Source: an uncultured virus (IMG/VR IMGVR_UViG_3300023205_000110) (lineage: Duplodnaviria > Heunggongvirae > Uroviricota > Caudoviricetes > Crassvirales). Taken from it: a DNA stretch of 33,573 bases. How positions within the stretch are numbered: the stretch's first letter is position 1; every line of letters begins with the position of its first letter. The notes under the pieces are model-generated. The model had not been told where the DNA came from, made no database searches, and saw only the letters and a program-made list of their open reading frames with translations. Location of the stretch: IMG/VR virus record IMGVR_UViG_3300023205_000110; one strand, 5' to 3'. Of the stretch, positions 1 through 33,573 are shown piece by piece. Position numbers and translations under genes: made by a program.

Positions 1-1598
1 GTCATATCACATTCCATTTTAGCAGTCTGTTCAATCCCTTGAATAAGTTGCCCAAGTTCCGTAATATAATTATTCATACGACTTTCAAGATAACGAACAT
101 TTTGTGCTTTAACTAAATTAGCATCATCTTCATCATCAATATAAAGTACACCATCAGCAGCCATACGATATATAGTTTCAGCAGGTTTTTTACCAAGAAG
201 AGATTTAGCAATCATAAGAACATTCATCTTATTTTTAGCAATAGCCATTTCTCTATGATAAGAAACTATATTACGAAATACTTGATAAGGAATAACTGTA
301 TCTACAACACTAAATCTTCCAAAACCAGGCAAAAGTTCTGCAATACCATTATAAGGAAGTTTACCATTCCTATTGTAAGCAATAGGACGAGCCTTATAAG
401 GATATATACTTGTAGCACGAGAGCCAATTCTAACGCTCTCATAAACTTGTGGACGCCACACCCATTCAATACTAATATCACCACCAGCAGGGTTAAGCTG
501 ATAAGTTTCATCAACAATTCTTGTTGTAACAAATGCTCCATTACTATATGTAAGAATACCTTCTTTTATTTCACCTCTCCAAACAGTATGCCAAACTTCA
601 AATAAACCATTATTAGCATCACGAGCCATTATATTAGTGTTCTTAATATGTTGCAAATCATCTTTATTAAATTTACTACATATATCACCAAAATAATACA
701 TATATTTATCCCAATTTAAAAGTGCTTTATCGCTAGAAGTAGTAGCACTATATTGATAATATGTATCAAGAGCTTCACGTTCTTTTTCAGAAAGATATTC
801 ATAAAATTCATCTATAATTTGTTGTTTAGTTAACATACGACGTTCAGCAAACATATCATAATCTTCTGCAAACATACTATCGTTAGGAACAGGAAAAGCA
901 TCTCTAACACTAACAACACGTTTAATTAATTGACTACCTACAACATCTCTATATGTATAACAAGCTCCAAAAGCAACAAATTCAAAATAAGCTCTAGCGT
1001 ATATAGTAAAAGCATCAGTAAGGTCATCAATAACATTAATTAAATCTTGTCCTTGTGCACTAATATCATCAATAAAATTTTCATTAAATTCTTTAATAAA
1101 AGCTTCAATATCAACAGCTTGTTCAGGATTAAATTGTTCAGGATTATTACCTTCATTAACAAACTGCATATAACTTTCTTGTATTTTCTTAGCAACAGCT
1201 TGTTCTGCAAGCATCATAATTTGTTTACCAAGTTCAGCATCTCTAGCAAATACAACTTCTGGATTATTAGCTCCAACAATAAAATCATGCGGATTTTTAA
1301 TATATTCACCAATATATCTTCTAATAATACCTTTCATCATATCATAATTACGCATAGTAGCTGGAAAACGAGTAAGATTTTCATCTTTCTCATTATAAGG
1401 ATTAAGAGTTTTTCTATAATATTCTCTAGGAATATTGCCAAGAAGAATATTAAACTTTTCTTCTACATTAAAATCAGCTTTACAAGCAATACCAGCTTCT
1501 ATAACATAATCACAACATTTAGCATACCAATCAACTTCTTGTTTTTCAGCATAACTAACGTGCTGATTAGGAAAATCAAGTCTACCAAAATTATACAT
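1..1598 (-). CDS. Portal protein (runs off the left edge)
   Basis: Not in the ORF track because it has no stop in the window. ATG at 1598 reads MYNFGRLDFPNQHVSYAEKQEVDWYAKCCDY...RFPATMRNYDMMKGIIRRYIGEY. It lies directly downstream of the terminase, matching crAss-like gene order. Confidence 0.85.
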   Translation of the reverse strand, partial: MYNFGRLDFPNQHVSYAEKQEVDWYAKCCDYVIEAGIACKADFNVEEKFNILLGNIPREYYRKTLNPYNEKDENLTRFPATMRNYDMMKGIIRRYIGEYIKNPHDFIVGANNPEVVFARDAELGKQIMMLAEQAVAKKIQESYMQFVNEGNNPEQFNPEQAVDIEAFIKEFNENFIDDISAQGQDLINVIDDLTDAFTIYARAYFEFVAFGACYTYRDVVGSQLIKRVVSVRDAFPVPNDSMFAEDYDMFAERRMLTKQQIIDEFYEYLSEKEREALDTYYQYSATTSSDKALLNWDKYMYYFGDICSKFNKDDLQHIKNTNIMARDANNGLFEVWHTVWRGEIKEGILTYSNGAFVTTRIVDETYQLNPAGGDISIEWVWRPQVYESVRIGSRATSIYPYKARPIAYNRNGKLPYNGIAELLPGFGRFSVVDTVIPYQVFRNIVSYHREMAIAKNKMNVLMIAKSLLGKKPAETIYRMAADGVLYIDDEDDANLVKAQNVRYLESRMNNYITELGQLIQGIEQTAKMECDM

Positions 1599-1616
1599 AT
1601 CTTTATCTATTTAATC

Positions 1617-3872
1617 TTAAAACCATTGTCTATTAAAAATATCTGTTTTATCATTATCTTCTGTAACTTTCTTACGACTAGCAAGTTCTCGTTTACCTTT
1701 AATATCAATAGACTTCCAATATATACCTAAAAGTATAAGACTAGATATACGGTCAAAATTACCTTCGGCATTAAACTTTTTAAGTTCAAGAATTGTTTGA
1801 TAATCAAGAAATCTTTCAAAAACATAAATATCTTCTCCAAATTCATTCTTACCAATAACTTCATATAAGAACTCTTTAAGAAGTCGAAGACCATCTAGTT
1901 TCTTAGGACCACTACCAATATTATAACCATAACTAGTACTAACTTTTTCTTTAACAGTAGAATCCCAAACATATAAAGGTTCATAACCTAGATATTTAGT
2001 AGCTTTCCATTTACGAAAATTAGAAACAGTTTCACCACGATTTATTTCTACAAGTCCAGTACCAATACAATTATACCATTTACATAAACGATAAAACTTT
2101 TCATCAGCTTCTTCTAGTCTTTCAGTACGTCCATAATATGCAGCACATAACTTAGGTTTAAATCCATTACGTTCTCTAGGCATTTCAATAACAAATATAC
2201 TATTATGAGAATGTCTATCAGTAATTTCTTTTTTATCTTTATCAATACCAACAGGGTCATAAACTACAACATAAGTACCGGGAAGAATACTTCTTATAAG
2301 TCTATCGCCAATATATGTTTCTTCATATTCTGGGGCAAACCAAACTCTTATACAACCATGAGGATCTTCATTGCCACGTCTAGGAACTCCTTGAATATAA
2401 TCATAAGTTTTCATATCAGGATTTTCAATTCTTATACGAGCATTAGATTTAAAATAAATCTTTTTAGTTCCATCTTCAAATAGTTCACCATCAGTATAAA
2501 ACTTATAACTATTATCAACTCGAAGTTTATCTTCAAACTTATTAAGAGCTTCACTACTAAATATATTTTCACTAGCACTACTAAAAGATTCAGCAGGAAA
2601 TAAAGCACGCTGACCAAGATAATTAAGATATTCTGCAAAAGTCTTAGCAGTCTTTTTCTTTTCAATTCTTTCTCGTGCAGCAAGCTGAAGCCCTATTCGT
2701 AGATTACTATTTCCATCTTCATCAAATCCTTTAACTCCATCTATCTCTCCTTCAAGACCCCAAGCATAAGATTTAAAGAATCCACAAACTTCATTACGAG
2801 CATCATTATCAAAAACATTTTCAAAAGCCATAAATCCAAATGCTCTAGGATTATAAAAGTTTTGTTCAAATATTTGCATATTAGCAGCAGTAGCAGTTCC
2901 CCAAGCCATAAGAGTACCAGTAGTACGAGTACCAACAGTCATTGTAGGTTCGGTTACATTCATAAACTCATCAAAATTCTGCATTGTAGATAGCTCTTCA
3001 ACTTTAATTGTAACAGCATCTTTACCAATAGCACAGTCAGGATTATTATTAGCACTAACACTTAAAAGAGAACTAGACCAACTATCATCAGCTTCAACTC
3101 CATTTTTCATACGATAACCAAGTTTAAAACTATCAGTAGTAGGACTATATATACCTCTTTTAAACGGAGTCTTTTCTTCAAAGAACTTTAAGTTATTAAC
3201 AGCAAAATCACTTAAACCACCTTGTTTAATTAAGTATTTATTATCAGCCGCAACATGAATAACAACTTTATGTTTAGATAAGTTAACTTCATTAGAACTA
3301 TCAGCAGCCATAATATAAGAAAAACCCCCACGTCGAGTTTTATCAATAATAAGATGTAAACCATTACGTCTACAAAATTCTATAATTTGCCAAGTCCAAA
3401 ATTGAGCATCAATAAAACTAGGAAAACTATAAATCTTTTTAGCAGTAGCTCCATGTTCAGTAACAATAACAGATGATTCATCTGTACGTTCCATACGAGT
3501 ATAATTAAGAAAATTATAATGACCACCTGTTATCCAAACATCTTCTATACTTCCATCTGGATTTTGCCAACAAGGAGCAGAAAAACCATTACGTCGTCTA
3601 TCACATTCTCTACGTCTAAATTGTCTATGAGGAATACTATCAACTTTAAATTGAGTATATTTACCTGTGGCTTGATATGTTCTAGCAGCTTCATTAAAAA
3701 GTTCAGTATTAACAAATTTGCCAGGTCTAATATTTAAAAGAAAGCCACCACTATCTCCAATTAAAAAGTTATTATGAGGGTCATACCATCCACAATCACT
3801 AGCTTTCTTATACTTTTTCTCTTTATCAGGTTCTTCAATGTATTCTAGAAAAGGATATTTACCATCAGCCAT
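1617..3872 (-). CDS. terL: Terminase large subunit
   Basis: 751 aa. Walker A-like KTRRGGFS, Walker B-like TIKVEE, RNase H-like nuclease motifs VVYDPVG and FDRISS. Adjacent to the portal. Confidence 0.92.
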   Translation of the reverse strand: MADGKYPFLEYIEEPDKEKKYKKASDCGWYDPHNNFLIGDSGGFLLNIRPGKFVNTELFNEAARTYQATGKYTQFKVDSIPHRQFRRRECDRRRNGFSAPCWQNPDGSIEDVWITGGHYNFLNYTRMERTDESSVIVTEHGATAKKIYSFPSFIDAQFWTWQIIEFCRRNGLHLIIDKTRRGGFSYIMAADSSNEVNLSKHKVVIHVAADNKYLIKQGGLSDFAVNNLKFFEEKTPFKRGIYSPTTDSFKLGYRMKNGVEADDSWSSSLLSVSANNNPDCAIGKDAVTIKVEELSTMQNFDEFMNVTEPTMTVGTRTTGTLMAWGTATAANMQIFEQNFYNPRAFGFMAFENVFDNDARNEVCGFFKSYAWGLEGEIDGVKGFDEDGNSNLRIGLQLAARERIEKKKTAKTFAEYLNYLGQRALFPAESFSSASENIFSSEALNKFEDKLRVDNSYKFYTDGELFEDGTKKIYFKSNARIRIENPDMKTYDYIQGVPRRGNEDPHGCIRVWFAPEYEETYIGDRLIRSILPGTYVVVYDPVGIDKDKKEITDRHSHNSIFVIEMPRERNGFKPKLCAAYYGRTERLEEADEKFYRLCKWYNCIGTGLVEINRGETVSNFRKWKATKYLGYEPLYVWDSTVKEKVSTSYGYNIGSGPKKLDGLRLLKEFLYEVIGKNEFGEDIYVFERFLDYQTILELKKFNAEGNFDRISSLILLGIYWKSIDIKGKRELASRKKVTEDNDKTDIFNRQWF

Positions 3873-3878
3873 AATATT

Positions 3879-4301
3879 TTATTTAACTAGTAAACAAACA
3901 ACAAAAGCGATAGCGCAAACAGCACCACCGCTTACCAAATATCTATTCTTACGTTTAATACGTTCAATAGACTTATTTAAATTATCATTTACTTTATTAC
4001 TATTATCAAGATTATTTTGTAAAGTTTCAACTTCTTTATAAAGAGCATTATATTTAATCTTATGGAGATTAATTATACTATCTTGTTCGTTAATAATATC
4101 TTTATAAAGTTTAGCTTTAATAATTTTAGTATTAGCAATCTTAATCATATTAATAGGAACAAGAACAGTTGTATCAGTAGCGTTGACTCCCCGTGGAGGA
4201 TGCACTACATTATCAATCTCACTCTGACACCAACTTCTTGAATAACTCCCAAGTAGCACTGTCATTAAGACTAATAACTTTATCTTCAATATCTTTTTCA
4301 T
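3879..4301 (-). CDS. Spanin-like protein (signal/lipobox-like N-terminus, coiled coil, C-terminal TM helix)
   Basis: Hydrophobic N-terminus followed by Cys, heptad-rich middle, C-terminal YLVSGGAVCAIAFVVCLLVK. Overlaps the 3' end of 4219-4497, next to the endolysin. Confidence 0.55.
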   Translation of the reverse strand: MKKILKIKLLVLMTVLLGSYSRSWCQSEIDNVVHPPRGVNATDTTVLVPINMIKIANTKIIKAKLYKDIINEQDSIINLHKIKYNALYKEVETLQNNLDNSNKVNDNLNKSIERIKRKNRYLVSGGAVCAIAFVVCLLVK

Positions 4302-4497
4302 GTTCTTTAAGTTTATAAACTATACTTTCTCTTTCAGTTATAACTAACTGTATAGAATCAATCCGAACATGATTAATAGCAGTGTCACTTTTATTATATG
4401 AATTGGCTTCTACACTAAAACGACTTATTGATAAATACAGAGTAACACATAAATTAATAATCGCTATTATAAATATTGCTATTAACATCTTCTTCAT
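4219..4497 (-). CDS. Membrane-anchored coiled-coil protein, i-spanin-like
   Basis: N-terminal TM (MLIAIFIIAIINLCVTLYLSI) followed by helical sequence. Immediately downstream of the endolysin. Confidence 0.55.
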   Translation of the reverse strand: MKKMLIAIFIIAIINLCVTLYLSISRFSVEANSYNKSDTAINHVRIDSIQLVITERESIVYKLKEHEKDIEDKVISLNDSATWELFKKLVSE

Positions 4498-4516
4498 AAT
4501 TCTATACAGTATTAAG

Positions 4517-4945
4517 TTAATCTTTTATTTCTATAAGTTTATTAAGCAAATCAAGGTTCCATCTACCAGTTTCTTTAAGTCCAAGAACTCTTTGAGCCAT
4601 CTTGATAGCTGCAACTTGACCACAATTCACGTTAGTATCAAATAATTGTTCAGCAACTCTCTGACTATTAAAATCATCAAGTTCAAATACATCCCAATAA
4701 CCTATTTTATACTTTTCCCAAACAAGTTTCTGAAGCTGAACGTCATTATCAAGCTTAGACTTAAACTCTTTACTACCAACAGTATAATGTTTCTTATAAG
4801 AATCAATCATAGTCCAACCTTGCCAAGTAGGATTATATTTACGACTGATACCTCTATAAGTTTCTCCACCAGCATCATCTTTATCGTTTACATAACCACC
4901 TTCTTTAATAGATAGTTTTTTAAAAGCATCTCCAAAGTAAGCCAT
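4517..4945 (-). CDS. Endolysin, glycoside hydrolase family 108
   Basis: EGGYVNDKDDAGGETYRGIS matches the GH108 EGGY(V/S)NxxxDxGGxTxxGI signature. FDTNVNCG motif also present. Confidence 0.9.
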   Translation of the reverse strand: MAYFGDAFKKLSIKEGGYVNDKDDAGGETYRGISRKYNPTWQGWTMIDSYKKHYTVGSKEFKSKLDNDVQLQKLVWEKYKIGYWDVFELDDFNSQRVAEQLFDTNVNCGQVAAIKMAQRVLGLKETGRWNLDLLNKLIEIKD

Positions 4946-4948
4946 AAT

Positions 4949-5146
4949 TTAATTTATATAAGGATTAGTACAATATCTAAAACAATCAACAGCGTCATAA
5001 TATTCATCTTCATCAAATTCTTTAATTGTAACCCAAAACCAAAGAACTTTAATTTGAACTTTATAAATCACAAATTCAAAGTCATCACCAATATGATGTT
5101 CATCACCAATTAATCTTATATTTTTTCTACGATTAATAATATACAT
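4949..5146 (-). CDS. Hypothetical protein
   Basis: 65-aa ORF packed within 3-4 nt of both neighbours. Confidence 0.65.
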   Translation of the reverse strand: MYIINRRKNIRLIGDEHHIGDDFEFVIYKVQIKVLWFWVTIKEFDEDEYYDAVDCFRYCTNPYIN

Positions 5147-5149
5147 AAC

Positions 5150-5500
5150 TTATTCTTCAAGAGTTCTACGAATCCATGAACGTAAAAATTTGATATTATT
5201 TCCTTTACCAGCAATATCATTATAATATTTAATACGTTCAAGTTTATATTTAGCTATAAAATAATCAGCACTAATAGTAGTATCAGATTTATAAGCATTA
5301 AGAGAATCTTGAGTTCTACGAAGCAATTCTTTAGTTAAAACTAATTCATTAACAGCAGTAGAATCAGTAACAGGAACATAACGAATTTCAGGAACTGGAG
5401 TAATACGTTTAGTACATCCACTAGATAAACAAATAGCAAATATAACTAAAACAATAAATCCAATAATTACTCCAATTAAATTATCTTTATTCAATTTCAT
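5150..5500 (-). CDS. Putative lipoprotein, possibly o-spanin-like
   Basis: Hydrophobic signal ending in the lipobox-like LSSGC. Located in the lysis cassette. Confidence 0.55.
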   Translation of the reverse strand: MKLNKDNLIGVIIGFIVLVIFAICLSSGCTKRITPVPEIRYVPVTDSTAVNELVLTKELLRRTQDSLNAYKSDTTISADYFIAKYKLERIKYYNDIAGKGNNIKFLRSWIRRTLEE

Positions 5501-6504
5501 ATAGCAAGTTTAAATTGAGTTTGAACACCACTAGCTTTAATTTGTAATTCTCTATCTTTAAGAACTTTATTAATATCATCACGTAGATAATTCATAGTAA
5601 AGAATTTAGTAGTTTCAACAGGATTTTCTTTAATATGATAAAGACCATCAGAAAATCTTTTTGGCATACCATATTCATTAAGTTCAAAATCACTATCAAT
5701 ATGACATAACCAAATACCTTTAATAGTTAAACCAAGTATATATTCAACAGCAAAAGCATACATACTAAGTTGAAGATTATATATAGCACCATTACAATTA
5801 GGAAGATGATTAAGAGGAGCTAAAAGTCGTTCATCTTTATCAACCCAAACATTAGTTTGTTGTGCAGGTTTAACTGTTTTATCTTTCTTATAATAACCAC
5901 TACTAAATCTTAATCCATCACGATTTGTTTTCCAATCACCTACAACAGCACAATTAGTATCTTCATTAACTAGAAGAATATCAATAGTTCCACTAATTAA
6001 CCAATCTATAAGAAACATACCAATCTCACTATAAATCTTATATCCTCTTTCAGTGTACATTTTAAACGCATCATAAATAAGAGGATAACGATTATTAGTA
6101 AGTTCAATAAAATCTTTAAGATTAAGTAATTTATAACTAGCACCAAAATTTGGTATATCAGCAATAGTAACCATTACACCATCTTCACGTTTATCAAGAT
6201 AATTAATAGCTTGTTGAAACATAGATGCTCCTTTAACGCCATCTTCAAGACCATTATGAGTATTAGTTCCACGTTCACAAGCTTCTTTAGTAATAGTTGA
6301 CCATTGTTCTTCTAGTTTCTTCTCACTTATTCCTAATTCTTTAGACTTCTTTCTCAACCAATAGTTCTTATCGAACTTTGGAGCATAATTATGAAGGATA
6401 GTAGTAGTTGAAATATAATCATTACCTAGACTATCATTATACTTATGTTCTTCTTCATGAAAAATAAGTCTAATATCATTATATCTTTTATCTTTAAGTT
6501 CCAT
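5497..6504 (-). CDS. PD-(D/E)XK exonuclease family protein
   Basis: FHEEEHKY, ISTTTIL, RGTNTH, SGTIDILL, GDWKTN and YNLQLSMY motifs. Likely start is ATG 6504 (MELKDKRY) rather than the GTG inside the upstream hairpin. Confidence 0.8.
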   Translation of the reverse strand: MELKDKRYNDIRLIFHEEEHKYNDSLGNDYISTTTILHNYAPKFDKNYWLRKKSKELGISEKKLEEQWSTITKEACERGTNTHNGLEDGVKGASMFQQAINYLDKREDGVMVTIADIPNFGASYKLLNLKDFIELTNNRYPLIYDAFKMYTERGYKIYSEIGMFLIDWLISGTIDILLVNEDTNCAVVGDWKTNRDGLRFSSGYYKKDKTVKPAQQTNVWVDKDERLLAPLNHLPNCNGAIYNLQLSMYAFAVEYILGLTIKGIWLCHIDSDFELNEYGMPKRFSDGLYHIKENPVETTKFFTMNYLRDDINKVLKDRELQIKASGVQTQFKLAI

Positions 6505-6601
6505 ATTAATATTATTAAGTTCAACACTAGCTTGGACCCGCTTCGGCACTACGTGCCTACGCTAGACTCCCCGTGGAGGAATGGAGTAGATTAGCATCAG
6601 C

Positions 6602-7201
6602 TTATTCCTCAATCATACTACTAGTAATTTCAACTCCACCTCTACCAGCAACATTCTCTTGTTCATACAGAAGATTTTCTTCAGCTACATTAAGAGCTTT
6701 AATCGTGTTTGGAAACTGATTAGCTAAATCATTAATTTGTTTCATATAACCAATAACAACTGGAACATCTTCTAGACTAGCACCATCAGATAACTTGTCA
6801 TTCAACAATTCATTTAACTTGCTAGCAGCTAGAGCAACATTATGAATACCACGCTTAATATTAAGTACAGCTTCCATACCTGCACCAGCTTTTTGATTAT
6901 AATATCTTTTAATAAGTTTCCAAACAAGAATATCAGGTTGATAATTTTTAGGTAAATCAAAGTTTTCAATAGCTTTCTTAAGAGCTTCTTTTTCACTAAG
7001 ACCTTCTTGTAGACACGGACCTTTAGGGTCACCAAGATAATAAATAACTCCAACTTCTTTAACATACATCTCTTTATTAGGAGATTTATCTCTAGTATAA
7101 AGAAGACTAACATCTCTATCAAGAAGTTGTTTAAGTGTAGGAGCTTTTGGCATACCAGTTTCATCTATGGTCAGCATCCAATCCAATTCCAAACCGTTCA
7201 T
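6602..7201 (-). CDS. Hypothetical phage protein
   Basis: 199-aa ORF in an operon-like arrangement. Confidence 0.75.
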   Translation of the reverse strand: MNGLELDWMLTIDETGMPKAPTLKQLLDRDVSLLYTRDKSPNKEMYVKEVGVIYYLGDPKGPCLQEGLSEKEALKKAIENFDLPKNYQPDILVWKLIKRYYNQKAGAGMEAVLNIKRGIHNVALAASKLNELLNDKLSDGASLEDVPVVIGYMKQINDLANQFPNTIKALNVAEENLLYEQENVAGRGGVEITSSMIEE

Positions 7202-7727
7202 ATATTTCTTCTACTTCTTCATCAAATTCAATAATTTCAAGTTTACCCATAGCATATAGCCAAAGATTAGCATAAGCAGCACTATGTTTTTTACTTAGTT
7301 TAATCCAAATAGGAAGAAGTTTCTTTTTAAACTTATGTTCAGTCTTAATCTTTTCTTCTTCTTCATAATGTTTTTGCTTTTCTTCTTCCATAACTTTAGC
7401 AGTATATTCTTTATACTCTTCTCTAGTCATAGTTTTTCTAGCTTCTTTAAAGTCTTTATAATGACTAATAAGTTTGGAACGATACCAATTCTTTTGAATA
7501 GTGCCAATATGAGGAATAGCAACACATTTATCTTTTCGTATATTAATACTAGCTTCTTTTTCAAGATTTTCAATAATAGATTTACAAAGTATTCTATCAT
7601 CACCTTGAAATCCAATATCATCTAATATATTATTTATATCTTTATAGATAAGAATATAATCATCATCAAAATCTTCTTGAGAACTAGTATTAGCAATATT
7701 AAAACTAGTATTAGTCTTAAAATCCAT
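7161..7727 (-). CDS. Hypothetical protein, weak HU/IHF-like segment
   Basis: 188 aa. SIIENLEKEASINIRKDKCVAIPHIGTIQ resembles HU helix 2 plus the beta-strand motif. Function uncertain. Confidence 0.6.
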   Translation of the reverse strand: MDFKTNTSFNIANTSSQEDFDDDYILIYKDINNILDDIGFQGDDRILCKSIIENLEKEASINIRKDKCVAIPHIGTIQKNWYRSKLISHYKDFKEARKTMTREEYKEYTAKVMEEEKQKHYEEEEKIKTEHKFKKKLLPIWIKLSKKHSAAYANLWLYAMGKLEIIEFDEEVEEIYERFGIGLDADHR

Positions 7728-7741
7728 AATTGAAAGTTTAA

Positions 7742-7825
7742 GAACTCTTCTTAGATTACTACTATAAACAAGAACACAAGTACCTATAATTTTAAATTAT
7801 ACATAAGTAGTTCTAAGAAGAGTTC
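7742..7825. repeat. Intergenic inverted repeat with 14-bp perfect arms
   Basis: GAACTCTTCTTAGA (7742-7755) / TCTAAGAAGAGTTC (7812-7825). Confidence 0.75.
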
Positions 7826-7844
7826 GATTATTTAGACGAAATGG

Positions 7845-8384
7845 CTAATTAGCTTTTTCAGCAGAATGATAAACAAAAGGATTAATAGCTTTATGTTTAT
7901 CAGTAATAGCAGCTCTTAAATCATTAATAGCTATAACTTTAAATTCAACAAACCAAACTTTTTGTCCTTTTGTATATCCTTGATTTTGTCCAAAAGTACC
8001 AACAGTAATAGAACGAGTTAGTTCAGTATCATTAGTAATATACTTATTAACAAATTGAGGACTAAGAACATTATGTTTAAGATAAAGATGATAGCCACGT
8101 TCAAGAGTAGAACGGTCAATAATAATCTTATCCATTTGATTCATACCAATAAGTTCAGCATCTTCTTTACTAATCTTAGCAATAATTGGCATAACCTCAA
8201 CTGTACTAACTTTATTATTAATAACACCAAACAAACTTTCATTTTGGCAAAGAGCAACAATACAATAATGTTTAGCAATAACTACATTAGTAAGAATAGC
8301 GTCAAGTGCTTCACTTGTTATTTCGCTAATGTCAGTAGGTATTTGAATACCAAAATCTTTAAATTTACTTTCAACTTTAATCAT
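7845..8384 (-). CDS. Hypothetical phage protein
   Basis: 179-aa ORF with protein-like composition. Confidence 0.8.
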   Translation of the reverse strand: MIKVESKFKDFGIQIPTDISEITSEALDAILTNVVIAKHYCIVALCQNESLFGVINNKVSTVEVMPIIAKISKEDAELIGMNQMDKIIIDRSTLERGYHLYLKHNVLSPQFVNKYITNDTELTRSITVGTFGQNQGYTKGQKVWFVEFKVIAINDLRAAITDKHKAINPFVYHSAEKAN

Positions 8385-8392
8385 AACCTAAA

Positions 8393-8533
8393 TTATTTAG
8401 TTTTAATAATACTATCAATACCAATATTTCCAAGTTTAAGTTTACTAGGAACTTTAACTTCTTTTTTATTCCTTTCACCACTATGAAATTCTCTAGTGTA
8501 TTTAGGTTTAGTTTCACTTTTATCTTTACCCAT
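8393..8533 (-). CDS. Small basic protein (46 aa), first gene of the leftward operon
   Basis: Read manually as MGKDKSETKPKYTREFHSGERNKKEVKVPSKLKLGNIGIDSIIKTK. Lies between a promoter and the 7845-8384 gene. Confidence 0.6.
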   Translation of the reverse strand: MGKDKSETKPKYTREFHSGERNKKEVKVPSKLKLGNIGIDSIIKTK

Positions 8534-8550
8534 AACTTAATTGTTTTTAG

Positions 8551-8581
8551 CAAATGTAAGAGTTTGAATGAATCTACCAAG
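8551..8581 (-). promoter_or_regulatory. Bacteroidota-type sigma70 promoter (leftward)
   Basis: -7 element TACATTTG (8558-8551) with CTTG 19 nt upstream. Consensus is TTTG-N19-21-TAnnTTTG. Confidence 0.6.
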
Positions 8582-8919
8582 AGAAAAACTATTTTTAACA
8601 TTTCAATCGTAGAGGATTATATGATTATAAATATGCAAGTCATACTCCCCGTGGAGGATGGAGATGAGTTAGGCTTAATCATATTAGTATTAATGATATT
8701 AATAGAGATAATGATAATGATTATAGTATTGATTAACTTGATGTGATTGATACTGATTGTATTCGTCCTCTACGGGGAGTTGAGCGGAGAGCGAAGCTCG
8801 GAGCGGGTCACAGCGAATCTATTAATGCTGATTATATTAAATATTATATATAATATATATCTATATAGATACTATTGCTAACTTATAATTACTTGATTAT
8901 CAATAAGTTACAAATACTA

Positions 8920-8990
8920 ATTTATACCATACATGGAATAGATTTCGCTATTTATTTGCTATATTTATACCATACATGGAATAGATTTCG
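8920..8990 (+). repeat. 28-bp perfect direct repeat pair (iteron/operator-like) upstream of the RepL-like gene
   Basis: ATTTATACCATACATGGAATAGATTTCG at 8920-8947 and 8963-8990. Confidence 0.9.
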
Positions 8991-9041
8991 ACATTTCCTA
9001 GAGTAATATATTTTTATGTTAAACTTAATACTATTATTGTT

Positions 9042-9698
9042 ATGACTTTTAAAGAAGATTTTAAACCTACTAAAGTTTATAACAAACTTGTTAATGATGT
9101 TTGTTATAATGCTGATTGCTTAGAAGAATTTGAAAAACAAAGACTTGTTGTTGCTAATCCTTTTAGTTATAATAAAAATACCAGAACTGGTATAGTTGCT
9201 GAATTTGATAATGGTTATCATCTTAGTAAAGAAGTTGGTATTAAACGTAATTTTGTTACTATTAGTATGAGAGTTTGGGATATAATAAGAAAAAATAGAT
9301 ATGCTGTTATTATTTCTTTTATTGGTTATATTGCTGAAAATATTAAATTTAATAGTAATGTTATTTATATTTCTCATGATTTAATTAAAGGTTATGGTTT
9401 AGTTAAGCCTAATTATAGAGATTATTATAACGCTATTGCTTATCTTGAAGATGAAAATATTATTAAAAGAACTAATATTAGAAATATTTATGTTGTTAAT
9501 CCTATTTACATATTTAGAGGTGATGTTAACAAACTTATTAATATTATTAGTGAAGCTAAATTAATAAAAACTTTTGATGATAAAGATAGACTTATAGTTG
9601 ATAAATTTATTTTATTTAAAAATGATACTGATAAAGGTATTGTAATTGCGAATAAAGATTTGTATGCAACTGAAGTTATAGATATTGGTGAGGACTGA
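9042..9698 (+). CDS. RepL-like (plasmid replication initiator family) winged-helix protein
   Basis: HTH-like YYNAIAYLEDENIIKR followed by the RepL-type YVVNPIYIFRG motif. Confidence 0.7.
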   Translation: MTFKEDFKPTKVYNKLVNDVCYNADCLEEFEKQRLVVANPFSYNKNTRTGIVAEFDNGYHLSKEVGIKRNFVTISMRVWDIIRKNRYAVIISFIGYIAENIKFNSNVIYISHDLIKGYGLVKPNYRDYYNAIAYLEDENIIKRTNIRNIYVVNPIYIFRGDVNKLINIISEAKLIKTFDDKDRLIVDKFILFKNDTDKGIVIANKDLYATEVIDIGED

Positions 9699-10016
9699 GT
9701 TAAATATAATAGTAATGATAGTAAGGATAATGACGAAAATACTGAAGATAAAAATTATGAAGATAATAGTAATGTATATTAATGTTTTGATAATGATAGT
9801 AAGAATGTTGAAGATGATAGTAAAAGTGATAGTATTGAAAATAATGTATATTAATGTTTTGGTGAGGCTAGTGAGTATAAGGGGTGGGTCATTAAACTCG
9901 TCTTGACTACCCCCGTCAAGTTCTAGGAGAAAGTAAAGTTCTCGCTCTCATTATCAACATTAAATACATTGAGATTATTCATCTCATTATATTACTAACT
10001 ATTAATACCAATCATT

Positions 10017-10172
10017 ATGAAAACAAACAAACCATTGTTGTTAGTTGCCATCATACTGATGATGCTAGCTATCATACTAGCATTGAAAGTAGAGCCAACT
10101 AGTGATGAACAAATTACTGCTGTTGTATTTGGAATACTATCGGCTATTGTTAGTTATCTTAGTAGAGATTAA
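10017..10172 (+). CDS. Small two-TM membrane protein (51 aa)
   Basis: Read manually as MKTNKPLLLVAIILMMLAIILALKVEPTSDEQITAVVFGILSAIVSYLSRD. Confidence 0.65.
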   Translation: MKTNKPLLLVAIILMMLAIILALKVEPTSDEQITAVVFGILSAIVSYLSRD

Positions 10173-10279
10173 TCTCTACTAGATGATGTTGCTCATTATC
10201 AACATTAAATACTTTGCAGTTGAAACGAAAACAACTGTCAGTAATGCTACTGATTAGCGTAATTAAATACTTAATAGTC

Positions 10280-11062
10280 ATGCCAGACGTTAAAGATTTA
10301 GCACAAGCTGCACAAGGTGCTGCTGCTCCTGAGAGTGTTAATGTAGTTGAACCAACTACTAGTGTTAATCAACCTGTTCAACCTACTGTTGATACAGATA
10401 ACAAACCTGTTCAATCTACTGTTGATACAGATAACCAAAGTTCTGCGCAAGTGGAAACCATTGATGATGTTGTTAGACGCATCTGTACTGATGGTCATAG
10501 TTATGTAATGACTACTGTCATTACTAATATTGATTGTCAAGAACGTACAGGTCGTAATGGCAAGTCTTATCTCAATGCGTTTGTTACTATTGCTAGTCCT
10601 GTCAAAGGTGCTCAAAGTATGCCTGATGGTACACATCGAATGGGTATGCTTGGTGCTGTTCAGATGCCATTCAATCAGATACTGCTTGTAATGCGCAAAG
10701 ACAAGTTCTACGGTAGATTTGTCAACTATGTTGGCGAGGCTGCTGAAGCTGGCTTTGCTAGTATGTATCTGACTGGTGTTGCTGTCAAAGTTCTTTGCCA
10801 GTTTGTACCTGCTGGCGTACAAGACCGTAATCCATTTACTCGTAAAGACAATCTTTACAATGTTGTGGATTATGATAGATATGTATATCATATTGTAGGT
10901 ATCGAACAGCCTGCTGACCCTGTTCTTGTTGGTGCATATAATGTGCTTATCAAGCAGATTATGGAGGACGCTCGTGCTGCCATTGCTGCCAAGCGTGAGG
11001 CTAAAGCTAAAGCGGCTAGTTTTGTTGCTACTGCAATGAGTGATGACGATTTGCCATTCTAA
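10280..11062 (+). CDS. ssb: Single-stranded DNA-binding protein (crAss-type)
   Basis: Acidic C-terminal tail SDDDLPF and a beta-rich core. Likely start is ATG 10280. Contains a 33-bp in-frame tandem duplication at 10371-10435. Confidence 0.75.
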   Translation: MPDVKDLAQAAQGAAAPESVNVVEPTTSVNQPVQPTVDTDNKPVQSTVDTDNQSSAQVETIDDVVRRICTDGHSYVMTTVITNIDCQERTGRNGKSYLNAFVTIASPVKGAQSMPDGTHRMGMLGAVQMPFNQILLVMRKDKFYGRFVNYVGEAAEAGFASMYLTGVAVKVLCQFVPAGVQDRNPFTRKDNLYNVVDYDRYVYHIVGIEQPADPVLVGAYNVLIKQIMEDARAAIAAKREAKAKAASFVATAMSDDDLPF

Positions 11063-11069
11063 TGAACAT

Positions 11070-11099
11070 AGTGCTACTGACCTTCGGGTTGGTAGCACT
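11070..11099 (+). terminator. UUCG-capped hairpin after ssb
   Basis: AGTGCTACTGACC-TTCG-GGTTGGTAGCACT. No clear U-tract, so it may be a stabilising or processing hairpin instead. Confidence 0.55.
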
Positions 11100-11266
11100 G
11101 ATGTTATCAACAATAGTTTTGTTGATGCTGTTGCTAGTGTTCAACATGGAAATGCTCATCATCAACATTAAATAGATTGCAGCAAACGAACTTAACAGTC
11201 TGATAAGACTTATCAACCAAGACCTAGCTGCAAGTTCTGATAAGTCTTATCCTAATATTAAACATC

Positions 11267-11572
11267 ATGAAAGTACATCGTATTATTACTACTATTGAAG
11301 TTGAGAATGATAATTCTATTACTTCTGTTGAACTTACTAAACTTCATCCTACTAGTGATTGTATTCTTCTTGCTATTACTAATATTACTACTAATGGTAA
11401 TGCTGAAGATATAACAAAAATATATGATAGTGTTAATAAGAGCAGACTTGGTATTGCTGGTAAATTAAAAGGTATCGCTCGTATTATTGATAATAGTCTT
11501 GATGGCCATGATTATAATGTAGTTACTGATGATAATTCTACTAATGAAATTAATGATGATTTACTCCTATAA
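11267..11572 (+). CDS. Hypothetical protein
   Basis: 101-aa ORF with an A-rich leader and an acidic tail. Confidence 0.7.
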   Translation: MKVHRIITTIEVENDNSITSVELTKLHPTSDCILLAITNITTNGNAEDITKIYDSVNKSRLGIAGKLKGIARIIDNSLDGHDYNVVTDDNSTNEINDDLLL

Positions 11573-11619
11573 CATTTTGTTATACTGATATTGGTCATGG
11601 AGATTTACTCTCATAACAA

Positions 11620-12060
11620 AAAGTTATAGAGGTGAAATTAGAGGTGACGAGAGGTATTGAATGTGGAGAAAGAGGATATGGAGATGAAAGTGGTGAATGT
11701 GGATTTCGTGGAGAATGAAATGGTGGAGATGGATGTGGTTCAAATAGGGTTAAATTGAGGTTGAATGTGGAGATGAGAGTGAGTTTGGTAGTGGTGAATG
11801 TGGAATTGAATGTGGAGATGGTGATGCTAAAGAGACTAGTCCCACTGCCATTCTTCCTAATCCTCTTCATCCTATTAATAACACTCCTAATAATCAATCT
11901 AAACCTATTGTTCCAACTCCTTCTCTTTCTCTCCTATAACTTCTCTTTCTCTCCTATAACTTCTCGTTATAACTCCATAACTTTTCATTATAACCACTAT
12001 AACTATTAGTTATACTATCATCTTCTCAATCTCATTCATTATAACCTTTGGTTATACCAT
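11620..12060. repeat. Low-complexity purine-rich then pyrimidine-rich tract
   Basis: Several GAATGTGGA copies in 11659-11820, then a CT-rich run with TTCTCTTTCTCTCCTATAAC twice (11921-11960). Confidence 0.75.
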
Positions 12061-12463
12061 CATCATCAACATTAGTTTTGACATCAGCTTTAACTCTAGT
12101 TTCGTCATGAACTTTATCGTTAAGCCCAGTATTAAGACTAGTCCTAACAGTATTATCAAGTCTAATAAGACTTCTAGTCATAATGACCAATAGCATTAGT
12201 TCTAGCTAATAATAGCACTATTAATACTATCAGTATTATAATTACTATTAATACTAGTCATGCTAATATTACTGGTGGTATTACTAATGATATTCTTAAT
12301 ATTCTTGATATTACTGATTCTCTTTATACTAATGATACTCTTGATACTATTGATATTTATTATACTCGTGGTAAATTAATTCCTATTGCTATAATGATTT
12401 TAGTTATTTTAATATAGCTATTGATTATTAGTTAGAATTATAGTATAAATAAATTATAATATA

Positions 12464-12494
12464 TTTGGAGTATTATATTTAATTATTATATTTG
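12464..12494 (+). promoter_or_regulatory. Bacteroidota-type sigma70 promoter
   Basis: TTTG (12464-12467), 19 nt, TATATTTG (12487-12494), upstream of ORF 12559. Confidence 0.75.
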
Positions 12495-12558
12495 TCGTGT
12501 TGTTCAGTAGAGTAATATTGCTACTGATAATAATATTAATCTTAAACTTATAAGTGTT

Positions 12559-13185
12559 ATGGTAAATTTTGATAATGTTACTAGTAATGTTCAATCTAAG
12601 CCTAGAAAGAAAACTATGGCTGAAAGTTTAGAAGAAGCTAAACAAGAAGGTAAACTTGTTGTTCCTGAAGAAGATACACAAGTTAATGCTGTTGTTAGTA
12701 GTGAAACTGTTCAGCCTAAGAATAAAGCTAGGAAGAAGAAACAAAGTAAAGTTCGTAAACAGGAAGAACAAACTACTGTTGTTAGTCAAGCTAATGAAGA
12801 TAATGATTTTAAAGATGCTAAGACTGATAAACGTGGTGTTCCTGTTGGGATTAATGTTCCTCAACATATTCTTGATGTAGTTTGTATTGTTAAATTCAAT
12901 GCTGCATTTAGACGTCATACTTCTCTTAATATTCTTCATGCTCTTGAAGATGATGGAAGAATATGTAATTCTAAAGGTGCTTATGTTGACTTCTTATGGA
13001 ATAAGTTTAGAGTTACTGCTGATGGTGGACTTCGTAGAGAATATAGATATACAGATGATTTATTCATTGATGCTTTAGTTAAAGCTCATGCTGATGTTGC
13101 TAGTGATAGTCAGCGAGTTATTGGTATTATGATTGATACTGAAACTGAACTTCATAAAAAGAATAAAGATTCTGAGGCTAGTTAA
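12559..13185 (+). CDS. Hypothetical protein
   Basis: 208 aa with a charged, disordered N-terminal half. Confidence 0.8.
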   Translation: MVNFDNVTSNVQSKPRKKTMAESLEEAKQEGKLVVPEEDTQVNAVVSSETVQPKNKARKKKQSKVRKQEEQTTVVSQANEDNDFKDAKTDKRGVPVGINVPQHILDVVCIVKFNAAFRRHTSLNILHALEDDGRICNSKGAYVDFLWNKFRVTADGGLRREYRYTDDLFIDALVKAHADVASDSQRVIGIMIDTETELHKKNKDSEAS

Positions 13186-13350
13186 GTTTGTAGTATAGAC
13201 TCCCCGTAGAGGATGGATAGTGCTGTTGAGCTTGTTAAAGCTAATTCTCATCTGCTTGCCATTTTTATCCATTTTGTTTATTGGGTTTGTTATAGTTAAC
13301 ACGTTGATGATAACTATCCTCTACTCGGAGTTTATTTTATATATAAAGAT

Positions 13351-13530
13351 ATGGAAAGAACTGATATTTATTTTGTTGAAGATGATACATATTTCAATAA
13401 TAATGTTGAAGGTGTTGAAATTCATGCAGAATGCCTAAGTCAAGATTTTGACGATATTGCTTGGGAACCAATAGTTAACGATAGTCCTATTGTTGACCCT
13501 GAAAATGATGTTTTTGGTTATTATGATTAA
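13351..13530 (+). CDS. Small, very acidic protein (59 aa)
   Basis: Read manually as MERTDIYFVEDDTYFNNNVEGVEIHAECLSQDFDDIAWEPIVNDSPIVDPENDVFGYYD. Ends 12 nt before the next gene. Confidence 0.7.
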   Translation: MERTDIYFVEDDTYFNNNVEGVEIHAECLSQDFDDIAWEPIVNDSPIVDPENDVFGYYD

Positions 13531-13542
13531 ATAAATAAAATT

Positions 13543-14115
13543 ATGGAAAATATTAATATTAAAGTTATTCTTGATGAAGTTTTTGGTAAATCTTGTGATA
13601 GTATTACTTGTGATACCTGTAAATATAAAGAAGATTGTAATCTTCTTAATAAATTCATTAATGATATTAAAGATAAAGGTTTATCTCCAGACCAATATGT
13701 TAGAGGTTTAGCTTTATTTGTATATGTTCTTAAAGAACAAAAATATATTAATGATTTTGGTAAAACTCAAGAAGATATTATTAAACTTGTTACTGAAGAT
13801 GGATTTGAACTTGATTGGCTTATTAATCGTTGGGATAGTATAATTGAAGATAAAGATATTCTTAAACCTATTATTGCTGTTTTTCCTAAATATGCTAAAG
13901 ATATGATTATTAATATTGTTGAAGCTAATACTAAAATTAATCATTTTATAAGTCAACATATTGTTGATAGTTCTTATAAAGAACGTAATGAAATTATTAA
14001 AATGGTTAATCAATCTGTTGATAATAATAAACAAGAGAATAAGTTTAAGAATGTTAGTGATGATGAAATTTATGCTGAACTTAAACGTAGAAAAGCAAAT
14101 AAATCTGCTAAATAA
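13543..14115 (+). CDS. Hypothetical protein with an N-terminal Cys cluster
   Basis: 190 aa containing CDSITCDTCKYKEDC. Confidence 0.8.
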   Translation: MENINIKVILDEVFGKSCDSITCDTCKYKEDCNLLNKFINDIKDKGLSPDQYVRGLALFVYVLKEQKYINDFGKTQEDIIKLVTEDGFELDWLINRWDSIIEDKDILKPIIAVFPKYAKDMIINIVEANTKINHFISQHIVDSSYKERNEIIKMVNQSVDNNKQENKFKNVSDDEIYAELKRRKANKSAK

Positions 14116-14457
14116 TCCCACATAATTTTGATTGTATTTCTAACACTATTGTCTGTGAAGATAATAGTATTATTTCACTTGCTGATGATGGAGGAATTGA
14201 ACTCCGAAACTATGATATTGTTATTATCCGTTTTAATTTCTAATTGTAACTTTTGTAATAGTACGGTCTGTGAAGATAGTGCTATTAATATTTATCATAG
14301 TCCAAGTGTTATATGTCATATTTGATTTGGTGTTAATAATGTTATTATTGATTGTGAAATTAGTAATAACAATGTCTGTGTCAAACATTTCGTTTTATAT
14401 GATTTCGTATTTGTAGTTTTGCCTAGCATTGTCTGTGAAGATAGTGCTAGGCTTTTT
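14116..14457 (+). ncRNA. Structured RNA array: four GUGA-tetraloop hairpins with U-rich spacers
   Basis: Hairpins at 14145-14168, 14256-14287, 14340-14371 and 14421-14452. Stems differ in sequence but keep pairing, with G-U wobbles on the + strand. The last is followed by TTTTT. Confidence 0.75.
14176..14308 (+). ncRNA. Type I hammerhead ribozyme
   Basis: Stem I CACUUG/CAAGUG, core CUGAUGA plus one extra U, stem II GGAG/CUCC, GAAA, stem III CUAUGAUA/UAUCAUAG, GUC cleavage triplet at 14300-14302. Confidence 0.85.
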
Positions 14458-14493
14458 AGTATGTATATTATTAACTTTAAATATATAATTAAA

Positions 14494-14856
14494 ATGGATA
14501 ATTATGATTCTTTTATTTTTGATGGTCTATTAGATAGATACATTGAAGAACAAGCTAAGTTTAAAAAAGGACAAGTAGTTTATATGGAATATACTTATCA
14601 ATATCATAATCAAACTAAGCTTGGTGTTTGTGTTGGTATTGTAACCGAAGTTGGAATTACTAAAATCGAACGTACAGTAGGTAATAATAAATATATTAAT
14701 TATCCTATTGTATATACTGTAACTCATGCTAAAGGTGTTAGTCGTTGTGTTAGTGAATGTAAACTTGGTTCTGTATCTGAACATATTCTTAAAGAACGTC
14801 TTAAACGTGATGGTAAGAATAATGAACAAAATGCAGAGCCTACTAGTAATGACTAA
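14494..14856 (+). CDS. Hypothetical protein (SH3/KOW-like pattern)
   Basis: Likely start is ATG 14494 (MDNYDSF). Contains KFKKGQVVYM...GIVTEV. Confidence 0.75.
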   Translation: MDNYDSFIFDGLLDRYIEEQAKFKKGQVVYMEYTYQYHNQTKLGVCVGIVTEVGITKIERTVGNNKYINYPIVYTVTHAKGVSRCVSECKLGSVSEHILKERLKRDGKNNEQNAEPTSND

Positions 14857-14880
14857 CTATTTATGTTCATAATACATTCA

Positions 14881-14973
14881 TAGATACGGTTCTTTTGCTC
14901 TCTGTTGAATTTTCATATATAATCTGATTAATCTATCACGATTAATATTGAGTTCAATACAGGGCAAAAGAAC
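14881..14973 (+). repeat. Intergenic element copy 1 (long hairpin with core TGATTAATCTATCACGAT)
   Basis: Arms GTTCTTTTGC (14889) / GCAAAAGAAC (ending 14973). The core recurs at 29636-29653. Confidence 0.7.
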
Positions 14974-15015
14974 TAGCTAATAAATGTTAAACTAAAAATT
15001 TAATACAGTTTTATT

Positions 15016-15588
15016 ATGAATTATATTACTTATAAACAAATTGATGGTACTATTACATCTGGATTTAAAGTTAAACTTTATGATATAGTTACTTTGAATA
15101 CTGGCTATTGGAAAGATAAACTTGCTATTGTTCTATATATTAATGAGGATAAAAAACAAATTAAAGTTCGTATTATTGAATGTGGTATGAACTTAACTCT
15201 TAAAGTTAAAGATGTTCAATTTGTTAATCATAATAATAGAACTGCTGCTCGTTCTTATATTGATTTATGTAATAAACTATCTAAAACCTTTCGTGATAAA
15301 TATACTGATAAACAGTATATAAAAGATAATTGGTTTACTGATAAGTTTATTATTAATGATATAACTGCTGATACTATTGCTAAAGGTATTGGTCAATATA
15401 TTACTAATACTGATAGTGATAGATATTCTGTTAGTGCTATTATGTGGCTTAGTGATATTAAAGATTATATAGATGCTTTACTTAAATATGGTGATTTTGA
15501 TTTTGTTGCTAAAGCATTTAAAATTTATAATATTACTGATACTAGATTTGAACTTATTCGTAAACTTTATCATTATTTCTATGATTGA
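15016..15588 (+). CDS. Hypothetical protein with a KOW-like N-terminal domain
   Basis: YDIVTLNTGYWKDKLAIVLYINEDKKQIKV fits the KOW pattern. Confidence 0.7.
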   Translation: MNYITYKQIDGTITSGFKVKLYDIVTLNTGYWKDKLAIVLYINEDKKQIKVRIIECGMNLTLKVKDVQFVNHNNRTAARSYIDLCNKLSKTFRDKYTDKQYIKDNWFTDKFIINDITADTIAKGIGQYITNTDSDRYSVSAIMWLSDIKDYIDALLKYGDFDFVAKAFKIYNITDTRFELIRKLYHYFYD

Positions 15589-15859
15589 AAATGTTTCTCA
15601 TTTTATACTTGGTATGATATTTGGTTTATCTGTATATCTTTTTATAAGAATTACCATTGTTAGTAAAAAACTAGATAGACTTATTAGAGATATTAATGAT
15701 ACTCAAAATTGGATTAGAAAGATTCAAATTGATATTTGCGATATTAATAAACAATGGGAAGTTAAAAGAGATAGAGATAGAAATAGACTAGATAGAATTG
15801 AAGATAGGATTGGTAAACTTGCTAGTGATTTTAATGATATTATTAGAAAGAAAGTTTAA
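15581..15859 (+). CDS. Membrane-anchored coiled-coil protein
   Basis: Likely start is ATG 15581, overlapping the previous stop. TM segment FILGMIFGLSVYLFI. Confidence 0.7.
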   Translation: MIENVSHFILGMIFGLSVYLFIRITIVSKKLDRLIRDINDTQNWIRKIQIDICDINKQWEVKRDRDRNRLDRIEDRIGKLASDFNDIIRKKV

Positions 15860-15954
15860 TGGCTAGCTTGCTTCCATCCTCTACGGGGAGTCGCCACGGA
15901 GCGTAGCGTAGTGGCTCTACTAATCTTAATGTTATTAATTTAAATACTATTGAT

Positions 15955-16143
15955 ATGAGTGAAAGTGTTGATTTGATATTACTTATTACTATTTGTTTTA
16001 TTATATTAATTTCTCATGTTAGAGCTAATTATCTTATTTCTAATGGATATGACAGTGGTGAGGAACTTAATAAGGCTATTGTAAGAGATATTGCTATTGT
16101 TATAATTTATCTTTTTATTAAATATATAATTATTAATCTTTAA
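15955..16143 (+). CDS. Small two-TM membrane protein
   Basis: 62 aa with two hydrophobic stretches. Confidence 0.55.
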   Translation: MSESVDLILLITICFIILISHVRANYLISNGYDSGEELNKAIVRDIAIVIIYLFIKYIIINL

Positions 16144-16158
16144 AAATGTAAAGTACTT

Positions 16159-16491
16159 ATGAAAAAGTATGATGAAGTTTCTGTTGTTCGTCAACTTAAC
16201 AATGTTGACGCTGTTATTGGAATCAATCCTGCTAGTAAAGTTATTAAAGTAGCTAAAAATAGTTCTATTGGTAATGGAACTAGTGGTAAGATTGATTTTC
16301 TTTCTCATTATTGTGGTTATCATGTTGAGATTGTTGATGTTATTCAACAACAAAAAGAACGTGATGAAGAAATTGCTGCTAAGAAAGCTGCTAAAAAGGC
16401 TGCTCGTAAAGCTAAATTTGCAGAGGATAATACTTTTAAAAGTATTACTCGTGCTGTTGATAAACGTATGCGTACTATTAAAAGAAAGTAG
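16159..16491 (+). CDS. Hypothetical protein with an Ala/Lys-rich helix
   Basis: 110 aa containing AAKKAAKKAARK. Confidence 0.8.
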   Translation: MKKYDEVSVVRQLNNVDAVIGINPASKVIKVAKNSSIGNGTSGKIDFLSHYCGYHVEIVDVIQQQKERDEEIAAKKAAKKAARKAKFAEDNTFKSITRAVDKRMRTIKRK

Positions 16492-16497
16492 TATGCT

Positions 16498-16968
16498 ATG
16501 GTTAGCTTTAAATTCTCATTTGGAGTTGTAGGTAAATCCAAAGAGAAAGGAATAGTCAATAAATATGTTATTATAGTTGCCAAATGTGAAGGTATTATTA
16601 GATATATTGATGGTACTTATAAAGTAGAATACAATGGCAAACTATATAGCATTACAGGTGAAAGTTACAGAACTAAAGGAAAGAAAGTTGTTTATGCTCG
16701 TCGATTAGATAAATATAATCATAGAATTAAAATTATAAGAGATAGTGAAAATAGAAAAACTGTTGACACTAGATTTTATATTCCTTTTGCTGCTGGACTT
16801 ATAGCTAAAGGTAAAATTGTTAAAATGCCTTTTGCTAAGGAATTGTTTCATATTACTACGTGTTATAATCGTGGTGATAGTGAATCTACTATTTTAGCTT
16901 TTCAAGAATGGAAAGAATATGAAGATAAAGTTAAAAATAATCTTATTGATGTAAACAACGAATTGTAA
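16498..16968 (+). CDS. Hypothetical basic protein
   Basis: 156 aa. Its stop overlaps the helicase start (TAATG). Confidence 0.75.
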   Translation: MVSFKFSFGVVGKSKEKGIVNKYVIIVAKCEGIIRYIDGTYKVEYNGKLYSITGESYRTKGKKVVYARRLDKYNHRIKIIRDSENRKTVDTRFYIPFAAGLIAKGKIVKMPFAKELFHITTCYNRGDSESTILAFQEWKEYEDKVKNNLIDVNNEL

Positions 16969-18428
16969 TGATTGGTAATCTTAATATTGCTAATAGTAAT
17001 AGAAAAGATACTAACATTAAGTTTACTAAAGACCAAGAAATAGCTGTGCATGAACTTATTGAGTTTCTTGCACAGCCTTGGGATGATAAGAAATATATTA
17101 ATGCTCTTTGCGGTGCTGGAGGTACAGGTAAGACATTTGTTATTAAATATGTTATTAATAATTGCAAATGGTCTGGTGGTGTTATAGGTTGTGCTGCTCC
17201 TACACATAAAGCTTGTAGAGTTCTTAGTAATTCTATTGGTGGAAAAGAAGTTAATACTATTCAATCATTATTTGGTTTTAGACTTGATGTTAATATTGAA
17301 AATTTTGACCCTGAAAATCCTGCCTTTAATCCTGTTGGAAAAGATAAACTAGATGGTCTTAAAGTTTTAATTATTGATGAAGCTTCTATGCTTAATGCTA
17401 AACTTGTTAAGTATATTAGTAATAAATGTAAGAAGCTTCAAATTAAAGTTATAATGCTTGGTGACTCTAGTCAGCTTCCACCTGTTAATGAGAAAACTAG
17501 TCAAGCTTTTCTTATTGCTAGTAATACTTATTATCTTAAAGAAGTTGTACGACAAGGAGATAATAATCCTATTAGTAAACTTCTTAAACTTCTTCGAGAA
17601 GATATAGATAATAAGAATGGATGGAAGTTTCTTGATTATATATCTAAAAATAGACAAGATTATAATGAAGAAACTAAAGGATTTTATGTTTGTGGTCAAA
17701 CTGAATTTTCTGATTTAATTGATACTTGTTTTAATGATGAAGAATATACTAAAAATATTGATTTGTATCGTATTATAGCTTATACTAATAGTCGTGTTGC
17801 ACAATGGAATAACCATGTAAGACATATGATTATTCAAGATGCTGATAAGAGCCTTATTACTCGTAATGATTTAATAATGAGTTATACTACTGTTGTTAAT
17901 GTTTTTAATGATATTATTATAAACAATAGTGAAGAATATATTGTTAAAGATATTGTTGATACAGTTGATAATGATTATGAGTTTAAAGGATTTCTTATTA
18001 AGTTTCAAGCTATTCATGGTGGTGCTATAACTCAACCTTTATTTGTTATTGACCATTATGATAACTATACATTTCAAATGTATTATAAGAAATTGACTAG
18101 TCTTATTGATGATGCTAAAAAAGCTAGTAGTTCTGAACGTGGAAGTAAATGGAAACAGTATTTTGATTTTAAACGTAAATATCTTATCGCTTCTAATATT
18201 ACGAATAGTAATGGTAGGATTTTATTTAGTAGAGATTTAGATTATGGTTTTGCAATTACTTCTCATAGAGCACAAGGTTCTACTTATAAAAATGTATTTG
18301 TAGATATTAACGATATGATTTATGATAAATATGGTCATCCTTATACTAATAGAGATGAAATGCTTCGTAGATTATATGTTGCTTGTTCTCGTGCTAGTAA
18401 TCAATTAGTATTATCTTATGGCAAGTAA
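16968..18428 (+). CDS. Dda/RecD-like SF1B DNA helicase
   Basis: GAGGTGKT, APTHKA, IIDEASM, GDSSQLPPV, VVRQ, AITSHRAQGST and LYVACSRA motifs. Confidence 0.93.
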   Translation: MIGNLNIANSNRKDTNIKFTKDQEIAVHELIEFLAQPWDDKKYINALCGAGGTGKTFVIKYVINNCKWSGGVIGCAAPTHKACRVLSNSIGGKEVNTIQSLFGFRLDVNIENFDPENPAFNPVGKDKLDGLKVLIIDEASMLNAKLVKYISNKCKKLQIKVIMLGDSSQLPPVNEKTSQAFLIASNTYYLKEVVRQGDNNPISKLLKLLREDIDNKNGWKFLDYISKNRQDYNEETKGFYVCGQTEFSDLIDTCFNDEEYTKNIDLYRIIAYTNSRVAQWNNHVRHMIIQDADKSLITRNDLIMSYTTVVNVFNDIIINNSEEYIVKDIVDTVDNDYEFKGFLIKFQAIHGGAITQPLFVIDHYDNYTFQMYYKKLTSLIDDAKKASSSERGSKWKQYFDFKRKYLIASNITNSNGRILFSRDLDYGFAITSHRAQGSTYKNVFVDINDMIYDKYGHPYTNRDEMLRRLYVACSRASNQLVLSYGK

Positions 18429-18972
18429 AACTGTTGACGAATATATTGATTGTGCTAGATGTCCAAATCGTATATTTAATACAGGTAAATATATACAAGG
18501 TGGTAGAGGAAGTATTCATGGAGATGTTGTTTTCCTATTTCCTAGGGGTGATAGAAATTATTGTGAAGGTTATCAATTATTTACTGATATTGGTAATCTT
18601 TATGATGAATATTCTGGACGTAATAATACTGAAGATGTGTATATGACTTATAGTATTAAATGTGCTTGTTCTAATAATTATAATACATATCTTACCGCTA
18701 TTGATAAATGTCGTAATATTCTATGGAAAGAATTAGCTAGAATTAATTATAAGTATCTATTTATATTTGGTGATGCTTATCGTAGTATTAGTGATAATCC
18801 AATTCCTAGATTTATGGCTACTGGTGGTAAGTATATATTTAATAATTATTCTCCTCTTATTAAATTTAAAGATAATAATCTTTATCATGTATTTAAACAA
18901 CGTTTTGCTGATGATGTTAATTGGGTTACTAAAAATAGAAATAATTATGGATTAAATTATATAAATGATTAA
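18418..18972 (+). CDS. Uracil-DNA glycosylase-like protein (family 4 fold, divergent)
   Basis: CARC, GRGSIHGDVVFL, VYMTYSIKC, C..ILWKEL and YLFIFG motifs, but no GEAPG catalytic motif. Confidence 0.65.
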   Translation: MASKTVDEYIDCARCPNRIFNTGKYIQGGRGSIHGDVVFLFPRGDRNYCEGYQLFTDIGNLYDEYSGRNNTEDVYMTYSIKCACSNNYNTYLTAIDKCRNILWKELARINYKYLFIFGDAYRSISDNPIPRFMATGGKYIFNNYSPLIKFKDNNLYHVFKQRFADDVNWVTKNRNNYGLNYIND

Positions 18973-21292
18973 TTGTATAGCTTATGATGTTGAAGTTTTA
19001 AGAAATTTCTTTTCTGTTACTTTTGTTAGTATTAATAGTTATCTTAAAGTATTTAAAGATTGTGTTAATGCTGATAATAAACCTATTCCTTTAGTTCAAA
19101 AACTATCTGTTGAAGAAATTAAGGCTCGTCTTAAAACTGTTGAAAAATATAAGTTTTATATAACAGATATAGATGATAGTCAATTACTTTTTATGATAGG
19201 TTATATTAATAAGACTAGATGTTATAAAGATTCTAATGGAAATATTATTCGTACTGACTTGTATGGATTTAATAATTTTAATTATGATAATCTTATGATT
19301 GCTGCTTTACTTAGTTTTTATATGCGTACGAATAGTACGAAAGAACTTATTAATAAGTTATATGAAACTAGTAAAACTATTATTTCTAGTCAAGATGATA
19401 AAGATAAATTTAGAACTGATTTTTATCTTAATAGTCTTAGAAAATATAAACTACCATTTACAGGTATTGATGTAATGCGTATATTTGCTCTTAATAAAGC
19501 AAGTGTAGTTGTAGATAGTAAAACAGGTGAACGTAAACCTGTTCCTAAAGGTTTAAAGCAAACTTCTATTAATCTTCAATGGTATGAACTTCTAGAATAT
19601 GAACTTCCTGATATTAATGAAGAAGAAGCTGAATTATATAATGAAATTCCTAGTCTTAAAGGAATGAATGTTAAACAGCTTAATAAACTAGTAGATAAAT
19701 GGGATAGATTTATTCTTGATGAATATATTGAACCTATGATGTATTATAATCTTAATGATGTTTTCATTGTAGCTGAAATAGTTCGTCTTTATCCAGAAGA
19801 AATTAAATCTCGTTATGCTATTAGTAAAGCATATGATGTTGATGTTCTTAATTCTAGTCGTAGTAAAACTGCTGATATTCTTTTTGAGAAATTTTATAGT
19901 AAGTTTAGTGGTCTTGCTCCCGAACAATGGAAAGGTAAGAAAACTGAAAGAACTGCTATGAGTTTTAAAAAAGTTATTTTTCCTTTTATTAAATTCAAAA
20001 CTAAACCTATGCAAGATTTTCTTGATGAATGTCTTAAAACTACTATTTATAGAGTTAATAAAGATGCGTTTAGTAAAGAAGTTAAAATTGGAAATGTAAC
20101 TTATACTGTTGCAACTGGAGGTTTACATAGTCAAGATAATCCTGTTGAACTTTGGAGTAGTGGAAGAGAATTATTTCCATCCTCTACGGGGGGTCAACAC
20201 GATGTTCTTAATGACGATGATTATGTTTATATTCATGCTGATATTAATAGTATGTATCCTAGTATTATTGCCGCTCATAAAGTAGCTCCAGCTCATCTTG
20301 ATACTAATGCTTTTTGTAATCTTATTGGTTGGCTTAAAAATAAAAGAGTTGAAGTTAAACACAGCGATGAAGATACTGTTGACGGAATTGATAGAGATAC
20401 TTTAGCTTTAGTTTTAAAGATTGTTATTAATTCTGTTTATGGTAAACTTGGATTTGAAAATGGTAATCTTTATGATAGATTAGCTGTACTTAAAACTACT
20501 ATTAATGGGCAGTTAATGATGCTAATGTTGGTTGAGGAATTAGAGTTACACAATATTCATGTGTTAAGTGCTAATACAGATGGTATTGTTATTAAACTTT
20601 ATAAACGAGATATTGATGTTTATAATCGTATTAAAGATGAGTGGGAACAAACTACTAAACTTAAGTTTGATACTGATTATTATCATTGTCTTGTTAGTAG
20701 AGATATAAATAATTATCTTAGCCAATTTAGAGTTATTAAAAATGGTGTTCATAAACTTAAGCTTGAATCTAAAGGCGCTCTTAATCCTATGATGTATTCT
20801 TTAGATTTAACTAAAGGTTATTCTATGCCTATTGTTGCTCAAGCTATTGAAAACTATTTTCTTAAGAATAAACCTGTAATGGATACTCTTCAAGAAGCTA
20901 CTAATATTCTTGACTTTTGTCTTACTCAAAATGTAGGTAGACAATTTCATGTAGAAGAAACTAAGATTGAAAATGGACAAGTTACTCATGTTGTTTGCCA
21001 AAGATATGTTCGATTTTATGTTTCTAATAGAGGTTATATTATTGAGAAAGTTCATAACGATAATGGTTCTCGTAGTAGAATGGCAGCTGGTTCTGTTGTA
21101 ACAGTTATTAATAGTCTTGATGATAAAGATATTTCTCTTAGAGATATTAATTTTAAATTTTATTATCAAGAAGCTATGAAGATTATTAATCCTATCAAAC
21201 TTAAAATTTCTCCTAAAGGTAAAGGTAAAAGTAAAATTAAAAAATATAGTGGTATGTATAATCCTATTTTTAATGAAGATGATTTTGGATGA
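18965..21292 (+). CDS. polB: Family B DNA polymerase
   Basis: Exonuclease motifs YDVE, FNNFNYD and YNLND. Polymerase motifs DINSMYPS, KIVINSVYGK and NTDG. Confidence 0.95.
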   Translation: MINCIAYDVEVLRNFFSVTFVSINSYLKVFKDCVNADNKPIPLVQKLSVEEIKARLKTVEKYKFYITDIDDSQLLFMIGYINKTRCYKDSNGNIIRTDLYGFNNFNYDNLMIAALLSFYMRTNSTKELINKLYETSKTIISSQDDKDKFRTDFYLNSLRKYKLPFTGIDVMRIFALNKASVVVDSKTGERKPVPKGLKQTSINLQWYELLEYELPDINEEEAELYNEIPSLKGMNVKQLNKLVDKWDRFILDEYIEPMMYYNLNDVFIVAEIVRLYPEEIKSRYAISKAYDVDVLNSSRSKTADILFEKFYSKFSGLAPEQWKGKKTERTAMSFKKVIFPFIKFKTKPMQDFLDECLKTTIYRVNKDAFSKEVKIGNVTYTVATGGLHSQDNPVELWSSGRELFPSSTGGQHDVLNDDDYVYIHADINSMYPSIIAAHKVAPAHLDTNAFCNLIGWLKNKRVEVKHSDEDTVDGIDRDTLALVLKIVINSVYGKLGFENGNLYDRLAVLKTTINGQLMMLMLVEELELHNIHVLSANTDGIVIKLYKRDIDVYNRIKDEWEQTTKLKFDTDYYHCLVSRDINNYLSQFRVIKNGVHKLKLESKGALNPMMYSLDLTKGYSMPIVAQAIENYFLKNKPVMDTLQEATNILDFCLTQNVGRQFHVEETKIENGQVTHVVCQRYVRFYVSNRGYIIEKVHNDNGSRSRMAAGSVVTVINSLDDKDISLRDINFKFYYQEAMKIINPIKLKISPKGKGKSKIKKYSGMYNPIFNEDDFG

Positions 21293-22674
21293 AAAATATA
21301 GTTGAAGAATCATATAGTAAACTTATTAATAAATGGGGTTCTAAAGATTATAAAGGTATTGGAACTATCCATTGTGTTCAACCTCTTGATTATTCTGAAA
21401 TTATAAGTAGAATTATTAGTCTTATGAGAAATAAGAATGATAATATTAAAATACTTATTGTTACAGATAATTGGAAAAGAAGAACAGAAATTGTTGATGG
21501 TCTTAAAAATCATAATATAAATATAGATACTATTAATATTCTTACTCATACTTATGTTAATAGTAGATATAATTATAGTTATGATATTTCTATTGTTGTT
21601 GGAGTTAATGAATGGAATCTTTCTTGTAATACAGTTTTTAATCATGCTAGATTTAAACTTATGATTATAACTAAAGATACTATTGATACTGCCAAGCTAA
21701 AAGAAATTTATACTAATATTCCACCTATTAATGATAATATAAGTTCTAGTGGTATTAATGCTATGCGGGCTTTACTCCCCGTAGAGGAACACAGAGAGCA
21801 GATTTTATTTACTAGTCAAGATGATATTACTAATTATGATAAATATACTGAATTTATTACTCAGACTATTCAAGTATTTGGTAATCTTGATAATATTAAA
21901 TGTGCTCGAAATGGTACTCAAGATGGACGTAGTGCTATTCAATATATTACAGAAATAGCTGAATATAATGGATGGAGTGCTGATATAGATATGACTAATC
22001 CTTTTAGTAAACAAATTGATGAATGTTATAATCCTCTTGTTCTTGCTGAACGAGTTAAGACTTTTTATAATATTGTTCGTGAACGTATGCTTATATGTTC
22101 TGATAATGTTTGTAAGCTAGAAAGAATAGTTGAAATTATTAAAGATAATCCTGATAAACGATTTCTTATTATTAGTAAGAGAGGTGAATATGCTGCTACT
22201 GTAACTAAATATATTAATGATAAATTAGGTGAAATTTGTGGTGATTATCATGATAAAATTGAGGATAAAGTTCTAGTTGATAGTAATGGTATTCCTGTTT
22301 TGTACAAGTCTGGAAGCAAGAAAGGGACTGCTCGTATAATCAAATCTAAGGCTATTTCCACGCTGAATTTGAAGTCTTTTAATGATGGCTTATTAAGAGT
22401 ATTATCTATAAAAAATAATTCAACTGACAGCCTAGAAACAAGCGTAGACGAATGGATTTTAACCTCACCTTTATGTGATACAATAGATGAACTTATTTAT
22501 CGTTATAATAATGTTAATTGTAGTCAATCAAAACTTAAAGTACATAAACTTTATATAGCTGGTACTATTGAGGAAGCAAGTCTTAAAAAGGAAAAGTTAT
22601 CGGCTAACCATGAAGTTATACAGAATGTTAATTCTGATATTAGTGCTCAAAATTTTGATGATATTGTTTGCTAG
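21289..22674 (+). CDS. SF2 helicase-like protein, apparently degenerate
   Basis: Size, position and C-terminal features (KLERIVEII, FLIIS, LKSFNDG, HKLYIAGTIEE) suggest SF2. No Walker A or DExH motif is visible. Confidence 0.6.
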   Translation: MKNIVEESYSKLINKWGSKDYKGIGTIHCVQPLDYSEIISRIISLMRNKNDNIKILIVTDNWKRRTEIVDGLKNHNINIDTINILTHTYVNSRYNYSYDISIVVGVNEWNLSCNTVFNHARFKLMIITKDTIDTAKLKEIYTNIPPINDNISSSGINAMRALLPVEEHREQILFTSQDDITNYDKYTEFITQTIQVFGNLDNIKCARNGTQDGRSAIQYITEIAEYNGWSADIDMTNPFSKQIDECYNPLVLAERVKTFYNIVRERMLICSDNVCKLERIVEIIKDNPDKRFLIISKRGEYAATVTKYINDKLGEICGDYHDKIEDKVLVDSNGIPVLYKSGSKKGTARIIKSKAISTLNLKSFNDGLLRVLSIKNNSTDSLETSVDEWILTSPLCDTIDELIYRYNNVNCSQSKLKVHKLYIAGTIEEASLKKEKLSANHEVIQNVNSDISAQNFDDIVC

Positions 22675-22697
22675 TATAAATATAATAGTTACATTTG
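22667..22697 (+). promoter_or_regulatory. Bacteroidota-type sigma70 promoter
   Basis: TTTG (22667-22670), 19 nt, TACATTTG (22690-22697). Confidence 0.75.
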
Positions 22698-22726
22698 TTG
22701 TGTAATCAAAATCGCTCTTTGATAGA

Positions 22727-23659
22727 ATGGACGAAGATAAAGAAGTTAAAGTTAATGATACTACTGTTGCTGTTAGTAATAGTGGTATTGAAAAACAACA
22801 TGGTGTTCAACATTCTGTTGCTCCATATCAGCTTAATTATATGAGTGAAGCTGAAATTGCAAGTCTTGAAGTATTTATCAAACGTGTTATGCGTAGTGAT
22901 AAATGTGGTATTAAGTCTGTTGAAGATGGTCTTGCTATTGCAATGAGAGCTAAAGACCTTAGACTTCCATTTTCTACTTGCATTGAACATATTCATGTAG
23001 TTCAAGGTAAAACAGGTGTTGATGTTCACATTATTAAGGCATTACTTGTCAAAGGCAGCGTGAGTTGGGAAAAAGTAGATAATTATCGCGCTCTGTACGA
23101 ATATACAGATGGCTTTAATGCTTATGATGAAGATAAACTTCCATCTGACTGTATTAAGTGTCTTACTCCAAAAGAGGCACAAACTAAAAATGCAGAAGAT
23201 AAAGACCATGAACATATATATGTTTATCCTGTTAAATATTATAAAGATTATAATGGTAATGTATATAAAGAATATCAACTTAATGGTAAGTTTGAAATAG
23301 CTACTAATACTGTTGAAGCTAAACAAATTGCTTCTACTGGTAAAGTTCCTGTTTATAGAATACCTGCTGTTCCTATTGATTATATTACTAGTTATCGTTT
23401 TTATCGTAAAATTGGAGAACGTAATATGGTTGCTACTGGTGAGTTTACTTATAAAGATGCTATTGTTGCTGGATGTTTTGAAAAAGATACTTATAAGAAA
23501 TATCCTAAAATAATGATAAGTCATAGAGCATTTGTTTATGGTGCTCGTGAAATTGCTAATGATTTAATTATGGGCTGTTTAAGCACAGAAGAATTAAAGA
23601 CTATGCAAGGTATTGATTTGAGTAATGAAGATATTATTGATATTACTGAAATTCAATAA
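22727..23659 (+). CDS. RecT/Bet-like ssDNA-annealing recombinase
   Basis: IHVVQGKTG and YKKYPKIMISHRAFVYGAR match RecT-family motifs. Confidence 0.7.
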   Translation: MDEDKEVKVNDTTVAVSNSGIEKQHGVQHSVAPYQLNYMSEAEIASLEVFIKRVMRSDKCGIKSVEDGLAIAMRAKDLRLPFSTCIEHIHVVQGKTGVDVHIIKALLVKGSVSWEKVDNYRALYEYTDGFNAYDEDKLPSDCIKCLTPKEAQTKNAEDKDHEHIYVYPVKYYKDYNGNVYKEYQLNGKFEIATNTVEAKQIASTGKVPVYRIPAVPIDYITSYRFYRKIGERNMVATGEFTYKDAIVAGCFEKDTYKKYPKIMISHRAFVYGAREIANDLIMGCLSTEELKTMQGIDLSNEDIIDITEIQ

Positions 23660-23738
23660 CATAAACAAACTAGAGAAATTATTATTAAACAAAACAGTCG
23701 TATGACTGATATTATTCACTTTTTAAATAATTATAATT

Positions 23739-24566
23739 ATGAAAGACTTTAAGAAAGGTTTGAGTTTTGGTATGGGTATTGTTAATGCTGGTCAAAGAGC
23801 AGTTAGTGAAGAACCTGAATTGGTAGTTGTTTCTACTCCCGGTAGTTTCCGTATGACTGCCCAAGTTTCTAAAGCTCTCGGCATTGCTCATGGTGAATAT
23901 GTAATGTTCATTAATAACTGTGCAAATATTGATAATGCTATTATCAATAAAGTACCCGAAGTTGTTGCTTTCTGTGAAGAACAAGGTTTGGATATTGAAT
24001 CTCCCGAAGCTGCTATGGCTGTTCATGCTGAATTTGATATTTGGGCTTTGGCTAAAGGTATTGCTGAATTAGACAAGAATGGTAATCCTTGCACTACTCG
24101 TGTTCGTATGACTAAGAATGATAAGATTAAGTATGTTAATACTTATTTCCAAGAAACTCTTGAAGGTGCTTTATCTTCTTCTAATGAAGAACTTAAAGCT
24201 GCTCTTGGTCGTGAAGGTATTACCGAAGATGAACAGAAAGAACTTTTGGTTAGCTGTATTCAAGGTGATGAAGTTGCTAAGATTAAAGGTTCTAAGTGTG
24301 CTAATACTGCTGCTTTGTCTGGTATTGGTGTAACTCTTAACTTTACTGATTCTAATGTTTGGAAACAGTTGAAAGCTGATATGACTGATGAAGAAGCTAC
24401 TTCTAAGAATCGTGTTTATACAGTAGATATTGATAACTTGCAAGAAGCTGTTGTTAATAACGGTCATAAAGATATTGTTGTTAAGATTGCAATGCTTACC
24501 GAATATAAAGATGAAGAACCTGTTCGTATCGGTAAGAAAGCTGAAAAAGAAGAAACTGCTGAATAA
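23739..24566 (+). CDS. Hypothetical replication-module protein
   Basis: 275-aa acidic ORF. Confidence 0.8.
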   Translation: MKDFKKGLSFGMGIVNAGQRAVSEEPELVVVSTPGSFRMTAQVSKALGIAHGEYVMFINNCANIDNAIINKVPEVVAFCEEQGLDIESPEAAMAVHAEFDIWALAKGIAELDKNGNPCTTRVRMTKNDKIKYVNTYFQETLEGALSSSNEELKAALGREGITEDEQKELLVSCIQGDEVAKIKGSKCANTAALSGIGVTLNFTDSNVWKQLKADMTDEEATSKNRVYTVDIDNLQEAVVNNGHKDIVVKIAMLTEYKDEEPVRIGKKAEKEETAE

Positions 24567-24603
24567 TCAAATCTTCGTCCTAGAAATATAGTATCTTGAA
24601 CAT

Positions 24604-24646
24604 AGAGCTGCATTGTTAGTATTGCTAATAGTGCAGCTCTTATTTT
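24604..24646 (+). terminator. Intrinsic terminator
   Basis: AGAGCTGCATTGTTAG...CTAATAGTGCAGCTCT followed by TATTTT. Confidence 0.7.
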
Positions 24647-24675
24647 ATCTAATAATTCTTTTAATTACTTTAATT

Positions 24676-25695
24676 ATGTCGACAGAAAAAGAAATTAAGA
24701 ATGAAGCTACTGTTGTAGCAAGTGCTGAACAAACTGCTAATGCAGAAGTACAAACTCCTAAAAAACGTAGAGGTAGAGGTATTAATAACGATTTACGTGA
24801 TGTAACTCGTAAAAAGTTTGATGAACGTACTGATTGTAATAAAGCTAATGGCTTGTTTATTGGTCATCTTGAAGATGTTAAAGTTGATTGGGCTACATTG
24901 AAAGATGATGTTCAAGGTATGCCTTCATTTGCTGGTATGAGTATTCCTTATCTTACATTTACTTTTGCTAGTAATCATGAAAATATCAATGAACGTCGTT
25001 ATGTAACTCAACGTCTTCTTCCTGCTGAAAGTAATGTTGAAACTATTCCCGGTGGTAAAGGTGCTTGGAAAGTTGATAACATTTTCCGCTTTATGAAACA
25101 TATATATAATGTATTTGTTCTTAAAGGTCGTGATTTAACAGAAGAAGAAATTGATGCTCTTACTTTGCCTTTTGAAGATTTTGATGAAAATATGCAATAT
25201 GTACCTGTTGAGGCTGAAGAAGTTATAGCTGGTTATAAGACTGTATTTGAAAATTATGTTAAGTTACTTAACAATAATGGTAAACCTGTTTATAATGATG
25301 CTAAAGGTAAACCTATTACTATTTGGATGAAGCTTCTTCGTTTCGTTAAGAATGATGGTAAATGGCGTGCTGTTGTTGGAAGTAAATCTTCATTTGGTGA
25401 TTTAGGATTTCCTACATTTATCAATGATGGAGTTATTGAACTTTATAAAGAACAATCTGCTCCTAGTTTGCATATTGACCCTTATAAAGAAAGTATTGTT
25501 TATCAGAAATCTGCCGAACAAGCTAAACAGCCAAATGTTGCTATGCCTGGTGTTGGTGTAATGCCTGGTGTTCAAACTGCTGCTCCTATAAATCCTGTTG
25601 GTGGATTTAATGGCGGTGGAGATTTTAGTCCATTTGGTGGTGGTAATGATGCTGCTGGTGCTTTTGTTAATCCAACAGAAGATTTGCCATTTTAA
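24676..25695 (+). CDS. Protein with an SSB-like Gly-rich linker and EDLPF tail
   Basis: Likely start is ATG 24676 (MSTEKEIK). C-terminus reads GGFNGGG...TEDLPF. Confidence 0.75.
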   Translation: MSTEKEIKNEATVVASAEQTANAEVQTPKKRRGRGINNDLRDVTRKKFDERTDCNKANGLFIGHLEDVKVDWATLKDDVQGMPSFAGMSIPYLTFTFASNHENINERRYVTQRLLPAESNVETIPGGKGAWKVDNIFRFMKHIYNVFVLKGRDLTEEEIDALTLPFEDFDENMQYVPVEAEEVIAGYKTVFENYVKLLNNNGKPVYNDAKGKPITIWMKLLRFVKNDGKWRAVVGSKSSFGDLGFPTFINDGVIELYKEQSAPSLHIDPYKESIVYQKSAEQAKQPNVAMPGVGVMPGVQTAAPINPVGGFNGGGDFSPFGGGNDAAGAFVNPTEDLPF

Positions 25696-25725
25696 AAAAT
25701 TAAAGTTAGTTAAATAGTTGTATGT

Positions 25726-25767
25726 AAGAGGATTGGGTACTATTTTAGTACCTAGTCCTCTTTTTTT
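25726..25767 (+). terminator. Intrinsic terminator
   Basis: AAGAGGATTGGGTACT...AGTACCTAGTCCTCTT followed by a T-run. Confidence 0.8.
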
Positions 25768-25801
25768 ATATGTTCACGATAAAGGTCAAATTAGAAATAT
25801 T

Positions 25802-27013
25802 ATGAAAAGAAATATTAGTAATACTATTTTAACTAAAGATTATATTTTCTCTAAAGTTAGTCAAATTACTATTTTTAGCACTTATACTGGAATTAGTGTT
25901 GAAGATATACAACATTGTATAGATACAGGAGAATTTATATCTAGTCCTTTTCGTGAAGATACTCATCCTAGTTTTGGTTTTAGATATGATAATAGGAATA
26001 AACTTAAAGGAAGAGATTTTGCTGGATATTGGTGGGGAGATTGTATAGATGCTGCTGCAACTGTACTCTCTGAAATTGTTCATAAGCAAATTGATATTTC
26101 TATTAAAAGTCAATTTCTATTTGTTCTTAAACATATTGCTTATACTTTTAGAAATATTATTTATGGACAAGATAAAGATGAAAACAACGATTATAATATT
26201 GCTAGGGCTATTAGTAATGTACGTAATCATAAACCTATTATTGAACTTGTTACTCGTCCGTGGAATAATTTAGATGCTAAGTATTGGGGACAATTTGGTG
26301 TTAATCTTAATTTTCTTAATACTCATTTTGTTTATCCTGTTGACCAATTTTATATTAATCGTTCAACTAATCCTATTCCTAAATATTTTTATGATAAAAA
26401 TAAAACAGATTTATGTTATGGTTACGTTCTTGGGCAAGATAAAAGAGGAATAGTTAATGTTAAACTGTATTTTCCAAATAGGAATAAGAAAACTGAAGTT
26501 AAGTTTATAACTAATAGTAATACTATTGAAGGAGTTATTAATCTTGAATTAGATAATTATGACGTTATTATTATAACTAAATCTACTAAAGATAGATTAA
26601 GTCTTGAATGTTATTTAAAGAGTATTAATCATTCCATCCTCTACGGGGGGTCTACCCTTGAATCTAAAACTATTGGTGTTGTTAATATTCCACATGAAAC
26701 TTATAAACTTCGTCAAATTGAATATGATTGGCTTCGTAGTAAACTTAATCGGAATGGTTTTCTTATTAGTCTTATGGATAATGATAGAACTGGTCTTATG
26801 GAAGCTGTGATTCTTAAGAATGATTATGATATTATACCTATTATTATTCCTAAAGAACTTGGCGTTAAAGATTTTGCCGAACTGAGAAGTAGTTATTCTA
26901 CAAATGTTATTAATGAACTAACTCAACAAGTTATTAAATATATAGAAGATAATTATGGAGAAGAAACTGAATTTACTTGGGATACGGAAGAAAGTAATAC
27001 TTTGCCATACTAA
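25802..27013 (+). CDS. DNA primase (crAss DnaG/TOPRIM type)
   Basis: N-terminal SPFREDTHPSF and RDF motifs. TOPRIM IITKSTKD and MDNDRTG, plus KDFAE. Likely start is ATG 25802. Confidence 0.88.
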   Translation: MKRNISNTILTKDYIFSKVSQITIFSTYTGISVEDIQHCIDTGEFISSPFREDTHPSFGFRYDNRNKLKGRDFAGYWWGDCIDAAATVLSEIVHKQIDISIKSQFLFVLKHIAYTFRNIIYGQDKDENNDYNIARAISNVRNHKPIIELVTRPWNNLDAKYWGQFGVNLNFLNTHFVYPVDQFYINRSTNPIPKYFYDKNKTDLCYGYVLGQDKRGIVNVKLYFPNRNKKTEVKFITNSNTIEGVINLELDNYDVIIITKSTKDRLSLECYLKSINHSILYGGSTLESKTIGVVNIPHETYKLRQIEYDWLRSKLNRNGFLISLMDNDRTGLMEAVILKNDYDIIPIIIPKELGVKDFAELRSSYSTNVINELTQQVIKYIEDNYGEETEFTWDTEESNTLPY

Positions 27014-27383
27014 AAGTCTAGCTGGTGTTACATATACGGTTATGTGTCCAATTACTGAAGAAGATGAACAAAATCTTGATAAATTTGAATATCTTGATAT
27101 AGATAATAAACGTATTGATAAAAAAGATATTTATTGTTATGGAGAAATTAATCTATCTTCTAATGATGACGTTGAATATATCAAAAAGTTTAGCTTACTT
27201 GATACTGATAATGGTGGAACTATTTATAGTAATTTTAATTATCAAGAAGGTTATGCTCTTATTGAAGGAATAGCTAAAACTTATCCTACATTTGATATTA
27301 TTGAATGGTTTAAATATAATCATTGCCTTATAGGTAAACCAACTCGTATTATTATTTATAAATGTAAGAAAGAAAATCTATGA
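26955..27383 (+). CDS. Hypothetical protein
   Basis: 142 aa, overlapping both neighbours. Confidence 0.7.
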   Translation: MEKKLNLLGIRKKVILCHTKSLAGVTYTVMCPITEEDEQNLDKFEYLDIDNKRIDKKDIYCYGEINLSSNDDVEYIKKFSLLDTDNGGTIYSNFNYQEGYALIEGIAKTYPTFDIIEWFKYNHCLIGKPTRIIIYKCKKENL

Positions 27384-27940
27384 TAATAAAAGGATATGAA
27401 GAAAAGTTAGATGATAGAGATATTAGATATATTAATTATGTTATTGATAAATCTACAATGGCTGATGCAATTGAATCTTATATTAAAGATTTAGATTGTA
27501 CTATTATTTATCCTGATGGTTCTCGTCCTAGACAAACTATTAATTATGGTTATCGTATTACTCTTTCTAGTATTGAATATATTCTTGATAAACTTTATCT
27601 TGTTCTAGAACATCATCCAGAAAAAGCTCAAAGTTATATTGATTATCGTAATAGTATTATTAAAAGAATTATTGATATACATGAAAAAAATCTTGATTTC
27701 GAGAGAAGAAACCCAGTACGATATTATAGTAAAGAACCAAGGAAACGCACTAGAAGTGCTAGCAGAGTTAATCAATCAAAAGATGTCTTTACAGGTAAAC
27801 CCATTGATGTTAGCACCGATATTGCAAAGGCTATTAAGCCTAAAAAGGAAACGATTGCTCAGCGTAAAGCTAAACTTCTAGGTAGTAAAGCTGTTAGTTT
27901 TGCATTTAATGGTTTAAAAATAAGTGAACATAATGAATAA
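27380..27940 (+). CDS. Hypothetical protein
   Basis: 186 aa with ATGA coupling to the upstream gene. Confidence 0.75.
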   Translation: MIIKGYEEKLDDRDIRYINYVIDKSTMADAIESYIKDLDCTIIYPDGSRPRQTINYGYRITLSSIEYILDKLYLVLEHHPEKAQSYIDYRNSIIKRIIDIHEKNLDFERRNPVRYYSKEPRKRTRSASRVNQSKDVFTGKPIDVSTDIAKAIKPKKETIAQRKAKLLGSKAVSFAFNGLKISEHNE

Positions 27941-29150
27941 ACTTTATCGTAGAAATAACAATGGTGTGCCTACTGTTTGGTGGGCTGAACTTGACAGTGG
28001 TACTAATAGTATCACTGTTTTTTATGGTCTTATTCGAGGTAATATTCGTAAAGAAGTTTATGCTGTTACTCAAAAAGATGGTCAAAAAGAACTTGAGAGT
28101 AGATATAATGATAAGATTAAAAAAGGATATATATATCTTGATGAACTTTGTGATATGCAGGGTTTACCCCCCGTGGAGGATGGAGATAATGATACTCTAT
28201 TTAATTTTCTAAATACTTATCTGCCTAAAGACCTTAGTAATGGAAATACTAATCTTCTACTTCCAATGCTTGCTAAAACGTATAGTGGTAATGTTTGGAA
28301 AAAAGTCAGTTGTATGTATGGTCAGTATAAGATTAATGGTCTTCGTTGTATTGTTACTGCTTATACTCAAAATGATATGTTTAAACCTGTTAGACTTCGT
28401 TTCCAAAGTCGTGAAGGTCTTATTTGGCATACTCTTGGCTATCTTGAAGATTATCTGCTTGCTACTATTAATACAAATATTATTGACGATATGATTAATG
28501 GATTTGCAGCACTTGATGGTGAAGTTTATCTTCCGGGTTATACTATTAATCAAATTAATCATTTTGTTAAAGATGCTAATTGTCTTGAAAATAAACTTCT
28601 TCAATTTTGGTGTTATGATATTATGATGGAAGGCAATCAAACTCATAGAAATACATATCGTTATCATATTAAAATGCCTACTCGCTTTAATAATATTAAA
28701 GAACATTATAATAATAAAGAACAATTAATTATTCTTCCTAGTGGATATATTACTAATGATAATGAAGCTATTGACGCTAGAAATCATTTTATTAATTTAG
28801 GATTTGAAGGTCTTATACTTCGTAATGCTGAAACTGATTATCAATATGGTAGACGTAGAGCTAATTATATGGAGAAGTTTAAAGATGCTGCTGAGGGAGA
28901 TTTTATAATTCTTGATATTTATAAAGAAAAGAAACGTGATTTACCTATTCTTCTTTGTAAAAATGATATTAATAATGAAAAGTTTGAAACTCGTTTAAGC
29001 ACTAGTCATATTGTTCAACAGGAAGTTTTATTCGATTCTCAATCTTATATTGGTAGAACTGTTCATATAGATTATGGTGAACGAAGTGGTGTTACTAGAG
29101 TTCCATCTCATATTAAAAATGTTGTTATAAATGGAGATACTAGATTATAA
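27933..29150 (+). CDS. lig: ATP-dependent DNA ligase
   Basis: PMLA, motif I YKINGLR, LDGEVY, YDI, EGLILR and KFKD. Likely start is ATG 27933. Confidence 0.92.
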   Translation: MNKLYRRNNNGVPTVWWAELDSGTNSITVFYGLIRGNIRKEVYAVTQKDGQKELESRYNDKIKKGYIYLDELCDMQGLPPVEDGDNDTLFNFLNTYLPKDLSNGNTNLLLPMLAKTYSGNVWKKVSCMYGQYKINGLRCIVTAYTQNDMFKPVRLRFQSREGLIWHTLGYLEDYLLATINTNIIDDMINGFAALDGEVYLPGYTINQINHFVKDANCLENKLLQFWCYDIMMEGNQTHRNTYRYHIKMPTRFNNIKEHYNNKEQLIILPSGYITNDNEAIDARNHFINLGFEGLILRNAETDYQYGRRRANYMEKFKDAAEGDFIILDIYKEKKRDLPILLCKNDINNEKFETRLSTSHIVQQEVLFDSQSYIGRTVHIDYGERSGVTRVPSHIKNVVINGDTRL

Positions 29151-29514
29151 TGTAATTAAGAATAATAGTTTTGATAGAACTAAATCTTATTTTAGTTGTT
29201 ATTATAATTCTATTGTTTTATTTACTGATTATGATGCTAAAAGTTATAATTTTGCTGTTAGATATAATGATATAACTAAAAGTAATGAACTTTATGTGAT
29301 TTTGTATAATGATAATAGAATTAATAATAGTGTTCCTATTATTCGAGATGCTAATACTGGATTTAAGTTATATATTCCTAATATAGTTATTAGACTTCTC
29401 GATACAAGATTGCGTAATGCTTTTATTGTGTCTAAAGATGATTTTAATATTAATGTTAAATTTGTAGAAGAACGTAATGGTTTTTGTATTATTTATCATA
29501 TAGATATTGATTAA
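29131..29514 (+). CDS. Hypothetical protein
   Basis: 127-aa ORF overlapping the ligase end. Confidence 0.7.
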   Translation: MEILDYNVIKNNSFDRTKSYFSCYYNSIVLFTDYDAKSYNFAVRYNDITKSNELYVILYNDNRINNSVPIIRDANTGFKLYIPNIVIRLLDTRLRNAFIVSKDDFNINVKFVEERNGFCIIYHIDID

Positions 29515-29518
29515 GGTG

Positions 29519-29553
29519 AAGCCTAGTACATAATATAGTGTGCTAGGCTTTTC
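29519..29553 (+). terminator. Intrinsic terminator
   Basis: AAGCCTAGTACA...TGTGCTAGGCTT followed by TTCT. Confidence 0.75.
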
Positions 29554-29591
29554 TGTTTGTTAGAAGTCTAAAACTATACAGAACACGCTCG

Positions 29592-29653
29592 TAGATATGA
29601 TTCTTTTTGCCTGTATTCGATTTTATATATCTAAATGATTAATCTATCACGAT
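29592..29653 (+). repeat. Intergenic element copy 2
   Basis: TAGATA..TTCTTTT.GC...ATATAT...TGATTAATCTATCACGAT, colinear with 14881-14942. Confidence 0.7.
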
Positions 29654-29788
29654 AAGATTTGCGTGTCATGTTGAGCCTTAAAATGCGTCATTCTCACTAT
29701 GATATTTAACATTAAATTCAGCATCATTATTACTAGTAAATTCCTATTATATTTTTATATTTGTCTTGATAAACAAAAACAAATTATT

Positions 29789-30535
29789 ATGAGTATTAAT
29801 AAAGTTACTATTGTTGGTATTAAAGGATTTAAAGGAAGCGGTAAAGATACAGTTGCTTCTATGATTAGTTATATCCTTCATGATGGTATTATGAAAGCTA
29901 CTTATGATACTTGGCTTCTTTATCATAAAAATGGGTTTGTTGAAAATGATGAAATAATTATTCATTTTGCTGATAAACTTAAAGATGATATTGCTGCATT
30001 TTGTGGTATTGACCGTAAGCTTCTAGATAGGCAAGATATTAAAGAAGAAAATTATTATAATTTTAAAACTGGTATTGTTTCTACTAATATTAAAGAAGCT
30101 ACTTATGTTGTGGATAAATGGAATGATGCTATATTAAAATATAATGACTTATCTTCATATCTTGTTTTATATAATAATAATGTTAGTATTAAAATTAGAG
30201 TTCTTCTTCAATATTATGGTACTAACATTATTAGAAATCATTTTTGGAGAGAAGCTTTTATTCGTTATACTATTAATAAAGCATTTGATATAAAAAATAG
30301 TAAAGGACAATGTATTATAGCTGATGCTAGATTTGATAATGATGAATGTAAAGCTATTAAAGATTGTGGAGGAATGATAATTAGAGTAGATAGAAAATCT
30401 AGTAATGATAATCATGAAAGTCACGAAAGTGAACAAATAACAATTAATAAAGATGATTATGTTATTGATAATACTGGTACTCTTGTTGGTCTTTTCTATA
30501 AAGTTCTTAAATTTGTAACTGATTATATGGTATGA
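29789..30535 (+). CDS. Deoxynucleoside monophosphate kinase
   Basis: GFKGSGKDT P-loop, FADKLK, RVLLQYYGT, IIADARF and HESE motifs. Likely start is ATG 29789, with a TATATTTG element at 29756. Confidence 0.9.
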   Translation: MSINKVTIVGIKGFKGSGKDTVASMISYILHDGIMKATYDTWLLYHKNGFVENDEIIIHFADKLKDDIAAFCGIDRKLLDRQDIKEENYYNFKTGIVSTNIKEATYVVDKWNDAILKYNDLSSYLVLYNNNVSIKIRVLLQYYGTNIIRNHFWREAFIRYTINKAFDIKNSKGQCIIADARFDNDECKAIKDCGGMIIRVDRKSSNDNHESHESEQITINKDDYVIDNTGTLVGLFYKVLKFVTDYMV

Positions 30536-30915
30536 AATTACATCCTATTTTTGGTATAAATGCTCTTGCTAGAGTTTGTATATGTTGTGGTAAAGTTATT
30601 GGTTATACTCCACTTGGAAATTCTGTTGAAGAAGATGCTAGTAAGAGTAAACAAATAGCTGAGGCTATTGTATGTAAAGAATGTATAGATAAGCTTGATA
30701 GTGAAACTTGCTTTATAGCTTGTGACATGGATAAAGATAATTATATAACTGCTACTTATGATACTTTATGGATTAGAAATAAAGGTCTTAAAGAGTTTTT
30801 TAAAGAGCTTGATTCTATACAGCCTATTAATATTATACCTAAAGAACATTTTTATACTGTGTTTGGAAATGTAGTTAAAGATTTTTATAATAATCAAGAA
30901 AATGAAAATAATTGA
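30532..30915 (+). CDS. Putative zinc-binding protein
   Basis: CICCGK ... CKEC. Confidence 0.7.
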   Translation: MKLHPIFGINALARVCICCGKVIGYTPLGNSVEEDASKSKQIAEAIVCKECIDKLDSETCFIACDMDKDNYITATYDTLWIRNKGLKEFFKELDSIQPINIIPKEHFYTVFGNVVKDFYNNQENENN

Positions 30916-31771
30916 ACCTAAAGTTGAACTTTGGCAACAAGGAGATGATTCTAAAGCTCATGTTGCTAGATGCGCAAGAGTTTGTTATGGTAGAGAAACA
31001 GGTAATGATGAAGCTACTATTAAACGACTTATTAATGATGGACATTGGAGTATGTTTCGTCATGGAACTTATTATATGATTGCTAATGATAGCGATAAAA
31101 CTTTAGAAACTATTATTATTAATTATGCTAATACTATTGGTTTTAGTTATCATTATGAAAAACATGTTTATTATATAACTATTAATGGTAATTGGGTTTT
31201 AGACCATAAAACACAATTTGGTTATATATCTAAATATATTGTTCCTATTGAAGATTTTCGTAATACTGAAATAGGATTTCATATGATGAGATATACTTTT
31301 TGTGTTGATACACAAATTAGTACTTCTCGTGAATTAAACCGCGTTAGTCCTAATAGTATTGCTGAAAAATCAACTAGATATGTATATGAAGATGGAAGTA
31401 TTTGTAGACCTCATTGGATAAGCAAAGAAGAAGCTGAATTATTTAATAATGATAATAATATTATTTTAAATGAAGCTATAAATGCTGATTTAAATGAAGC
31501 TATAAATGTTTATCTTAATGGATGTAAAAGAGATTTTGAAGAATATAAAATTCTTGTAGATAAATATAAAATCCGTCGTCAAGATGCTCGTGGTAAACTT
31601 CCTTTTGATACTGCTACTAGATGTATTTATACATATTCCGTAAGAGAATGGCGTCATATTATTGATTTACGTTATTATGGTACTACTGGTACTCCTCATC
31701 CTAATTGTATTATTATAGCTGGTATGATTAGAAATAATTTAATGGAACTTGGATATGACTTCAGAGATTGA
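30902..31771 (+). CDS. thyX: FAD-dependent thymidylate synthase
   Basis: ARVCY, GHWSMF, RELNR...S...STRY, DARGKLP and WRHIIDLR motifs. Confidence 0.88.
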   Translation: MKIIEPKVELWQQGDDSKAHVARCARVCYGRETGNDEATIKRLINDGHWSMFRHGTYYMIANDSDKTLETIIINYANTIGFSYHYEKHVYYITINGNWVLDHKTQFGYISKYIVPIEDFRNTEIGFHMMRYTFCVDTQISTSRELNRVSPNSIAEKSTRYVYEDGSICRPHWISKEEAELFNNDNNIILNEAINADLNEAINVYLNGCKRDFEEYKILVDKYKIRRQDARGKLPFDTATRCIYTYSVREWRHIIDLRYYGTTGTPHPNCIIIAGMIRNNLMELGYDFRD

Positions 31772-31864
31772 TAAACTTAAACATTTATTGTTGTTCTTAA
31801 AGTAGTTAAAGATGAAGAAATGAGAAATAATAAATAAATTATTAACTATTTAAATATTAAAGTT

Positions 31865-32116
31865 ATGAGAAGAAAATTTTATGGTTTTAATAACCGTTTT
31901 AGAACTACTAAAAATACAGAAGCTATTGTATTTGAAAATGGTGGATTTGTTGGTAATTTTGGTTTAAGTAAAAAACTATGGAAGAAATATACTGAAGCTA
32001 TTTATAAATATAGAACTAATACAGGTAAAATGACTGCTAGTGATTATACTCATTTATTTGGTTATTTAAATCCTTATTATCGTTCTGCTTATAATATACC
32101 TAAACGTAGAAAATAA
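31865..32116 (+). CDS. Small basic hypothetical protein
   Basis: 83 aa with TAATG coupling to the next gene. Confidence 0.7.
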   Translation: MRRKFYGFNNRFRTTKNTEAIVFENGGFVGNFGLSKKLWKKYTEAIYKYRTNTGKMTASDYTHLFGYLNPYYRSAYNIPKRRK

Positions 32117-32895
32117 TGGCAAATATTTATAATATTACTGCTGAACTTGAGGATATATTTCTTGAGTTAGAAGAAAATGGGGGTGAATTAACTCCTGAAC
32201 TTGAAGAACGTCTTGCTATTACACAAGAAAGTCTTAAATCCAAACTTGATAGTTATCGTAAAGCATATACTGTACTTAATCTTGAAGCTGAATCTTGTAA
32301 AAAAGAAGAGCAACGATTAGCTGTTCTTCGTAAAACTAAAGAAAATAATGCTGAAAGACTTAAAGGAGTTATGCTTGATGCTGTTATTGCTTATGGAGAT
32401 TTAGGTAAGTCTGGTAATAAAGTTATTAATTTAGTTGATAGTAAACTCTATACTAAGAATAGTAAATGTGTTGAAATTGATGAAAATCTTAATCAAATAT
32501 TTATTGATTTAGTTCTTGAACATTTACAATCTCTTTGGGATAATGATATGATTGATAGTAATTTCTCATTTAGTAGAGATGTGCTTCTTGAACAAATTAA
32601 TGATAAATTTACTGAAAGATATCCTGAACAATCTACTAGACTTAGAGAAGAAACTGGAGGTTATTTTACGCTTGATGATTTAGATTGTATTAAAGTTAAA
32701 TTTGAGATTGAAAAACCTGTTGGTGATTTAGCTAATAAAATTAATTTTGATTTACTTAATACTTTCTTTAATCATCAACATGAAATGACTAGAAGCAGCA
32801 GTGTTAATAAAACTACTATGAAGAATATTCTTAATGATGGTAGAGATATTAGTATAGCTAAACTTGTTGAAAATACTAGTCTTATTATTAAATAA
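32116..32895 (+). CDS. Siphovirus Gp157-like protein
   Basis: MANIYNIT..., coiled coil KKEEQRL..., and the C-terminal AKLVENTSLIIK typical of Gp157. Confidence 0.75.
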   Translation: MANIYNITAELEDIFLELEENGGELTPELEERLAITQESLKSKLDSYRKAYTVLNLEAESCKKEEQRLAVLRKTKENNAERLKGVMLDAVIAYGDLGKSGNKVINLVDSKLYTKNSKCVEIDENLNQIFIDLVLEHLQSLWDNDMIDSNFSFSRDVLLEQINDKFTERYPEQSTRLREETGGYFTLDDLDCIKVKFEIEKPVGDLANKINFDLLNTFFNHQHEMTRSSSVNKTTMKNILNDGRDISIAKLVENTSLIIK

Positions 32896-32971
32896 TTTGG
32901 TTATACTCCCCGTAGAGGACAGAATTAAGTTCATCCTCCACGGGGAGTCAACACTACTAATCTTGCTAATT

Positions 32972-33091
32972 ATGGAACTAGAAGAAAAAGTAAAAGAATT
33001 AATAAAATGGTATATGGATACTTATGGTGTTAATAAAGACCAGGCTGTTAGAGATATTGAAAGTGTTATGTTACGTATAAGTCATAAATAA
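32972..33091 (+). CDS. Small hypothetical protein (39 aa)
   Basis: MELEEKVKELIKWYMDTYGVNKDQAVRDIESVMLRISHK. Its stop lies 1 nt before the next start. Confidence 0.6.
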   Translation: MELEEKVKELIKWYMDTYGVNKDQAVRDIESVMLRISHK

Positions 33092-33092
33092 T

Positions 33093-33573
33093 ATGTATAA
33101 AGTAAAAGGTAAACCTTGGGCTTATTCTGGTGCTATTGATGTATCAGATTGTGCTACTGCTAAAGAAGTTATGCTTAAAGCTGGACTTAATTTTAATGTA
33201 GCTAAATGTGAACTAGTTGGTAAAATGCCTATTAAACTTACTGGAACTGATGAAGAACTTGACCGAATTATTAAAGAACAAAAAGAAGGCGCTCATGTTT
33301 TTGGTACTGACATTTATCGTAAGTGTGATAACGCCTTTGCTACCTATCGTACTGATTACAATATTCCTTTAGGTGTTGTTAAAAGTAAATATACTATTGT
33401 ACAAAACAATGATGCTTTTAATTTCTTTGATGACGCTATTGGTAAAAATTCTGCTATTTGGCAAACTGCTGGATTTTGGGGAAATGGTGAAAGAATATTT
33501 GTAAGTGCTAAACTTCCTAATAATATTCTTGTTAAAGGTGACCCTGTTGAAAATTATCTAGTATTTACTAATA
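33093..33573 (+). CDS. DUF932 family protein (runs off the right edge)
   Basis: Read manually as MYKVKGKPW...AGLNFNVAK...RTDYNIPLGVVKSKYTIVQNNDAFNFFD...TAGFWGNGERIFVSAKLP. Confidence 0.8.
   Translation, partial: MYKVKGKPWAYSGAIDVSDCATAKEVMLKAGLNFNVAKCELVGKMPIKLTGTDEELDRIIKEQKEGAHVFGTDIYRKCDNAFATYRTDYNIPLGVVKSKYTIVQNNDAFNFFDDAIGKNSAIWQTAGFWGNGERIFVSAKLPNNILVKGDPVENYLVFTN

Follow-up and report, generated by a model that had tools for sequence, protein, structure and literature searches.

A dispersed GC-rich word retained at the DNA level in crAss-like phage genomes

Results

The DNA analysed here, which we refer to as the window, is a stretch of 33,573 nucleotides from prototypical crAssphage (Carjivirus communis) with about 98% identity to the genome BK010471. 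Dispersed between and within its genes, which include those for PolB, a SNF2-like ATPase, a primase and an ATP-dependent ligase, is a GC-rich word of which a preliminary description had counted 13 copies in both orientations, and we recover the same 13 loci, seven on the plus strand and six on the minus strand. The 12-base core, CCCCGTRGAGGA, matches at all 13 with two or fewer mismatches (12 exactly, and one as a degenerate copy at 13317-13328), where shuffled sequence gives a mean of 0.31 and a maximum of 3. A 19-mer version, ACYCCCCGTRGAGGATGGA, has ten matches at the same tolerance (six exact, two with one mismatch and two with two) and none in any of 100 dinucleotide shuffles of the window; three of the 13 loci (6569, 21777, and 13317) fit this longer form only in part. 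Neighbouring copies are separated by 26 to 4860 bases, with eight of them intergenic and five intragenic.

The intergenic copies are of several kinds. Three have GC-rich 5' extensions, defined by aligning the reference copies: 6534..6584 on the plus strand (core 6569-6580, extended by about 35 bases), and 8762..8816 (core 8766-8777) and 15873..15918 (core 15877-15888) on the minus strand. The second of these is the right-hand member of an inverted pair with the plus-strand copy at 8643..8662, placed in the divergent region that separates the two gene arms and upstream of a RepL-like gene (9042-9698). Another inverted pair joins the plus-strand copy at 13198..13217 to the degenerate minus-strand copy CCGAGTAGAGGA at 13313..13332, which has two mismatches and is also present in BK010471. 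The tightest pair consists of 32904..32923 (plus) and 32930..32949 (minus), with core starts 26 bases apart.

Five peptide readings reported for the intragenic copies are all reproduced, and they occupy four different frames. An exact core at 4185..4204 (plus strand, HPPRGV) lies within an ORF on the opposite strand (3879-4301), for which the earlier label of spanin-like finds no support, as there is no Pfam match. The PolB gene contains an antisense copy at 20176..20195 (minus strand, PSSTGG), and the SNF2-like ATPase gene (ORF 21289-22674, annotated as a SWI2/SNF2 ATPase in BK010471) has a sense copy at 21773..21792 (plus strand, LPVEE). The remaining two are at 26633..26652 in the primase gene (minus strand, antisense, SILYGG) and at 28165..28184 in the ligase gene (plus strand, sense, PPVEDG).

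Across the whole 97-kb crAssphage genome the core is present in 32 copies on both strands, with five of the six reading frames represented, and relatives likewise carry about 30 copies per genome. In BK010471, 21 of the 32 are inside annotated genes and 11 are intergenic, a five-fold enrichment given that non-coding DNA makes up 6.6% of the genome (P = 4e-6). Copies on the same strand are more evenly spaced than expected by chance, such that the word tiles each strand separately. The 18 plus-strand copies of BK010471 have a spacing CV of 0.31, which none of 5000 random placements equalled in evenness, and the 14 minus-strand copies have a CV of 0.50 (P = 0.005). With the degenerate pattern, even spacing is seen at P < 0.05 in 12 of 15 strand tests in eight genomes, and strand splits are similar in seven other genomes. 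Strands alternate above shuffles in five of seven genomes, and of the 35 pairs whose members are less than 400 bp apart, 34 are inverted; these tests are partly non-independent because the genomes G003 and cr11_1 look closely kin. A packaging signal, suggested in the preliminary description, fits poorly because the two orientations are used equally.

The two-strand arrangement also bears on the possibility that the copies are where an enzyme of the phage introduces site-specific single-strand breaks, of the kind found in T5 and in phiKMV-like and tf-like phages. The resemblance is to the nick-associated motif WACTRTGAC, which, in the excerpts of the report describing it, is short and asymmetric and is found both within and between genes irrespective of frame, with conservation across 61 Pseudomonas phages whose nucleotide similarity is low (PMC11780129). 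The crAss word is likewise short, asymmetric, strand-specific, and dispersed regardless of gene or frame, and both words are conserved across related phages of low nucleotide similarity with functions that are unexplained, at least in those excerpts (PMC11780129). However, all 13 Rembedalsseter sites given there are on one strand and the nick motifs are unevenly placed (PMC11780129), whereas the crAss word is on both strands (18 plus and 14 minus in BK010471), even on each, and often in inverted pairs. These pairs are 26-264 bases apart and would place nicks near each other on both strands, and we recognised no nickase candidate. We regard nicking as unlikely.

Word orientation is independent of the direction of transcription. 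Intragenic copies are sense in 59 instances and antisense in 78 (P = 0.12), and intergenic copies are sense in 23, antisense in 26, and mixed in 17, without the transcription-linked orientation of promoters, terminators, or stoperators. No AT-rich asymmetry was seen in the flanks of pooled word sites. A role in RNA, as a site of transcript processing, binding, or structure, could account for intergenic copies that directly follow stop codons and for the tight pair at 32904-32949, which is able to form a hairpin. The near equality of sense and antisense copies argues otherwise, as does the folding of copies, which is no better than that of shuffles. Within the window, Rfam 15 covariance models matched nothing at E up to 1, and tRNA and tmRNA genes were likewise absent. 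An RNA-level function therefore strikes us as exceedingly improbable.

A further alternative is that the copies are bound as duplex DNA by a regulatory or architectural protein of the phage, for example a stoperator-like repressor, an initiator of the RepL type, or one of the IHF/HU-like proteins. A length of 12-20 bp and lineage-specific spellings suit protein-DNA recognition, the intergenic enrichment is in keeping with it, and in BK010471 an inverted pair lies 460-640 bases upstream of each of the two RepL-like genes. Nonetheless, a reader blind to orientation leaves unexplained why copies on the same strand avoid one another while those on opposite strands may be adjacent. The stoperators of L5-type cluster A mycobacteriophages provide the closest comparison, as these too are asymmetric sites (13-14 bases) dispersed in the tens and read by a phage protein, but they are oriented with transcription and mostly occupy short intergenic gaps, and the crAss word ignores transcription direction. 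RepL itself was considered as the reader and rejected, since it is undetectable by tblastn in four of nine word-bearing genomes and pairs are inconsistently upstream of it in G003, G004, and cr11_1. Overall, a bound regulator seems decidedly unlikely.

Comparison with distant genera shows that selection acts on the DNA and not on the protein. At a protein identity of about 47%, the word is kept at nine of 15 alignable intragenic sites in G003 and at eight of 16 in G004, and with a per-site chance of 5e-4 the probabilities of such retention are about 1e-26 and 1e-22 respectively. The PolB copy is at the same place in both relatives and the ligase copy is kept in both. Two positions are retained in a different reading frame, namely one gp50 site and the primase site, where G003 and G004 read NPLRGV. 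The proposal that it is the nucleic acid that is constrained, through a cis signal acting genome-wide, is thus borne out by these comparisons. In the strain MW067003 the PolB site is intact within flanks that are just 74.8% identical. Conservation among strains, which the preliminary description had named as a means of refutation, gave a weak outcome, as within-species variation (18/704 in the core versus 688/17890 in the flanks) is not significantly lower in the core (P = 0.087). The site at 68495 of BK010471 is absent from both of the two other strains compared, its presence or absence being polymorphic and involving a 9-base indel; single sites are dispensable, which counts against a priming role.

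These comparisons also address the earlier suggestion of a tiny mobile repeat, taken here as a mobile or selfish element that is spread by insertion, like REP elements, MITEs, or the GC clusters found in AT-rich genomes. The word is GC-rich in a genome of 29% G+C, 14 of the 21 GC-rich islands of the reference coincide with it, some inverted pairs are about 100 bp apart, and besides the polymorphic 9-base indel one reference site corresponds to a 10-residue indel relative to G004. However, most of the sites missing from relatives are ungapped substitutions: among the 14 reference sites without the word in G003 or G004, with gaps read from the alignments by eye, only one has a gap of at least six residues, the trace of clean insertion for a MITE, GC cluster, or RPE-like element. 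The same gene positions are occupied across genera, and insertion would not generate even spacing on each strand. A search for the RAYT (Y1) transposase (PF01797) at E up to 0.01 found none in five word-bearing phage genomes and detected it in six of 14 known genomes used as a positive control. We find no stem-loop palindrome beside the GTRG head, and the folding of seven extended copies as DNA yielded z-scores of -1.5 to +1.4 against shuffles, with no hairpin. With REP/REPIN elements the word shares the GTRG tetranucleotide beside GC-rich sequence and some inverted pairs, but it lacks both the palindromic stem and the RAYT gene, and most BK010471 copies (21/32) are intragenic rather than extragenic, so we reject this assignment. 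Spread as a mobile repeat has very little to recommend it.

Each Intestiviridae genome that we examined spells the word in its own way. The word's cultured carriers include crAss002, a phage of Bacteroides xylanisolvens, and Rudgehvirus jaberico, a phage of B. cellulosilyticus. Reading by the host, for instance as a Chi site, an uptake sequence, or a site for a nucleoid protein, extends the Chi-like option of the preliminary interpretation, and the only point in its favour is a broad likeness to Chi and uptake sequences. It is disfavoured by the absence of enrichment in 81 Bacteroidaceae genomes, which have zero to eight copies each and 64 places in total versus 33 for a reversed control; this sample is the family of a Bacteroides genome, which may or may not include the Carjivirus host. 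Two unrelated B. fragilis phages, B40-8 and B124-14, have no copies of the degenerate word, and phages of two Bacteroides species differ in spelling. The apparent nearest genome, a 1.7-Mb bin (G001), has all 28 of its copies on a single crAss contig and is therefore uninformative on the host; the word is absent from 39 of the 40 relatives of this bin that were searched. We find it very hard to credit a host reader. The lineage-specific spellings, together with the lack of enrichment in Bacteroidaceae, suggest instead that the word is probably read by a phage-encoded protein.

One such phage-read function would be a Chi-like or self mark telling a phage helicase-nuclease, or another enzyme tracking along DNA, to stop or switch activity. 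Phage DNA would thereby be protected or repaired, whichever end the enzyme starts from, and unmarked host DNA would not. Regular sites in both orientations suit a machine that enters from either end, and the density of the word in the phage is about 1000 times that in the 81 Bacteroidaceae genomes. Among the phage's gene products are an SF1 RecD/PIF1-like helicase, an exonuclease (phrog_298), RecT, and a Gp157-family protein. Chi sites are similarly over-represented, orientation-dependent words read by a DNA-tracking machine, but they are 5-8 bases long, enriched in the host, and read by host RecBCD or AddAB, whereas the crAss word has 12-20 bases and is lineage-specific. We saw no reader resembling RecC or AddB. 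In a crude test using random shifts, boundaries of blocks divergent between BK010471 and two strains are a median of 1344 bases from the word versus 972 by chance, with 9.9% of boundaries within 300 bases versus 17% expected. A Chi-like mark is accordingly improbable, and by the same test a marker of recombination breakpoints was rejected, the boundaries being no nearer the word than random shifts.

The ORF at 25718-27013, which contains the primase-gene copy and whose product is a candidate reader of the word, matches PHROG 12622 'DNA primase' with E = 5e-167 and includes the stretch DNDRTG, which we take to be a Toprim-type motif. A paired-cysteine zinc ribbon was not seen in it by eye, and it has no sequence match in the PDB. 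Its structural model is poor (pLDDT 61), and the best fold matches, to DnaG and T7 primase domains, are weak (E about 0.02).

Discussion

We have described here a word that is very probably a strand-specific cis-acting signal under genome-wide selection, present at about one copy per 5-7 kb per strand and read by a phage-encoded factor that co-evolves with it. From the preliminary interpretation the DNA-level cis signal stands, with priming or the binding of a phage protein as candidate roles; the tiny mobile repeat is unsupported, the host-read Chi-like signal is disfavoured, and a packaging site fits poorly. Because about 30 copies per genome are kept at a cost to protein sequence, in genera sharing fewer than half of their residues, the word must serve a central DNA transaction. 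The core 12-mers were not found in a phage context in the literature, where the six matches to them were unrelated, and we found no published description of the word. Searches of crAssphage literature on motifs, repeats, promoters, nicks, and inverted repeats yielded nothing relevant, although supplements to a phi14:2 preprint may list promoters, and the term 'motif' does not occur in PMC8375218.

Among specific mechanisms we tentatively favour one in which primer synthesis on each strand would begin at copies of the word. Indirect evidence for it comes from the tiling of each strand and from the gene for a Toprim-type primase. Each copy would start RNA primer synthesis on a single-stranded template, using either the phage Toprim-type primase or the giant RNA polymerase, and an exposed strand would present a priming site every few kilobases in whichever direction a fork or displaced strand runs. 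A primer made on the C-run would be G-rich, and could for this reason remain annealed within a genome of 29% G+C. The 3' half of the word may resemble the start region of T7-group promoters. A simple scheme of bidirectional replication from the divergent region predicts the word on one strand per arm. Each arm instead has copies on its two strands, and the priming model consequently needs forks that run in both directions. We also note that the spacing of the word, at a mean of 5-7 kb and with gaps of up to 14 kb, exceeds the lengths of Okazaki fragments in well-studied phages, and that the word is longer than the trinucleotides recognised by known DnaG-type primases; both observations count against priming.

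Some known systems share features with the word. T7 primase sites and the ssiA and ssiB sites of RSF1010, the latter an inverted pair on opposite strands, are strand-specific signals required on each template strand, but the former are trinucleotides and the latter are hairpins confined to the origin, whereas the crAss word has 12-20 bases and tiles the genome. We know of nothing that tiles a genome with a word of this length. The uptake sequences of Pasteurellaceae (USS) and Neisseriaceae (DUS) are alike in having a core some 10-12 bases long within an extended consensus, strand balance, occurrence in several frames, intergenic enrichment, frequent inverted pairs after genes, and lineage dialects. 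They differ in being bacterial, read by competence machinery, and present in thousands of copies, whereas the crAss word is in a lytic phage at about 30 copies with per-strand spacing.

More generally, the word may, with similar reservation, belong to an undescribed genome-marking system in which a phage replication or repair enzyme acts only at a word written every 5-7 kb on each strand. In the simplest case this enzyme would be a primase with sequence specificity, or else the giant RNA polymerase in a primase role, and co-evolution of the word with its reader would give rise to the lineage dialects.

Among the known viruses of the human gut crAssphage is the most abundant, and yet to our knowledge its mode of replication is essentially unexplained and its own RNA polymerase is without a known promoter. 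The word can be used as an oligonucleotide bait for its reader, it provides defined positions at which to seek nicks, primers, or bound protein, and its dialects may serve as lineage markers in metagenomes. If the genome-marking model is correct, the phage replisome would work on phage DNA alone, and the word would function as an inbuilt tag distinguishing self from non-self.

Results

Within the window the 19-mer form of the word has 10 matches at up to two mismatches, while no shuffled sequence held any, and the 12-base core CCCCGTRGAGGA has 13 (12 of them exact; shuffle mean 0.31), seven on the plus strand and six on the minus. Eight of the 13 are intergenic, and the intergenic copies include inverted pairs at 8647/8766, 13202/13317, and 32908/32934. 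The five intragenic copies are read in four frames as HPPRGV, PSSTGG, LPVEE, SILYGG, and PPVEDG, all as the preliminary description had given them. The complete genome of the prototypical crAssphage (BK010471, Carjivirus communis; 97,065 bases) contains 32 core copies at up to one mismatch, 11 of which fall in the 6.6% of the genome lacking coding annotation (P = 4e-6). The other 21 lie in genes, 10 in sense and 11 in antisense orientation, and occupy five of the six frames (four TPRGG-type, six LPVED-type, seven PSSTGG-type, two ILYGG-type, and two HPLRGV-type); the sixth would read TAG in frame. At 29% G+C overall, this genome has 21 GC-rich islands, of which 14 coincide with the word, and a GC-rich extension of about 35 bases adjoins the C-run side of seven copies; these extended copies fold no better than shuffled sequence.

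The window is 98.3% identical over a 3.7-kb stretch to BK010471.1 and to seven other crAssphage records, and reference position 8953 corresponds to window position 18965; it therefore spans the junction of the two gene arms, taking in the structural arm's end and the greater part of the replication arm, with the divergent intergenic region between them. Structural-arm genes lie on the minus strand, up to about 8600, and replication-arm genes on the plus strand, with the sign of the GC skew flipping at the divergent region (8601–9041), a plausible candidate for an origin region. Pfam and PHROGs identify genes for a GH108 lysozyme, an exonuclease, a RepL-like protein (9042–9698), an SF1 helicase, PolB, a DNA primase (25718–27013; PHROG 12622, E = 5e-167), an ATP-dependent ligase, a dNMP kinase, ThyX, a Gp157-family protein, and a DUF932 protein. 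Two further features of the layout are a segment at 10001–12000 with a G+C content of 0.34–0.39, against 0.24–0.32 in the rest of the window, and two long overlapping open reading frames on opposite strands (10214–11062, plus; 10298–11113, minus), neither with a Pfam or PHROG match. Outside the window, the reference record annotates a dUTPase gene as interrupted by an intron encoding an HNH endonuclease (24167–25851 of its segment L001).

The word is widespread among related phages. Searching IMG/VR with the 19-mer returned at least 147 stretches, and the matches listed are mostly crAssphage contigs, some of them divergent. Counting the core at up to one mismatch, with a reversed control giving no more than one anywhere, there are 30 and 35 copies in two relatives whose proteins are about 47% identical to those of the reference (G003 and G004), 32 in contig G005, and 30 each in cr11_1 (Delmidovirus) and cr3_1 (Diorhovirus). 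Counts are lower in crAss002 and cr107_1 (both Jahgtovirus; 14 and 9), Rudgehvirus jaberico (Crudevirinae; 12), cr271_1 (Hacihdavirus; 11), ctbg_1 (Whopevirus; 1), and cr8_1 (Fohxhuevirus; 1); some of the low counts are explained by each Intestiviridae lineage spelling the word differently. Two of these relatives are in culture, crAss002 with B. xylanisolvens as host and Rudgehvirus jaberico with B. cellulosilyticus WH2. K-mer enrichment gives a common plan of a C-run, (G/A/T)TA, and a purine run with lineage-specific details, and when eight Intestiviridae genomes are searched with one degenerate pattern, seven of them yield 25–31 copies (control 0–1). The core is absent from Crevaviridae cr127_1 (NC_055886), which instead carries 10 copies, five per strand, of a different word, some 34 bases in length, around GCCCTTGTGGCC, with two inverted pairs 172 and 191 bases apart; this is probably the Crevaviridae counterpart of the signal. 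It is also absent from Suoliviridae cr115_1 (NC_055898), where a search for a GC-rich word found none and the AT-rich 11-mer TTACTAAAGTA occurs nine times against 0.9 expected; this 11-mer may be an AT-rich spelling of the signal, or may be unrelated. We found no published description of the word in the literature covered.

Constraint on the nucleic acid rather than the peptide, as had been proposed earlier, is borne out across genera but not significantly so within the species. Of the 21 intragenic sites, protein alignments with the reference cover 15 in G003 and 16 in G004; allowing a displacement of up to 30 bases from the aligned position, these relatives keep the word at 9 and 8 of them, respectively (per-site chance 5e-4). 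The same DNA word in the primase encodes SILYGG in the reference and NPLRGV in both relatives, and one gp50 site switches frame between TPRGG and SPVED. Within the species, comparison of the reference with two other strains gives core mismatches of 10/352 and 8/352 against flank divergences of 3.45% and 4.24%, so that the sites do not stand significantly above their flanks (pooled P = 0.087). In the PolB gene of strain MW067003 (L217 compared with L001:10018–10330) the word is intact within 313 bases that are only 74.8% identical, a mosaic segment; other word sites in these two Carjivirus strains are 92–99% identical. In the between-genus alignments and at this PolB copy, what is conserved is the DNA word, with the peptide following the frame.

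Individual sites are nonetheless dispensable. The site near 68495 of BK010471 (L002:18480–18520, L002 being another segment of the record) is missing from MT006214 and from MW067003, where there is a 9-base indel plus substitutions, and is thus a presence/absence polymorphism within the species, yet copy number among strains holds steady at 30 to 32. This looks like a redundant, distributed signal with turnover of sites. The alternative that the word is a tiny mobile repeat fares poorly, as word-lacking sites in the G003 and G004 alignments differ mostly by substitution and not by clean insertion.

Discussion

The arrangement of the word is best appreciated when spacing is evaluated for each strand separately. 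The 18 plus-strand copies of BK010471 are separated by gaps of 2.1–8.4 kb with a CV of 0.31, an evenness reached by none of 5000 random placements, and the 14 minus-strand copies have a CV of 0.50 (P = 0.005). With the degenerate pattern, per-strand evenness is significant (P < 0.05) in 12 of 15 tests over eight genomes, although G003 and cr11_1 are apparently close kin and the per-genome tests are not all independent. Strand alternation exceeds that of shuffles in five of seven genomes, and there is no correspondence between orientation of the word and gene direction. With about 30 copies in BK010471 and in several relatives, on both strands and evenly spaced on each, the proposal of a genome-wide cis signal holds. 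From the per-strand spacing and the independence from gene orientation it follows that the signal is polar, tiles the two strands independently, and does not act in mRNA transcription. Among 35 pairs of copies separated by less than 400 bases, 34 have their members on opposite strands (P = 1e-9). These inverted pairs require no special function: few places, such as the gaps between genes and variable linkers in proteins, tolerate the word, and independent sites of both strands therefore share them. One such pair is contained in the divergent region at 8601–9041, with the RepL-like gene downstream.

The host does not appear to read the word. In 81 genomes from the family of a Bacteroides genome there are 0–8 copies each in 1.6–4.5 Mb, a density about a thousand-fold below that of the phage; no copy was found in two unrelated B. 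fragilis phages, and the spellings differ between phages infecting two Bacteroides species. A specificity that shifts with phage lineage is most simply that of a phage protein. The bacterial bin identified as nearest genome (G001, 1.7 Mb, without SusD genes) carries all 28 of its copies on one crAssphage contig, C7, which is probably a binning artefact and not a host link. RepL was considered as the recognizing protein and set aside, its linkage to the word being inconsistent among genomes, and no RAYT gene was found in five word-bearing phage genomes. The primase is a candidate: its PHROG assignment, weak fold matches, and a DNDRTG stretch, which we take to be a Toprim-type motif, suggest a Toprim-type enzyme. 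Cysteine pairs that could form a zinc ribbon were not seen in it, and its N-terminal ~120 residues, although confidently modelled, matched nothing.

Three known kinds of process would suit a polar signal that is needed on both strands at bounded distances throughout the genome: DNA synthesis could be primed at it where single strands are exposed, the DNA could be nicked there, or it could serve as a Chi-like instruction. Nick sites would match the sole published phage analogue that we found, although in that account (PMC11780129) the motif lies on one strand, whereas the crAssphage word is on both, and nicking of both members of a closely spaced inverted pair would be hazardous; we regard this explanation as improbable. 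We think it similarly doubtful that the word is a phage-read, Chi-like self-mark for a tracking helicase-nuclease, which agrees with the geometry, but strain mosaic boundaries are not gathered at the word. Priming of DNA synthesis is the possibility that we place first, if tentatively, because it explains the per-strand tiling directly, because the C-run would template a G-rich primer, stable in an AT-rich genome, and because a primase and an RNA polymerase, the latter active on single-stranded DNA according to the published account, are both at hand. Under the priming model, either of these phage enzymes would start primer synthesis at the word on exposed single strands, and crAssphage replication would need forks travelling in both directions.

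Follow-up and report, generated by a model that had tools for sequence, protein, structure and literature searches.

The window analyzed here, a 33,573-nt stretch of DNA from an uncultured virus (IMGVR_UViG_3300023205_000110), carries three hairpins with loops of the form GNA, each of which stands beside a copy of a dispersed sequence word. The question that these sites raise is what the hairpins do for the word, or whether they do anything for it at all; an earlier note on this sequence had taken them for signals that are folded in single-stranded DNA and that serve priming, nicking, or the virion RNA polymerase. The window belongs to the prototype crAssphage of the human gut (Carjivirus communis) and is ~96% identical to BK010471, the reference used here; the genome of this phage is 97 kb of double-stranded DNA.

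The hairpins and the dispersed word

Hairpin 1 (6535 to 6562, minus strand) reads GC(6562-6561)-GTA-GGCAC-GTA-GTGCC-GAA-GC(6541-6540), with the tail GGGTC (6539-6535). Hairpin 2 (8784 to 8809, plus strand) reads GC(8784-8785)-GGA-GAGC-GAA-GCTC-GGA-GC(8803-8804), with the tail GGGTC (8805-8809), and hairpin 3 (15893 to 15915, plus strand) reads GCCAC(15893-15897)-GGA-GC-GTA-GC-GTA-GTGGC(15911-15915), its inner part being the mini-hairpin GCGTAGC. All of the strings and coordinates given in the earlier note match the sequence, and each hairpin begins 1 to 3 nt past ACGGGGAGT. The common architecture that it had proposed was also confirmed: in local dinucleotide-preserving shuffles of the three sites the architecture arose in 0, 0, and 1 of 5,000 (hairpin 1, 0/5,000), and variation among strains was compensatory. 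The architecture was kept in 28 of 29 distinct strain variants of hairpin 1 and in all 21 of hairpin 2, where the inner stem-loop has three alternative forms (GAGC-GAA-GCTC, GGAC-GAAA-GTCC, and GGC-GAA-GCC); hairpin 3 was identical in 17/17 crAssphage loci. Nearest-neighbor folding of the 54- to 58-nt stretches, as DNA or RNA, gave no excess stability (z, -0.76 to +1.61); the stability of the GCGNAGC mini-hairpin is reported to escape standard thermodynamic models (PMC13037366).

An intrinsic terminator was considered for the three sites and rejected, as none of them has a G+C-rich hairpin directly followed by a T-run. None of the four terminator-like calls between 4000 and 17000 falls at these sites (tails GGGTCCAAGC, GGGTCACAGC, and TCTACTAATC), and a search of the whole window with the Rfam 15 covariance models, at E values up to 1, returned no match.

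The word has a full form of ~26 nt, yTCCA-TCCTCYACGGGGRGT-MTA-NCC. With at most one mismatch, ACGGGGAGT was matched 13 times in the window, compared with 0.58 matches expected and a maximum of 3 in any of 100 shuffles; the longer word is common to 12 of the 13 matches, the exception being the match at 23835. At site 1, the word core TCCTCCACGGGGAGT occupies 6566 to 6580 (minus strand), between the gp84 and gp83 homologues, and corresponds to the BK010471 copy 93664-; at site 2, it lies at 8766 to 8780 (plus strand), 260 nt upstream of repL; and at site 3, it lies at 15877 to 15891 (plus strand), 18 nt past the stop codon of the gp11 homologue. The word at 8644 to 8658 (minus strand) has no hairpin and is the partner of the site 2 word in a back-to-back pair at a divergent junction, and a matching pair is found at the same junction in the genomes cr11, cr110, and cr3. 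Hairpin-less words are also found at 4186 to 4200 (minus strand), at the 5' end of the gp78 homologue, and at 13199 to 13213 (minus strand), 14 nt past the stop codon of the gp06 homologue and antisense to it, and there is a second back-to-back pair between the gp31 and gp32 homologues (32905 to 32919, minus strand, and 32934 to 32948, plus strand). Within genes, the word is read as SSTGG in the family-B DNA polymerase gene (20180 to 20194, plus strand) and as ILYGGS in the primase gene (26637 to 26651, plus strand), where Delmidovirus has PLRGV at the same place; it is antisense in the SNF2 ATPase gene (21774 to 21788, minus strand; read as LPVEE) and in the DNA ligase gene (28166 to 28180, minus strand; read as PPVED).

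BK010471 has 32 copies of the word on both strands, 19 sense and 13 antisense to local genes; 21 are intragenic (11 sense and 10 antisense), and these use five of the six reading frames. Word spacing per strand was more even than random in all eight strand sets from four genomes (P values from <0.0002 to 0.016), and among 14 intragenic places that could be aligned, 8 have retained the word in cr11, 7 in cr110, and 8 in cr3, genomes that represent two other genera. At the primase-gene place, the same word stands in different reading frames in two genera. Because it occurs in several frames and in both the sense and antisense orientations, is evenly spaced, and is kept at orthologous places, it is concluded that the word is a strand-specific DNA-level signal under selection. 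The word has its own private spelling in another genus, and 14 of the 21 G+C islands of the genome coincide with words.

A family of seven modules

The architecture (outer stem, GNA, inner stem, GNA or GNNA loop, inner stem, GNA, outer stem) was searched for on both strands of the whole BK010471 genome. There were seven matches, all of them 4 to 6 nt 3' of TCCTCYACGGGGRGT on the same strand, and none elsewhere in the genome away from words or in any of 20 whole-genome shuffles. These modules lie at 6.0, 28.1, 28.2, 44.9, 58.7, 93.7, and 95.9 kb; they include BK 28074-, 28172+, and 44950-, and two are in frame inside gp45 and gp50. Two variant hairpins stand among the 29 words of cr3, both sense to adjacent genes; no G+C-rich hairpins were found at the words of the two Delmidovirus genomes, cr11 and cr110 (29 words each).

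Each module keeps the form of a C-GNA-G triloop (GAAA in one case) atop a GNA/GNA purine internal loop. An exact GCGTAGC or GCGAAGC is present in site 3, BK 28172+, and 44950-, and the other four modules are closed by C-GTA-G, C-GAA-G, or C-GAAA-G, so that all have the sequence of the DNA mini-hairpin (GCGNAGC/GCGNNAGC), defined as G-C-G-N(N)-A-G-C or, where a C:G pair closes the loop, C-GNA-G (PMC13037366). In three of the seven, both the inner and outer stems are only 2 bp, and such modules would be marginal if they were RNA. Among 115 distinct strain variants over the seven loci, 113 retained the architecture, and in these 113 parsed variants the GNA units never differed in their first or last base. 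The changes affected the N of GNA or were compensatory stem swaps, as at BK 28074-, where GAGTGC/GCACTC alternates with GAGTAC/GTACTC and one G.T intermediate was seen; the compensatory changes that the note had set as a test were thus present among strain variants at the seven loci. Scans that fetched loci by the first letters of the hairpin see only alleles that carry it, and empty alleles are therefore not visible at loci other than site 3, for which the anchor did not require the hairpin.

Taken together, the seven modules are a closed, strand-specific family of DNA mini-hairpins, each fused 4 to 6 nt 3' of one word. With 7 of the 32 Carjivirus words capped by a module and 25 uncapped, the hairpins are optional add-ons that are dispensable for the word. 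Six of the seven modules are sense to local genes, the exception being BK 28074-, which is antisense; compared with 19/32 words, this bias is not significant (hypergeometric P, ~0.12). Modules were enriched at junction pairs (3/7 modules among 4/32 words) and in intergenic DNA (5/7 modules versus 11/32 words), each with a P value of ~0.03 in a post hoc test.

Possible roles of the hairpins

The order at site 2 is word, hairpin 2, TA-rich tract, pair of 34-nt repeats, and repL. The TA-rich tract (8820 to 8870) adjoins hairpin 2, has a G+C content of 0.21 to 0.24 in 100-nt windows, and is a candidate unwinding region. The iteron-like direct repeats (8920 to 8953 and 8963 to 8996, plus strand) are 94% alike, lie directly upstream of repL, and are both present in BK010471. 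The repL gene (9042 to 9698, plus strand; annotated as gp88) encodes a plasmid-type replication initiator (Pfam RepL; E = 2.4e-5; 24.3 bits versus a cut-off of 20.3). A replication origin has been predicted directly upstream of this repL, and the highest long-read coverage is reported to lie nearby (preprint PMC10983915). The back-to-back word pair at this junction is present in 4/4 genomes; one word of the pair, that of site 2, is capped. An origin context is not obvious at sites 1 and 3.

Because seven hairpins stand at a fixed distance from the word and one of them lies in a predicted origin, these data suggest single-stranded DNA as the form in which the word is read. The note's proposal of signals folded in single-stranded DNA accordingly stands in part: site 2 is in the predicted origin region (PMC10983915), and the modules are on the word strand only and of the GCGNAGC type, but a role as promoters of gene expression is a poor fit. 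We tentatively favor the possibility that the hairpins are single-strand DNA caps, which keep the adjacent word exposed for the start of an RNA or primer. It can be envisioned that a module would fold once its strand is single-stranded, or would be extruded from supercoiled duplex, and would then hold the neighboring word open and clear of single-strand-binding protein. A phage factor, for which the primase and the RNA polymerase encoded by the phage are candidates, could then start RNA synthesis at the word, most plausibly of a replication primer. Sites that are strong or embedded in duplex DNA, the pair at the repL origin for example, may be the ones that carry caps, and the 25 uncapped words may be read on DNA that the fork has already unwound. 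A candidate reader of the word is the putative product of the phage DNA primase gene (25718 to 27013, plus strand), which matches PHROG 12622 "DNA primase" (E = 5.4e-167) and has no Pfam match.

Published data bear on several of these steps. The melting temperature of d(GCGAAGC) and d(GCGAAAGC) is given as 76.5°C, compared with 39°C for r(GCGAAAGC), and single-strand-binding protein is described as binding poorly to such mini-hairpins (PMC13037366); the same source gives motifs of the GCGNAGC type a much higher stability in the DNA form than in the RNA form. The note's precedents also hold, with mini-hairpins reported at the G4 priming site and in N4 early promoters, and one is reported in RSF1010 ssiA too (PMC13037366 and PMC4496689). 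The virion RNA polymerase of the crAss-like phage phi14:2, a homologue of the crAssphage RNA polymerase, is reported to transcribe single-stranded but not double-stranded DNA (bioRxiv 10.1101/2020.03.07.982082). Against a capping role stand the 25/32 uncapped words, the hairpin-free Delmidovirus genomes, the intragenic position of the gp45 and gp50 modules, and the lack of excess nearest-neighbor stability. In addition, the six of seven sense modules would suit a role in RNA too, and an identical 22-nt module at two loci points to interlocus copying, which is expected of a selfish element also.

Alternatively, the modules could be a selfish or by-product palindromic cassette, although we regard this as unlikely. 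A small insert at one fixed position in the 3' tail of the word, of no benefit to the phage, would have arisen by landing, break repair, or template switching and spread among words by conversion, its fold being retained because the cassette's own copying needs it. In its favor, modules are optional (7/32 words in Carjivirus, 2/29 in cr3 as variants, and none in cr11 or cr110). The 22-nt module GC GGA GGAC GAAA GTCC GGA GC is common to the gp50 locus and site 2 (3 distinct strain variants), which points to transfer between loci, and the gp45 and gp50 places hold hairpin-less words in other genera, so the hairpins there are later additions. By eye, the module is seen to be followed by G(G)GTC or GTTC, a short stretch that is similar to the end of the word, and in one public contig the flank of a capped word is joined to a module and flank that belong to a different capped word. 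However, no presence/absence polymorphism was seen at site 3 (hairpin in 17/17 loci fetched without requiring it), and the fetched loci included no new hairpin locus, all capped words with crAssphage flanks mapping to the seven known ones. Furthermore, no transposase-like gene is present in the genome annotation, and the G and A of GNA do not vary (113/113 parsed variants).

It is still less probable that the word and hairpin act as transcribed RNA, as an mRNA 3'-end protector, processing site, or terminator. Six of the seven modules, like the two cr3 hairpins, have the same orientation as the adjacent genes, the three sites of the window lie 18 to 26 nt downstream of a sense-frame stop codon, and the word as RNA forms a hairpin of 7 bp, G-U pairs included, that adjoins the module; however, 13/32 words run antisense to genes, as does module BK 28074-, two modules lie within long genes, in which a terminator would do harm, and no module is followed by a T-run. 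A conventional hairpin plus T-run is found by eye ~30 nt past module BK 28172+, and in RNA, a GNA triloop on a stem of 2 bp is weak (39°C versus 76.5°C; PMC13037366).

Finally, it is very doubtful that an extruded hairpin is the start site of an injected virion RNA polymerase for gene transcription, as in N4: the C-GNA-G loop and closing pair are what N4 promoters require (PMC4496689), the crAss-like polymerase prefers single-stranded templates, and an early-promoter motif was not found for the phi14:2 enzyme (bioRxiv 10.1101/2020.03.07.982082), but this polymerase is of the unrelated two-barrel type (annotation and the same preprint) and in N4 the template strand carries the transcription start 5' of the hairpin (PMC4496689), a geometry that would give antisense RNA at 6/7 sites and therefore fits gene expression poorly, while the sites are spread across all gene modules rather than only the first-injected end and such hairpins are absent in Delmidovirus.

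Comparison with known systems

A mobile hairpin repeat of the REP/RAYT or IS200/IS605-derived kind was considered and rejected: there was no Y1/HUH transposase among the 88 annotated features (of which 13 proteins were Pfam scanned), and the same seven loci were found in all strains, in fetches that, where anchored on the hairpin, are blind to empty sites. REP sequences, IS200/IS605-derived repeats, Rickettsia palindromic elements, and yeast mitochondrial GC clusters are G+C-rich imperfect hairpins in A+T-rich genomes, placed strand specifically on the 3' side of a short target that is fixed, and in some cases they lie in frame within genes. The crAssphage modules share these properties. They differ in number, with only seven copies, and in that their loci were the same in every strain seen, the target is a conserved, functional-looking word, and no cognate transposase is annotated.

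The N4 early promoters are similar in being DNA hairpins whose G-N-A loop of 3 bases is closed by a C:G pair and contains a sheared G:A pair; their hairpin is described as having a 5- to 7-bp stem, with G and A at the ends of the loop, and as being extruded by supercoiling and stabilized by single-strand-binding protein (PMC4496689 and PMC13037366). The loop and closing pair are present in 7/7 modules, and the inner stems are 2 to 6 bp and interrupted by the GNA/GNA loop. However, the N4 promoters number three, lie at the end of the genome that is injected first, and are read by a T7-like polymerase, whereas here the polymerase is an unrelated two-barrel enzyme, the modules are dispersed from BK 6.0 to 95.9 kb, and their orientation is unsuited to gene expression. 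The complementary-strand origins of G4, St-1, and alpha3 likewise have a GCGAAAGC-type mini-hairpin at the site of primer synthesis by primase on single-stranded DNA (PMC13037366); these are single-stranded-DNA phages with one origin and a host primase, unlike crAssphage, with its 97-kb double-stranded genome and many sites.

RSF1010 (IncQ) differs from crAssphage in that the latter has 32 words in its genome, which are spread at even intervals along both strands, mostly intragenic, and capped in seven cases, a GNA/GNA internal loop, and a primase of a different family (PHROG 12622). In RSF1010 ssiA and ssiB, a specific single-stranded 5' stretch is followed by a hairpin capped by C-GAA-G, and the primase RepB' is reported to contact the 5' stretch and the hairpin base rather than the cap (PMC13037366). 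The two origin signals of RSF1010, on opposite strands and beside the repeats that the initiator binds, may have a counterpart in the back-to-back pair at 8644 to 8658 (minus strand) and 8766 to 8780 (plus strand), one word of which is capped. The ssiA layout of a 5' stretch and a capped hairpin is paralleled in all seven cases by a word followed after 4 to 6 nt by a module.

The dispersed word

Between positions 6000 and 16500, the window is 96.1% identical to Carjivirus communis BK010471 and, over 98% of the length of this region, 95.8% identical to CrAssphage sp. O-152; position ~9837 corresponds to BK010471 position 10. This match to crAssphage genomes gives the order of the window as portal and terminase genes on the minus strand, a divergent junction, and then the replication module on the plus strand. 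Whole-genome work was done on BK010471 and the nearest relative genome used, G001, in place of the window's own genome. The stretch was also found in 24 sequencing runs, all as assembled contigs. The three GNA-loop hairpins claimed in the earlier note lie at 6562-6535 on the minus strand (site 1, between the gp84 and gp83 homologues), at 8784-8809 on the plus strand (site 2, 260 nt ahead of repL in the divergent junction), and at 15893-15915 on the plus strand (site 3, between the gp11 and gp12 homologues), and each stands 1-3 nt past ACGGGGAGT. A tRNA scan of the window gave no match, and a Pfam search of the small genes flanking the sites detected no domain.

Allowing up to one mismatch, the window has 13 occurrences of ACGGGGAGT where 0.58 would be expected, and 12 of these 13 share a common longer word. 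The corresponding pattern in BK010471, TCCTCYACGGGGRGT with up to one mismatch, has 32 matches, of which 14 are on the plus and 18 on the minus strand; 21 lie within annotated genes and 11 between genes. G001 likewise has 32, all on its one crAssphage contig, and the reversed control pattern has none there. Alignment of the 32 BK010471 copies showed conservation from -4 to about +20, with the consensus yTCCA-TCCTCYACGGGGRGT-MTA-NCC. Intragenic copies read SSTGG/S, ILYGGS or HP(L/P)RGV in the sense direction and (L/P)PVE(D/E) or TP(R/L)(G/R)G in antisense; the sixth frame has a stop if Y is T. Since five of the six reading frames and both orientations are in use, the word was rejected as a protein motif. 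Spacing along each strand is even: the gaps have a coefficient of variation of 0.31-0.59, compared with about 0.9 under random placement, and the effect was significant in all eight strand sets of four genomes (P from under 0.0002 to 0.016). The word is a DNA-level, strand-specific signal.

The core pattern is also frequent in two other genera, with counts of 29 in cr11 and 28-29 in cr110 (both Delmidovirus) and 20-29 in cr3 (Diorhovirus), as against 0-1 in the Whopevirus genome ctbg, 0 in cr271, and 0-1 for reversed controls. For the 21 intragenic places of BK010471, 14 of which could be aligned in each relative, the word was found at the matching residue and in the same orientation at 8/14 in cr11, 7/14 in cr110, 8/14 in cr3 and 0/14 in ctbg. 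At window positions 26637-26651, inside the primase gene (25718-27013), it is kept at one place across three genera in differing frames, Delmidovirus using a different one from Carjivirus. Word copies have also been gained: in the gp44 RNA polymerase gene, which lies beyond the window, the copy at BK010471 position 30489 (plus strand) is a clean insertion of 5-7 residues (NTPRGGE) when set against each of the four relatives compared, a case of recent gain inside an essential gene. The Whopevirus genome (MH616963, a mouse crAss-like phage) lacks the Carjivirus word and carries a private dispersed word of its own, a pyrimidine tract followed by TTACGGGCCAG, with 20 matches on both strands, none of which has a hairpin.

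The hairpin family fused to the word

The architecture common to the hairpins, hereafter modules, consists of an outer stem, GNA, an inner stem, a GNA or GNNA loop, the inner stem, GNA and the outer stem. A scan of both BK010471 strands for this architecture, allowing only Watson-Crick pairs and demanding at least four G-C pairs, returned seven matches: the three window sites and positions 28074 (minus), 28172 (plus), 44950 (minus, inside gp45) and 58724 (minus, inside gp50). All seven start 4-6 nt 3' of a same-strand word, which bears out the earlier claim that the hairpins are attached to the dispersed repeat. None of 20 whole-genome dinucleotide shuffles contained a match, and 5,000 dinucleotide shuffles of each window site reproduced the architecture in 0, 0 and 1 cases. 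Fourteen of the 21 G+C-rich islands in the genome lie at words; the other seven have no word, and none of them scored as a hairpin of the module architecture. The hairpins are thus one closed family tied to the word. Folded by nearest-neighbor models on both strands, as either DNA or RNA, the sites were no more stable than shuffles (z from -0.76 to +1.61), so the architecture is upheld by pattern statistics and by variation rather than by folding energies. An Rfam scan of the window at E values up to 1 gave no match, a promoter scan was uninformative (91 promoter-like sites against 90.4 expected), and a terminator scan found four terminator-like sites against 2.8 expected, with none at the three hairpins. 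The modules have no significant bias to the sense strand (6 of 7 modules against 19 of 32 words), and this idea was set aside.

Strain variation was assessed in 115 distinct flank sequences at seven loci, collected from three IMG/VR scans, the window, BK010471 and G001. Two of the scans demanded the word end and the first letters of the module, so that alleles without a hairpin were not retrievable; the third demanded only the upstream flank of site 3, which made such alleles retrievable. The full architecture was parsed in 113 of the 115 flanks, the remaining two having a one-base deletion or insertion, and in 0 of 44 distinct flanks of words without a hairpin (uncapped words). Substitutions fell at the middle letter of the GNA triplets (GTA/GGA, GAA/GGA and GTA/GCA), and no change to the G or the A of any GNA was seen among the 113 parsed variants. 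The module at BK010471 position 28074 shows a compensatory swap, GAGTGC/GCACTC versus GAGTAC/GTACTC, with one G.T intermediate, and site 2 has three different inner stem-loops among strains; a lack of compensatory changes in relatives, which the earlier note named among the grounds for abandoning its reading, is therefore not what was found. In the scan that demanded only the site 3 flank, the hairpin was identical in 17 of 17 crAssphage loci, and two further loci were unrelated DNA.

Among the relatives, cr3 has G+C-rich hairpins at two of its words, whereas cr11 and cr110 have none at any word. The word is present without a hairpin at the gp45 and gp50 places in Delmidovirus and at the gp50 place in Diorhovirus. 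The two word-linked hairpins of cr3 differ slightly in style from the Carjivirus modules: word 44004, which lies at the convergent junction downstream of the RNA polymerase gene, is followed by GCAGGGC-GAA-GCCCTGC, and word 77145, located between the homologues of gp86 and gp85, by GCAC-GA-GC-GAA-GC-GA-GTGC. A word joined to a GAA-capped hairpin is therefore seen again in a second genus, with the register unchanged. These comparisons indicate that the word works without the hairpin and that the hairpins are a lineage-specific add-on.

In the main rival explanation, the module would be a cassette that is selfish or a by-product. In its favor, the gp50 locus and three strain variants of site 2 carry an identical 22-nt module, and one public IMG/VR contig of 10,684 nt unites two capped words, that is, words with a hairpin fused 3'. 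This contig matches BK010471 positions 28313-28017 and then 93682-93536, with the switch within the word and module; it can be read as the product of recombination between two like-oriented capped words, or as a chimera made in assembly through roughly 25 shared bases. Together, the identical modules and the joined contig suggest that modules or flanks have been exchanged between word copies. If the cassette explanation were true, it would provide a rare example of hairpins that target a conserved phage signal as a cassette.

Site 2 and the predicted origin

Site 2 belongs to a back-to-back word pair in the divergent junction (8644-8658, minus strand; 8766-8780, plus strand). Past its hairpin lie a TA-rich tract (about 8820-8870; G+C, 0.21-0.24) and, directly upstream of repL (Pfam RepL, E=2.4e-5), a pair of 34-nt direct repeats (8920-8953 and 8963-8996) that are 94% alike and lie 43 nt apart. 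The repeats and the tract look like initiator-binding repeats and an unwinding region, and the junction contains the predicted replication origin (PMC10983915); the term "hairpin" has no occurrence in the main text of that paper. In cr11, cr110 and cr3, too, the repL-side junction holds a comparable back-to-back pair. A second pair lies near the convergent junction in BK010471, cr11 and cr110; in BK010471, both of its words are capped, and it stands about 0.5 kb upstream of a second repL. Downstream of the third pair, gp33 is a DUF932 protein and is not recognizable as an initiator.

Two further features were seen at this junction. An unannotated reading frame of 87 codons (8483-8746, plus strand), for which Pfam gave no match, stops 20 nt short of the site 2 word and overlaps a 74-codon frame on the opposite strand. 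A truncated further copy of the first half of the word, TCCTCTACG followed by unrelated letters, is located at 8606-8618 on the minus strand, 28 nt downstream of the 8644-8658 copy.

A candidate single-strand start signal

CrAssphage ranks with the most abundant viruses of the human gut. Its dispersed word is a strong signal, and the hairpins are the first feature of the word to be informative on mechanism: their motifs are hyper-stable only as single-stranded DNA, they stand in fixed register on the word's own strand, and one lies in a predicted origin. Literature searches found no published description of the word or the hairpins, and among the best 20 of the 438 papers matched by an exact-string search, none dealt with phages.

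The modules probably fold as single-stranded DNA rather than as RNA, for several reasons. It is only on the strand of the word that the unpaired triplets read G-N-A; on the complement they would read T-N-C. According to a review (PMC13037366), d(GCGAAGC) and d(GCGAAAGC) melt at 76.5°C, compared with 39°C for r(GCGAAAGC), and single-strand-binding protein binds such mini-hairpins poorly. Three modules have only 2-bp stems between the GNA triplets and would be marginal as RNA, and one module is antisense to its neighboring genes. Lastly, inspection by eye of BK010471 at about 28230-28290 revealed a conventional hairpin with a T-run ~30 nt after the capped word at 28172 (plus strand); if this is the real terminator, the GNA module there is not.

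It can be envisioned that the module keeps the adjoining word single-stranded and accessible, so that synthesis could start at the word even from duplex DNA, at origin-type sites. We propose this because the phage encodes a primase of its own (PHROG 12622, E=5.4e-167), because the virion RNA polymerase of crAss-like relatives transcribes single-stranded but not double-stranded DNA (bioRxiv 10.1101/2020.03.07.982082), and because known start signals share the same layout. It is possible, if rather doubtful, that crAss-like phages hard-wire their strand starts in this way: the evenly spaced word would be both template and landing site for a sequence-specific RNA start by primase, or by a single-stranded-DNA-dependent RNA polymerase acting as primase; capped versions, such as the pair beside repL, would be origin-grade signals able to fire from duplex; and, at a genomic G+C of 29%, the G+C-rich block would make for a stable primer. 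The suggestion in the earlier note that the hairpins are signals folded in single-stranded DNA is partly supported: it gains from the compensatory variation, the motif type, its restriction to the word strand, and the position of site 2, and it loses in that the hairpins are only an optional add-on. With the hairpins, the DNA word becomes a proposed single-strand start signal that can be tested, and crAssphage can now be grown in liquid culture (PMC10983915).

What would be new here is that DNA mini-hairpin start signals, themselves of a known kind, are fused to a genome-wide word. Wherever this motif has a known role, RNA synthesis begins there on a single-stranded DNA template: it stands at the priming site of phage G4 (PMC13037366) and in the early promoters of N4 (PMC4496689). 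At ssiA of RSF1010, the primase holds a 5' single-stranded stretch together with the base of a C-GAA-G-capped hairpin (PMC13037366). The crAssphage layout, a specific word followed by a capped hairpin, resembles that of these known start signals.

Follow-up and report, generated by a model that had tools for sequence, protein, structure and literature searches.

A probable self-cleaving type I hammerhead with a hairpin-bearing loop III insert between gp08 and gp09 of p-crAssphage

The RNA between genes gp08 and gp09 of p-crAssphage (Carjivirus communis) very probably contains a genuine type I self-cleaving hammerhead ribozyme, at 14176-14308 on the + strand. To this reading, which draws on comparative sequence analysis, we give a probability of about 0.87; it also holds that the motif belongs to a family found in at least three crAss-like lineages, and that in p-crAssphage loop III took up an insert of 68-77 nt with one copy of a GUGA hairpin. 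p-crAssphage is the prototypical crAssphage and the most abundant human gut phage, extremely abundant in human stool. Because crAssphage sequences are so numerous, selection and covariation can be read over 100 variants. Positions are those of the window, the whole stretch of 33,573 nucleotides of p-crAssphage DNA that was analysed, and the two flanking genes are small genes of the early region.

Results

Anatomy of the motif

A complete type I hammerhead can be read base by base at 14176-14308 (+), between the following genes:

13543-14115, +: gp08, upstream gene, hypothetical protein (ORF; KP06_gp08 in BK010471)
14176-14181, +: stem I 5' strand, CACUUG (DNA CACTTG), 6 bp with 14303-14308
14182-14188, +: catalytic core C3-A9, CUGAUGA (DNA CTGATGA)
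14189, +: extra U between A9 and G10.1
14190-14205, +: stem II, 4 bp, GGAG 14190-14193 with CUCC 14202-14205 (sequence and folds)
14194-14201, +: stem II loop, 8 nt, GAATTGAA (RNA GAAUUGAA)
14206-14209, +: GAAA, comprising core G12 A13 A14 (14206-14208) and then A15.1 (14209)
14209-14217, +: stem III 5' strand, A15.1 plus CTATGATA (RNA CUAUGAUA, 14210-14217), 9 bp including A15.1-U16.1
14218-14292, +: insert closing stem III, 75 nt (68-77 nt in relatives)
14293-14301, +: stem III 3' strand, TATCATAG (RNA UAUCAUAG, 14293-14300) plus U16.1
14302, +: C17, end of GUC; cut predicted between 14302 and 14303 from its position in the motif
14303-14308, +: stem I 3' strand, CAAGUG (DNA CAAGTG)
14494-14856, +: gp09, downstream gene, hypothetical protein (KP06_gp09 in BK010471)

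All 19 pairs are Watson-Crick (6 + 4 + 9, counting A15.1-U16.1), and the order of elements, with helix I open and helices II and III closed, is that of a type I hammerhead. A preliminary description made from the letters of the window had proposed a hammerhead here, with perfect pairing in three stems, an intact catalytic core and type I topology; its coordinates and letters are correct to the base, and each of these features was borne out, the pairing also by compensatory changes in all three stems.

RNA folding gives stem II a pair probability of 0.92-0.97 and places the complete hammerhead fold 0.2-0.4 kcal/mol from the minimum free energy, among competing folds of near-equal energy, with an ensemble share of 0.11-0.32 in which tertiary energy is not counted. 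Fast hammerhead cleavage at low Mg2+ requires a tertiary contact between helix I and loop II, either a loop-loop interaction or a pseudoknot; a search by eye found no complementary partner for such a contact or pseudoknot between stem I and loop II. An extension of stem I by pairing U14171-U14173 with A14311-A14313 was considered and discarded, as it is not conserved and A14311 changes without a change in its partner.

Conservation within the species

Relatives were collected with gp09 as the query, giving a species-level set of the window plus 100 relatives (101 sequences); a tblastn search of a phage collection with gp08 matched nine records, all Carjivirus communis. The motif is present in each of the 21 loci that extend far enough upstream among BK010471 and the first batch of relatives. 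All 58 constrained hammerhead bases are identical in 87 of the 101 sequences. They show roughly one tenth of the diversity around them (mean pairwise diversity 0.0076; the flanks and the remaining insert have 0.066-0.099), and a minor allele count of at least 2 is reached at only 3 of the 58 constrained sites compared with 122 of the 320 remaining intergenic sites (Fisher p = 9e-8). Two of those three sites form a compensatory pair, and the third is the base at the cleavage site. CUGAUGA and the extra U are invariant (101/101), GAA is unchanged in 100/101, G10.1-C11.1 (G14190-C14205) is kept in 100/101, and A15.1-U16.1 (A14209-U14301) never varies in this set. Position 14302 is C in 99 sequences, A in one (L005), U in one (L102) and G in none (n = 101).

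Singleton changes expected to impair a hammerhead occur in 4 of the 101 sequences: G10.1 is replaced by A in L065, L041 carries G14193A, L046 is without one U of stem III, and one A is missing from GAAA in L044, a contig named with coverage 0.93. These changes, like an A.C mismatch in stem III of L285 from lineage 3 (below), may reflect faulty assembly or genuinely defective variants.

Compact homologues in two further lineages

Compact, insert-free homologues occupy the syntenic gp08-gp09 gap in two further crAss-like lineages, here called lineages 2 and 3. Synteny is supported by gp06 (43% amino-acid identity), gp10 (32-34%), gp12 (46%) and the C-terminus of gp08, and neighbouring proteins across the three lineages are 32-47% identical. 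When 2 kb of lineage 2 was compared by blastn, the sole alignment with crAssphage was a hairpin plus the hammerhead, over 76-82 nt at 77-79% identity. Core CUGAUGA, GAA and the G10.1-C11.1 pair are the same in both lineages, loop III has only 2-5 nt, and the large insert is absent. The fourth pair of stem II is changed from G-C to C-G in lineage 2. All three stems have changed in lineage 3, where the core, extra U and loop II are kept; its stem II reads GGCU/AGCC with the loop GAAAUGAA retained. The comparison points to a small hammerhead family that occupies this one gene gap in at least three crAss-like lineages, with a canonical core, the extra U and a loop II of the form GAAWUGAA. Since GAAWUGAA is kept across the three lineages while the stems change, a role for loop II is suggested.

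Covariation

Covariation across Crassvirales, which had been proposed as a check, was sought in the three crAss-like lineages and revealed compensatory changes in each of the three helices. In the within-species alignment (43 distinct rows), four pairs have both partners changed, two belonging to the hammerhead and two to hairpin 2 of the insert; none of 500 shuffles reaches four two-sided pairs, and slid controls give none. The stem III pair G14214-C14296 becomes A-U in 7 of the 100 aligned loci (L014-L017 and L019-L021), and also in L010, whose locus starts too late for the 100-locus alignment. The outer stem I pair C14176-G14308 is U-A in L020 and, separately, in L250 of lineage 2. When p-crAssphage was aligned with the compact homologues (9 rows), 5 of the 19 pairs changed on both sides, three in stem I and one each in stems II and III. 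Every cell of that alignment is paired (163/163, against 24-43% in slid controls), no pair is broken, and the slid controls contain no two-sided change. Independent compensatory events are few, about six, because the species-level sequences are close relatives.

Could such a motif arise by chance?

A permissive descriptor (CTGANGA, 0-1 extra base, GAA, G-U pairs allowed, long loops, an insert of up to ~240 nt) matches the window seven times on the + strand and never on the - strand, and 14176-14308 is the best match. Stems of at least 6 (I), 4 (II) and 8 (III) pairs are reached in 2 of 3000 dinucleotide shuffles of the window, and 333 of the 3000 hold some match with every stem of at least 4; by summed stem length only, 19 pairs are reached in 3 of 400 shuffles. 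By sequence alone the motif is thus only moderately improbable per window, and would be unconvincing across a very large scan. It is conservation and covariation that settle the question.

Other candidates did not stand. A second descriptor match at 18908 (4/4/6 pairs, U-A at 10.1-11.1, a stem II of A and U only) is attributed to chance because 48 of 400 shuffles attain its summed stem length. L023, with a gp09-like protein (44% over 41 residues), proved to be unrelated coding DNA richer in G+C, its descriptor match also being chance, and L111 and L118 do not contain complete type I motifs.

The insert, the GUGA hairpins and the terminator

The gap contains four hairpins, which come from folds and, for the last, a terminator search:

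14145-14168, +: hairpin 1, 10-bp stem, GUGA tetraloop (apical GUCU-GUGA-AGAU)
14256-14287, +: hairpin 2, inside the insert, 9 bp with bulges, GUCU-GUGA-AGAU tip
14340-14371, +: hairpin 3, 14-bp stem, GUGA loop
14421-14457, +: hairpin 4, 14 bp with GUGA loop, then UUUUU; intrinsic-terminator-like

The insert varies in length and sequence among relatives, 14224-14239 being far less variable than the remainder. Its segment 14252-14287 is 78% identical to 14137-14172, a repeat unit of the surrounding array, in keeping with the earlier proposal that a spacer-plus-hairpin unit of that array caps stem III. The exact 12-mer of the GUCU-GUGA-AGAU tip has three copies in the whole 97-kb genome, all of them in the gp08-gp09 gap. 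Hairpin 4 is the sole terminator-like site in 13000-15200, where 0.2 are expected. Lineages 2 and 3 also have GUGA hairpins, outside the hammerhead, and a GUGA-capped terminator. The GUGA hairpin tips weakly resemble the 5' hairpin of the Bacteroides sRNA MasB/BTnc201.

Across the 101 sequences the hairpin stems vary through frequent G.U intermediates. Hairpin 1 pair 14149-14164 is U-A in 46, C-G in 46 and U.G in 8, and pair 14145-14168 is A-U in 93 and G-C in 6; hairpin 3 pair 14341-14370 is G-C in 49, A-U in 23 and G.U in 21; hairpin 4 pair 14427-14446 is C-G in 70, U.G in 28 and U-A in 3. Two-sided changes in hairpin 2 occur in L041 (G-C to U-A) and L046 (C-G to U-A), with one-sided G.U changes in three further pairs. 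Because the G.U intermediates would read A.C on the opposite strand, the constraint is on + strand RNA, and it extends over the whole gp08-gp09 gap. Both flanking genes and the only terminator-like site also lie on the + strand. The hammerhead lies in the gp08-gp09 intergenic RNA, probably the 3' UTR of gp08, ahead of the terminator. A coding explanation through the overlapping ORF at 14128-14325 (65 aa) is excluded because indels in relatives shift its frame, with a 2-nt insertion in 45 of 100 and a 5-nt deletion in 7 of 100.

Pairing of insert bases 14216-14239 with the gp09 start region (14486-14508), which would suggest an anti-start-site function, was considered and not adopted. Its dG is -17.2, and 9 of 500 shuffles are equally good; the pairing is weaker in a sister clade (55/500) and not significant in lineage 2 (68/500), and the best partner in lineage 3 lies downstream of the ribozyme.

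Covariance models and Rfam

A covariance model built from lineage 2 only scores lineage 3 at 54-62 bits, aligns the full L020 hammerhead over an insert of 71 nt (60.9 bits), and gives one significant match in each of three whole genomes. Its sole match in the 33.5-kb window is 14173-14235 (40.9 bits, E 1.7e-7), and it mispairs the 3' part of the motif even with filters off. This partial alignment probably reflects a limit on hit length, the L020 insert being shorter by 7 nt.

The Rfam 15 hammerhead families considered were RF00163, RF00008, RF02275-7 and RF03152. No match was found in the whole window at the gathering score, or in 14100-14500 (401 nt) at E<=10, and RF00163 had no match in BK010471 at E<=10. 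The preliminary description had warned that length-limited searches could miss the motif, and these models indeed report nothing at the site. For the compact lineage 2 homologue the top model is the RAGATH-1 hammerhead RF03152, at 22.7 bits against a gathering score of 56.3. Its alignment of stem I, core and stem III in that homologue is correct, but the model differs in its stem II region, includes a hairpin upstream, and has no match in the window. Among 20 compact extra-U phage hammerheads none was reported at E<=0.1 (0/20). The Rfam failure reflects model coverage and not the motif, because the compact homologue and all 20 of these hammerheads are missed as well. Because none of the compact extra-U type I phage hammerheads tested was recovered by Rfam 15, a considerable number of phage hammerheads probably go unannotated, and the 75-nt insert shows that real members can escape length-limited searches.

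Discussion

How would the element work? Stems I, II and III would assemble once the + transcript has passed 14308, and the 75-nt insert is expected to delay formation of stems III and I. By the chemistry of the class, the 2'-OH of C14302 would then attack the adjacent phosphate, leaving an upstream RNA with a 2',3'-cyclic phosphate end and a downstream RNA with a 5'-OH at 14303. The gp08 message would keep a structured 3' end consisting of hairpin 1, stem II and the stem III/hairpin 2 block, and would be separated from a tail of ~155 nt (14303 to ~14457) with hairpin 3 and the terminator hairpin; in read-through transcripts the cut would separate the gp08 message from gp09. The likely role is the cutting of a structured gp08-gp09 intergenic RNA upstream of its terminator.

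Transcript data came from four RNA-labelled runs (X1, X10, X12, X13) chosen from 24 sequencing runs, as assembled contigs only. They show neither joints nor any accumulation of starts or ends, and contig breaks fall at 14103/14253 (X10) and 14163/14164 (X12), not at 14302/14303. One X1 contig (14013-14337) and one X13 contig (the whole stretch) bridge the site, with DNA carry-over possible. Because contigs cannot show RNA ends and the libraries may contain DNA, these data speak neither for nor against cleavage.

Could the motif, lying as it does in an A+T-rich gap, match the descriptor by chance and owe its conservation to something else, for instance a DNA site, a small ORF or a different RNA fold? 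Shuffled windows do occasionally do as well under so permissive a descriptor, and in a scan of very many windows such matches must occur somewhere. Chance, however, does not account for compensatory changes in all three helices with no pair broken in the cross-lineage alignment, for a position 17 that is never G, or for the shared core and differing stems of the homologues that two other lineages carry in this gene gap, and the frameshifting indels remove the overlapping ORF; we regard this explanation as exceedingly improbable. A hammerhead-shaped RNA that is catalytically weak or dead, kept as a structural element such as a block protecting a 3' end, is a more serious but still decidedly improbable alternative. 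On this view useful self-cleavage in the cell would be prevented by the extra U, the long insert and a stem I that is short and open, in line with the lack of an identified stem I/loop II contact and of any Rfam score. A structural role, however, would not fix CUGAUGA, GAA and a non-G at position 17 across three lineages whose neighbouring proteins have diverged so far. The same extra U occurs in 43 of 80 other phage (viral-contig) loci that form complete compact hammerheads, and U in place of the natural A10 at the extra-base position of the CChMVd hammerhead was reported to make cleavage 3-4 fold faster (PMC3705267).

A refinement of the preferred reading, that of a self-cleaving hammerhead, would make it a conditional ribozyme: the loop III hairpin and the neighbouring GUGA hairpins would gate folding, and whether and when the RNA is cut would depend on a protein or RNA that binds GUCU-GUGA-AGAU, or on co-transcriptional competition. 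The conserved hairpin tip on a covarying stem, the confinement of its exact 12-mer to the gap, the near-isoenergetic alternative folds and the low variability of 14224-14239 are consistent with this, and regulated cleavage has been raised for large-loop and phage hammerheads (PMC3088659). The family, however, does not need the insert, since lineages 2 and 3 keep their hairpins outside a compact hammerhead; the tips have no known binding partner, and GNRA-capped hairpins are common as mere stable or terminator hairpins. We consider the refinement unlikely. Improbable too, in our judgement, is a further-reaching proposal in which the gp08-gp09 gap is a dedicated non-coding RNA unit: the hammerhead would release a small RNA that starts with a 5'-OH and finishes at the terminator, with a length of ~155 nt in p-crAssphage and less in lineages 2 and 3. 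Its GUGA-tipped hairpins would bind a host or phage factor, and the loop III hairpin would make cleavage in p-crAssphage answer to that factor. If true, the phage would possess a small RNA, made and gated by a ribozyme, that acts on its Bacteroides host.

Since 2011 hammerheads have been known to occur between the genes of phages, and the crAssphage module, a compact, conserved and strongly structured arrangement of GUGA-capped hairpins, ribozyme and terminator, gives a concrete setting in which to test their purpose. The discontinuous hammerhead of the mouse, in which helix I is reportedly interrupted and which is said to be located in a 3' UTR, resembles the p-crAssphage motif in that a long sequence interrupts one helix of a canonical hammerhead, inviting control of folding, but it belongs to another organism and has no sequence relation. 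Large-loop, discontinuous mammalian hammerheads are mentioned in the Discussion of Perreault et al. 2011 (PMC3088659). The CChMVd (+) hammerhead and those of Penelope-like elements (PLE) share one added base between A9 and G10.1 (PMC3705267, PMC4209133), kept in the PLE case (PMC4209133), and this upholds the earlier statement that an extra nucleotide there is naturally tolerated. CChMVd is a viroid and PLEs are eukaryotic retroelements, with rolling-circle or retroelement biology, whereas the crAssphage motif lies in a messenger of a dsDNA phage.

A further likeness is with the compact extra-U phage hammerheads, which have the same order of CUGAUGA, U, stem II, GAAA, stem III, H and stem I; those of lineages 2 and 3 additionally share with p-crAssphage loop II GAAWUGAA, the gene gap, the GUGA hairpins and the GUGA-capped terminator. 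All of these, lineages 2 and 3 included, differ in being 51-68 nt long with a loop III of a few bases, the large insert being found in p-crAssphage only. The openly available literature on crAssphage, crAss-like phages and Crassvirales, leaving aside subscription papers and bioRxiv supplements, contained no mention of a hammerhead that we could find. Short stem II/core strings are absent from the 11 text supplementary files of PMC3088659, a comparison that gapped printed alignments weaken. Type I hammerheads in phage and prophage intergenic regions were described in that paper by Perreault et al., who hypothesized that they cut long transcripts into shorter units (PMC3088659). Those phage hammerheads share with the p-crAssphage motif the core, the three-helix junction, the open helix I, the coding-strand intergenic setting and the proposed job; what sets p-crAssphage apart is the structured 68-77 nt stem III insert, the extra U after A9, and a motif in which no pseudoknot or loop-loop contact was identified. 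The crAssphage hammerhead is a new example of a well-known phage RNA element, with an unusual insert in loop III.

The hammerhead motif and its chance level

The site, a candidate type I hammerhead on the + strand at window 14176-14308, lies between two genes for hypothetical proteins, KP06_gp08 and KP06_gp09, in a left arm that also encodes SSB, a helicase and uracil-DNA glycosylase. The 401-nt stretch that spans the gap (14100-14500) is 98.0% identical to positions 4244-4644 of BK010471.1 (Carjivirus communis, the prototypical crAssphage), and its identity to another eight crAssphage records is 95-98%. In the phage collection, tblastn detected homologues of gp08 and gp09 only in the nine crAssphage records, among which gp08 protein identity is 88-96%, versus 95-98% DNA identity for the gap-spanning stretch. 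Gp08 is a fast-evolving gene adjoining a constrained RNA.

Features of the gp08-gp09 region (window coordinates; hammerhead elements read from the sequence)
13543-14115, + strand: KP06_gp08, hypothetical protein
14145-68, + strand: hairpin 1, GUGA-capped
14176-81, + strand: CACUUG, 5' strand of stem I
14182-88, + strand: CUGAUGA, core (C3-A9)
14189, + strand: extra U after A9
14190-14205, + strand: GGAG[GAAUUGAA]CUCC, stem II and loop, closing pair G10.1-C11.1
14206-09, + strand: GAAA (G12 A13 A14, A15.1)
14210-17, + strand: CUAUGAUA, 5' strand of stem III
14218-92, + strand: 75-nt insert
14256-87, + strand: hairpin 2, GUGA-capped, within the stem III insert
14293-14300, + strand: UAUCAUAG, 3' strand of stem III
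14301-02, + strand: UC (U16.1, C17), U16.1 pairing with A15.1
14303-08, + strand: CAAGUG, 3' strand of stem I
14340-71, + strand: hairpin 3, GUGA-capped
14421-52, + strand: hairpin 4, GUGA-capped, then UUUUU
14494-14856, + strand: KP06_gp09, hypothetical protein

The preliminary description had reported three perfectly paired stems around an intact catalytic core. Every element that it listed is present in the window sequence at these positions: all pairs are Watson-Crick (19/19), C3-A9, G12 A13 A14, A15.1-U16.1 and C17 are all in place, and by hammerhead numbering the predicted scissile bond is 14302/14303. The extra nucleotide, which it held to be tolerated, has documented precedents, since CChMVd carries A10 between A9 and G10.1 (PMC3705267) and Penelope-like-element hammerheads retain a base there (PMC4209133). 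A U at CChMVd position 10 is reported to raise trans-cleavage 3-4 fold (PMC3705267, citing De la Pena and Flores 2001).

How often such a motif arises by chance was assessed with a permissive hammerhead descriptor, applied to both the window and its dinucleotide shuffles. It matched seven times on the + strand of the window, with the site ranking best, and not at all on the - strand. Stems of at least 6 (I), 4 (II) and 8 (III) pairs arose in 2 of 3000 shuffles and a summed stem length of 19 pairs in 3 of 400; any match with all stems of at least 4 pairs arose in 333 of 3000. The motif is unlikely per window, yet sequence alone is insufficient for a claim across a scan of many windows. A second match at 18908-18965 (stems of 4, 4 and 6 pairs, U-A at 10.1-11.1) was rejected as chance, its summed stem length being reached in 48 of 400 shuffles. 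In three contexts, the best structure on which helices I-III are imposed comes within 0.2-0.4 kcal/mol of the unconstrained minimum, and the hammerhead fold makes up 11-32% of the ensemble in a calculation that gives tertiary structure no credit. Formation of stem II is nearly constant in folding (0.92-0.97); in the competing fold, the 3' strand of stem III pairs with part of the core.

Conservation among close relatives

Relatives were fetched with gp09, not the ribozyme, as bait, yielding 22 viral-contig loci and 80 metagenome loci, the latter being the best 80 of 274, with gp09 identities of 95-99% throughout. All 21 loci (BK010471 and viral-contig loci) that reach far enough upstream carry the motif; L006 is truncated and L023 unrelated. 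The window and 100 motif-covering loci were aligned, and of the resulting 101 sequences 95 are distinct over the 401 nt. The 58 constrained bases (14176-14217 and 14293-14308) are the same as in the window in 87 of the 101, and their mean pairwise diversity is 0.0076, whereas the intergenic flanks reach 0.067 and 0.076 and the part of the insert outside the hairpin 0.099. A minor allele occurs at least twice at 3 of these 58 sites versus 122 of 320 in the remaining intergenic sequence (Fisher p = 9e-8), and the three variable sites are one compensatory pair and position 17.

Seven aligned sequences carry a stem III change from G-C to A-U (G14214A with C14296U), as does L010, a locus that starts too late for the alignment; one of the seven, L020, additionally has C14176U with G14308A, which turns a stem I C-G into U-A. 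Position 17 is changed in L005 (C14302A) and L102 (C14302U), both bases being permitted there in hammerheads, and G was never seen in the 101 sequences. Against the hammerhead reading stand singletons expected to impair the ribozyme: G10.1 to A in L065, G14193A in L041, loss of one A of GAAA in L044 (coverage 0.93 in the contig name) and loss of one U of stem III in L046. The first base of loop II is changed in L054. Alignment A2, with 43 distinct within-species rows, has four pairs with both-sided changes, two belonging to the hammerhead and two to the insert hairpin; 500 shuffles never reached this count, and slid controls gave none.

Homologues in two further crAss-like lineages

Viral contigs were scanned with three patterns (core plus stem II, core plus GG...CC, and core plus loop II sequence), and a compact homologue of the hammerhead was found in two further crAss-like lineages:

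Lineage 2 (contigs of ~71-93 kb, one complete with terminal repeats; L250-L253, L270, L299): CACAUA-CUGAUGA-U-GGAC[GAAAUGAA]GUCC-GAA-ACUAUAA[2-5 nt]UUAUAGU-C-UAUGUG
Lineage 3 (contigs of ~63-94 kb; L274, L275, L285, L287, L288, L297): CUCUAA-CUGAUGA-U-GGCU[GAAAUGAA]AGCC-GAA-ACAAGCA[3-4 nt]UGCUUGU-C-UUAGAG

The location of these homologues is syntenic with the crAssphage site. Gp06 is 43% identical to that of crAssphage in both lineages, gp10 (32-34%) and gp12 (46%) are found in lineage 2, and the C-terminus of gp08 is recognisable in lineage 3. No full-length gp08 homologue was detectable in lineage 2, where gp09 gives only a weak N-terminal match (E 6e-4), and gp09 had no match in lineage 3 over the 36 residues compared. 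When 2 kb of lineage 2 was compared with crAssphage by blastn, the sole aligned stretch (76-82 nt, 77-79% identity) was the upstream hairpin and the 5' half of the hammerhead.

The covariation check proposed in the preliminary description was run on alignment A4, which combines five haplotypes of p-crAssphage with four sequences from lineage 2, and it bore out the three helices: both partners are substituted in 5 of the 19 pairs (three in stem I, one each in stems II and III), there are no one-sided changes, and pairing is kept in 163 of 163 cells. Slid controls were 24-43% paired and had no both-sided changes. The outer stem I pair went from C-G to U-A separately in L020 and L250. In L270 and L299 a different stem II pair has become a G.U wobble, with pairing kept; one A.C mismatch in stem III of L285 (lineage 3) counts against covariation.

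Rfam 15 reported nothing in the window at gathering score, its hammerhead families gave no match on 14100-14500 at E<=10, and RF00163 had none in the whole BK010471 record. The extra U after A9 is common in phage hammerheads: among 80 viral-contig loci matching CTGATGATGG...CCGAAA (L133-L212), 43 are complete three-stem type I hammerheads with the extra U, and most of these 43 are 51-68 nt long. Rfam 15 returned no match at E<=0.1 on 20 of the compact loci. Because these 20 of 20 were missed too, the silence of Rfam on the window reflects a gap in its models, and the extra-U phage form seems to be unannotated.

Covariance model R1, for which only the six lineage 2 sequences of alignment A6 were used, scored 54-62 bits on lineage 3 and 16-29 bits on three unrelated compact extra-U hammerheads, and on L020 it aligned the full hammerhead across a 71-nt insert (60.9 bits). 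Searched against both strands of the whole window it gave one match at E<=10, 14173-14235 (40.9 bits, E 1.7e-7), in which just the 5' two thirds are aligned and the remainder is mispaired, also with filters off; this may reflect a limit on hit length, the motif being 7 nt longer than that of L020. Over whole records, there was a single significant match in each of the three lineages.

The hairpin array and the loop III insert

The gap holds four GUGA-capped hairpins of 10-14 bp, three of which have the exact tip GUCUGUGAAGAU in common, a 12-mer with three copies in the whole 97-kb genome, all in the gap and all on the + strand. Hairpin 4 with its UUUUU is the sole terminator-like site in 13000-15200, where 0.2 were expected. 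The hairpin stems covary strongly, with frequent G.U intermediates: among 101 sequences, pair 14149-14164 is U-A in 46, C-G in 46 and U.G in 8, pair 14341-14370 is G-C in 49, A-U in 23 and G.U in 21, and pair 14427-14446 is C-G in 70, U.G in 28 and U-A in 3. Since G.U would be A.C on the opposite strand, selection acts on the + strand RNA, which points indirectly to rightward transcription of the gap. In run X10 (gut, RNA-labelled), a gp08 contig (13543-14103, word depth 711) stops at 14103 and a gp09 contig (14253-14856, depth 95) begins at 14253, although contigs cannot show RNA ends; their unequal depth hints at RNA, not DNA.

The arrangement of the gap recurs in lineages 2 and 3: GNRA-capped hairpins, lying outside the ribozyme, precede the hammerhead, and a GUGA-capped terminator follows it ~35-45 nt ahead of the gp09 start. 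The site belongs to a conserved hairpin-ribozyme-terminator module of crAss-like phages, in which the GUGA hairpins might serve as terminators in tandem, as stability elements or as a binding site. The distinctive feature of the p-crAssphage ribozyme is the large structured insert in loop III. Stem III is indeed capped by a unit of the surrounding array, as first described, with insert 14252-14287 being 78% identical to 14137-14172. The unit is a repeat, and compact forms of 51-68 nt are the rule elsewhere, both in lineages 2 and 3 and in 40 of the 43 other extra-U hammerheads; most simply, then, a spacer-plus-hairpin copy would have landed in loop III within the p-crAssphage lineage.

The better conserved part of the insert (14216-14239) can pair with the gp09 start-codon region (14486-14508, dG -17.2 kcal/mol), with 9 of 500 shuffles as good; conservation of this pairing does not extend to the sister clade or to lineages 2 and 3. 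The predicted cut falls downstream of the segment and would part it from the gp09 start. Two of the hairpins give weak Rfam matches to the 5' hairpin of the Bacteroides sRNA BTnc201, at 14417-14484 (26 bits, E 0.016) and 14137-14224 (15.3 bits, E 4.8), the gathering score being 105, and the model consensus has the same apical guCuGUGAaGau as the crAssphage hairpins. BTnc201 is MasB, described as a modulator of tetracycline sensitivity in B. thetaiotaomicron (PMC10994844), and the likeness may be fortuitous, or the phage may have copied a hairpin from a host RNA.

Proposed working and relation to known phage hammerheads

The coding strand carries a selected hammerhead motif, embedded in structured intergenic RNA upstream of a terminator. 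The site is a real type I hammerhead motif, of an extra-U form that is common yet invisible to Rfam, and the original structural reading was right. By the chemistry of the class, cleavage would follow C14302, leaving a 2',3'-cyclic phosphate on the upstream product and a 5'-OH on the downstream product. The layout suggests that the gp08 message would have as its 3' end a compact block made up of hairpin 1, stem II, and stem III plus the enclosed hairpin 2, and that a tail of ~155 nt with hairpin 3 and the terminator would be set free; in read-through transcripts, the gp09 message would receive a 5'-OH leader instead.

In a search outside subscription journals and bioRxiv supplements, we found no literature on a hammerhead in crAssphage or its crAss-like relatives, and the site may have been catalogued earlier. 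Nothing relevant was found on Crassvirales ribozymes or self-cleaving crAssphage RNA; a passing remark in one preprint has hatchet ribozymes largely confined to Crassvirales. Short strings of the ribozyme are absent from the text-form supplementary files of Perreault et al. (PMC3088659), which is a weak test. As a class, hammerheads lying between phage genes are established (PMC3088659), and the role outlined here is the same as that proposed by Perreault et al. for their phage hammerheads, likewise without proof (PMC3088659).

What the first reader, a model, noticed from the sequence alone, without database searches (positions are those of the whole stretch)
14116..14457. Array of four spacer-plus-GUGA-hairpin units: candidate ribozyme-processed antisense RNA system
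Seen: four hairpins share a U-GUGA-A cap (three read GUCUGUGAAGAUA) with different but paired stems. G-U wobbles occur on the + strand, which points to RNA-level selection. The last hairpin ends in a U-tract. About 20-32 nt before each hairpin is CAU (14121, 14317, 14386) or CGU (14229) followed by U-rich sequence. Their reverse complements read like translation starts: GAAATACAATCAAAATT-ATG-TGG, ACACCAAATCAAAT-ATG-ACA, ATCATATAAAACGAA-ATG-TTT. Established: Bacteroidota mostly use A-rich leaders without Shine-Dalgarno sequences. Inference: a compact guide-like array of sRNAs with a constant hairpin handle and variable spacers that block start codons of host, competitor or phage mRNAs, matured in part by the embedded hammerhead. 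A protein-sponge RNA is an alternative.
Basis: partly seen in the sequence, partly recalled or inferred. Interest (0 to 1): 0.88.

Follow-up and report, generated by a model that had tools for sequence, protein, structure and literature searches.

The report
crAssphage hammerhead ribozyme with tetraloop hairpins
The four look-alike hairpins are real, but they surround a self-cutting hammerhead ribozyme and end in a transcription terminator, a set conserved across crAss-like gut phages, so they most likely shape and protect RNA ends and are not a set of antisense guides.

Summary
The window is prototypical crAssphage (Carjivirus communis). The finding lies in the gp08/gp09 intergenic gap.

**Observation.** All four hairpins are real (14141-14172, 14256-14287, 14336-14375, 14421-14452). 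Each is capped by a GNRA tetraloop (GUGA) on a U-A closing pair. They are conserved with compensatory changes and occur nowhere else in the window on either strand.

**What is there.** The hairpins decorate a type-I hammerhead ribozyme that Rfam misses:
- Stem I: 14176-81 with 14303-08.
- Core: CUGAUGA plus one extra U.
- Stem II: 14190-14205.
- Stem III: 14209-17 with 14293-14301.
- Predicted cut: after C14302.

Hairpin 1 sits 3 nt before stem I. Hairpin 2 is an insert inside stem III. Hairpin 4 is the intrinsic terminator.

**Conservation.** The same module (GNRA hairpin, hammerhead, spacer, GNRA-capped terminator) recurs in other Intestiviridae, with all three stems covarying. It was found in 31 of 74 sampled loci, with 0 hits on the antisense strand or in controls.

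**Antisense reading.** It is not supported. The spacers are the least conserved parts. The CAU triplets are at chance frequency and are not conserved. Complementarity to the phage's own 88 start regions is not enriched.

**Best reading.** This is an RNA-end-defining (processing, stabilising and terminating) module. A trans-acting small RNA released by the ribozyme is not excluded.

The parts
13543..14115 (+). gp08 CDS (hypothetical protein); upstream cistron whose 3' UTR holds the module
   Evidence: ORF list; annotation of BK010471.1; no Pfam/PHROG family
14141..14172 (+). Hairpin 1: 12-14 bp stem with a GUGA tetraloop. This is the 'guard' hairpin, 3 nt upstream of ribozyme stem I.
   Evidence: Hairpin scan. 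Two stem pairs show double compensatory changes. An equivalent hairpin lies 3-21 nt upstream of the ribozyme in 27 of 30 evaluable loci.
14176..14181 (+). Hammerhead stem I, 5' strand
   Evidence: RNAalifold. Pairs with 14303-14308. One strain shows a C-G to U-A double change. Six different stem I sequences occur across lineages.
14182..14189 (+). Hammerhead core box CUGAUGA (C3-A9) plus one inserted U before stem II
   Evidence: Invariant in 15 of 15 strains. The same 8-mer occurs in 10 of 12 distinct ribozyme signatures.
14190..14205 (+). Hammerhead stem II (4 bp) with an 8-nt loop II
   Evidence: Stem II covaries between genera. Loop II is nearly the same in Carjivirus, Delmidovirus and L064.
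14206..14208 (+). Hammerhead core G12-A13-A14
14209..14217 (+). Hammerhead stem III, 5' strand (begins with A15.1)
   Evidence: Pairs with 14293-14301. G-C changes to A-U in 6 of 15 strains. A15.1-U16.1 is kept in 12 of 12 signatures.
14218..14292 (+). 75-nt insert at the tip of stem III; contains hairpin 2
   Evidence: The insert length is 3 nt in Delmidovirus, 35-37 nt in Rudgehvirus and crAss002, and 68-77 nt in Carjivirus.
14256..14287 (+). Hairpin 2: GUGA tetraloop hairpin inside the stem III insert
   Evidence: three stem positions vary on one side only, between standard pairs
14293..14302 (+). Hammerhead stem III 3' strand, then C17. Predicted self-cleavage falls between 14302 and 14303.
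14303..14308 (+). Hammerhead stem I, 3' strand; would be the 5'-OH end of the downstream product
14336..14375 (+). Hairpin 3: GUGA tetraloop hairpin. Its two cap pairs are changed in a compensatory way relative to hairpins 1, 2 and 4.
14421..14457 (+). Hairpin 4 plus U-tract: intrinsic terminator with a GUGA cap
   Evidence: Terminators with near-identical arms follow the ribozyme in relatives.
14458..14493 (+). Almost invariant segment between the terminator and the gp09 ATG; candidate promoter or leader of the next unit
   Evidence: pi 0.023; alignment; similar AT-rich motif in relatives
14494..14856 (+). gp09 CDS (hypothetical protein, restricted to the Carjivirus lineage)
   Evidence: no family; AlphaFold model of low confidence

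Best explanation
**What it is.** The region is one structured stretch of + strand RNA at the end of the first rightward gene block of crAssphage (gp88 and gp01 to gp08). It is built around a type-I hammerhead ribozyme.

**How the parts are arranged.**
- Transcription runs from gp08 through hairpin 1 into the ribozyme, which folds.
- Stem I has 6 bp and stem II has 4 bp.
- Stem III has 9 bp and carries hairpin 2 at its tip.
- The ribozyme cuts itself after C14302.
- The transcript ends about 155 nt further on, at hairpin 4, a GUGA-capped intrinsic terminator.

**What the hairpins are.** The four look-alike hairpins are GNRA-tetraloop hairpins. These are the standard hairpin type of these phages' sense-strand RNAs. 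They act as structural and stability elements:
- Hairpin 1 is a conserved guard hairpin just 5' of the ribozyme. It insulates or extends stem I. It leaves the upstream mRNA with a nuclease-resistant 3' structure.
- Hairpin 2 closes the stem III insert.
- Hairpins 3 and 4 structure and terminate the short downstream product, which has a 5'-OH end.

**Net effect.** RNA ends are defined and protected at the boundary between two transcription units. tRNA genes appear to play a similar punctuating role at the equivalent place in relatives that lack the ribozyme.

**Shown.** The anatomy, its conservation and covariation, and the strand.

**Inferred.** Actual cleavage, and the protective or punctuating role.
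For: **Ribozyme in the window**
- RNAalifold on 15 strains recovers the three-way junction with every core nucleotide.
- 71 pairs are 98.6% standard, with double changes in stems I and III.
- My own descriptor finds it in the 97-kb genome with stems of 6, 4 and 9 bp. It gives one further minimal-stem hit on that strand, 0 hits on the other strand and 0 in reversed sequence. It gives 3 hits in total across 20 shuffles.

**Ribozyme in relatives**
- The same ribozyme, with different stems, is present in 4 of the 8 GenBank relatives fetched: two Delmidovirus, 'Rudgehvirus jaberico' and crAss002.
- It is present in 31 of 74 helicase-anchored IMG/VR loci. There were 38 sense hits, 0 antisense hits and 0 hits in reversed controls over 729 kb.
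- There are 12 distinct stem signatures. Each stem I position shows 3-4 pair types, A15.1-U16.1 is kept in 12 of 12, and N17 is C in 9, A in 2 and U in 1.
- A covariance model built from Delmidovirus alone hits the window at 25.9 bits, E 5e-4.
- An inserted nucleotide between A9 and G10.1 is a known natural variant, and U at that place raised the trans-cleaving rate (passage read in PMC3705267; PMC4209133).

**Hairpins**
- A GNRA hairpin ends 3-21 nt before the ribozyme in 27 of 30 evaluable loci. Only 1.7% of positions have one within 45 nt upstream.
- GUGA caps 92 of 321 sense-strand hairpins of at least 12 bp. The antisense strand has only 70 such hairpins in total.
- In ribozyme-less Whopevirus and cr271_1, the same hairpins sit 2-11 nt before tRNA genes.
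- In the 74-locus sample, ribozyme and tRNA never occur together: 31 loci with the ribozyme, 7 with tRNAs, 0 with both.
- Hairpin 4 is the only terminator-like site within 2.6 kb.
- Caps of this kind resemble terminators of Bacteroidales small RNAs, in sub-threshold Rfam alignments to BTnc201, BTnc231 and Prevotella-2.

**Constraint**
- Diversity is lowest in the ribozyme core (pi 0.015), intermediate in hairpins 2-4 (about 0.05) and highest in the spacers (0.14-0.26).
Against: - No Rfam hammerhead model reaches its threshold on the window or on the compact Delmidovirus form. The best match is RAGATH-1-hammerhead at 12.8 bits against a gathering score of 56.3.
- Cleavage has not been observed.
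- RNAfold's single-sequence minimum-energy fold pairs the stem I strands differently.
- A purely thermodynamic role does not explain why the 3-bp cap, the G-U wobble below it and a UAGU on the 3' arm are kept among paralogs and genera. That pattern would also fit a protein or RNA partner.
- It is unexplained why a terminator always follows the cut within about 80-170 nt, so that a short RNA is released.
- 36 of the 74 sampled loci have neither ribozyme nor tRNA within 4.5 kb, so the punctuation is not universal.
- The related loci are not independent samples.
Confidence: 0.55

Rival explanations
1. The ribozyme and the terminator together release a discrete small RNA with a 5'-OH end (14303 to about 14457, roughly 155 nt, holding hairpins 3 and 4). 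That RNA acts in trans, as a decoy or sponge for a host or phage RNA-binding protein, or as a base-pairing regulator.
For: A terminator follows the cut within about 80-170 nt in every lineage inspected. The cap, the G-U wobble and UAGU are conserved beyond what stability needs. A conserved 12-nt stretch lies just before hairpin 3 in all 15 strains.
Against: No primary-sequence motif apart from hairpin caps is shared by the released segments of 9 lineages. Its unpaired parts are the least conserved and are full of indels. The number of internal hairpins varies from 0 to 2. No target enrichment was seen on the phage's own start regions. No expression data of any use were obtained.
Confidence: 0.15
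2. The conserved hairpin caps are binding sites for one protein, as with lambda N on boxB or a translational repressor. That protein would couple antitermination, ribozyme folding or mRNA fate to the infection stage.
For: The U-A closed GNRA loop, a purine-rich 3' cap strand, a G-U wobble and UAGU are kept while the lower stems drift. Several copies lie in one 340-nt stretch. Hairpin 2 is placed where binding would stabilise stem III.
Against: No candidate protein was found. gp06 to gp10 have no family hits and the gp09 model is of low confidence. The same cap style occurs on ordinary terminators of Bacteroidales small RNAs and on a terminator-like hairpin after the portal gene. Cap sequences differ between genera.
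Confidence: 0.12
3. Hairpin 1, and perhaps hairpin 2, is part of the ribozyme's tertiary architecture. It would extend stem I by stacking, or dock its GNRA loop into a helix. This would replace the stem I / loop II contacts of other natural hammerheads.
For: The hairpin is tightly linked in position to the ribozyme, in 27 of 30 loci with gaps of 3-21 nt. Stem I is only 6 bp and open. Loop II is conserved across three genera. All three stem II variants contain a CU:AG step, which I recall as the helical receptor preferred by GUGA loops (recalled, not checked in a paper).
Against: The linker length varies from 3 to 21 nt. The hairpin is also present before a type-III version (L046) and before tRNAs. 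The CU:AG coincidence is weak, roughly 1 in 3 per lineage by my own estimate. This reading does not explain hairpins 3 and 4.
Confidence: 0.1
4. One reading: a guide-like array of small RNAs, with a constant hairpin handle and variable spacers antisense to the start codons of host, competitor or phage mRNAs.
For: C[AG]U triplets do lie 20-32 nt before each of the four hairpins. The spacers are U-rich and could pair with A-rich leaders. One spacer (14218-14255) gave -21.5 kcal/mol with the gp84 start region, matched by 3 of 60 shuffles.
Against: CAT is at chance frequency, 5 against 4.6 expected. Three of the four triplets are lost in 5-6 of 15 strains. Three of the four spacers are no better than shuffles, with 37-48 of 60 shuffles as good. 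The marginal spacer lies inside ribozyme stem III and carries indels. There is only one processing site for four 'units'. The repeats are not identical and the spacers are of unequal length. Relatives have different numbers of hairpins.
Confidence: 0.04
5. A DNA-level element: a replication origin, or single-strand hairpins recognised by a polymerase or primase.
For: It lies in the replication-gene block, is AT-rich, and holds repeated 13-mers and hairpins.
Against: G-U pairs at fixed positions would be C-A mismatches on the other strand. Hairpins of at least 12 bp number 321 on the sense strand against 70 on the antisense strand across 74 loci. A ribozyme with covarying stems occupies the centre. 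The repeat spacing is irregular (115, 85 and 80 nt).
Confidence: 0.02

Closest known systems
Type I hammerhead ribozyme (Rfam Hammerhead_1 and related models)
   Same: All core nucleotides are present. There are three helices at a three-way junction, A15.1-U16.1, and C at the cleavage site (a GUC triplet). Stem I is open-ended. The stems covary.
   Different: One U is inserted between A9 and G10.1. This is a known natural variant (passages in PMC3705267 and PMC4209133). A 75-nt insert with its own hairpin sits in stem III. A separate GNRA hairpin always lies just upstream. The stems are AU-rich. No Rfam hammerhead model reaches threshold.
Stable-tetraloop intercistronic hairpins of phage T4 (UUCG type), and 3' stabiliser hairpins left by RNase III processing in T7 (both recalled, not read here)
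   Same: Short, very stable tetraloop hairpins placed between cistrons on the sense strand, next to processing or termination sites.
   Different: Here the loop is GNRA (GUGA). Four of the five copies in the genome cluster in one gap. The cut is made by a ribozyme or at tRNAs, not by RNase III.
Intrinsic terminators of Bacteroidales small RNAs (Rfam BTnc201, BTnc231, Prevotella-2)
   Same: The hairpin cap has pyrimidines, then GUGA, then purines, followed by a U-tract. Sub-threshold alignments cover hairpin 4 and a crAss002 hairpin.
   Different: The scores are far below gathering (23.5 against 105; 13.3 against 80.4; 15.6 against 72.1). Only the terminal hairpin matches. Hairpins 1-3 have no U-tract.
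Lambda boxB / N antitermination hairpins (recalled)
   Same: A U-A closed GNRA-type loop on a short stem, present in several copies in early transcripts.
   Different: These have a four-base, not a five-base, loop and much longer stems. No N-like protein or nut-site context was identified.
tRNA punctuation, and ribozymes next to tRNAs in gut phages (HDV-like 'theta' ribozymes; recalled, not read here)
   Same: Processing elements embedded in polycistronic phage transcripts. In relatives, tRNAs occupy the equivalent place and are flanked by the same hairpin type.
   Different: This is a hammerhead, not an HDV-like ribozyme. No tRNA lies in this window. Ribozyme and tRNA were never found together in the 74 loci.
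CRISPR-like repeat-spacer arrays and phage solitary repeat units (recalled)
   Same: Repeated hairpins separated by variable sequence.
   Different: The lower stems differ between copies. The spacers are of unequal length and drift by point changes and indels. There is no cas context. One 'unit' is an internal part of a ribozyme.

Membership tests
Hammerhead ribozyme | Conserved core: C3 U4 G5 A6 N7 G8 A9, and G12 A13 A14 | tested here: met
   14182-14188 and 14206-14208. Invariant in 15 of 15 strains. One U is inserted after A9, in 10 of 12 signatures.
Hammerhead ribozyme | Three helices around the core, supported by covariation | tested here: met
   Stem I shows 3-4 pair types per position, stem II shows 3, and stem III varies beyond its first pair.
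Hammerhead ribozyme | A15.1-U16.1 pair, and a non-G nucleotide at the cleavage site | tested here: met
   A-U in 12 of 12 signatures. N17 is C in 9, A in 2 and U in 1, and never G. My descriptor required U16.1 and a non-G at position 17, so only A15.1 and the mix of bases at N17 are independent observations.
Hammerhead ribozyme | Score at or above the gathering threshold of a curated Rfam hammerhead model | tested here: not met
   No hit in the window at gathering or at E up to 10. Compact Delmidovirus form: only RAGATH-1-hammerhead, 12.8 against 56.3 bits. crAss002 form: none.
Hammerhead ribozyme | Site-specific self-cleavage giving 2',3'-cyclic phosphate and 5'-OH ends | not testable with these tools
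   Only assembled contigs of RNA libraries were available. They cannot show RNA ends.
GNRA tetraloop hairpin | Four-base loop G-N-R-A closing a regular helix | tested here: met
   GUGA in 4 of 4 hairpins. One strain has GCGA in hairpin 1, which is still GNRA.
Intrinsic (rho-independent) terminator | GC-containing stem followed directly by a U-tract | tested here: met
   Hairpin 4 only: 14 pairs, 6 of them G-C, then TTTTT. Hairpins 1-3 are not flagged and lack a U-tract, so the four are not stacked terminators.
   Spacer pi is 0.14-0.26 with indels. No motif is shared across 9 lineages. Three of four spacers are no better than shuffles against 88 start regions. Host targets were not tested.
   Only one predicted processing site (14302/14303) and one terminator for four hairpins. 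No read-level RNA data.
CRISPR-like array | Near-identical direct repeats with spacers of uniform length | tested here: not met
   Only the 13-nt cap is shared and the lower stems differ. Spacings are 115, about 85 and about 80 nt.

The most novel reading that the evidence does not exclude
crAss-like phages of the family Intestiviridae, the prototypical crAssphage included, carry a hammerhead module that I did not find annotated. A guard hairpin and the ribozyme cut the first rightward transcript a fixed short distance before its terminator. This releases a hairpin-rich small RNA with a 5'-OH end, which acts in trans on the host or on the phage's own gene-expression programme, as a protein decoy or a regulator. 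On this reading the ribozyme is an RNA-maturation device and does more than trim the mRNA.
Probability: 0.15. Interest if true: 0.8.

Novelty: new variant of a known kind. Interest (0 to 1): 0.55.

Why it matters
crAssphage is among the most abundant viruses of the human gut, has never been cultured, and its gene regulation is almost unknown.

- **A concrete RNA element.** A conserved self-cleaving ribozyme with companion hairpins sits at the boundary of its first rightward gene block. This is testable. It marks where transcripts are cut and ended.
- **Cultured relatives carry the same module.** crAss002 and 'Rudgehvirus jaberico' both have it, so experiments are possible now.
- **A gap in current models.** A hammerhead variant found in 31 of 74 sampled loci escapes the current Rfam models. 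The causes are the extra U, the stem III inserts and the AU-rich stems.
- **A possible general rule.** Ribozymes and tRNAs may serve as interchangeable punctuation in these phages, flanked by one hairpin type.

Tried and rejected
- **RNA libraries.** All 24 runs offered are kept as assembled contigs. Four were laid (X1, X10, X12, X13).
  - One contig of X1 bridges the predicted cut, and X13 covers the whole stretch.
  - X10 and X12 contigs break at 14103/14253 and at 14163/14164, not at the cut.
  - DNA carry-over cannot be excluded, so nothing can be concluded about cleavage, ends or expression.
- **Rfam.** No family at gathering in the window. Only chance-level matches at E up to 10.
- **gp09 relatives.** Searches with one protein and with a 10-sequence alignment both returned the same 21 close loci, so gp09 gave no distant comparisons.
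- **PHROGs and Pfam on gp06-gp10.** No significant family.
- **AlphaFold of gp09.** Mean pLDDT 60. The model was not searched further because it is unreliable.
- **Earlier findings of the scan.** Nothing returned.
- **MAFFT alignments of ribozymes across genera.** The 3' halves were misaligned because of the insert lengths. Cross-genus covariation was therefore counted from descriptor coordinates in a script.
- **Covariance model R1.** It finds the window copy but aligns only its 5' half (14176-14232), because of the 75-nt insert. Alignment A8 was not used for pair counts.
- **Anticodon-loop mimicry (a His GUG anticodon in a 7-nt loop).** Considered and dropped. That loop would need a non-pairing closing pair, whereas the 4-nt loop gives four more pairs.
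- **Coding potential of the gap.** Rejected. Indels of 1, 2, 5, 19 and about 22 nt occur among strains.
- **Bacteroides-type -7 boxes (TAnnTTTG) at 14123 and 14414.** Seen by eye but not conserved in the divergent strains.
Full report
**Context**

The window is the prototypical crAssphage, Carjivirus communis. Bases 13400-15100 match BK010471.1 3535-5244 at 97.5%. The finding lies in the 378-nt gap between gp08 (13543-14115) and gp09 (14494-14856). Both genes are on the + strand and both encode hypothetical proteins.

In the reference genome the + strand block starts at gp88 and runs through gp01-gp43. gp44-gp87 lie on the other strand. The gap therefore lies about 5.4 kb into the rightward block and 2.7 kb upstream of the helicase gene.

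**Observation check**

- A hairpin scan finds exactly four + strand hairpins with the shared cap: 14141-14172, 14256-14287, 14336-14375 and 14421-14452. None lies elsewhere in the window on either strand.
- Three hold the same 13-mer exactly. That call's shuffle control allows two mismatches and is weak on its own, since 15 of 100 shuffles gave at least three matches.
- The loop is the four-base GNRA tetraloop GUGA on a U-A closing pair.
- Hairpin 3 keeps the loop, the closing pair and a G-U wobble four pairs down. Its two pairs in between are exchanged in a compensatory way.
- The + strand RNA folds to -102.5 kcal/mol and the - strand to -70.2. Their z-scores are similar, at -5.4 and -5.9.
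- I aligned 15 sequences, out of the window plus 21 related IMG/VR loci held. In that alignment 98.6% of 1058 pair cells are standard pairs, against 32-55% when partners are slid by 1-3 columns. Four pairs show changes on both sides.
- Hairpin 4 with its TTTTT tail is the only terminator-like site between 13000 and 15600.
- Indels of 1, 2, 5, 19 and about 22 nt among strains show that the gap is not coding.

**What the hairpins surround**

RNAalifold on that alignment gave a three-way junction that is a type-I hammerhead (coordinates):

| Part | Coordinates |
|---|---|
| Stem I | 14176-14181 with 14303-14308 |
| CUGAUGA box plus one extra U | 14182-14189 |
| Stem II with an 8-nt loop | 14190-14205 |
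| GAA | 14206-14208 |
| Stem III | 14209-14217 with 14293-14301 |
| C17 | 14302 |

- The predicted cut falls between 14302 and 14303.
- Within the species, stem I shows one C-G to U-A exchange. Stem III shows a G-C to A-U exchange in 6 of 15 sequences.
- Hairpin 1 ends 3 nt before stem I.
- Hairpin 2 lies inside the 75-nt insert at the tip of stem III.
- Hairpins 3 and 4 lie in the downstream product.
- A descriptor I wrote (core boxes plus three helices) finds this site in the whole 97-kb genome, and one much weaker site.
- The same descriptor gives nothing on the other strand, nothing in the reversed sequence, and 3 hits in total across 20 shuffles.
- Rfam finds no hammerhead here at gathering, or at E up to 10.
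- An inserted nucleotide between A9 and G10.1 is a described natural variant. A U at that place raised the trans-cleaving rate 3-4-fold. I read this as a passage in PMC3705267, which cites De la Pena and Flores 2001. A passage in PMC4209133 reports a conserved nucleotide at that place in another hammerhead group.

**Relatives**

- I fetched 8 of the 33 GenBank records that hold a helicase relative. The same ribozyme type is present in 4 of the 8: two Delmidovirus, 'Rudgehvirus jaberico' and crAss002. It lies in the equivalent intergenic gap 1.6-2.8 kb upstream of the helicase gene.
- The stem I, II and III sequences differ between these lineages. The core and the extra U are the same.
- The stem III insert is 3 nt in Delmidovirus and 35-37 nt in Rudgehvirus and crAss002.
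- Each copy is preceded by one or two GUGA hairpins. Each is followed by more hairpins and a terminator, and then by an AT-rich stretch before the next gene.
- A helicase-anchored sample of 74 IMG/VR loci was taken from the best 80 of 472 relatives (729 kb). It gave 38 descriptor hits on the sense strand, 0 on the antisense strand and 0 in reversed controls.
- 31 of the 74 loci have a well-formed ribozyme. One of the 31, L104, is doubtful because its core differs and its helicase is distant.
- There are 12 distinct type-I signatures. Each stem I position has 3-4 pair types. A15.1-U16.1 is kept in 12 of 12. The cleavage-site base is C in 9, A in 2 and U in 1.
- One locus (L046) has the type-III topology.
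- A covariance model built from three Delmidovirus sequences alone finds 17 matches at E up to 0.01, all on the sense strand.
- The window's match scores 25.9 bits (E 5e-4), though the model aligns only its 5' half because of the insert.
- The compact Delmidovirus form still fails the Rfam hammerhead models. Its best match is RAGATH-1-hammerhead at 12.8 bits against 56.3.

**The hairpin family**

- In 27 of 30 evaluable ribozyme loci a GNRA hairpin ends 3-21 nt upstream of the ribozyme. The loop is GUGA in 26 and GCGA in 1. Only 1.7% of positions have such a hairpin within 45 nt upstream. The loci are related, so this shows conservation across about six stem lineages and is not an independent statistic.
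- Across the 74 loci, sense-strand hairpins of at least 12 bp with four-base loops number 321. Of these, 92 are GUGA, 13 GUAA and 11 GAAA. The antisense strand has 70 in total.
- Many hairpins share three pyrimidine-purine pairs under the loop, then a G-U wobble, and UAGU on the 3' arm.
- In the crAssphage genome the long GUGA hairpins number five. Four are here and one follows the portal gene on its coding strand.
- In relatives without the ribozyme, the same hairpins stand 2-11 nt before tRNA genes (Whopevirus, cr271_1) or singly between cistrons (cr8_1).
- In the 74 loci, 7 have tRNAs, 31 have the ribozyme, none has both, and 36 have neither.
- Sub-threshold Rfam alignments show the same cap style on terminators of the Bacteroidales small RNAs BTnc201, BTnc231 and Prevotella-2.

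**Tests of the antisense reading**

- Nucleotide diversity is lowest in the ribozyme core (0.015) and in the post-terminator segment (0.023).
- It is about 0.05 in hairpins 2-4 and 0.13 in hairpin 1, where changes are compensatory.
- It is 0.14-0.26 in the spacers, which also hold most of the indels. gp09 third codon positions give 0.10.
- CAT occurs 5 times against 4.6 expected. Three of the four named triplets are replaced or deleted in 5-6 of 15 strains.
- I folded each spacer against the -30 to +20 regions of all 88 annotated genes.
- Spacers 1, 3 and 4 were matched or beaten by 46, 48 and 37 of 60 dinucleotide shuffles.
- Spacer 2, which lies inside stem III, reached -21.5 kcal/mol with gp84 and was matched by 3 of 60 shuffles. 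That is not significant after four tests.
- The segments released downstream of the cut in nine lineages share no motif beyond the hairpin caps.
- Host targets were not tested, because the host is unknown.

**Mechanism**

Shown: an RNA-level, sense-strand structure made of a hammerhead with all catalytic nucleotides, a linked upstream GNRA hairpin, further GNRA hairpins and an intrinsic terminator. It is conserved with covariation across several genera.

Inferred:
- The transcript cuts itself after C14302.
- The upstream mRNA keeps hairpin 1 and the folded ribozyme as a protected 3' end.
- A product of about 155 nt with a 5'-OH end, carrying hairpins 3 and 4, is released at the terminator.
- The next unit starts from the invariant segment before gp09.

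I read the hairpins as end-defining and stabilising elements, and the whole as transcript punctuation. tRNAs fill that role in some relatives.

What this does not explain is the sequence conservation of the cap and of UAGU, or why a short RNA is always released. Those points keep three other readings open: a protein-binding role, a ribozyme-folding role for hairpin 1, and a trans-acting released RNA.

**Comparison and novelty**

- Hammerheads in phages, stable tetraloop hairpins and intrinsic terminators are all known kinds.
- Full-text searches gave no paper for 'crAssphage' with 'hammerhead'.
- Searches for 'crAss-like' with 'ribozyme', and for 'hammerhead ribozyme' with 'bacteriophage' and 'Bacteroides', listed no paper whose title or abstract start points to this element. 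In one review I read the passages that matched my search terms; the only ribozyme mention there concerned introns.
- A search on four terms, any two required, found one preprint (10.64898/2026.03.07.710320, passage read). It says that hatchet ribozymes are largely confined to Crassvirales.
- Papers outside the held library, and supplements, were not seen.
- I therefore file this as a new variant of a known kind.

**Limits**

- There are no read-level RNA data.
- Cleavage is untested.
- The related loci are not independent.
- My descriptor fixes the core boxes, so variants such as L040 are missed by it.

Noticed in passing
window 14888-14974 (+), gp09/gp10 gap: A long, nearly perfect extended hairpin of about 87 nt. 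The 159-nt gap folds to -41.4 kcal/mol, z -7.0. Part of it (14878-14942) is 81.5% identical to a stretch of an unrelated 'Bacteriophage sp.' record (MT835852.1).
   Followed up: partly
window 18908-18966 (+), end of the uracil-DNA glycosylase gene and start of the DNA polymerase gene: A second match to the hammerhead descriptor, weak, with minimal stems (4, 4 and 6 bp) and a U-A first pair in stem II. It lies inside coding sequence. It is probably chance, since shuffles give about 0.15 such hits per genome.
   Followed up: partly
window 14458-14493 (+): The segment between the terminator and the gp09 start codon is almost invariant (pi 0.023), although gp09 itself diverges to 76% identity. A similar AT-rich motif precedes the next gene in Delmidovirus, Rudgehvirus and crAss002. 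It is a candidate promoter or leader.
   Followed up: partly
L028 2871-2940 (Whopevirus ctbg_1, mouse): Rfam pistol ribozyme at 68 bits (gathering 34.5) in the early region of a relative that has no hammerhead within the 17.5 kb fetched.
   Followed up: no
L040 1781-1832 (IMG/VR locus): A hammerhead found only by the covariance model (42 bits). Its core box reads U at position 3 and A at position 8, in place of C3 and G8. These two positions pair in the active fold (recalled). It has no extra U.
   Followed up: partly
L046 about 2422-2500 (IMG/VR locus): The same gap holds a hammerhead with type-III topology (stem I closed, stems of 9, 4 and 9 bp). It is still flanked by GUGA hairpins on both sides.
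   Followed up: no
L033-L106 (74 loci): Hammerhead and tRNA genes were never found in the same 4.5-kb region upstream of the helicase gene: 31 loci with the hammerhead, 7 with tRNAs, 0 with both, 36 with neither.
   Followed up: partly
BK010471.1 86220-86253, - strand (outside the window): The only other long GUGA hairpin of the family in the crAssphage genome. It lies just after the portal gene on its coding strand and is followed by a U-rich tail.
   Followed up: no
L001 1211-1240 (about window 11065-11094): A 13-bp hairpin with a UUCG tetraloop, just past the end of the ssb-like gene gp02, inside the annotated gp03.
   Followed up: no
window 14104-14252, run X10: In one gut RNA library the contig ending at 14103 has depth 711 and the contig starting at 14253 has depth 95. 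Contig depths cannot be read as expression, so this is only a pointer for read-level work.
   Followed up: no

What the first reader, a model, noticed from the sequence alone, without database searches (positions are those of the whole stretch)
14223..14502. Array spacer 2 is complementary to the start codon region of the next gene
Seen: AUUAUCCGUUUUAAUU (14223-14238), inside the hammerhead stem III insert, pairs over 16 nt with AAUUAAAAUGGAUAAU (14487-14502). That target contains the ATG at 14494, and the only non-Watson-Crick pair is a G-U at the U of AUG. Inference: an in-window target supporting the antisense model, where ribozyme cleavage could release or deliver this repression. The AT-richness raises the chance of coincidence.
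Basis: partly seen in the sequence, partly recalled or inferred. Interest (0 to 1): 0.7.

Follow-up and report, generated by a model that had tools for sequence, protein, structure and literature searches.

The report
Ribozyme loop complementary to next gene's start
In the abundant human-gut phage crAssphage, a conserved 14-16-base stretch inside a predicted self-cleaving hammerhead RNA matches the start-codon region of the next gene, which may be a translation brake but is not yet proven to be one.

Summary
14223-14238 pairs 16/16 (15 Watson-Crick pairs, one G-U at the U of AUG) with 14487-14502, which covers the annotated gp09 start at 14494.

The window is a strain of crAssphage (Carjivirus communis). 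The 378-nt gp08-gp09 spacer holds a well-supported type I hammerhead, four GUGA-capped hairpins and a terminator.

Tested a priori (this non-coding RNA against the next start region), the match is rare:
- 3 of 3000 shuffles reach 16.
- 0 of 11008 pseudo-targets reach 16.
- gp09 is the only one of 42 annotated genes above 12.

One such helix somewhere in a 33-kb AT-rich window is still expected about 0.45 times per strand.

Across 86 distinct relatives, the 14-nt core of each arm (14224-14237 and 14488-14501) is nearly invariant, while the sequence flanking the ribozyme-side arm varies. One-sided changes mostly keep wobble pairing. There is no compensatory double change, and two variants break pairs.

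Verdict: antisense occlusion of the gp09 start by a ribozyme-borne seed is plausible (about 45%) but unproven. The "CRISPR-like array" framing is not supported. No expression data could be obtained.

The parts
13543..14115 (+). gp08 homologue (190 aa, hypothetical protein); the non-coding RNA would be its 3' untranslated tail
   Evidence: ORF list; annotated KP06_gp08 in BK010471.1; no PHROG match and no Pfam match above cut-off
14142..14171 (+). Hairpin H1: 13-bp stem with a GUGA loop and the conserved top UGUCU/AGAUA
   Evidence: coordinates. helix 1: 3 of 13 pairs have changes on both sides (UA<->CG in 28 and 33 sequences, AU<->GC in 8); 98.1% of cells paired
14176..14308 (+). Type I hammerhead ribozyme candidate. 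Stem I 14176-81/14303-08; CUGAUGA 14182-88; extra U 14189; stem II 14190-93/14202-05 with loop GAAUUGAA; GAAA 14206-09; stem III 14210-17/14293-300 with A14209-U14301; predicted cleavage after C14302
   Evidence: Sequence. The core and stems I and II lie in a conserved run (diversity below 0.05 per column) across 85 sequences. Stem III has G-C to A-U in 10 sequences and stem I has C-G to U-A in 1 sequence. Position 14302 is C 81, U 4, A 1, G 0 of 86. The consensus fold recovers all three stems. No Rfam hammerhead model matches
14223..14238 (+). The finding's left arm ('spacer'): single-stranded stretch in the stem III insert; conserved core 14224-14237 UUAUCCGUUUUAAU
   Evidence: Core diversity is 0.008 (0 of 14 columns variable), against 0.23 and 0.20 in the 5 and 17 nt that flank it. 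It is unpaired in the consensus fold of 35 distinct ribozyme sequences
14256..14287 (+). Hairpin H2 (GUGA loop) inside the stem III insert
   Evidence: helix 6: 92.8% of cells paired, one constant G-A mismatch, 3 pairs vary on one side only
14340..14371 (+). Hairpin H3 (GUGA loop), downstream of the cleavage site
   Evidence: I8; helix 7: 2 pairs with changes on both sides
14421..14460 (+). Hairpin H4 plus U run: terminator-like site between the two arms
   Evidence: the only terminator-like site in 13400-15200; shuffle mean 0.2. helix 8. Weak likeness to the terminator hairpin of Bacteroides sRNA BTnc201 (E 0.17, far below its gathering score)
14453..14486 (+). Nearly invariant stretch between the terminator and the target; unexplained, possibly a promoter or leader of gp09
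   Evidence: diversity 0.010. No convincing shared promoter motif was found
14487..14502 (+). The finding's right arm (target): -7 to +9 around the gp09 AUG (14494-14496); conserved run 14488-14503
14494..14856 (+). gp09 homologue (120 aa, unknown function; predicted N-terminal helix, small beta-barrel, C-terminal helix)
   Evidence: No Pfam or PHROG match. Model pLDDT 69.7. No structural match at E <= 0.001

Best explanation
The gp08-gp09 intergenic region of crAssphage encodes a structured non-coding RNA built around a type I hammerhead ribozyme. I propose the following.

- The ribozyme's enlarged stem III loop displays a conserved single-stranded 14-16-nt seed (14223-14238).
- This seed base-pairs with the translation initiation region of gp09 (-7 to +9 around the AUG) and blocks ribosome access.
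- On transcripts that read through the H4 terminator, the pairing would act in cis, as a long-range pseudoknot-type helix.
- Self-cleavage after C14302 would then separate the seed, which stays on the gp08 3' tail, from the gp09 message. After cleavage the pairing could act only in trans.

Shown: the complementarity, its rarity for this specific pairing, the conservation of both arms, and the in-silico case for the hammerhead.

Inferred: that the two arms meet as RNA, that translation is affected, and any role of cleavage.
For: 1. The match is 16/16 pairs across the start codon.
2. It is rare for this specific pairing: 3 of 3000 shuffles, 0 of 11008 pseudo-targets, and gp09 alone among 42 annotated genes exceeds 12.
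3. In the whole 97-kb BK010471 genome, the 14-mer ATTAAAATGGATAA occurs within one mismatch only three times. All three lie within 500 nt here. The backwards-read control gives 0.
4. In 86 distinct sequences, the left-arm core 14224-14237 is as conserved as the catalytic core (diversity 0.008). Its flanks vary and carry indels (0.23 and 0.20). The conserved runs 14224-14237 and 14488-14503 coincide with the helix.
5. Five helix pairs vary on one side only and stay paired through wobble. One of these is G14230A, which turns the G-U into A-U.
6. Within 14116-14560, the gp09 start is by far the best partner of the seed: -14.7 kcal/mol against -4.7 for the next.
7. In a modelled read-through RNA the helix has an ensemble probability of about 0.78.
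8. The seed is unpaired in the consensus fold of the ribozyme.
9. In another crAss-like phage, long intergenic regions are among the most highly transcribed early RNAs (bioRxiv 10.1101/2020.03.07.982082, passages read).
Against: - There is no compensatory double change in any of the 16 pairs across 86 distinct sequences, so pairing is not demonstrated.
- The terminal pair 14238/14487 is unpaired in 21 of 86. About half of random transitions would keep wobble pairing anyway.
- L020 (T14225C) and a contig of run X14 (C14229A, depth 48.9) break internal pairs without compensation.
- The target's conservation is not specific to the helix. Another 34 nt upstream are equally invariant, and codons 1-3 are constrained by coding.
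- The terminator H4 lies between the arms. Cis pairing therefore needs read-through, and the hammerhead should cleave before the target is even transcribed.
- The target is very AU-rich and pairs easily. A non-conserved segment, 14125-14137, also pairs with it (13 bp; ensemble probability about 0.17).
- One helix of 16 or more somewhere in the window is expected about 0.45 times per strand (my estimate; the distribution agrees).
- There is no evidence on transcription or cleavage. Only assembled contigs of runs were available.
Confidence: 0.45

Rival explanations
1. Coincidence between two elements that are each conserved for their own reasons. The left arm would be conserved for the ribozyme's own folding or regulation. 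Candidate roles are alternative pairing of GUUUU (14230-34) with the catalytic GAAAC (14206-10), a weak local hairpin, or a contact with loop II. The right arm would be conserved as promoter, leader, start codon and first codons of gp09.
For: - Single-sequence folds of the window, L003 and L005 pair 14230-34 with 14206-10, and 14222-27 with 14212-17, which gives an inactive fold.
- 14232-39 can pair with loop II (8 bp, 2 G-U, -2.4 kcal/mol).
- There is no covariation between the arms.
- The invariant block extends 34 nt beyond the target.
- AU-rich sequence makes such matches easy: 13 helices of 13 nt or more lie on the + strand of the window.
Against: - The a priori chance is about 0.001.
- The conserved island and the helix have the same boundaries to within 1 nt, which an unrelated role would not predict.
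- The alternative partners are weak (-4.7 kcal/mol or worse).
- The alternative fold is not predicted in the divergent clade, which lacks 14218-14222 (L014).
Confidence: 0.3
2. A DNA-level element: two inverted copies of a 14-16-bp protein-binding site, about 264 bp apart. One copy overlaps the gp09 start or promoter and would act as an operator. The other would be an auxiliary site, with DNA looping between them.
For: - As double-stranded DNA the arms are the same site in opposite orientation with one central difference. In L019/L065 they are identical over 14 nt.
- The motif is unique to this 500-bp region in 97 kb.
- The right site has partial dyad symmetry (AATTA-N7-TAATT), read directly from the sequence.
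- The arm-to-arm distance stays at 263-274 bp despite many indels between them.
Against: - The left site lies exactly in an exposed loop of a conserved RNA structure.
- The one-sided changes are mostly of the kind that RNA wobble tolerates.
- The third, direct copy in gp08 (13996-14009) is not conserved and is absent in the divergent clade.
- No DNA-binding protein was identified nearby.
- Spacing of 263-274 bp is not held in helical phase.
Confidence: 0.12
3. A decaying relic of an inverted duplication of the gp09 start region, without present function.
For: The arms are an inverted repeat, and similarity stops abruptly at 16 nt.
Against: A relic should decay like its flanks. Instead the 14-nt core is nearly invariant in 86 distinct sequences, including a clade with 76-90% gp09 protein identity, while the flanks vary.
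Confidence: 0.04

Closest known systems
Hammerhead ribozymes in intergenic regions of phages and prophages (Perreault et al. 2011, PMC3088659; passages read)
   Same: It has the CUGAUGA...GAAA core, three helices and cleavage after a UH dinucleotide. It lies between phage genes on the coding strand, where such ribozymes are thought to cut long transcripts into gene-length pieces. One archaeal-virus example sits 13 nt upstream of a start codon.
   Different: Stem III carries a 75-nt insert (14218-14292) holding a conserved single-stranded island and a hairpin. No Rfam hammerhead model detects it. No antisense role of a hammerhead loop appears in the passages I read.
Antisense or long-range occlusion of a translation initiation region (small-RNA control and 5'-leader sequestration; phage examples such as P22 sar and lambda OOP are recalled, not checked here)
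   Same: There is a contiguous duplex of 14-16 bp across the start codon, within the ribosome footprint, and the seed is presented as single-stranded RNA on a structured scaffold.
   Different: The seed is encoded on the same strand upstream rather than on the opposite strand. It is embedded in a self-cleaving ribozyme, and a terminator lies between seed and target. Nothing is shown experimentally.
Ribozyme-based gene control (glmS ribozyme; discontinuous hammerhead with a very large loop in mouse 3' UTRs, mentioned in PMC3088659)
   Same: A self-cleaving RNA lies in an untranslated region, where cleavage could change the fate of a message.
   Different: No ligand or cofactor is implied. The proposed link to expression is base pairing of a peripheral loop, not cleavage-dependent decay.
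Highly transcribed early intergenic RNAs of the crAss-like phage phi14:2 (bioRxiv 10.1101/2020.03.07.982082; passages read)
   Same: It is a long intergenic region in the early/replication gene block of a crAss-like phage, transcribed in the gene direction.
   Different: No sequence relation was tested. No ribozyme or antisense function is reported in the passages I read.

Membership tests
Hammerhead ribozyme (type I) | Conserved catalytic core: C3-U4-G5-A6-N7-G8-A9 and G12-A13-A14 | tested here: met
   CUGAUGA at 14182-88 and GAAA at 14206-09. All lie in a conserved run (diversity below 0.05 per column) across 85 sequences, and the 29-nt core string is identical in 99 of 101 sequences fetched. 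One extra U (14189) lies between A9 and stem II; it is present in 86 of 86. That such an extra base is tolerated in natural hammerheads is recalled, not tested.
Hammerhead ribozyme (type I) | Three helices around the core in the order I-core-II-GAAA-III-UH-I, with stem I open | tested here: met
   Stems I (6 bp), II (4 bp) and III (9 bp including A15.1-U16.1) are 100% paired in 86 sequences. There is one compensatory pair in stem I (C-G to U-A, 1 sequence) and one in stem III (G-C to A-U, 10 sequences). Stem II never varies. The consensus fold recovers all three stems.
Hammerhead ribozyme (type I) | Cleavage-site nucleotide 17 is any base but G | tested here: met
   Position 14302: C 81, U 4, A 1, G 0 of 86 distinct sequences.
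Hammerhead ribozyme (type I) | Match to a curated covariance model (Rfam hammerhead families) | tested here: not met
   There were 0 matches at gathering score in the window and no hammerhead family at E <= 10 in 13900-15100. My reading, not tested, is that the 75-nt insert in stem III defeats the models. This is a detection aid, not a defining feature.
Hammerhead ribozyme (type I) | Self-cleavage activity, and a tertiary contact between loop II and stem I or its flank | not testable with these tools
   Candidate partner of loop II: the invariant UUAAU at 14333-14337 (invariant columns). Pairing was judged by eye only.
Antisense control of translation initiation | Contiguous complementarity that covers the start codon or ribosome-binding region | tested here: met
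   The 16/16 pairs cover -7 to +9 of the AUG. Duplex energy is -14.7 kcal/mol.
Antisense control of translation initiation | Pairing maintained in evolution by compensatory changes | tested here: inconclusive
   Of the 16 pairs, 9 never vary, 5 vary on one side only (all kept paired by wobble), 0 vary on both sides, and 2 have unpaired cells. Two uncompensated breaks occur (L020; X14 contig).
Antisense control of translation initiation | Both RNAs (or one RNA holding both arms) exist in infected cells | not testable with these tools
   Only assembled contigs of wastewater and gut RNA libraries were on hand. They show presence of the sequence, not transcripts, ends or strand.
CRISPR array (implied by the words 'array' and 'spacer') | Near-identical direct repeats at regular spacing, separated by unique spacers | tested here: not met
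   There are four hairpin units plus one weak coding-region match. They are 65-88% identical to the reference copy, with spacing of 115, 84 and 81 nt. The stems covary. The shared motif GTCTGTGAAGAT occurs only 3 times in the 97-kb genome, all here.
Intrinsic terminator (H4) | G+C-containing hairpin followed by a U run | tested here: met
   14421-14452 has 14 pairs (6 G-C) and a 4-nt loop, followed by TTTTTAGTAT. It is the only such site in 13400-15200.

The most novel reading that the evidence does not exclude
The hammerhead is an RNA-sensing switch. Its conserved stem III island can pair either with the ribozyme's own GAAAC core and stem III strand (ribozyme off) or with the gp09 start region (ribozyme on, gp09 start blocked). 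Self-cleavage of the gp08 tail and translation of gp09 would then be coupled through a single 14-nt sequence. This would be a natural trans- or cis-RNA-gated ribozyme in the most abundant human-gut phage.
Probability: 0.1. Interest if true: 0.85.

Novelty: new variant of a known kind. Interest (0 to 1): 0.55.

Why it matters
crAssphage is among the most abundant viruses of the human gut, and almost nothing is known about how it regulates its genes.

I found no paper in the searchable library that mentions crAssphage together with 'hammerhead' (0 papers). Of the 7 papers holding 'crAssphage' and 'ribozyme', I read one, a review that uses the word only for introns. The other six were not opened.

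If the ribozyme cleaves and its loop controls the gp09 start, this would be a compact natural example of a self-cleaving RNA that carries an antisense seed. It would also give an entry point for studying early gene control in Crassvirales. If the match is coincidental, the conserved island in stem III still marks an unexplained functional part of the ribozyme.

Tried and rejected
- Rfam gave nothing at gathering score. At E <= 10 there were only chance-level hits, the best being the BTnc201 terminator hairpin at E 0.17.
- Searches for more distant relatives that might show covariation failed. gp09 as a single protein, the gp09 alignment, gp10 and the hammerhead core all returned the same 20-21 IMG/VR contigs.
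- A looser pattern (hammerhead plus hairpin top) added 23 unrelated coding-region matches.
- The loosened core pattern in metagenomes gave 80 usable loci. 78 of them are this lineage, and 2 (L066, L107) are unrelated hammerhead-like sites.
- Five GTDB contigs all carry the canonical haplotype.
- RNA libraries offered only contigs, which are broken by strain mixtures in the variable intergenic region. They say nothing on transcription, ends or cleavage.
- A possible third DNA copy of the motif in gp08 (13996-14009) was rejected as part of a system. It varies and is absent in the divergent clade.
- A start at the in-frame ATG 14461 was rejected. 3 of 86 sequences carry 1- or 2-nt insertions between 14461 and 14494, and BK010471 annotates 14494.
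- A shared promoter motif upstream of gp09 was not found. There were 9 loose matches against 4.1 expected, and none was convincing.
- CRISPR-repeat mimicry (Racr; PMC10651486, passages read) and N4-like DNA-hairpin promoters for the virion RNA polymerase were considered for the four hairpins but not tested. The phi14:2 preprint reports no common motif upstream of early transcripts.
- The function of gp09 remains unknown. There were no Pfam or PHROG matches. The model has pLDDT 69.7, and Foldseek found nothing at E <= 0.001, only weak SH3-like-barrel look-alikes.
- Earlier notes of this scan held nothing.
- One literature search was badly worded and useless.

Full report
**What the window is.** The region 13500-15000 matches Carjivirus communis (the prototypical crAssphage, BK010471.1) at 97.5% identity. 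Eight further crAssphage records match at 95-97%. In BK010471 the flanking genes are gp08 (window 13543-14115) and gp09 (window 14494-14856). Both are hypothetical proteins in the + strand early/replication block. The finding therefore concerns the 378-nt gp08-gp09 intergenic region.

**The observation.** They pair at 16 of 16 positions on the + strand RNA, with 15 Watson-Crick pairs and one G-U between G14230 and U14495, the U of the AUG. Neither end can be extended. ATG 14494 is the start annotated in BK010471. An in-frame ATG at 14461 is unlikely to be used, because 3 of 86 relatives carry 1-2-nt insertions between the two ATGs.

**What surrounds it.**
- Reading the sequence gives a complete type I hammerhead:
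  - stem I CACUUG/CAAGUG (14176-81/14303-08)
  - CUGAUGA (14182-88) followed by one extra U
  - stem II GGAG/CUCC with loop GAAUUGAA
  - GAAA (14206-09)
  - stem III CUAUGAUA/UAUCAUAG (14210-17/14293-300), closed by A14209-U14301
  - C14302 as the cleavage-site base
- Stem III encloses a 75-nt insert. It holds the finding's left arm and a hairpin, H2.
- Three more hairpins lie outside the ribozyme: H1, H3 and H4. All four have GUGA loops. H1, H2 and H4 share the top GUCUGUGAAGAU, a motif that occurs only three times in the 97-kb genome, all here.
- H4 is followed by a U run and is the only terminator-like site in 13400-15200.
- The region folds far better than shuffles (z = -5.8; 0 of 100 shuffles fold as well).
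- Rfam finds no hammerhead. I attribute this to the long insert, which I did not test.

**Comparative support for the structures.** I collected 21 IMG/VR loci (gp09 identity 76-100%), 80 metagenome loci and 5 GTDB contigs. Of 101 sequences examined, 99 carry the identical 29-nt core. The other two are unrelated hammerhead-like sites. An alignment of 86 distinct sequences gave the following results:
- Stem III has one G-C to A-U compensatory pair, in 10 sequences.
- Stem I has one C-G to U-A compensatory pair, in 1 sequence.
- Stem II is invariant.
- H1 has three covarying pairs, in 8 to 33 sequences.
- H3 has two pairs with changes on both sides. H4's four such pairs are single-sequence cells, probably from the misaligned L067.
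- The cleavage-site base is C in 81, U in 4, A in 1 and never G, as the hammerhead rule requires.

The in-silico case for the hammerhead is strong. Activity is untested.

**Is the complementarity more than chance?** It depends on the question asked.
- Scanning the whole window for any helix of 16 or more (at most one G-U, span at most 600) finds this one as the longest on either strand. But the length distribution (13:7, 14:3, 15:2, 16:1 on the + strand) is what base composition predicts. My hand estimate is about 0.45 helices of 16 or more per strand.
- Asking a priori whether the non-coding RNA pairs with the next start region gives a rare result:
  - 3 of 3000 dinucleotide shuffles reach 16.
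  - 0 of 11008 pseudo-targets reach 16.
  - Among 42 annotated + strand genes of BK010471, gp09 scores 16 and the next best score 12.
- In the 97-kb genome the 14-mer occurs within one mismatch only at the two arms and at one site in gp08. That third site is not conserved.

**Conservation.** This is the new evidence.
- The left-arm core 14224-14237 has diversity 0.008, with 0 of 14 columns variable.
- The 5 nt before it and the 17 nt after it have diversity 0.23 and 0.20, with indels and a 5-nt deletion in the divergent clade.
- The conserved runs, 14224-14237 and 14488-14503, coincide with the helix. The outermost pair, 14238/14487, is variable on both sides and unpaired in 21 of 86.
- The selected unit is therefore a 14-bp helix, if it is a helix at all.
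- Within 14116-14560 the gp09 start is by far the best partner of the island (-14.7 against -4.7 kcal/mol).

- Of the 16 pairs, 9 never vary, 5 vary on one side only and stay paired by wobble, none has a double change, and 2 have unpaired cells.
- The wobble-compatible changes are A14223G, C14229T, G14230A (which makes the G-U an A-U), A14491G and one more on the target side.
- L020 (T14225C) breaks a pair. A contig of run X14 carries C14229A with no change at 14496.
- Roughly half of random transitions keep wobble pairing, so these counts are compatible with pairing but do not demonstrate it.

**Mechanism.**
- The seed is unpaired in the consensus fold of the ribozyme. It lies 5 nt beyond stem III, so it is presented on a three-way junction.
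- In a modelled read-through RNA (14116-14560) the helix forms with an ensemble probability of about 0.78. That nested model has to open stems I and III. In reality the helix would be a pseudoknot with the ribozyme.
  - Cleavage after C14302 leaves the seed on the 5' product, so cleavage alone releases no small antisense RNA.
  - The ribozyme is complete 180 nt before the target is transcribed.
  - H4 should stop many transcripts before the target.
- I therefore propose that the seed blocks the gp09 start in uncleaved read-through RNA. After cleavage it could act only in trans, from the gp08 3' tail. I put this at about 45%.

**Rivals.**
- Coincidence, with the island serving the ribozyme itself (30%). 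Single-sequence folds pair 14230-34 with the catalytic GAAAC.
- Two inverted copies of a DNA-binding site (12%).
- A functionless relic (4%), which the conservation contradicts.

**Literature.**
- No paper in the searchable library holds both 'crAssphage' and 'hammerhead'.
- Seven hold 'crAssphage' and 'ribozyme'. The one review I read uses the word only for introns.
- Perreault et al. 2011 (passages read) describe hammerheads flanking prophage genes and one 13 nt upstream of a viral start codon. The passages I read describe no antisense loop.
- The phi14:2 preprint (passages read) reports very highly transcribed early intergenic regions in a crAss-like phage.
- Subscription papers and supplements were not searched.

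**Verdict.** The unreported hammerhead and its conserved stem III island are the solid part. The antisense function is a reasonable but unproven reading.

Noticed in passing
14926-14942 and 29637-29653: An exact 17-nt direct repeat, GATTAATCTATCACGAT, occurs in two intergenic regions about 14.7 kb apart. 0.02 matches are expected by chance, and 0 of 100 shuffles give 2. It may be a shared regulatory site.
   Followed up: partly
14889-14901 with 14961-14973: The gp09-gp10 intergenic region holds a 13-bp perfect helix at the base of a long hairpin. Part of this region (14878-14942) is 81.5% identical to another gut phage record, MT835852.
   Followed up: no
L067 (locus positions about 660-929): One low-coverage metagenome contig carries the divergent-clade hammerhead and seed. 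After H3 it continues into unrelated sequence with no H4 and no gp09 start. That sequence matches nothing in the phage collection. It is either a recombinant or a chimeric assembly.
   Followed up: partly
14125-14137 with 14483-14495: A second, non-conserved AU-rich segment upstream of H1 also pairs with the gp09 start region (13 bp, 2 G-U). It is in the minimum-energy fold of 14116-14520 and has a probability of about 0.17 in the longer RNA. It shows how easily this target finds partners.
   Followed up: partly
14333-14337 and loop II 14194-14201: The invariant UUAAU, about 25 nt downstream of stem I, could pair with AUUGA of the invariant loop II. This would be the kind of pseudoknot that stabilises many hammerheads. 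It was judged by eye from the invariant columns.
   Followed up: no
13996-14009: A direct copy of the target motif with one mismatch (ATTAAAATGGTTAA) lies around an in-frame internal ATG of gp08. It varies among strains and is absent in the divergent clade.
   Followed up: yes
14453-14486: The 34 nt between the terminator U run and the target are almost invariant in 85 sequences (diversity 0.010), although they are non-coding. This is unexplained. They might be a promoter or leader.
   Followed up: partly
14494-14856: gp09 is restricted to this phage lineage in IMG/VR. Its predicted fold is an N-terminal helix, a small beta-barrel and a C-terminal helix (pLDDT 69.7). Only weak SH3-like-barrel look-alikes were found (best E 0.019).
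   Followed up: partly
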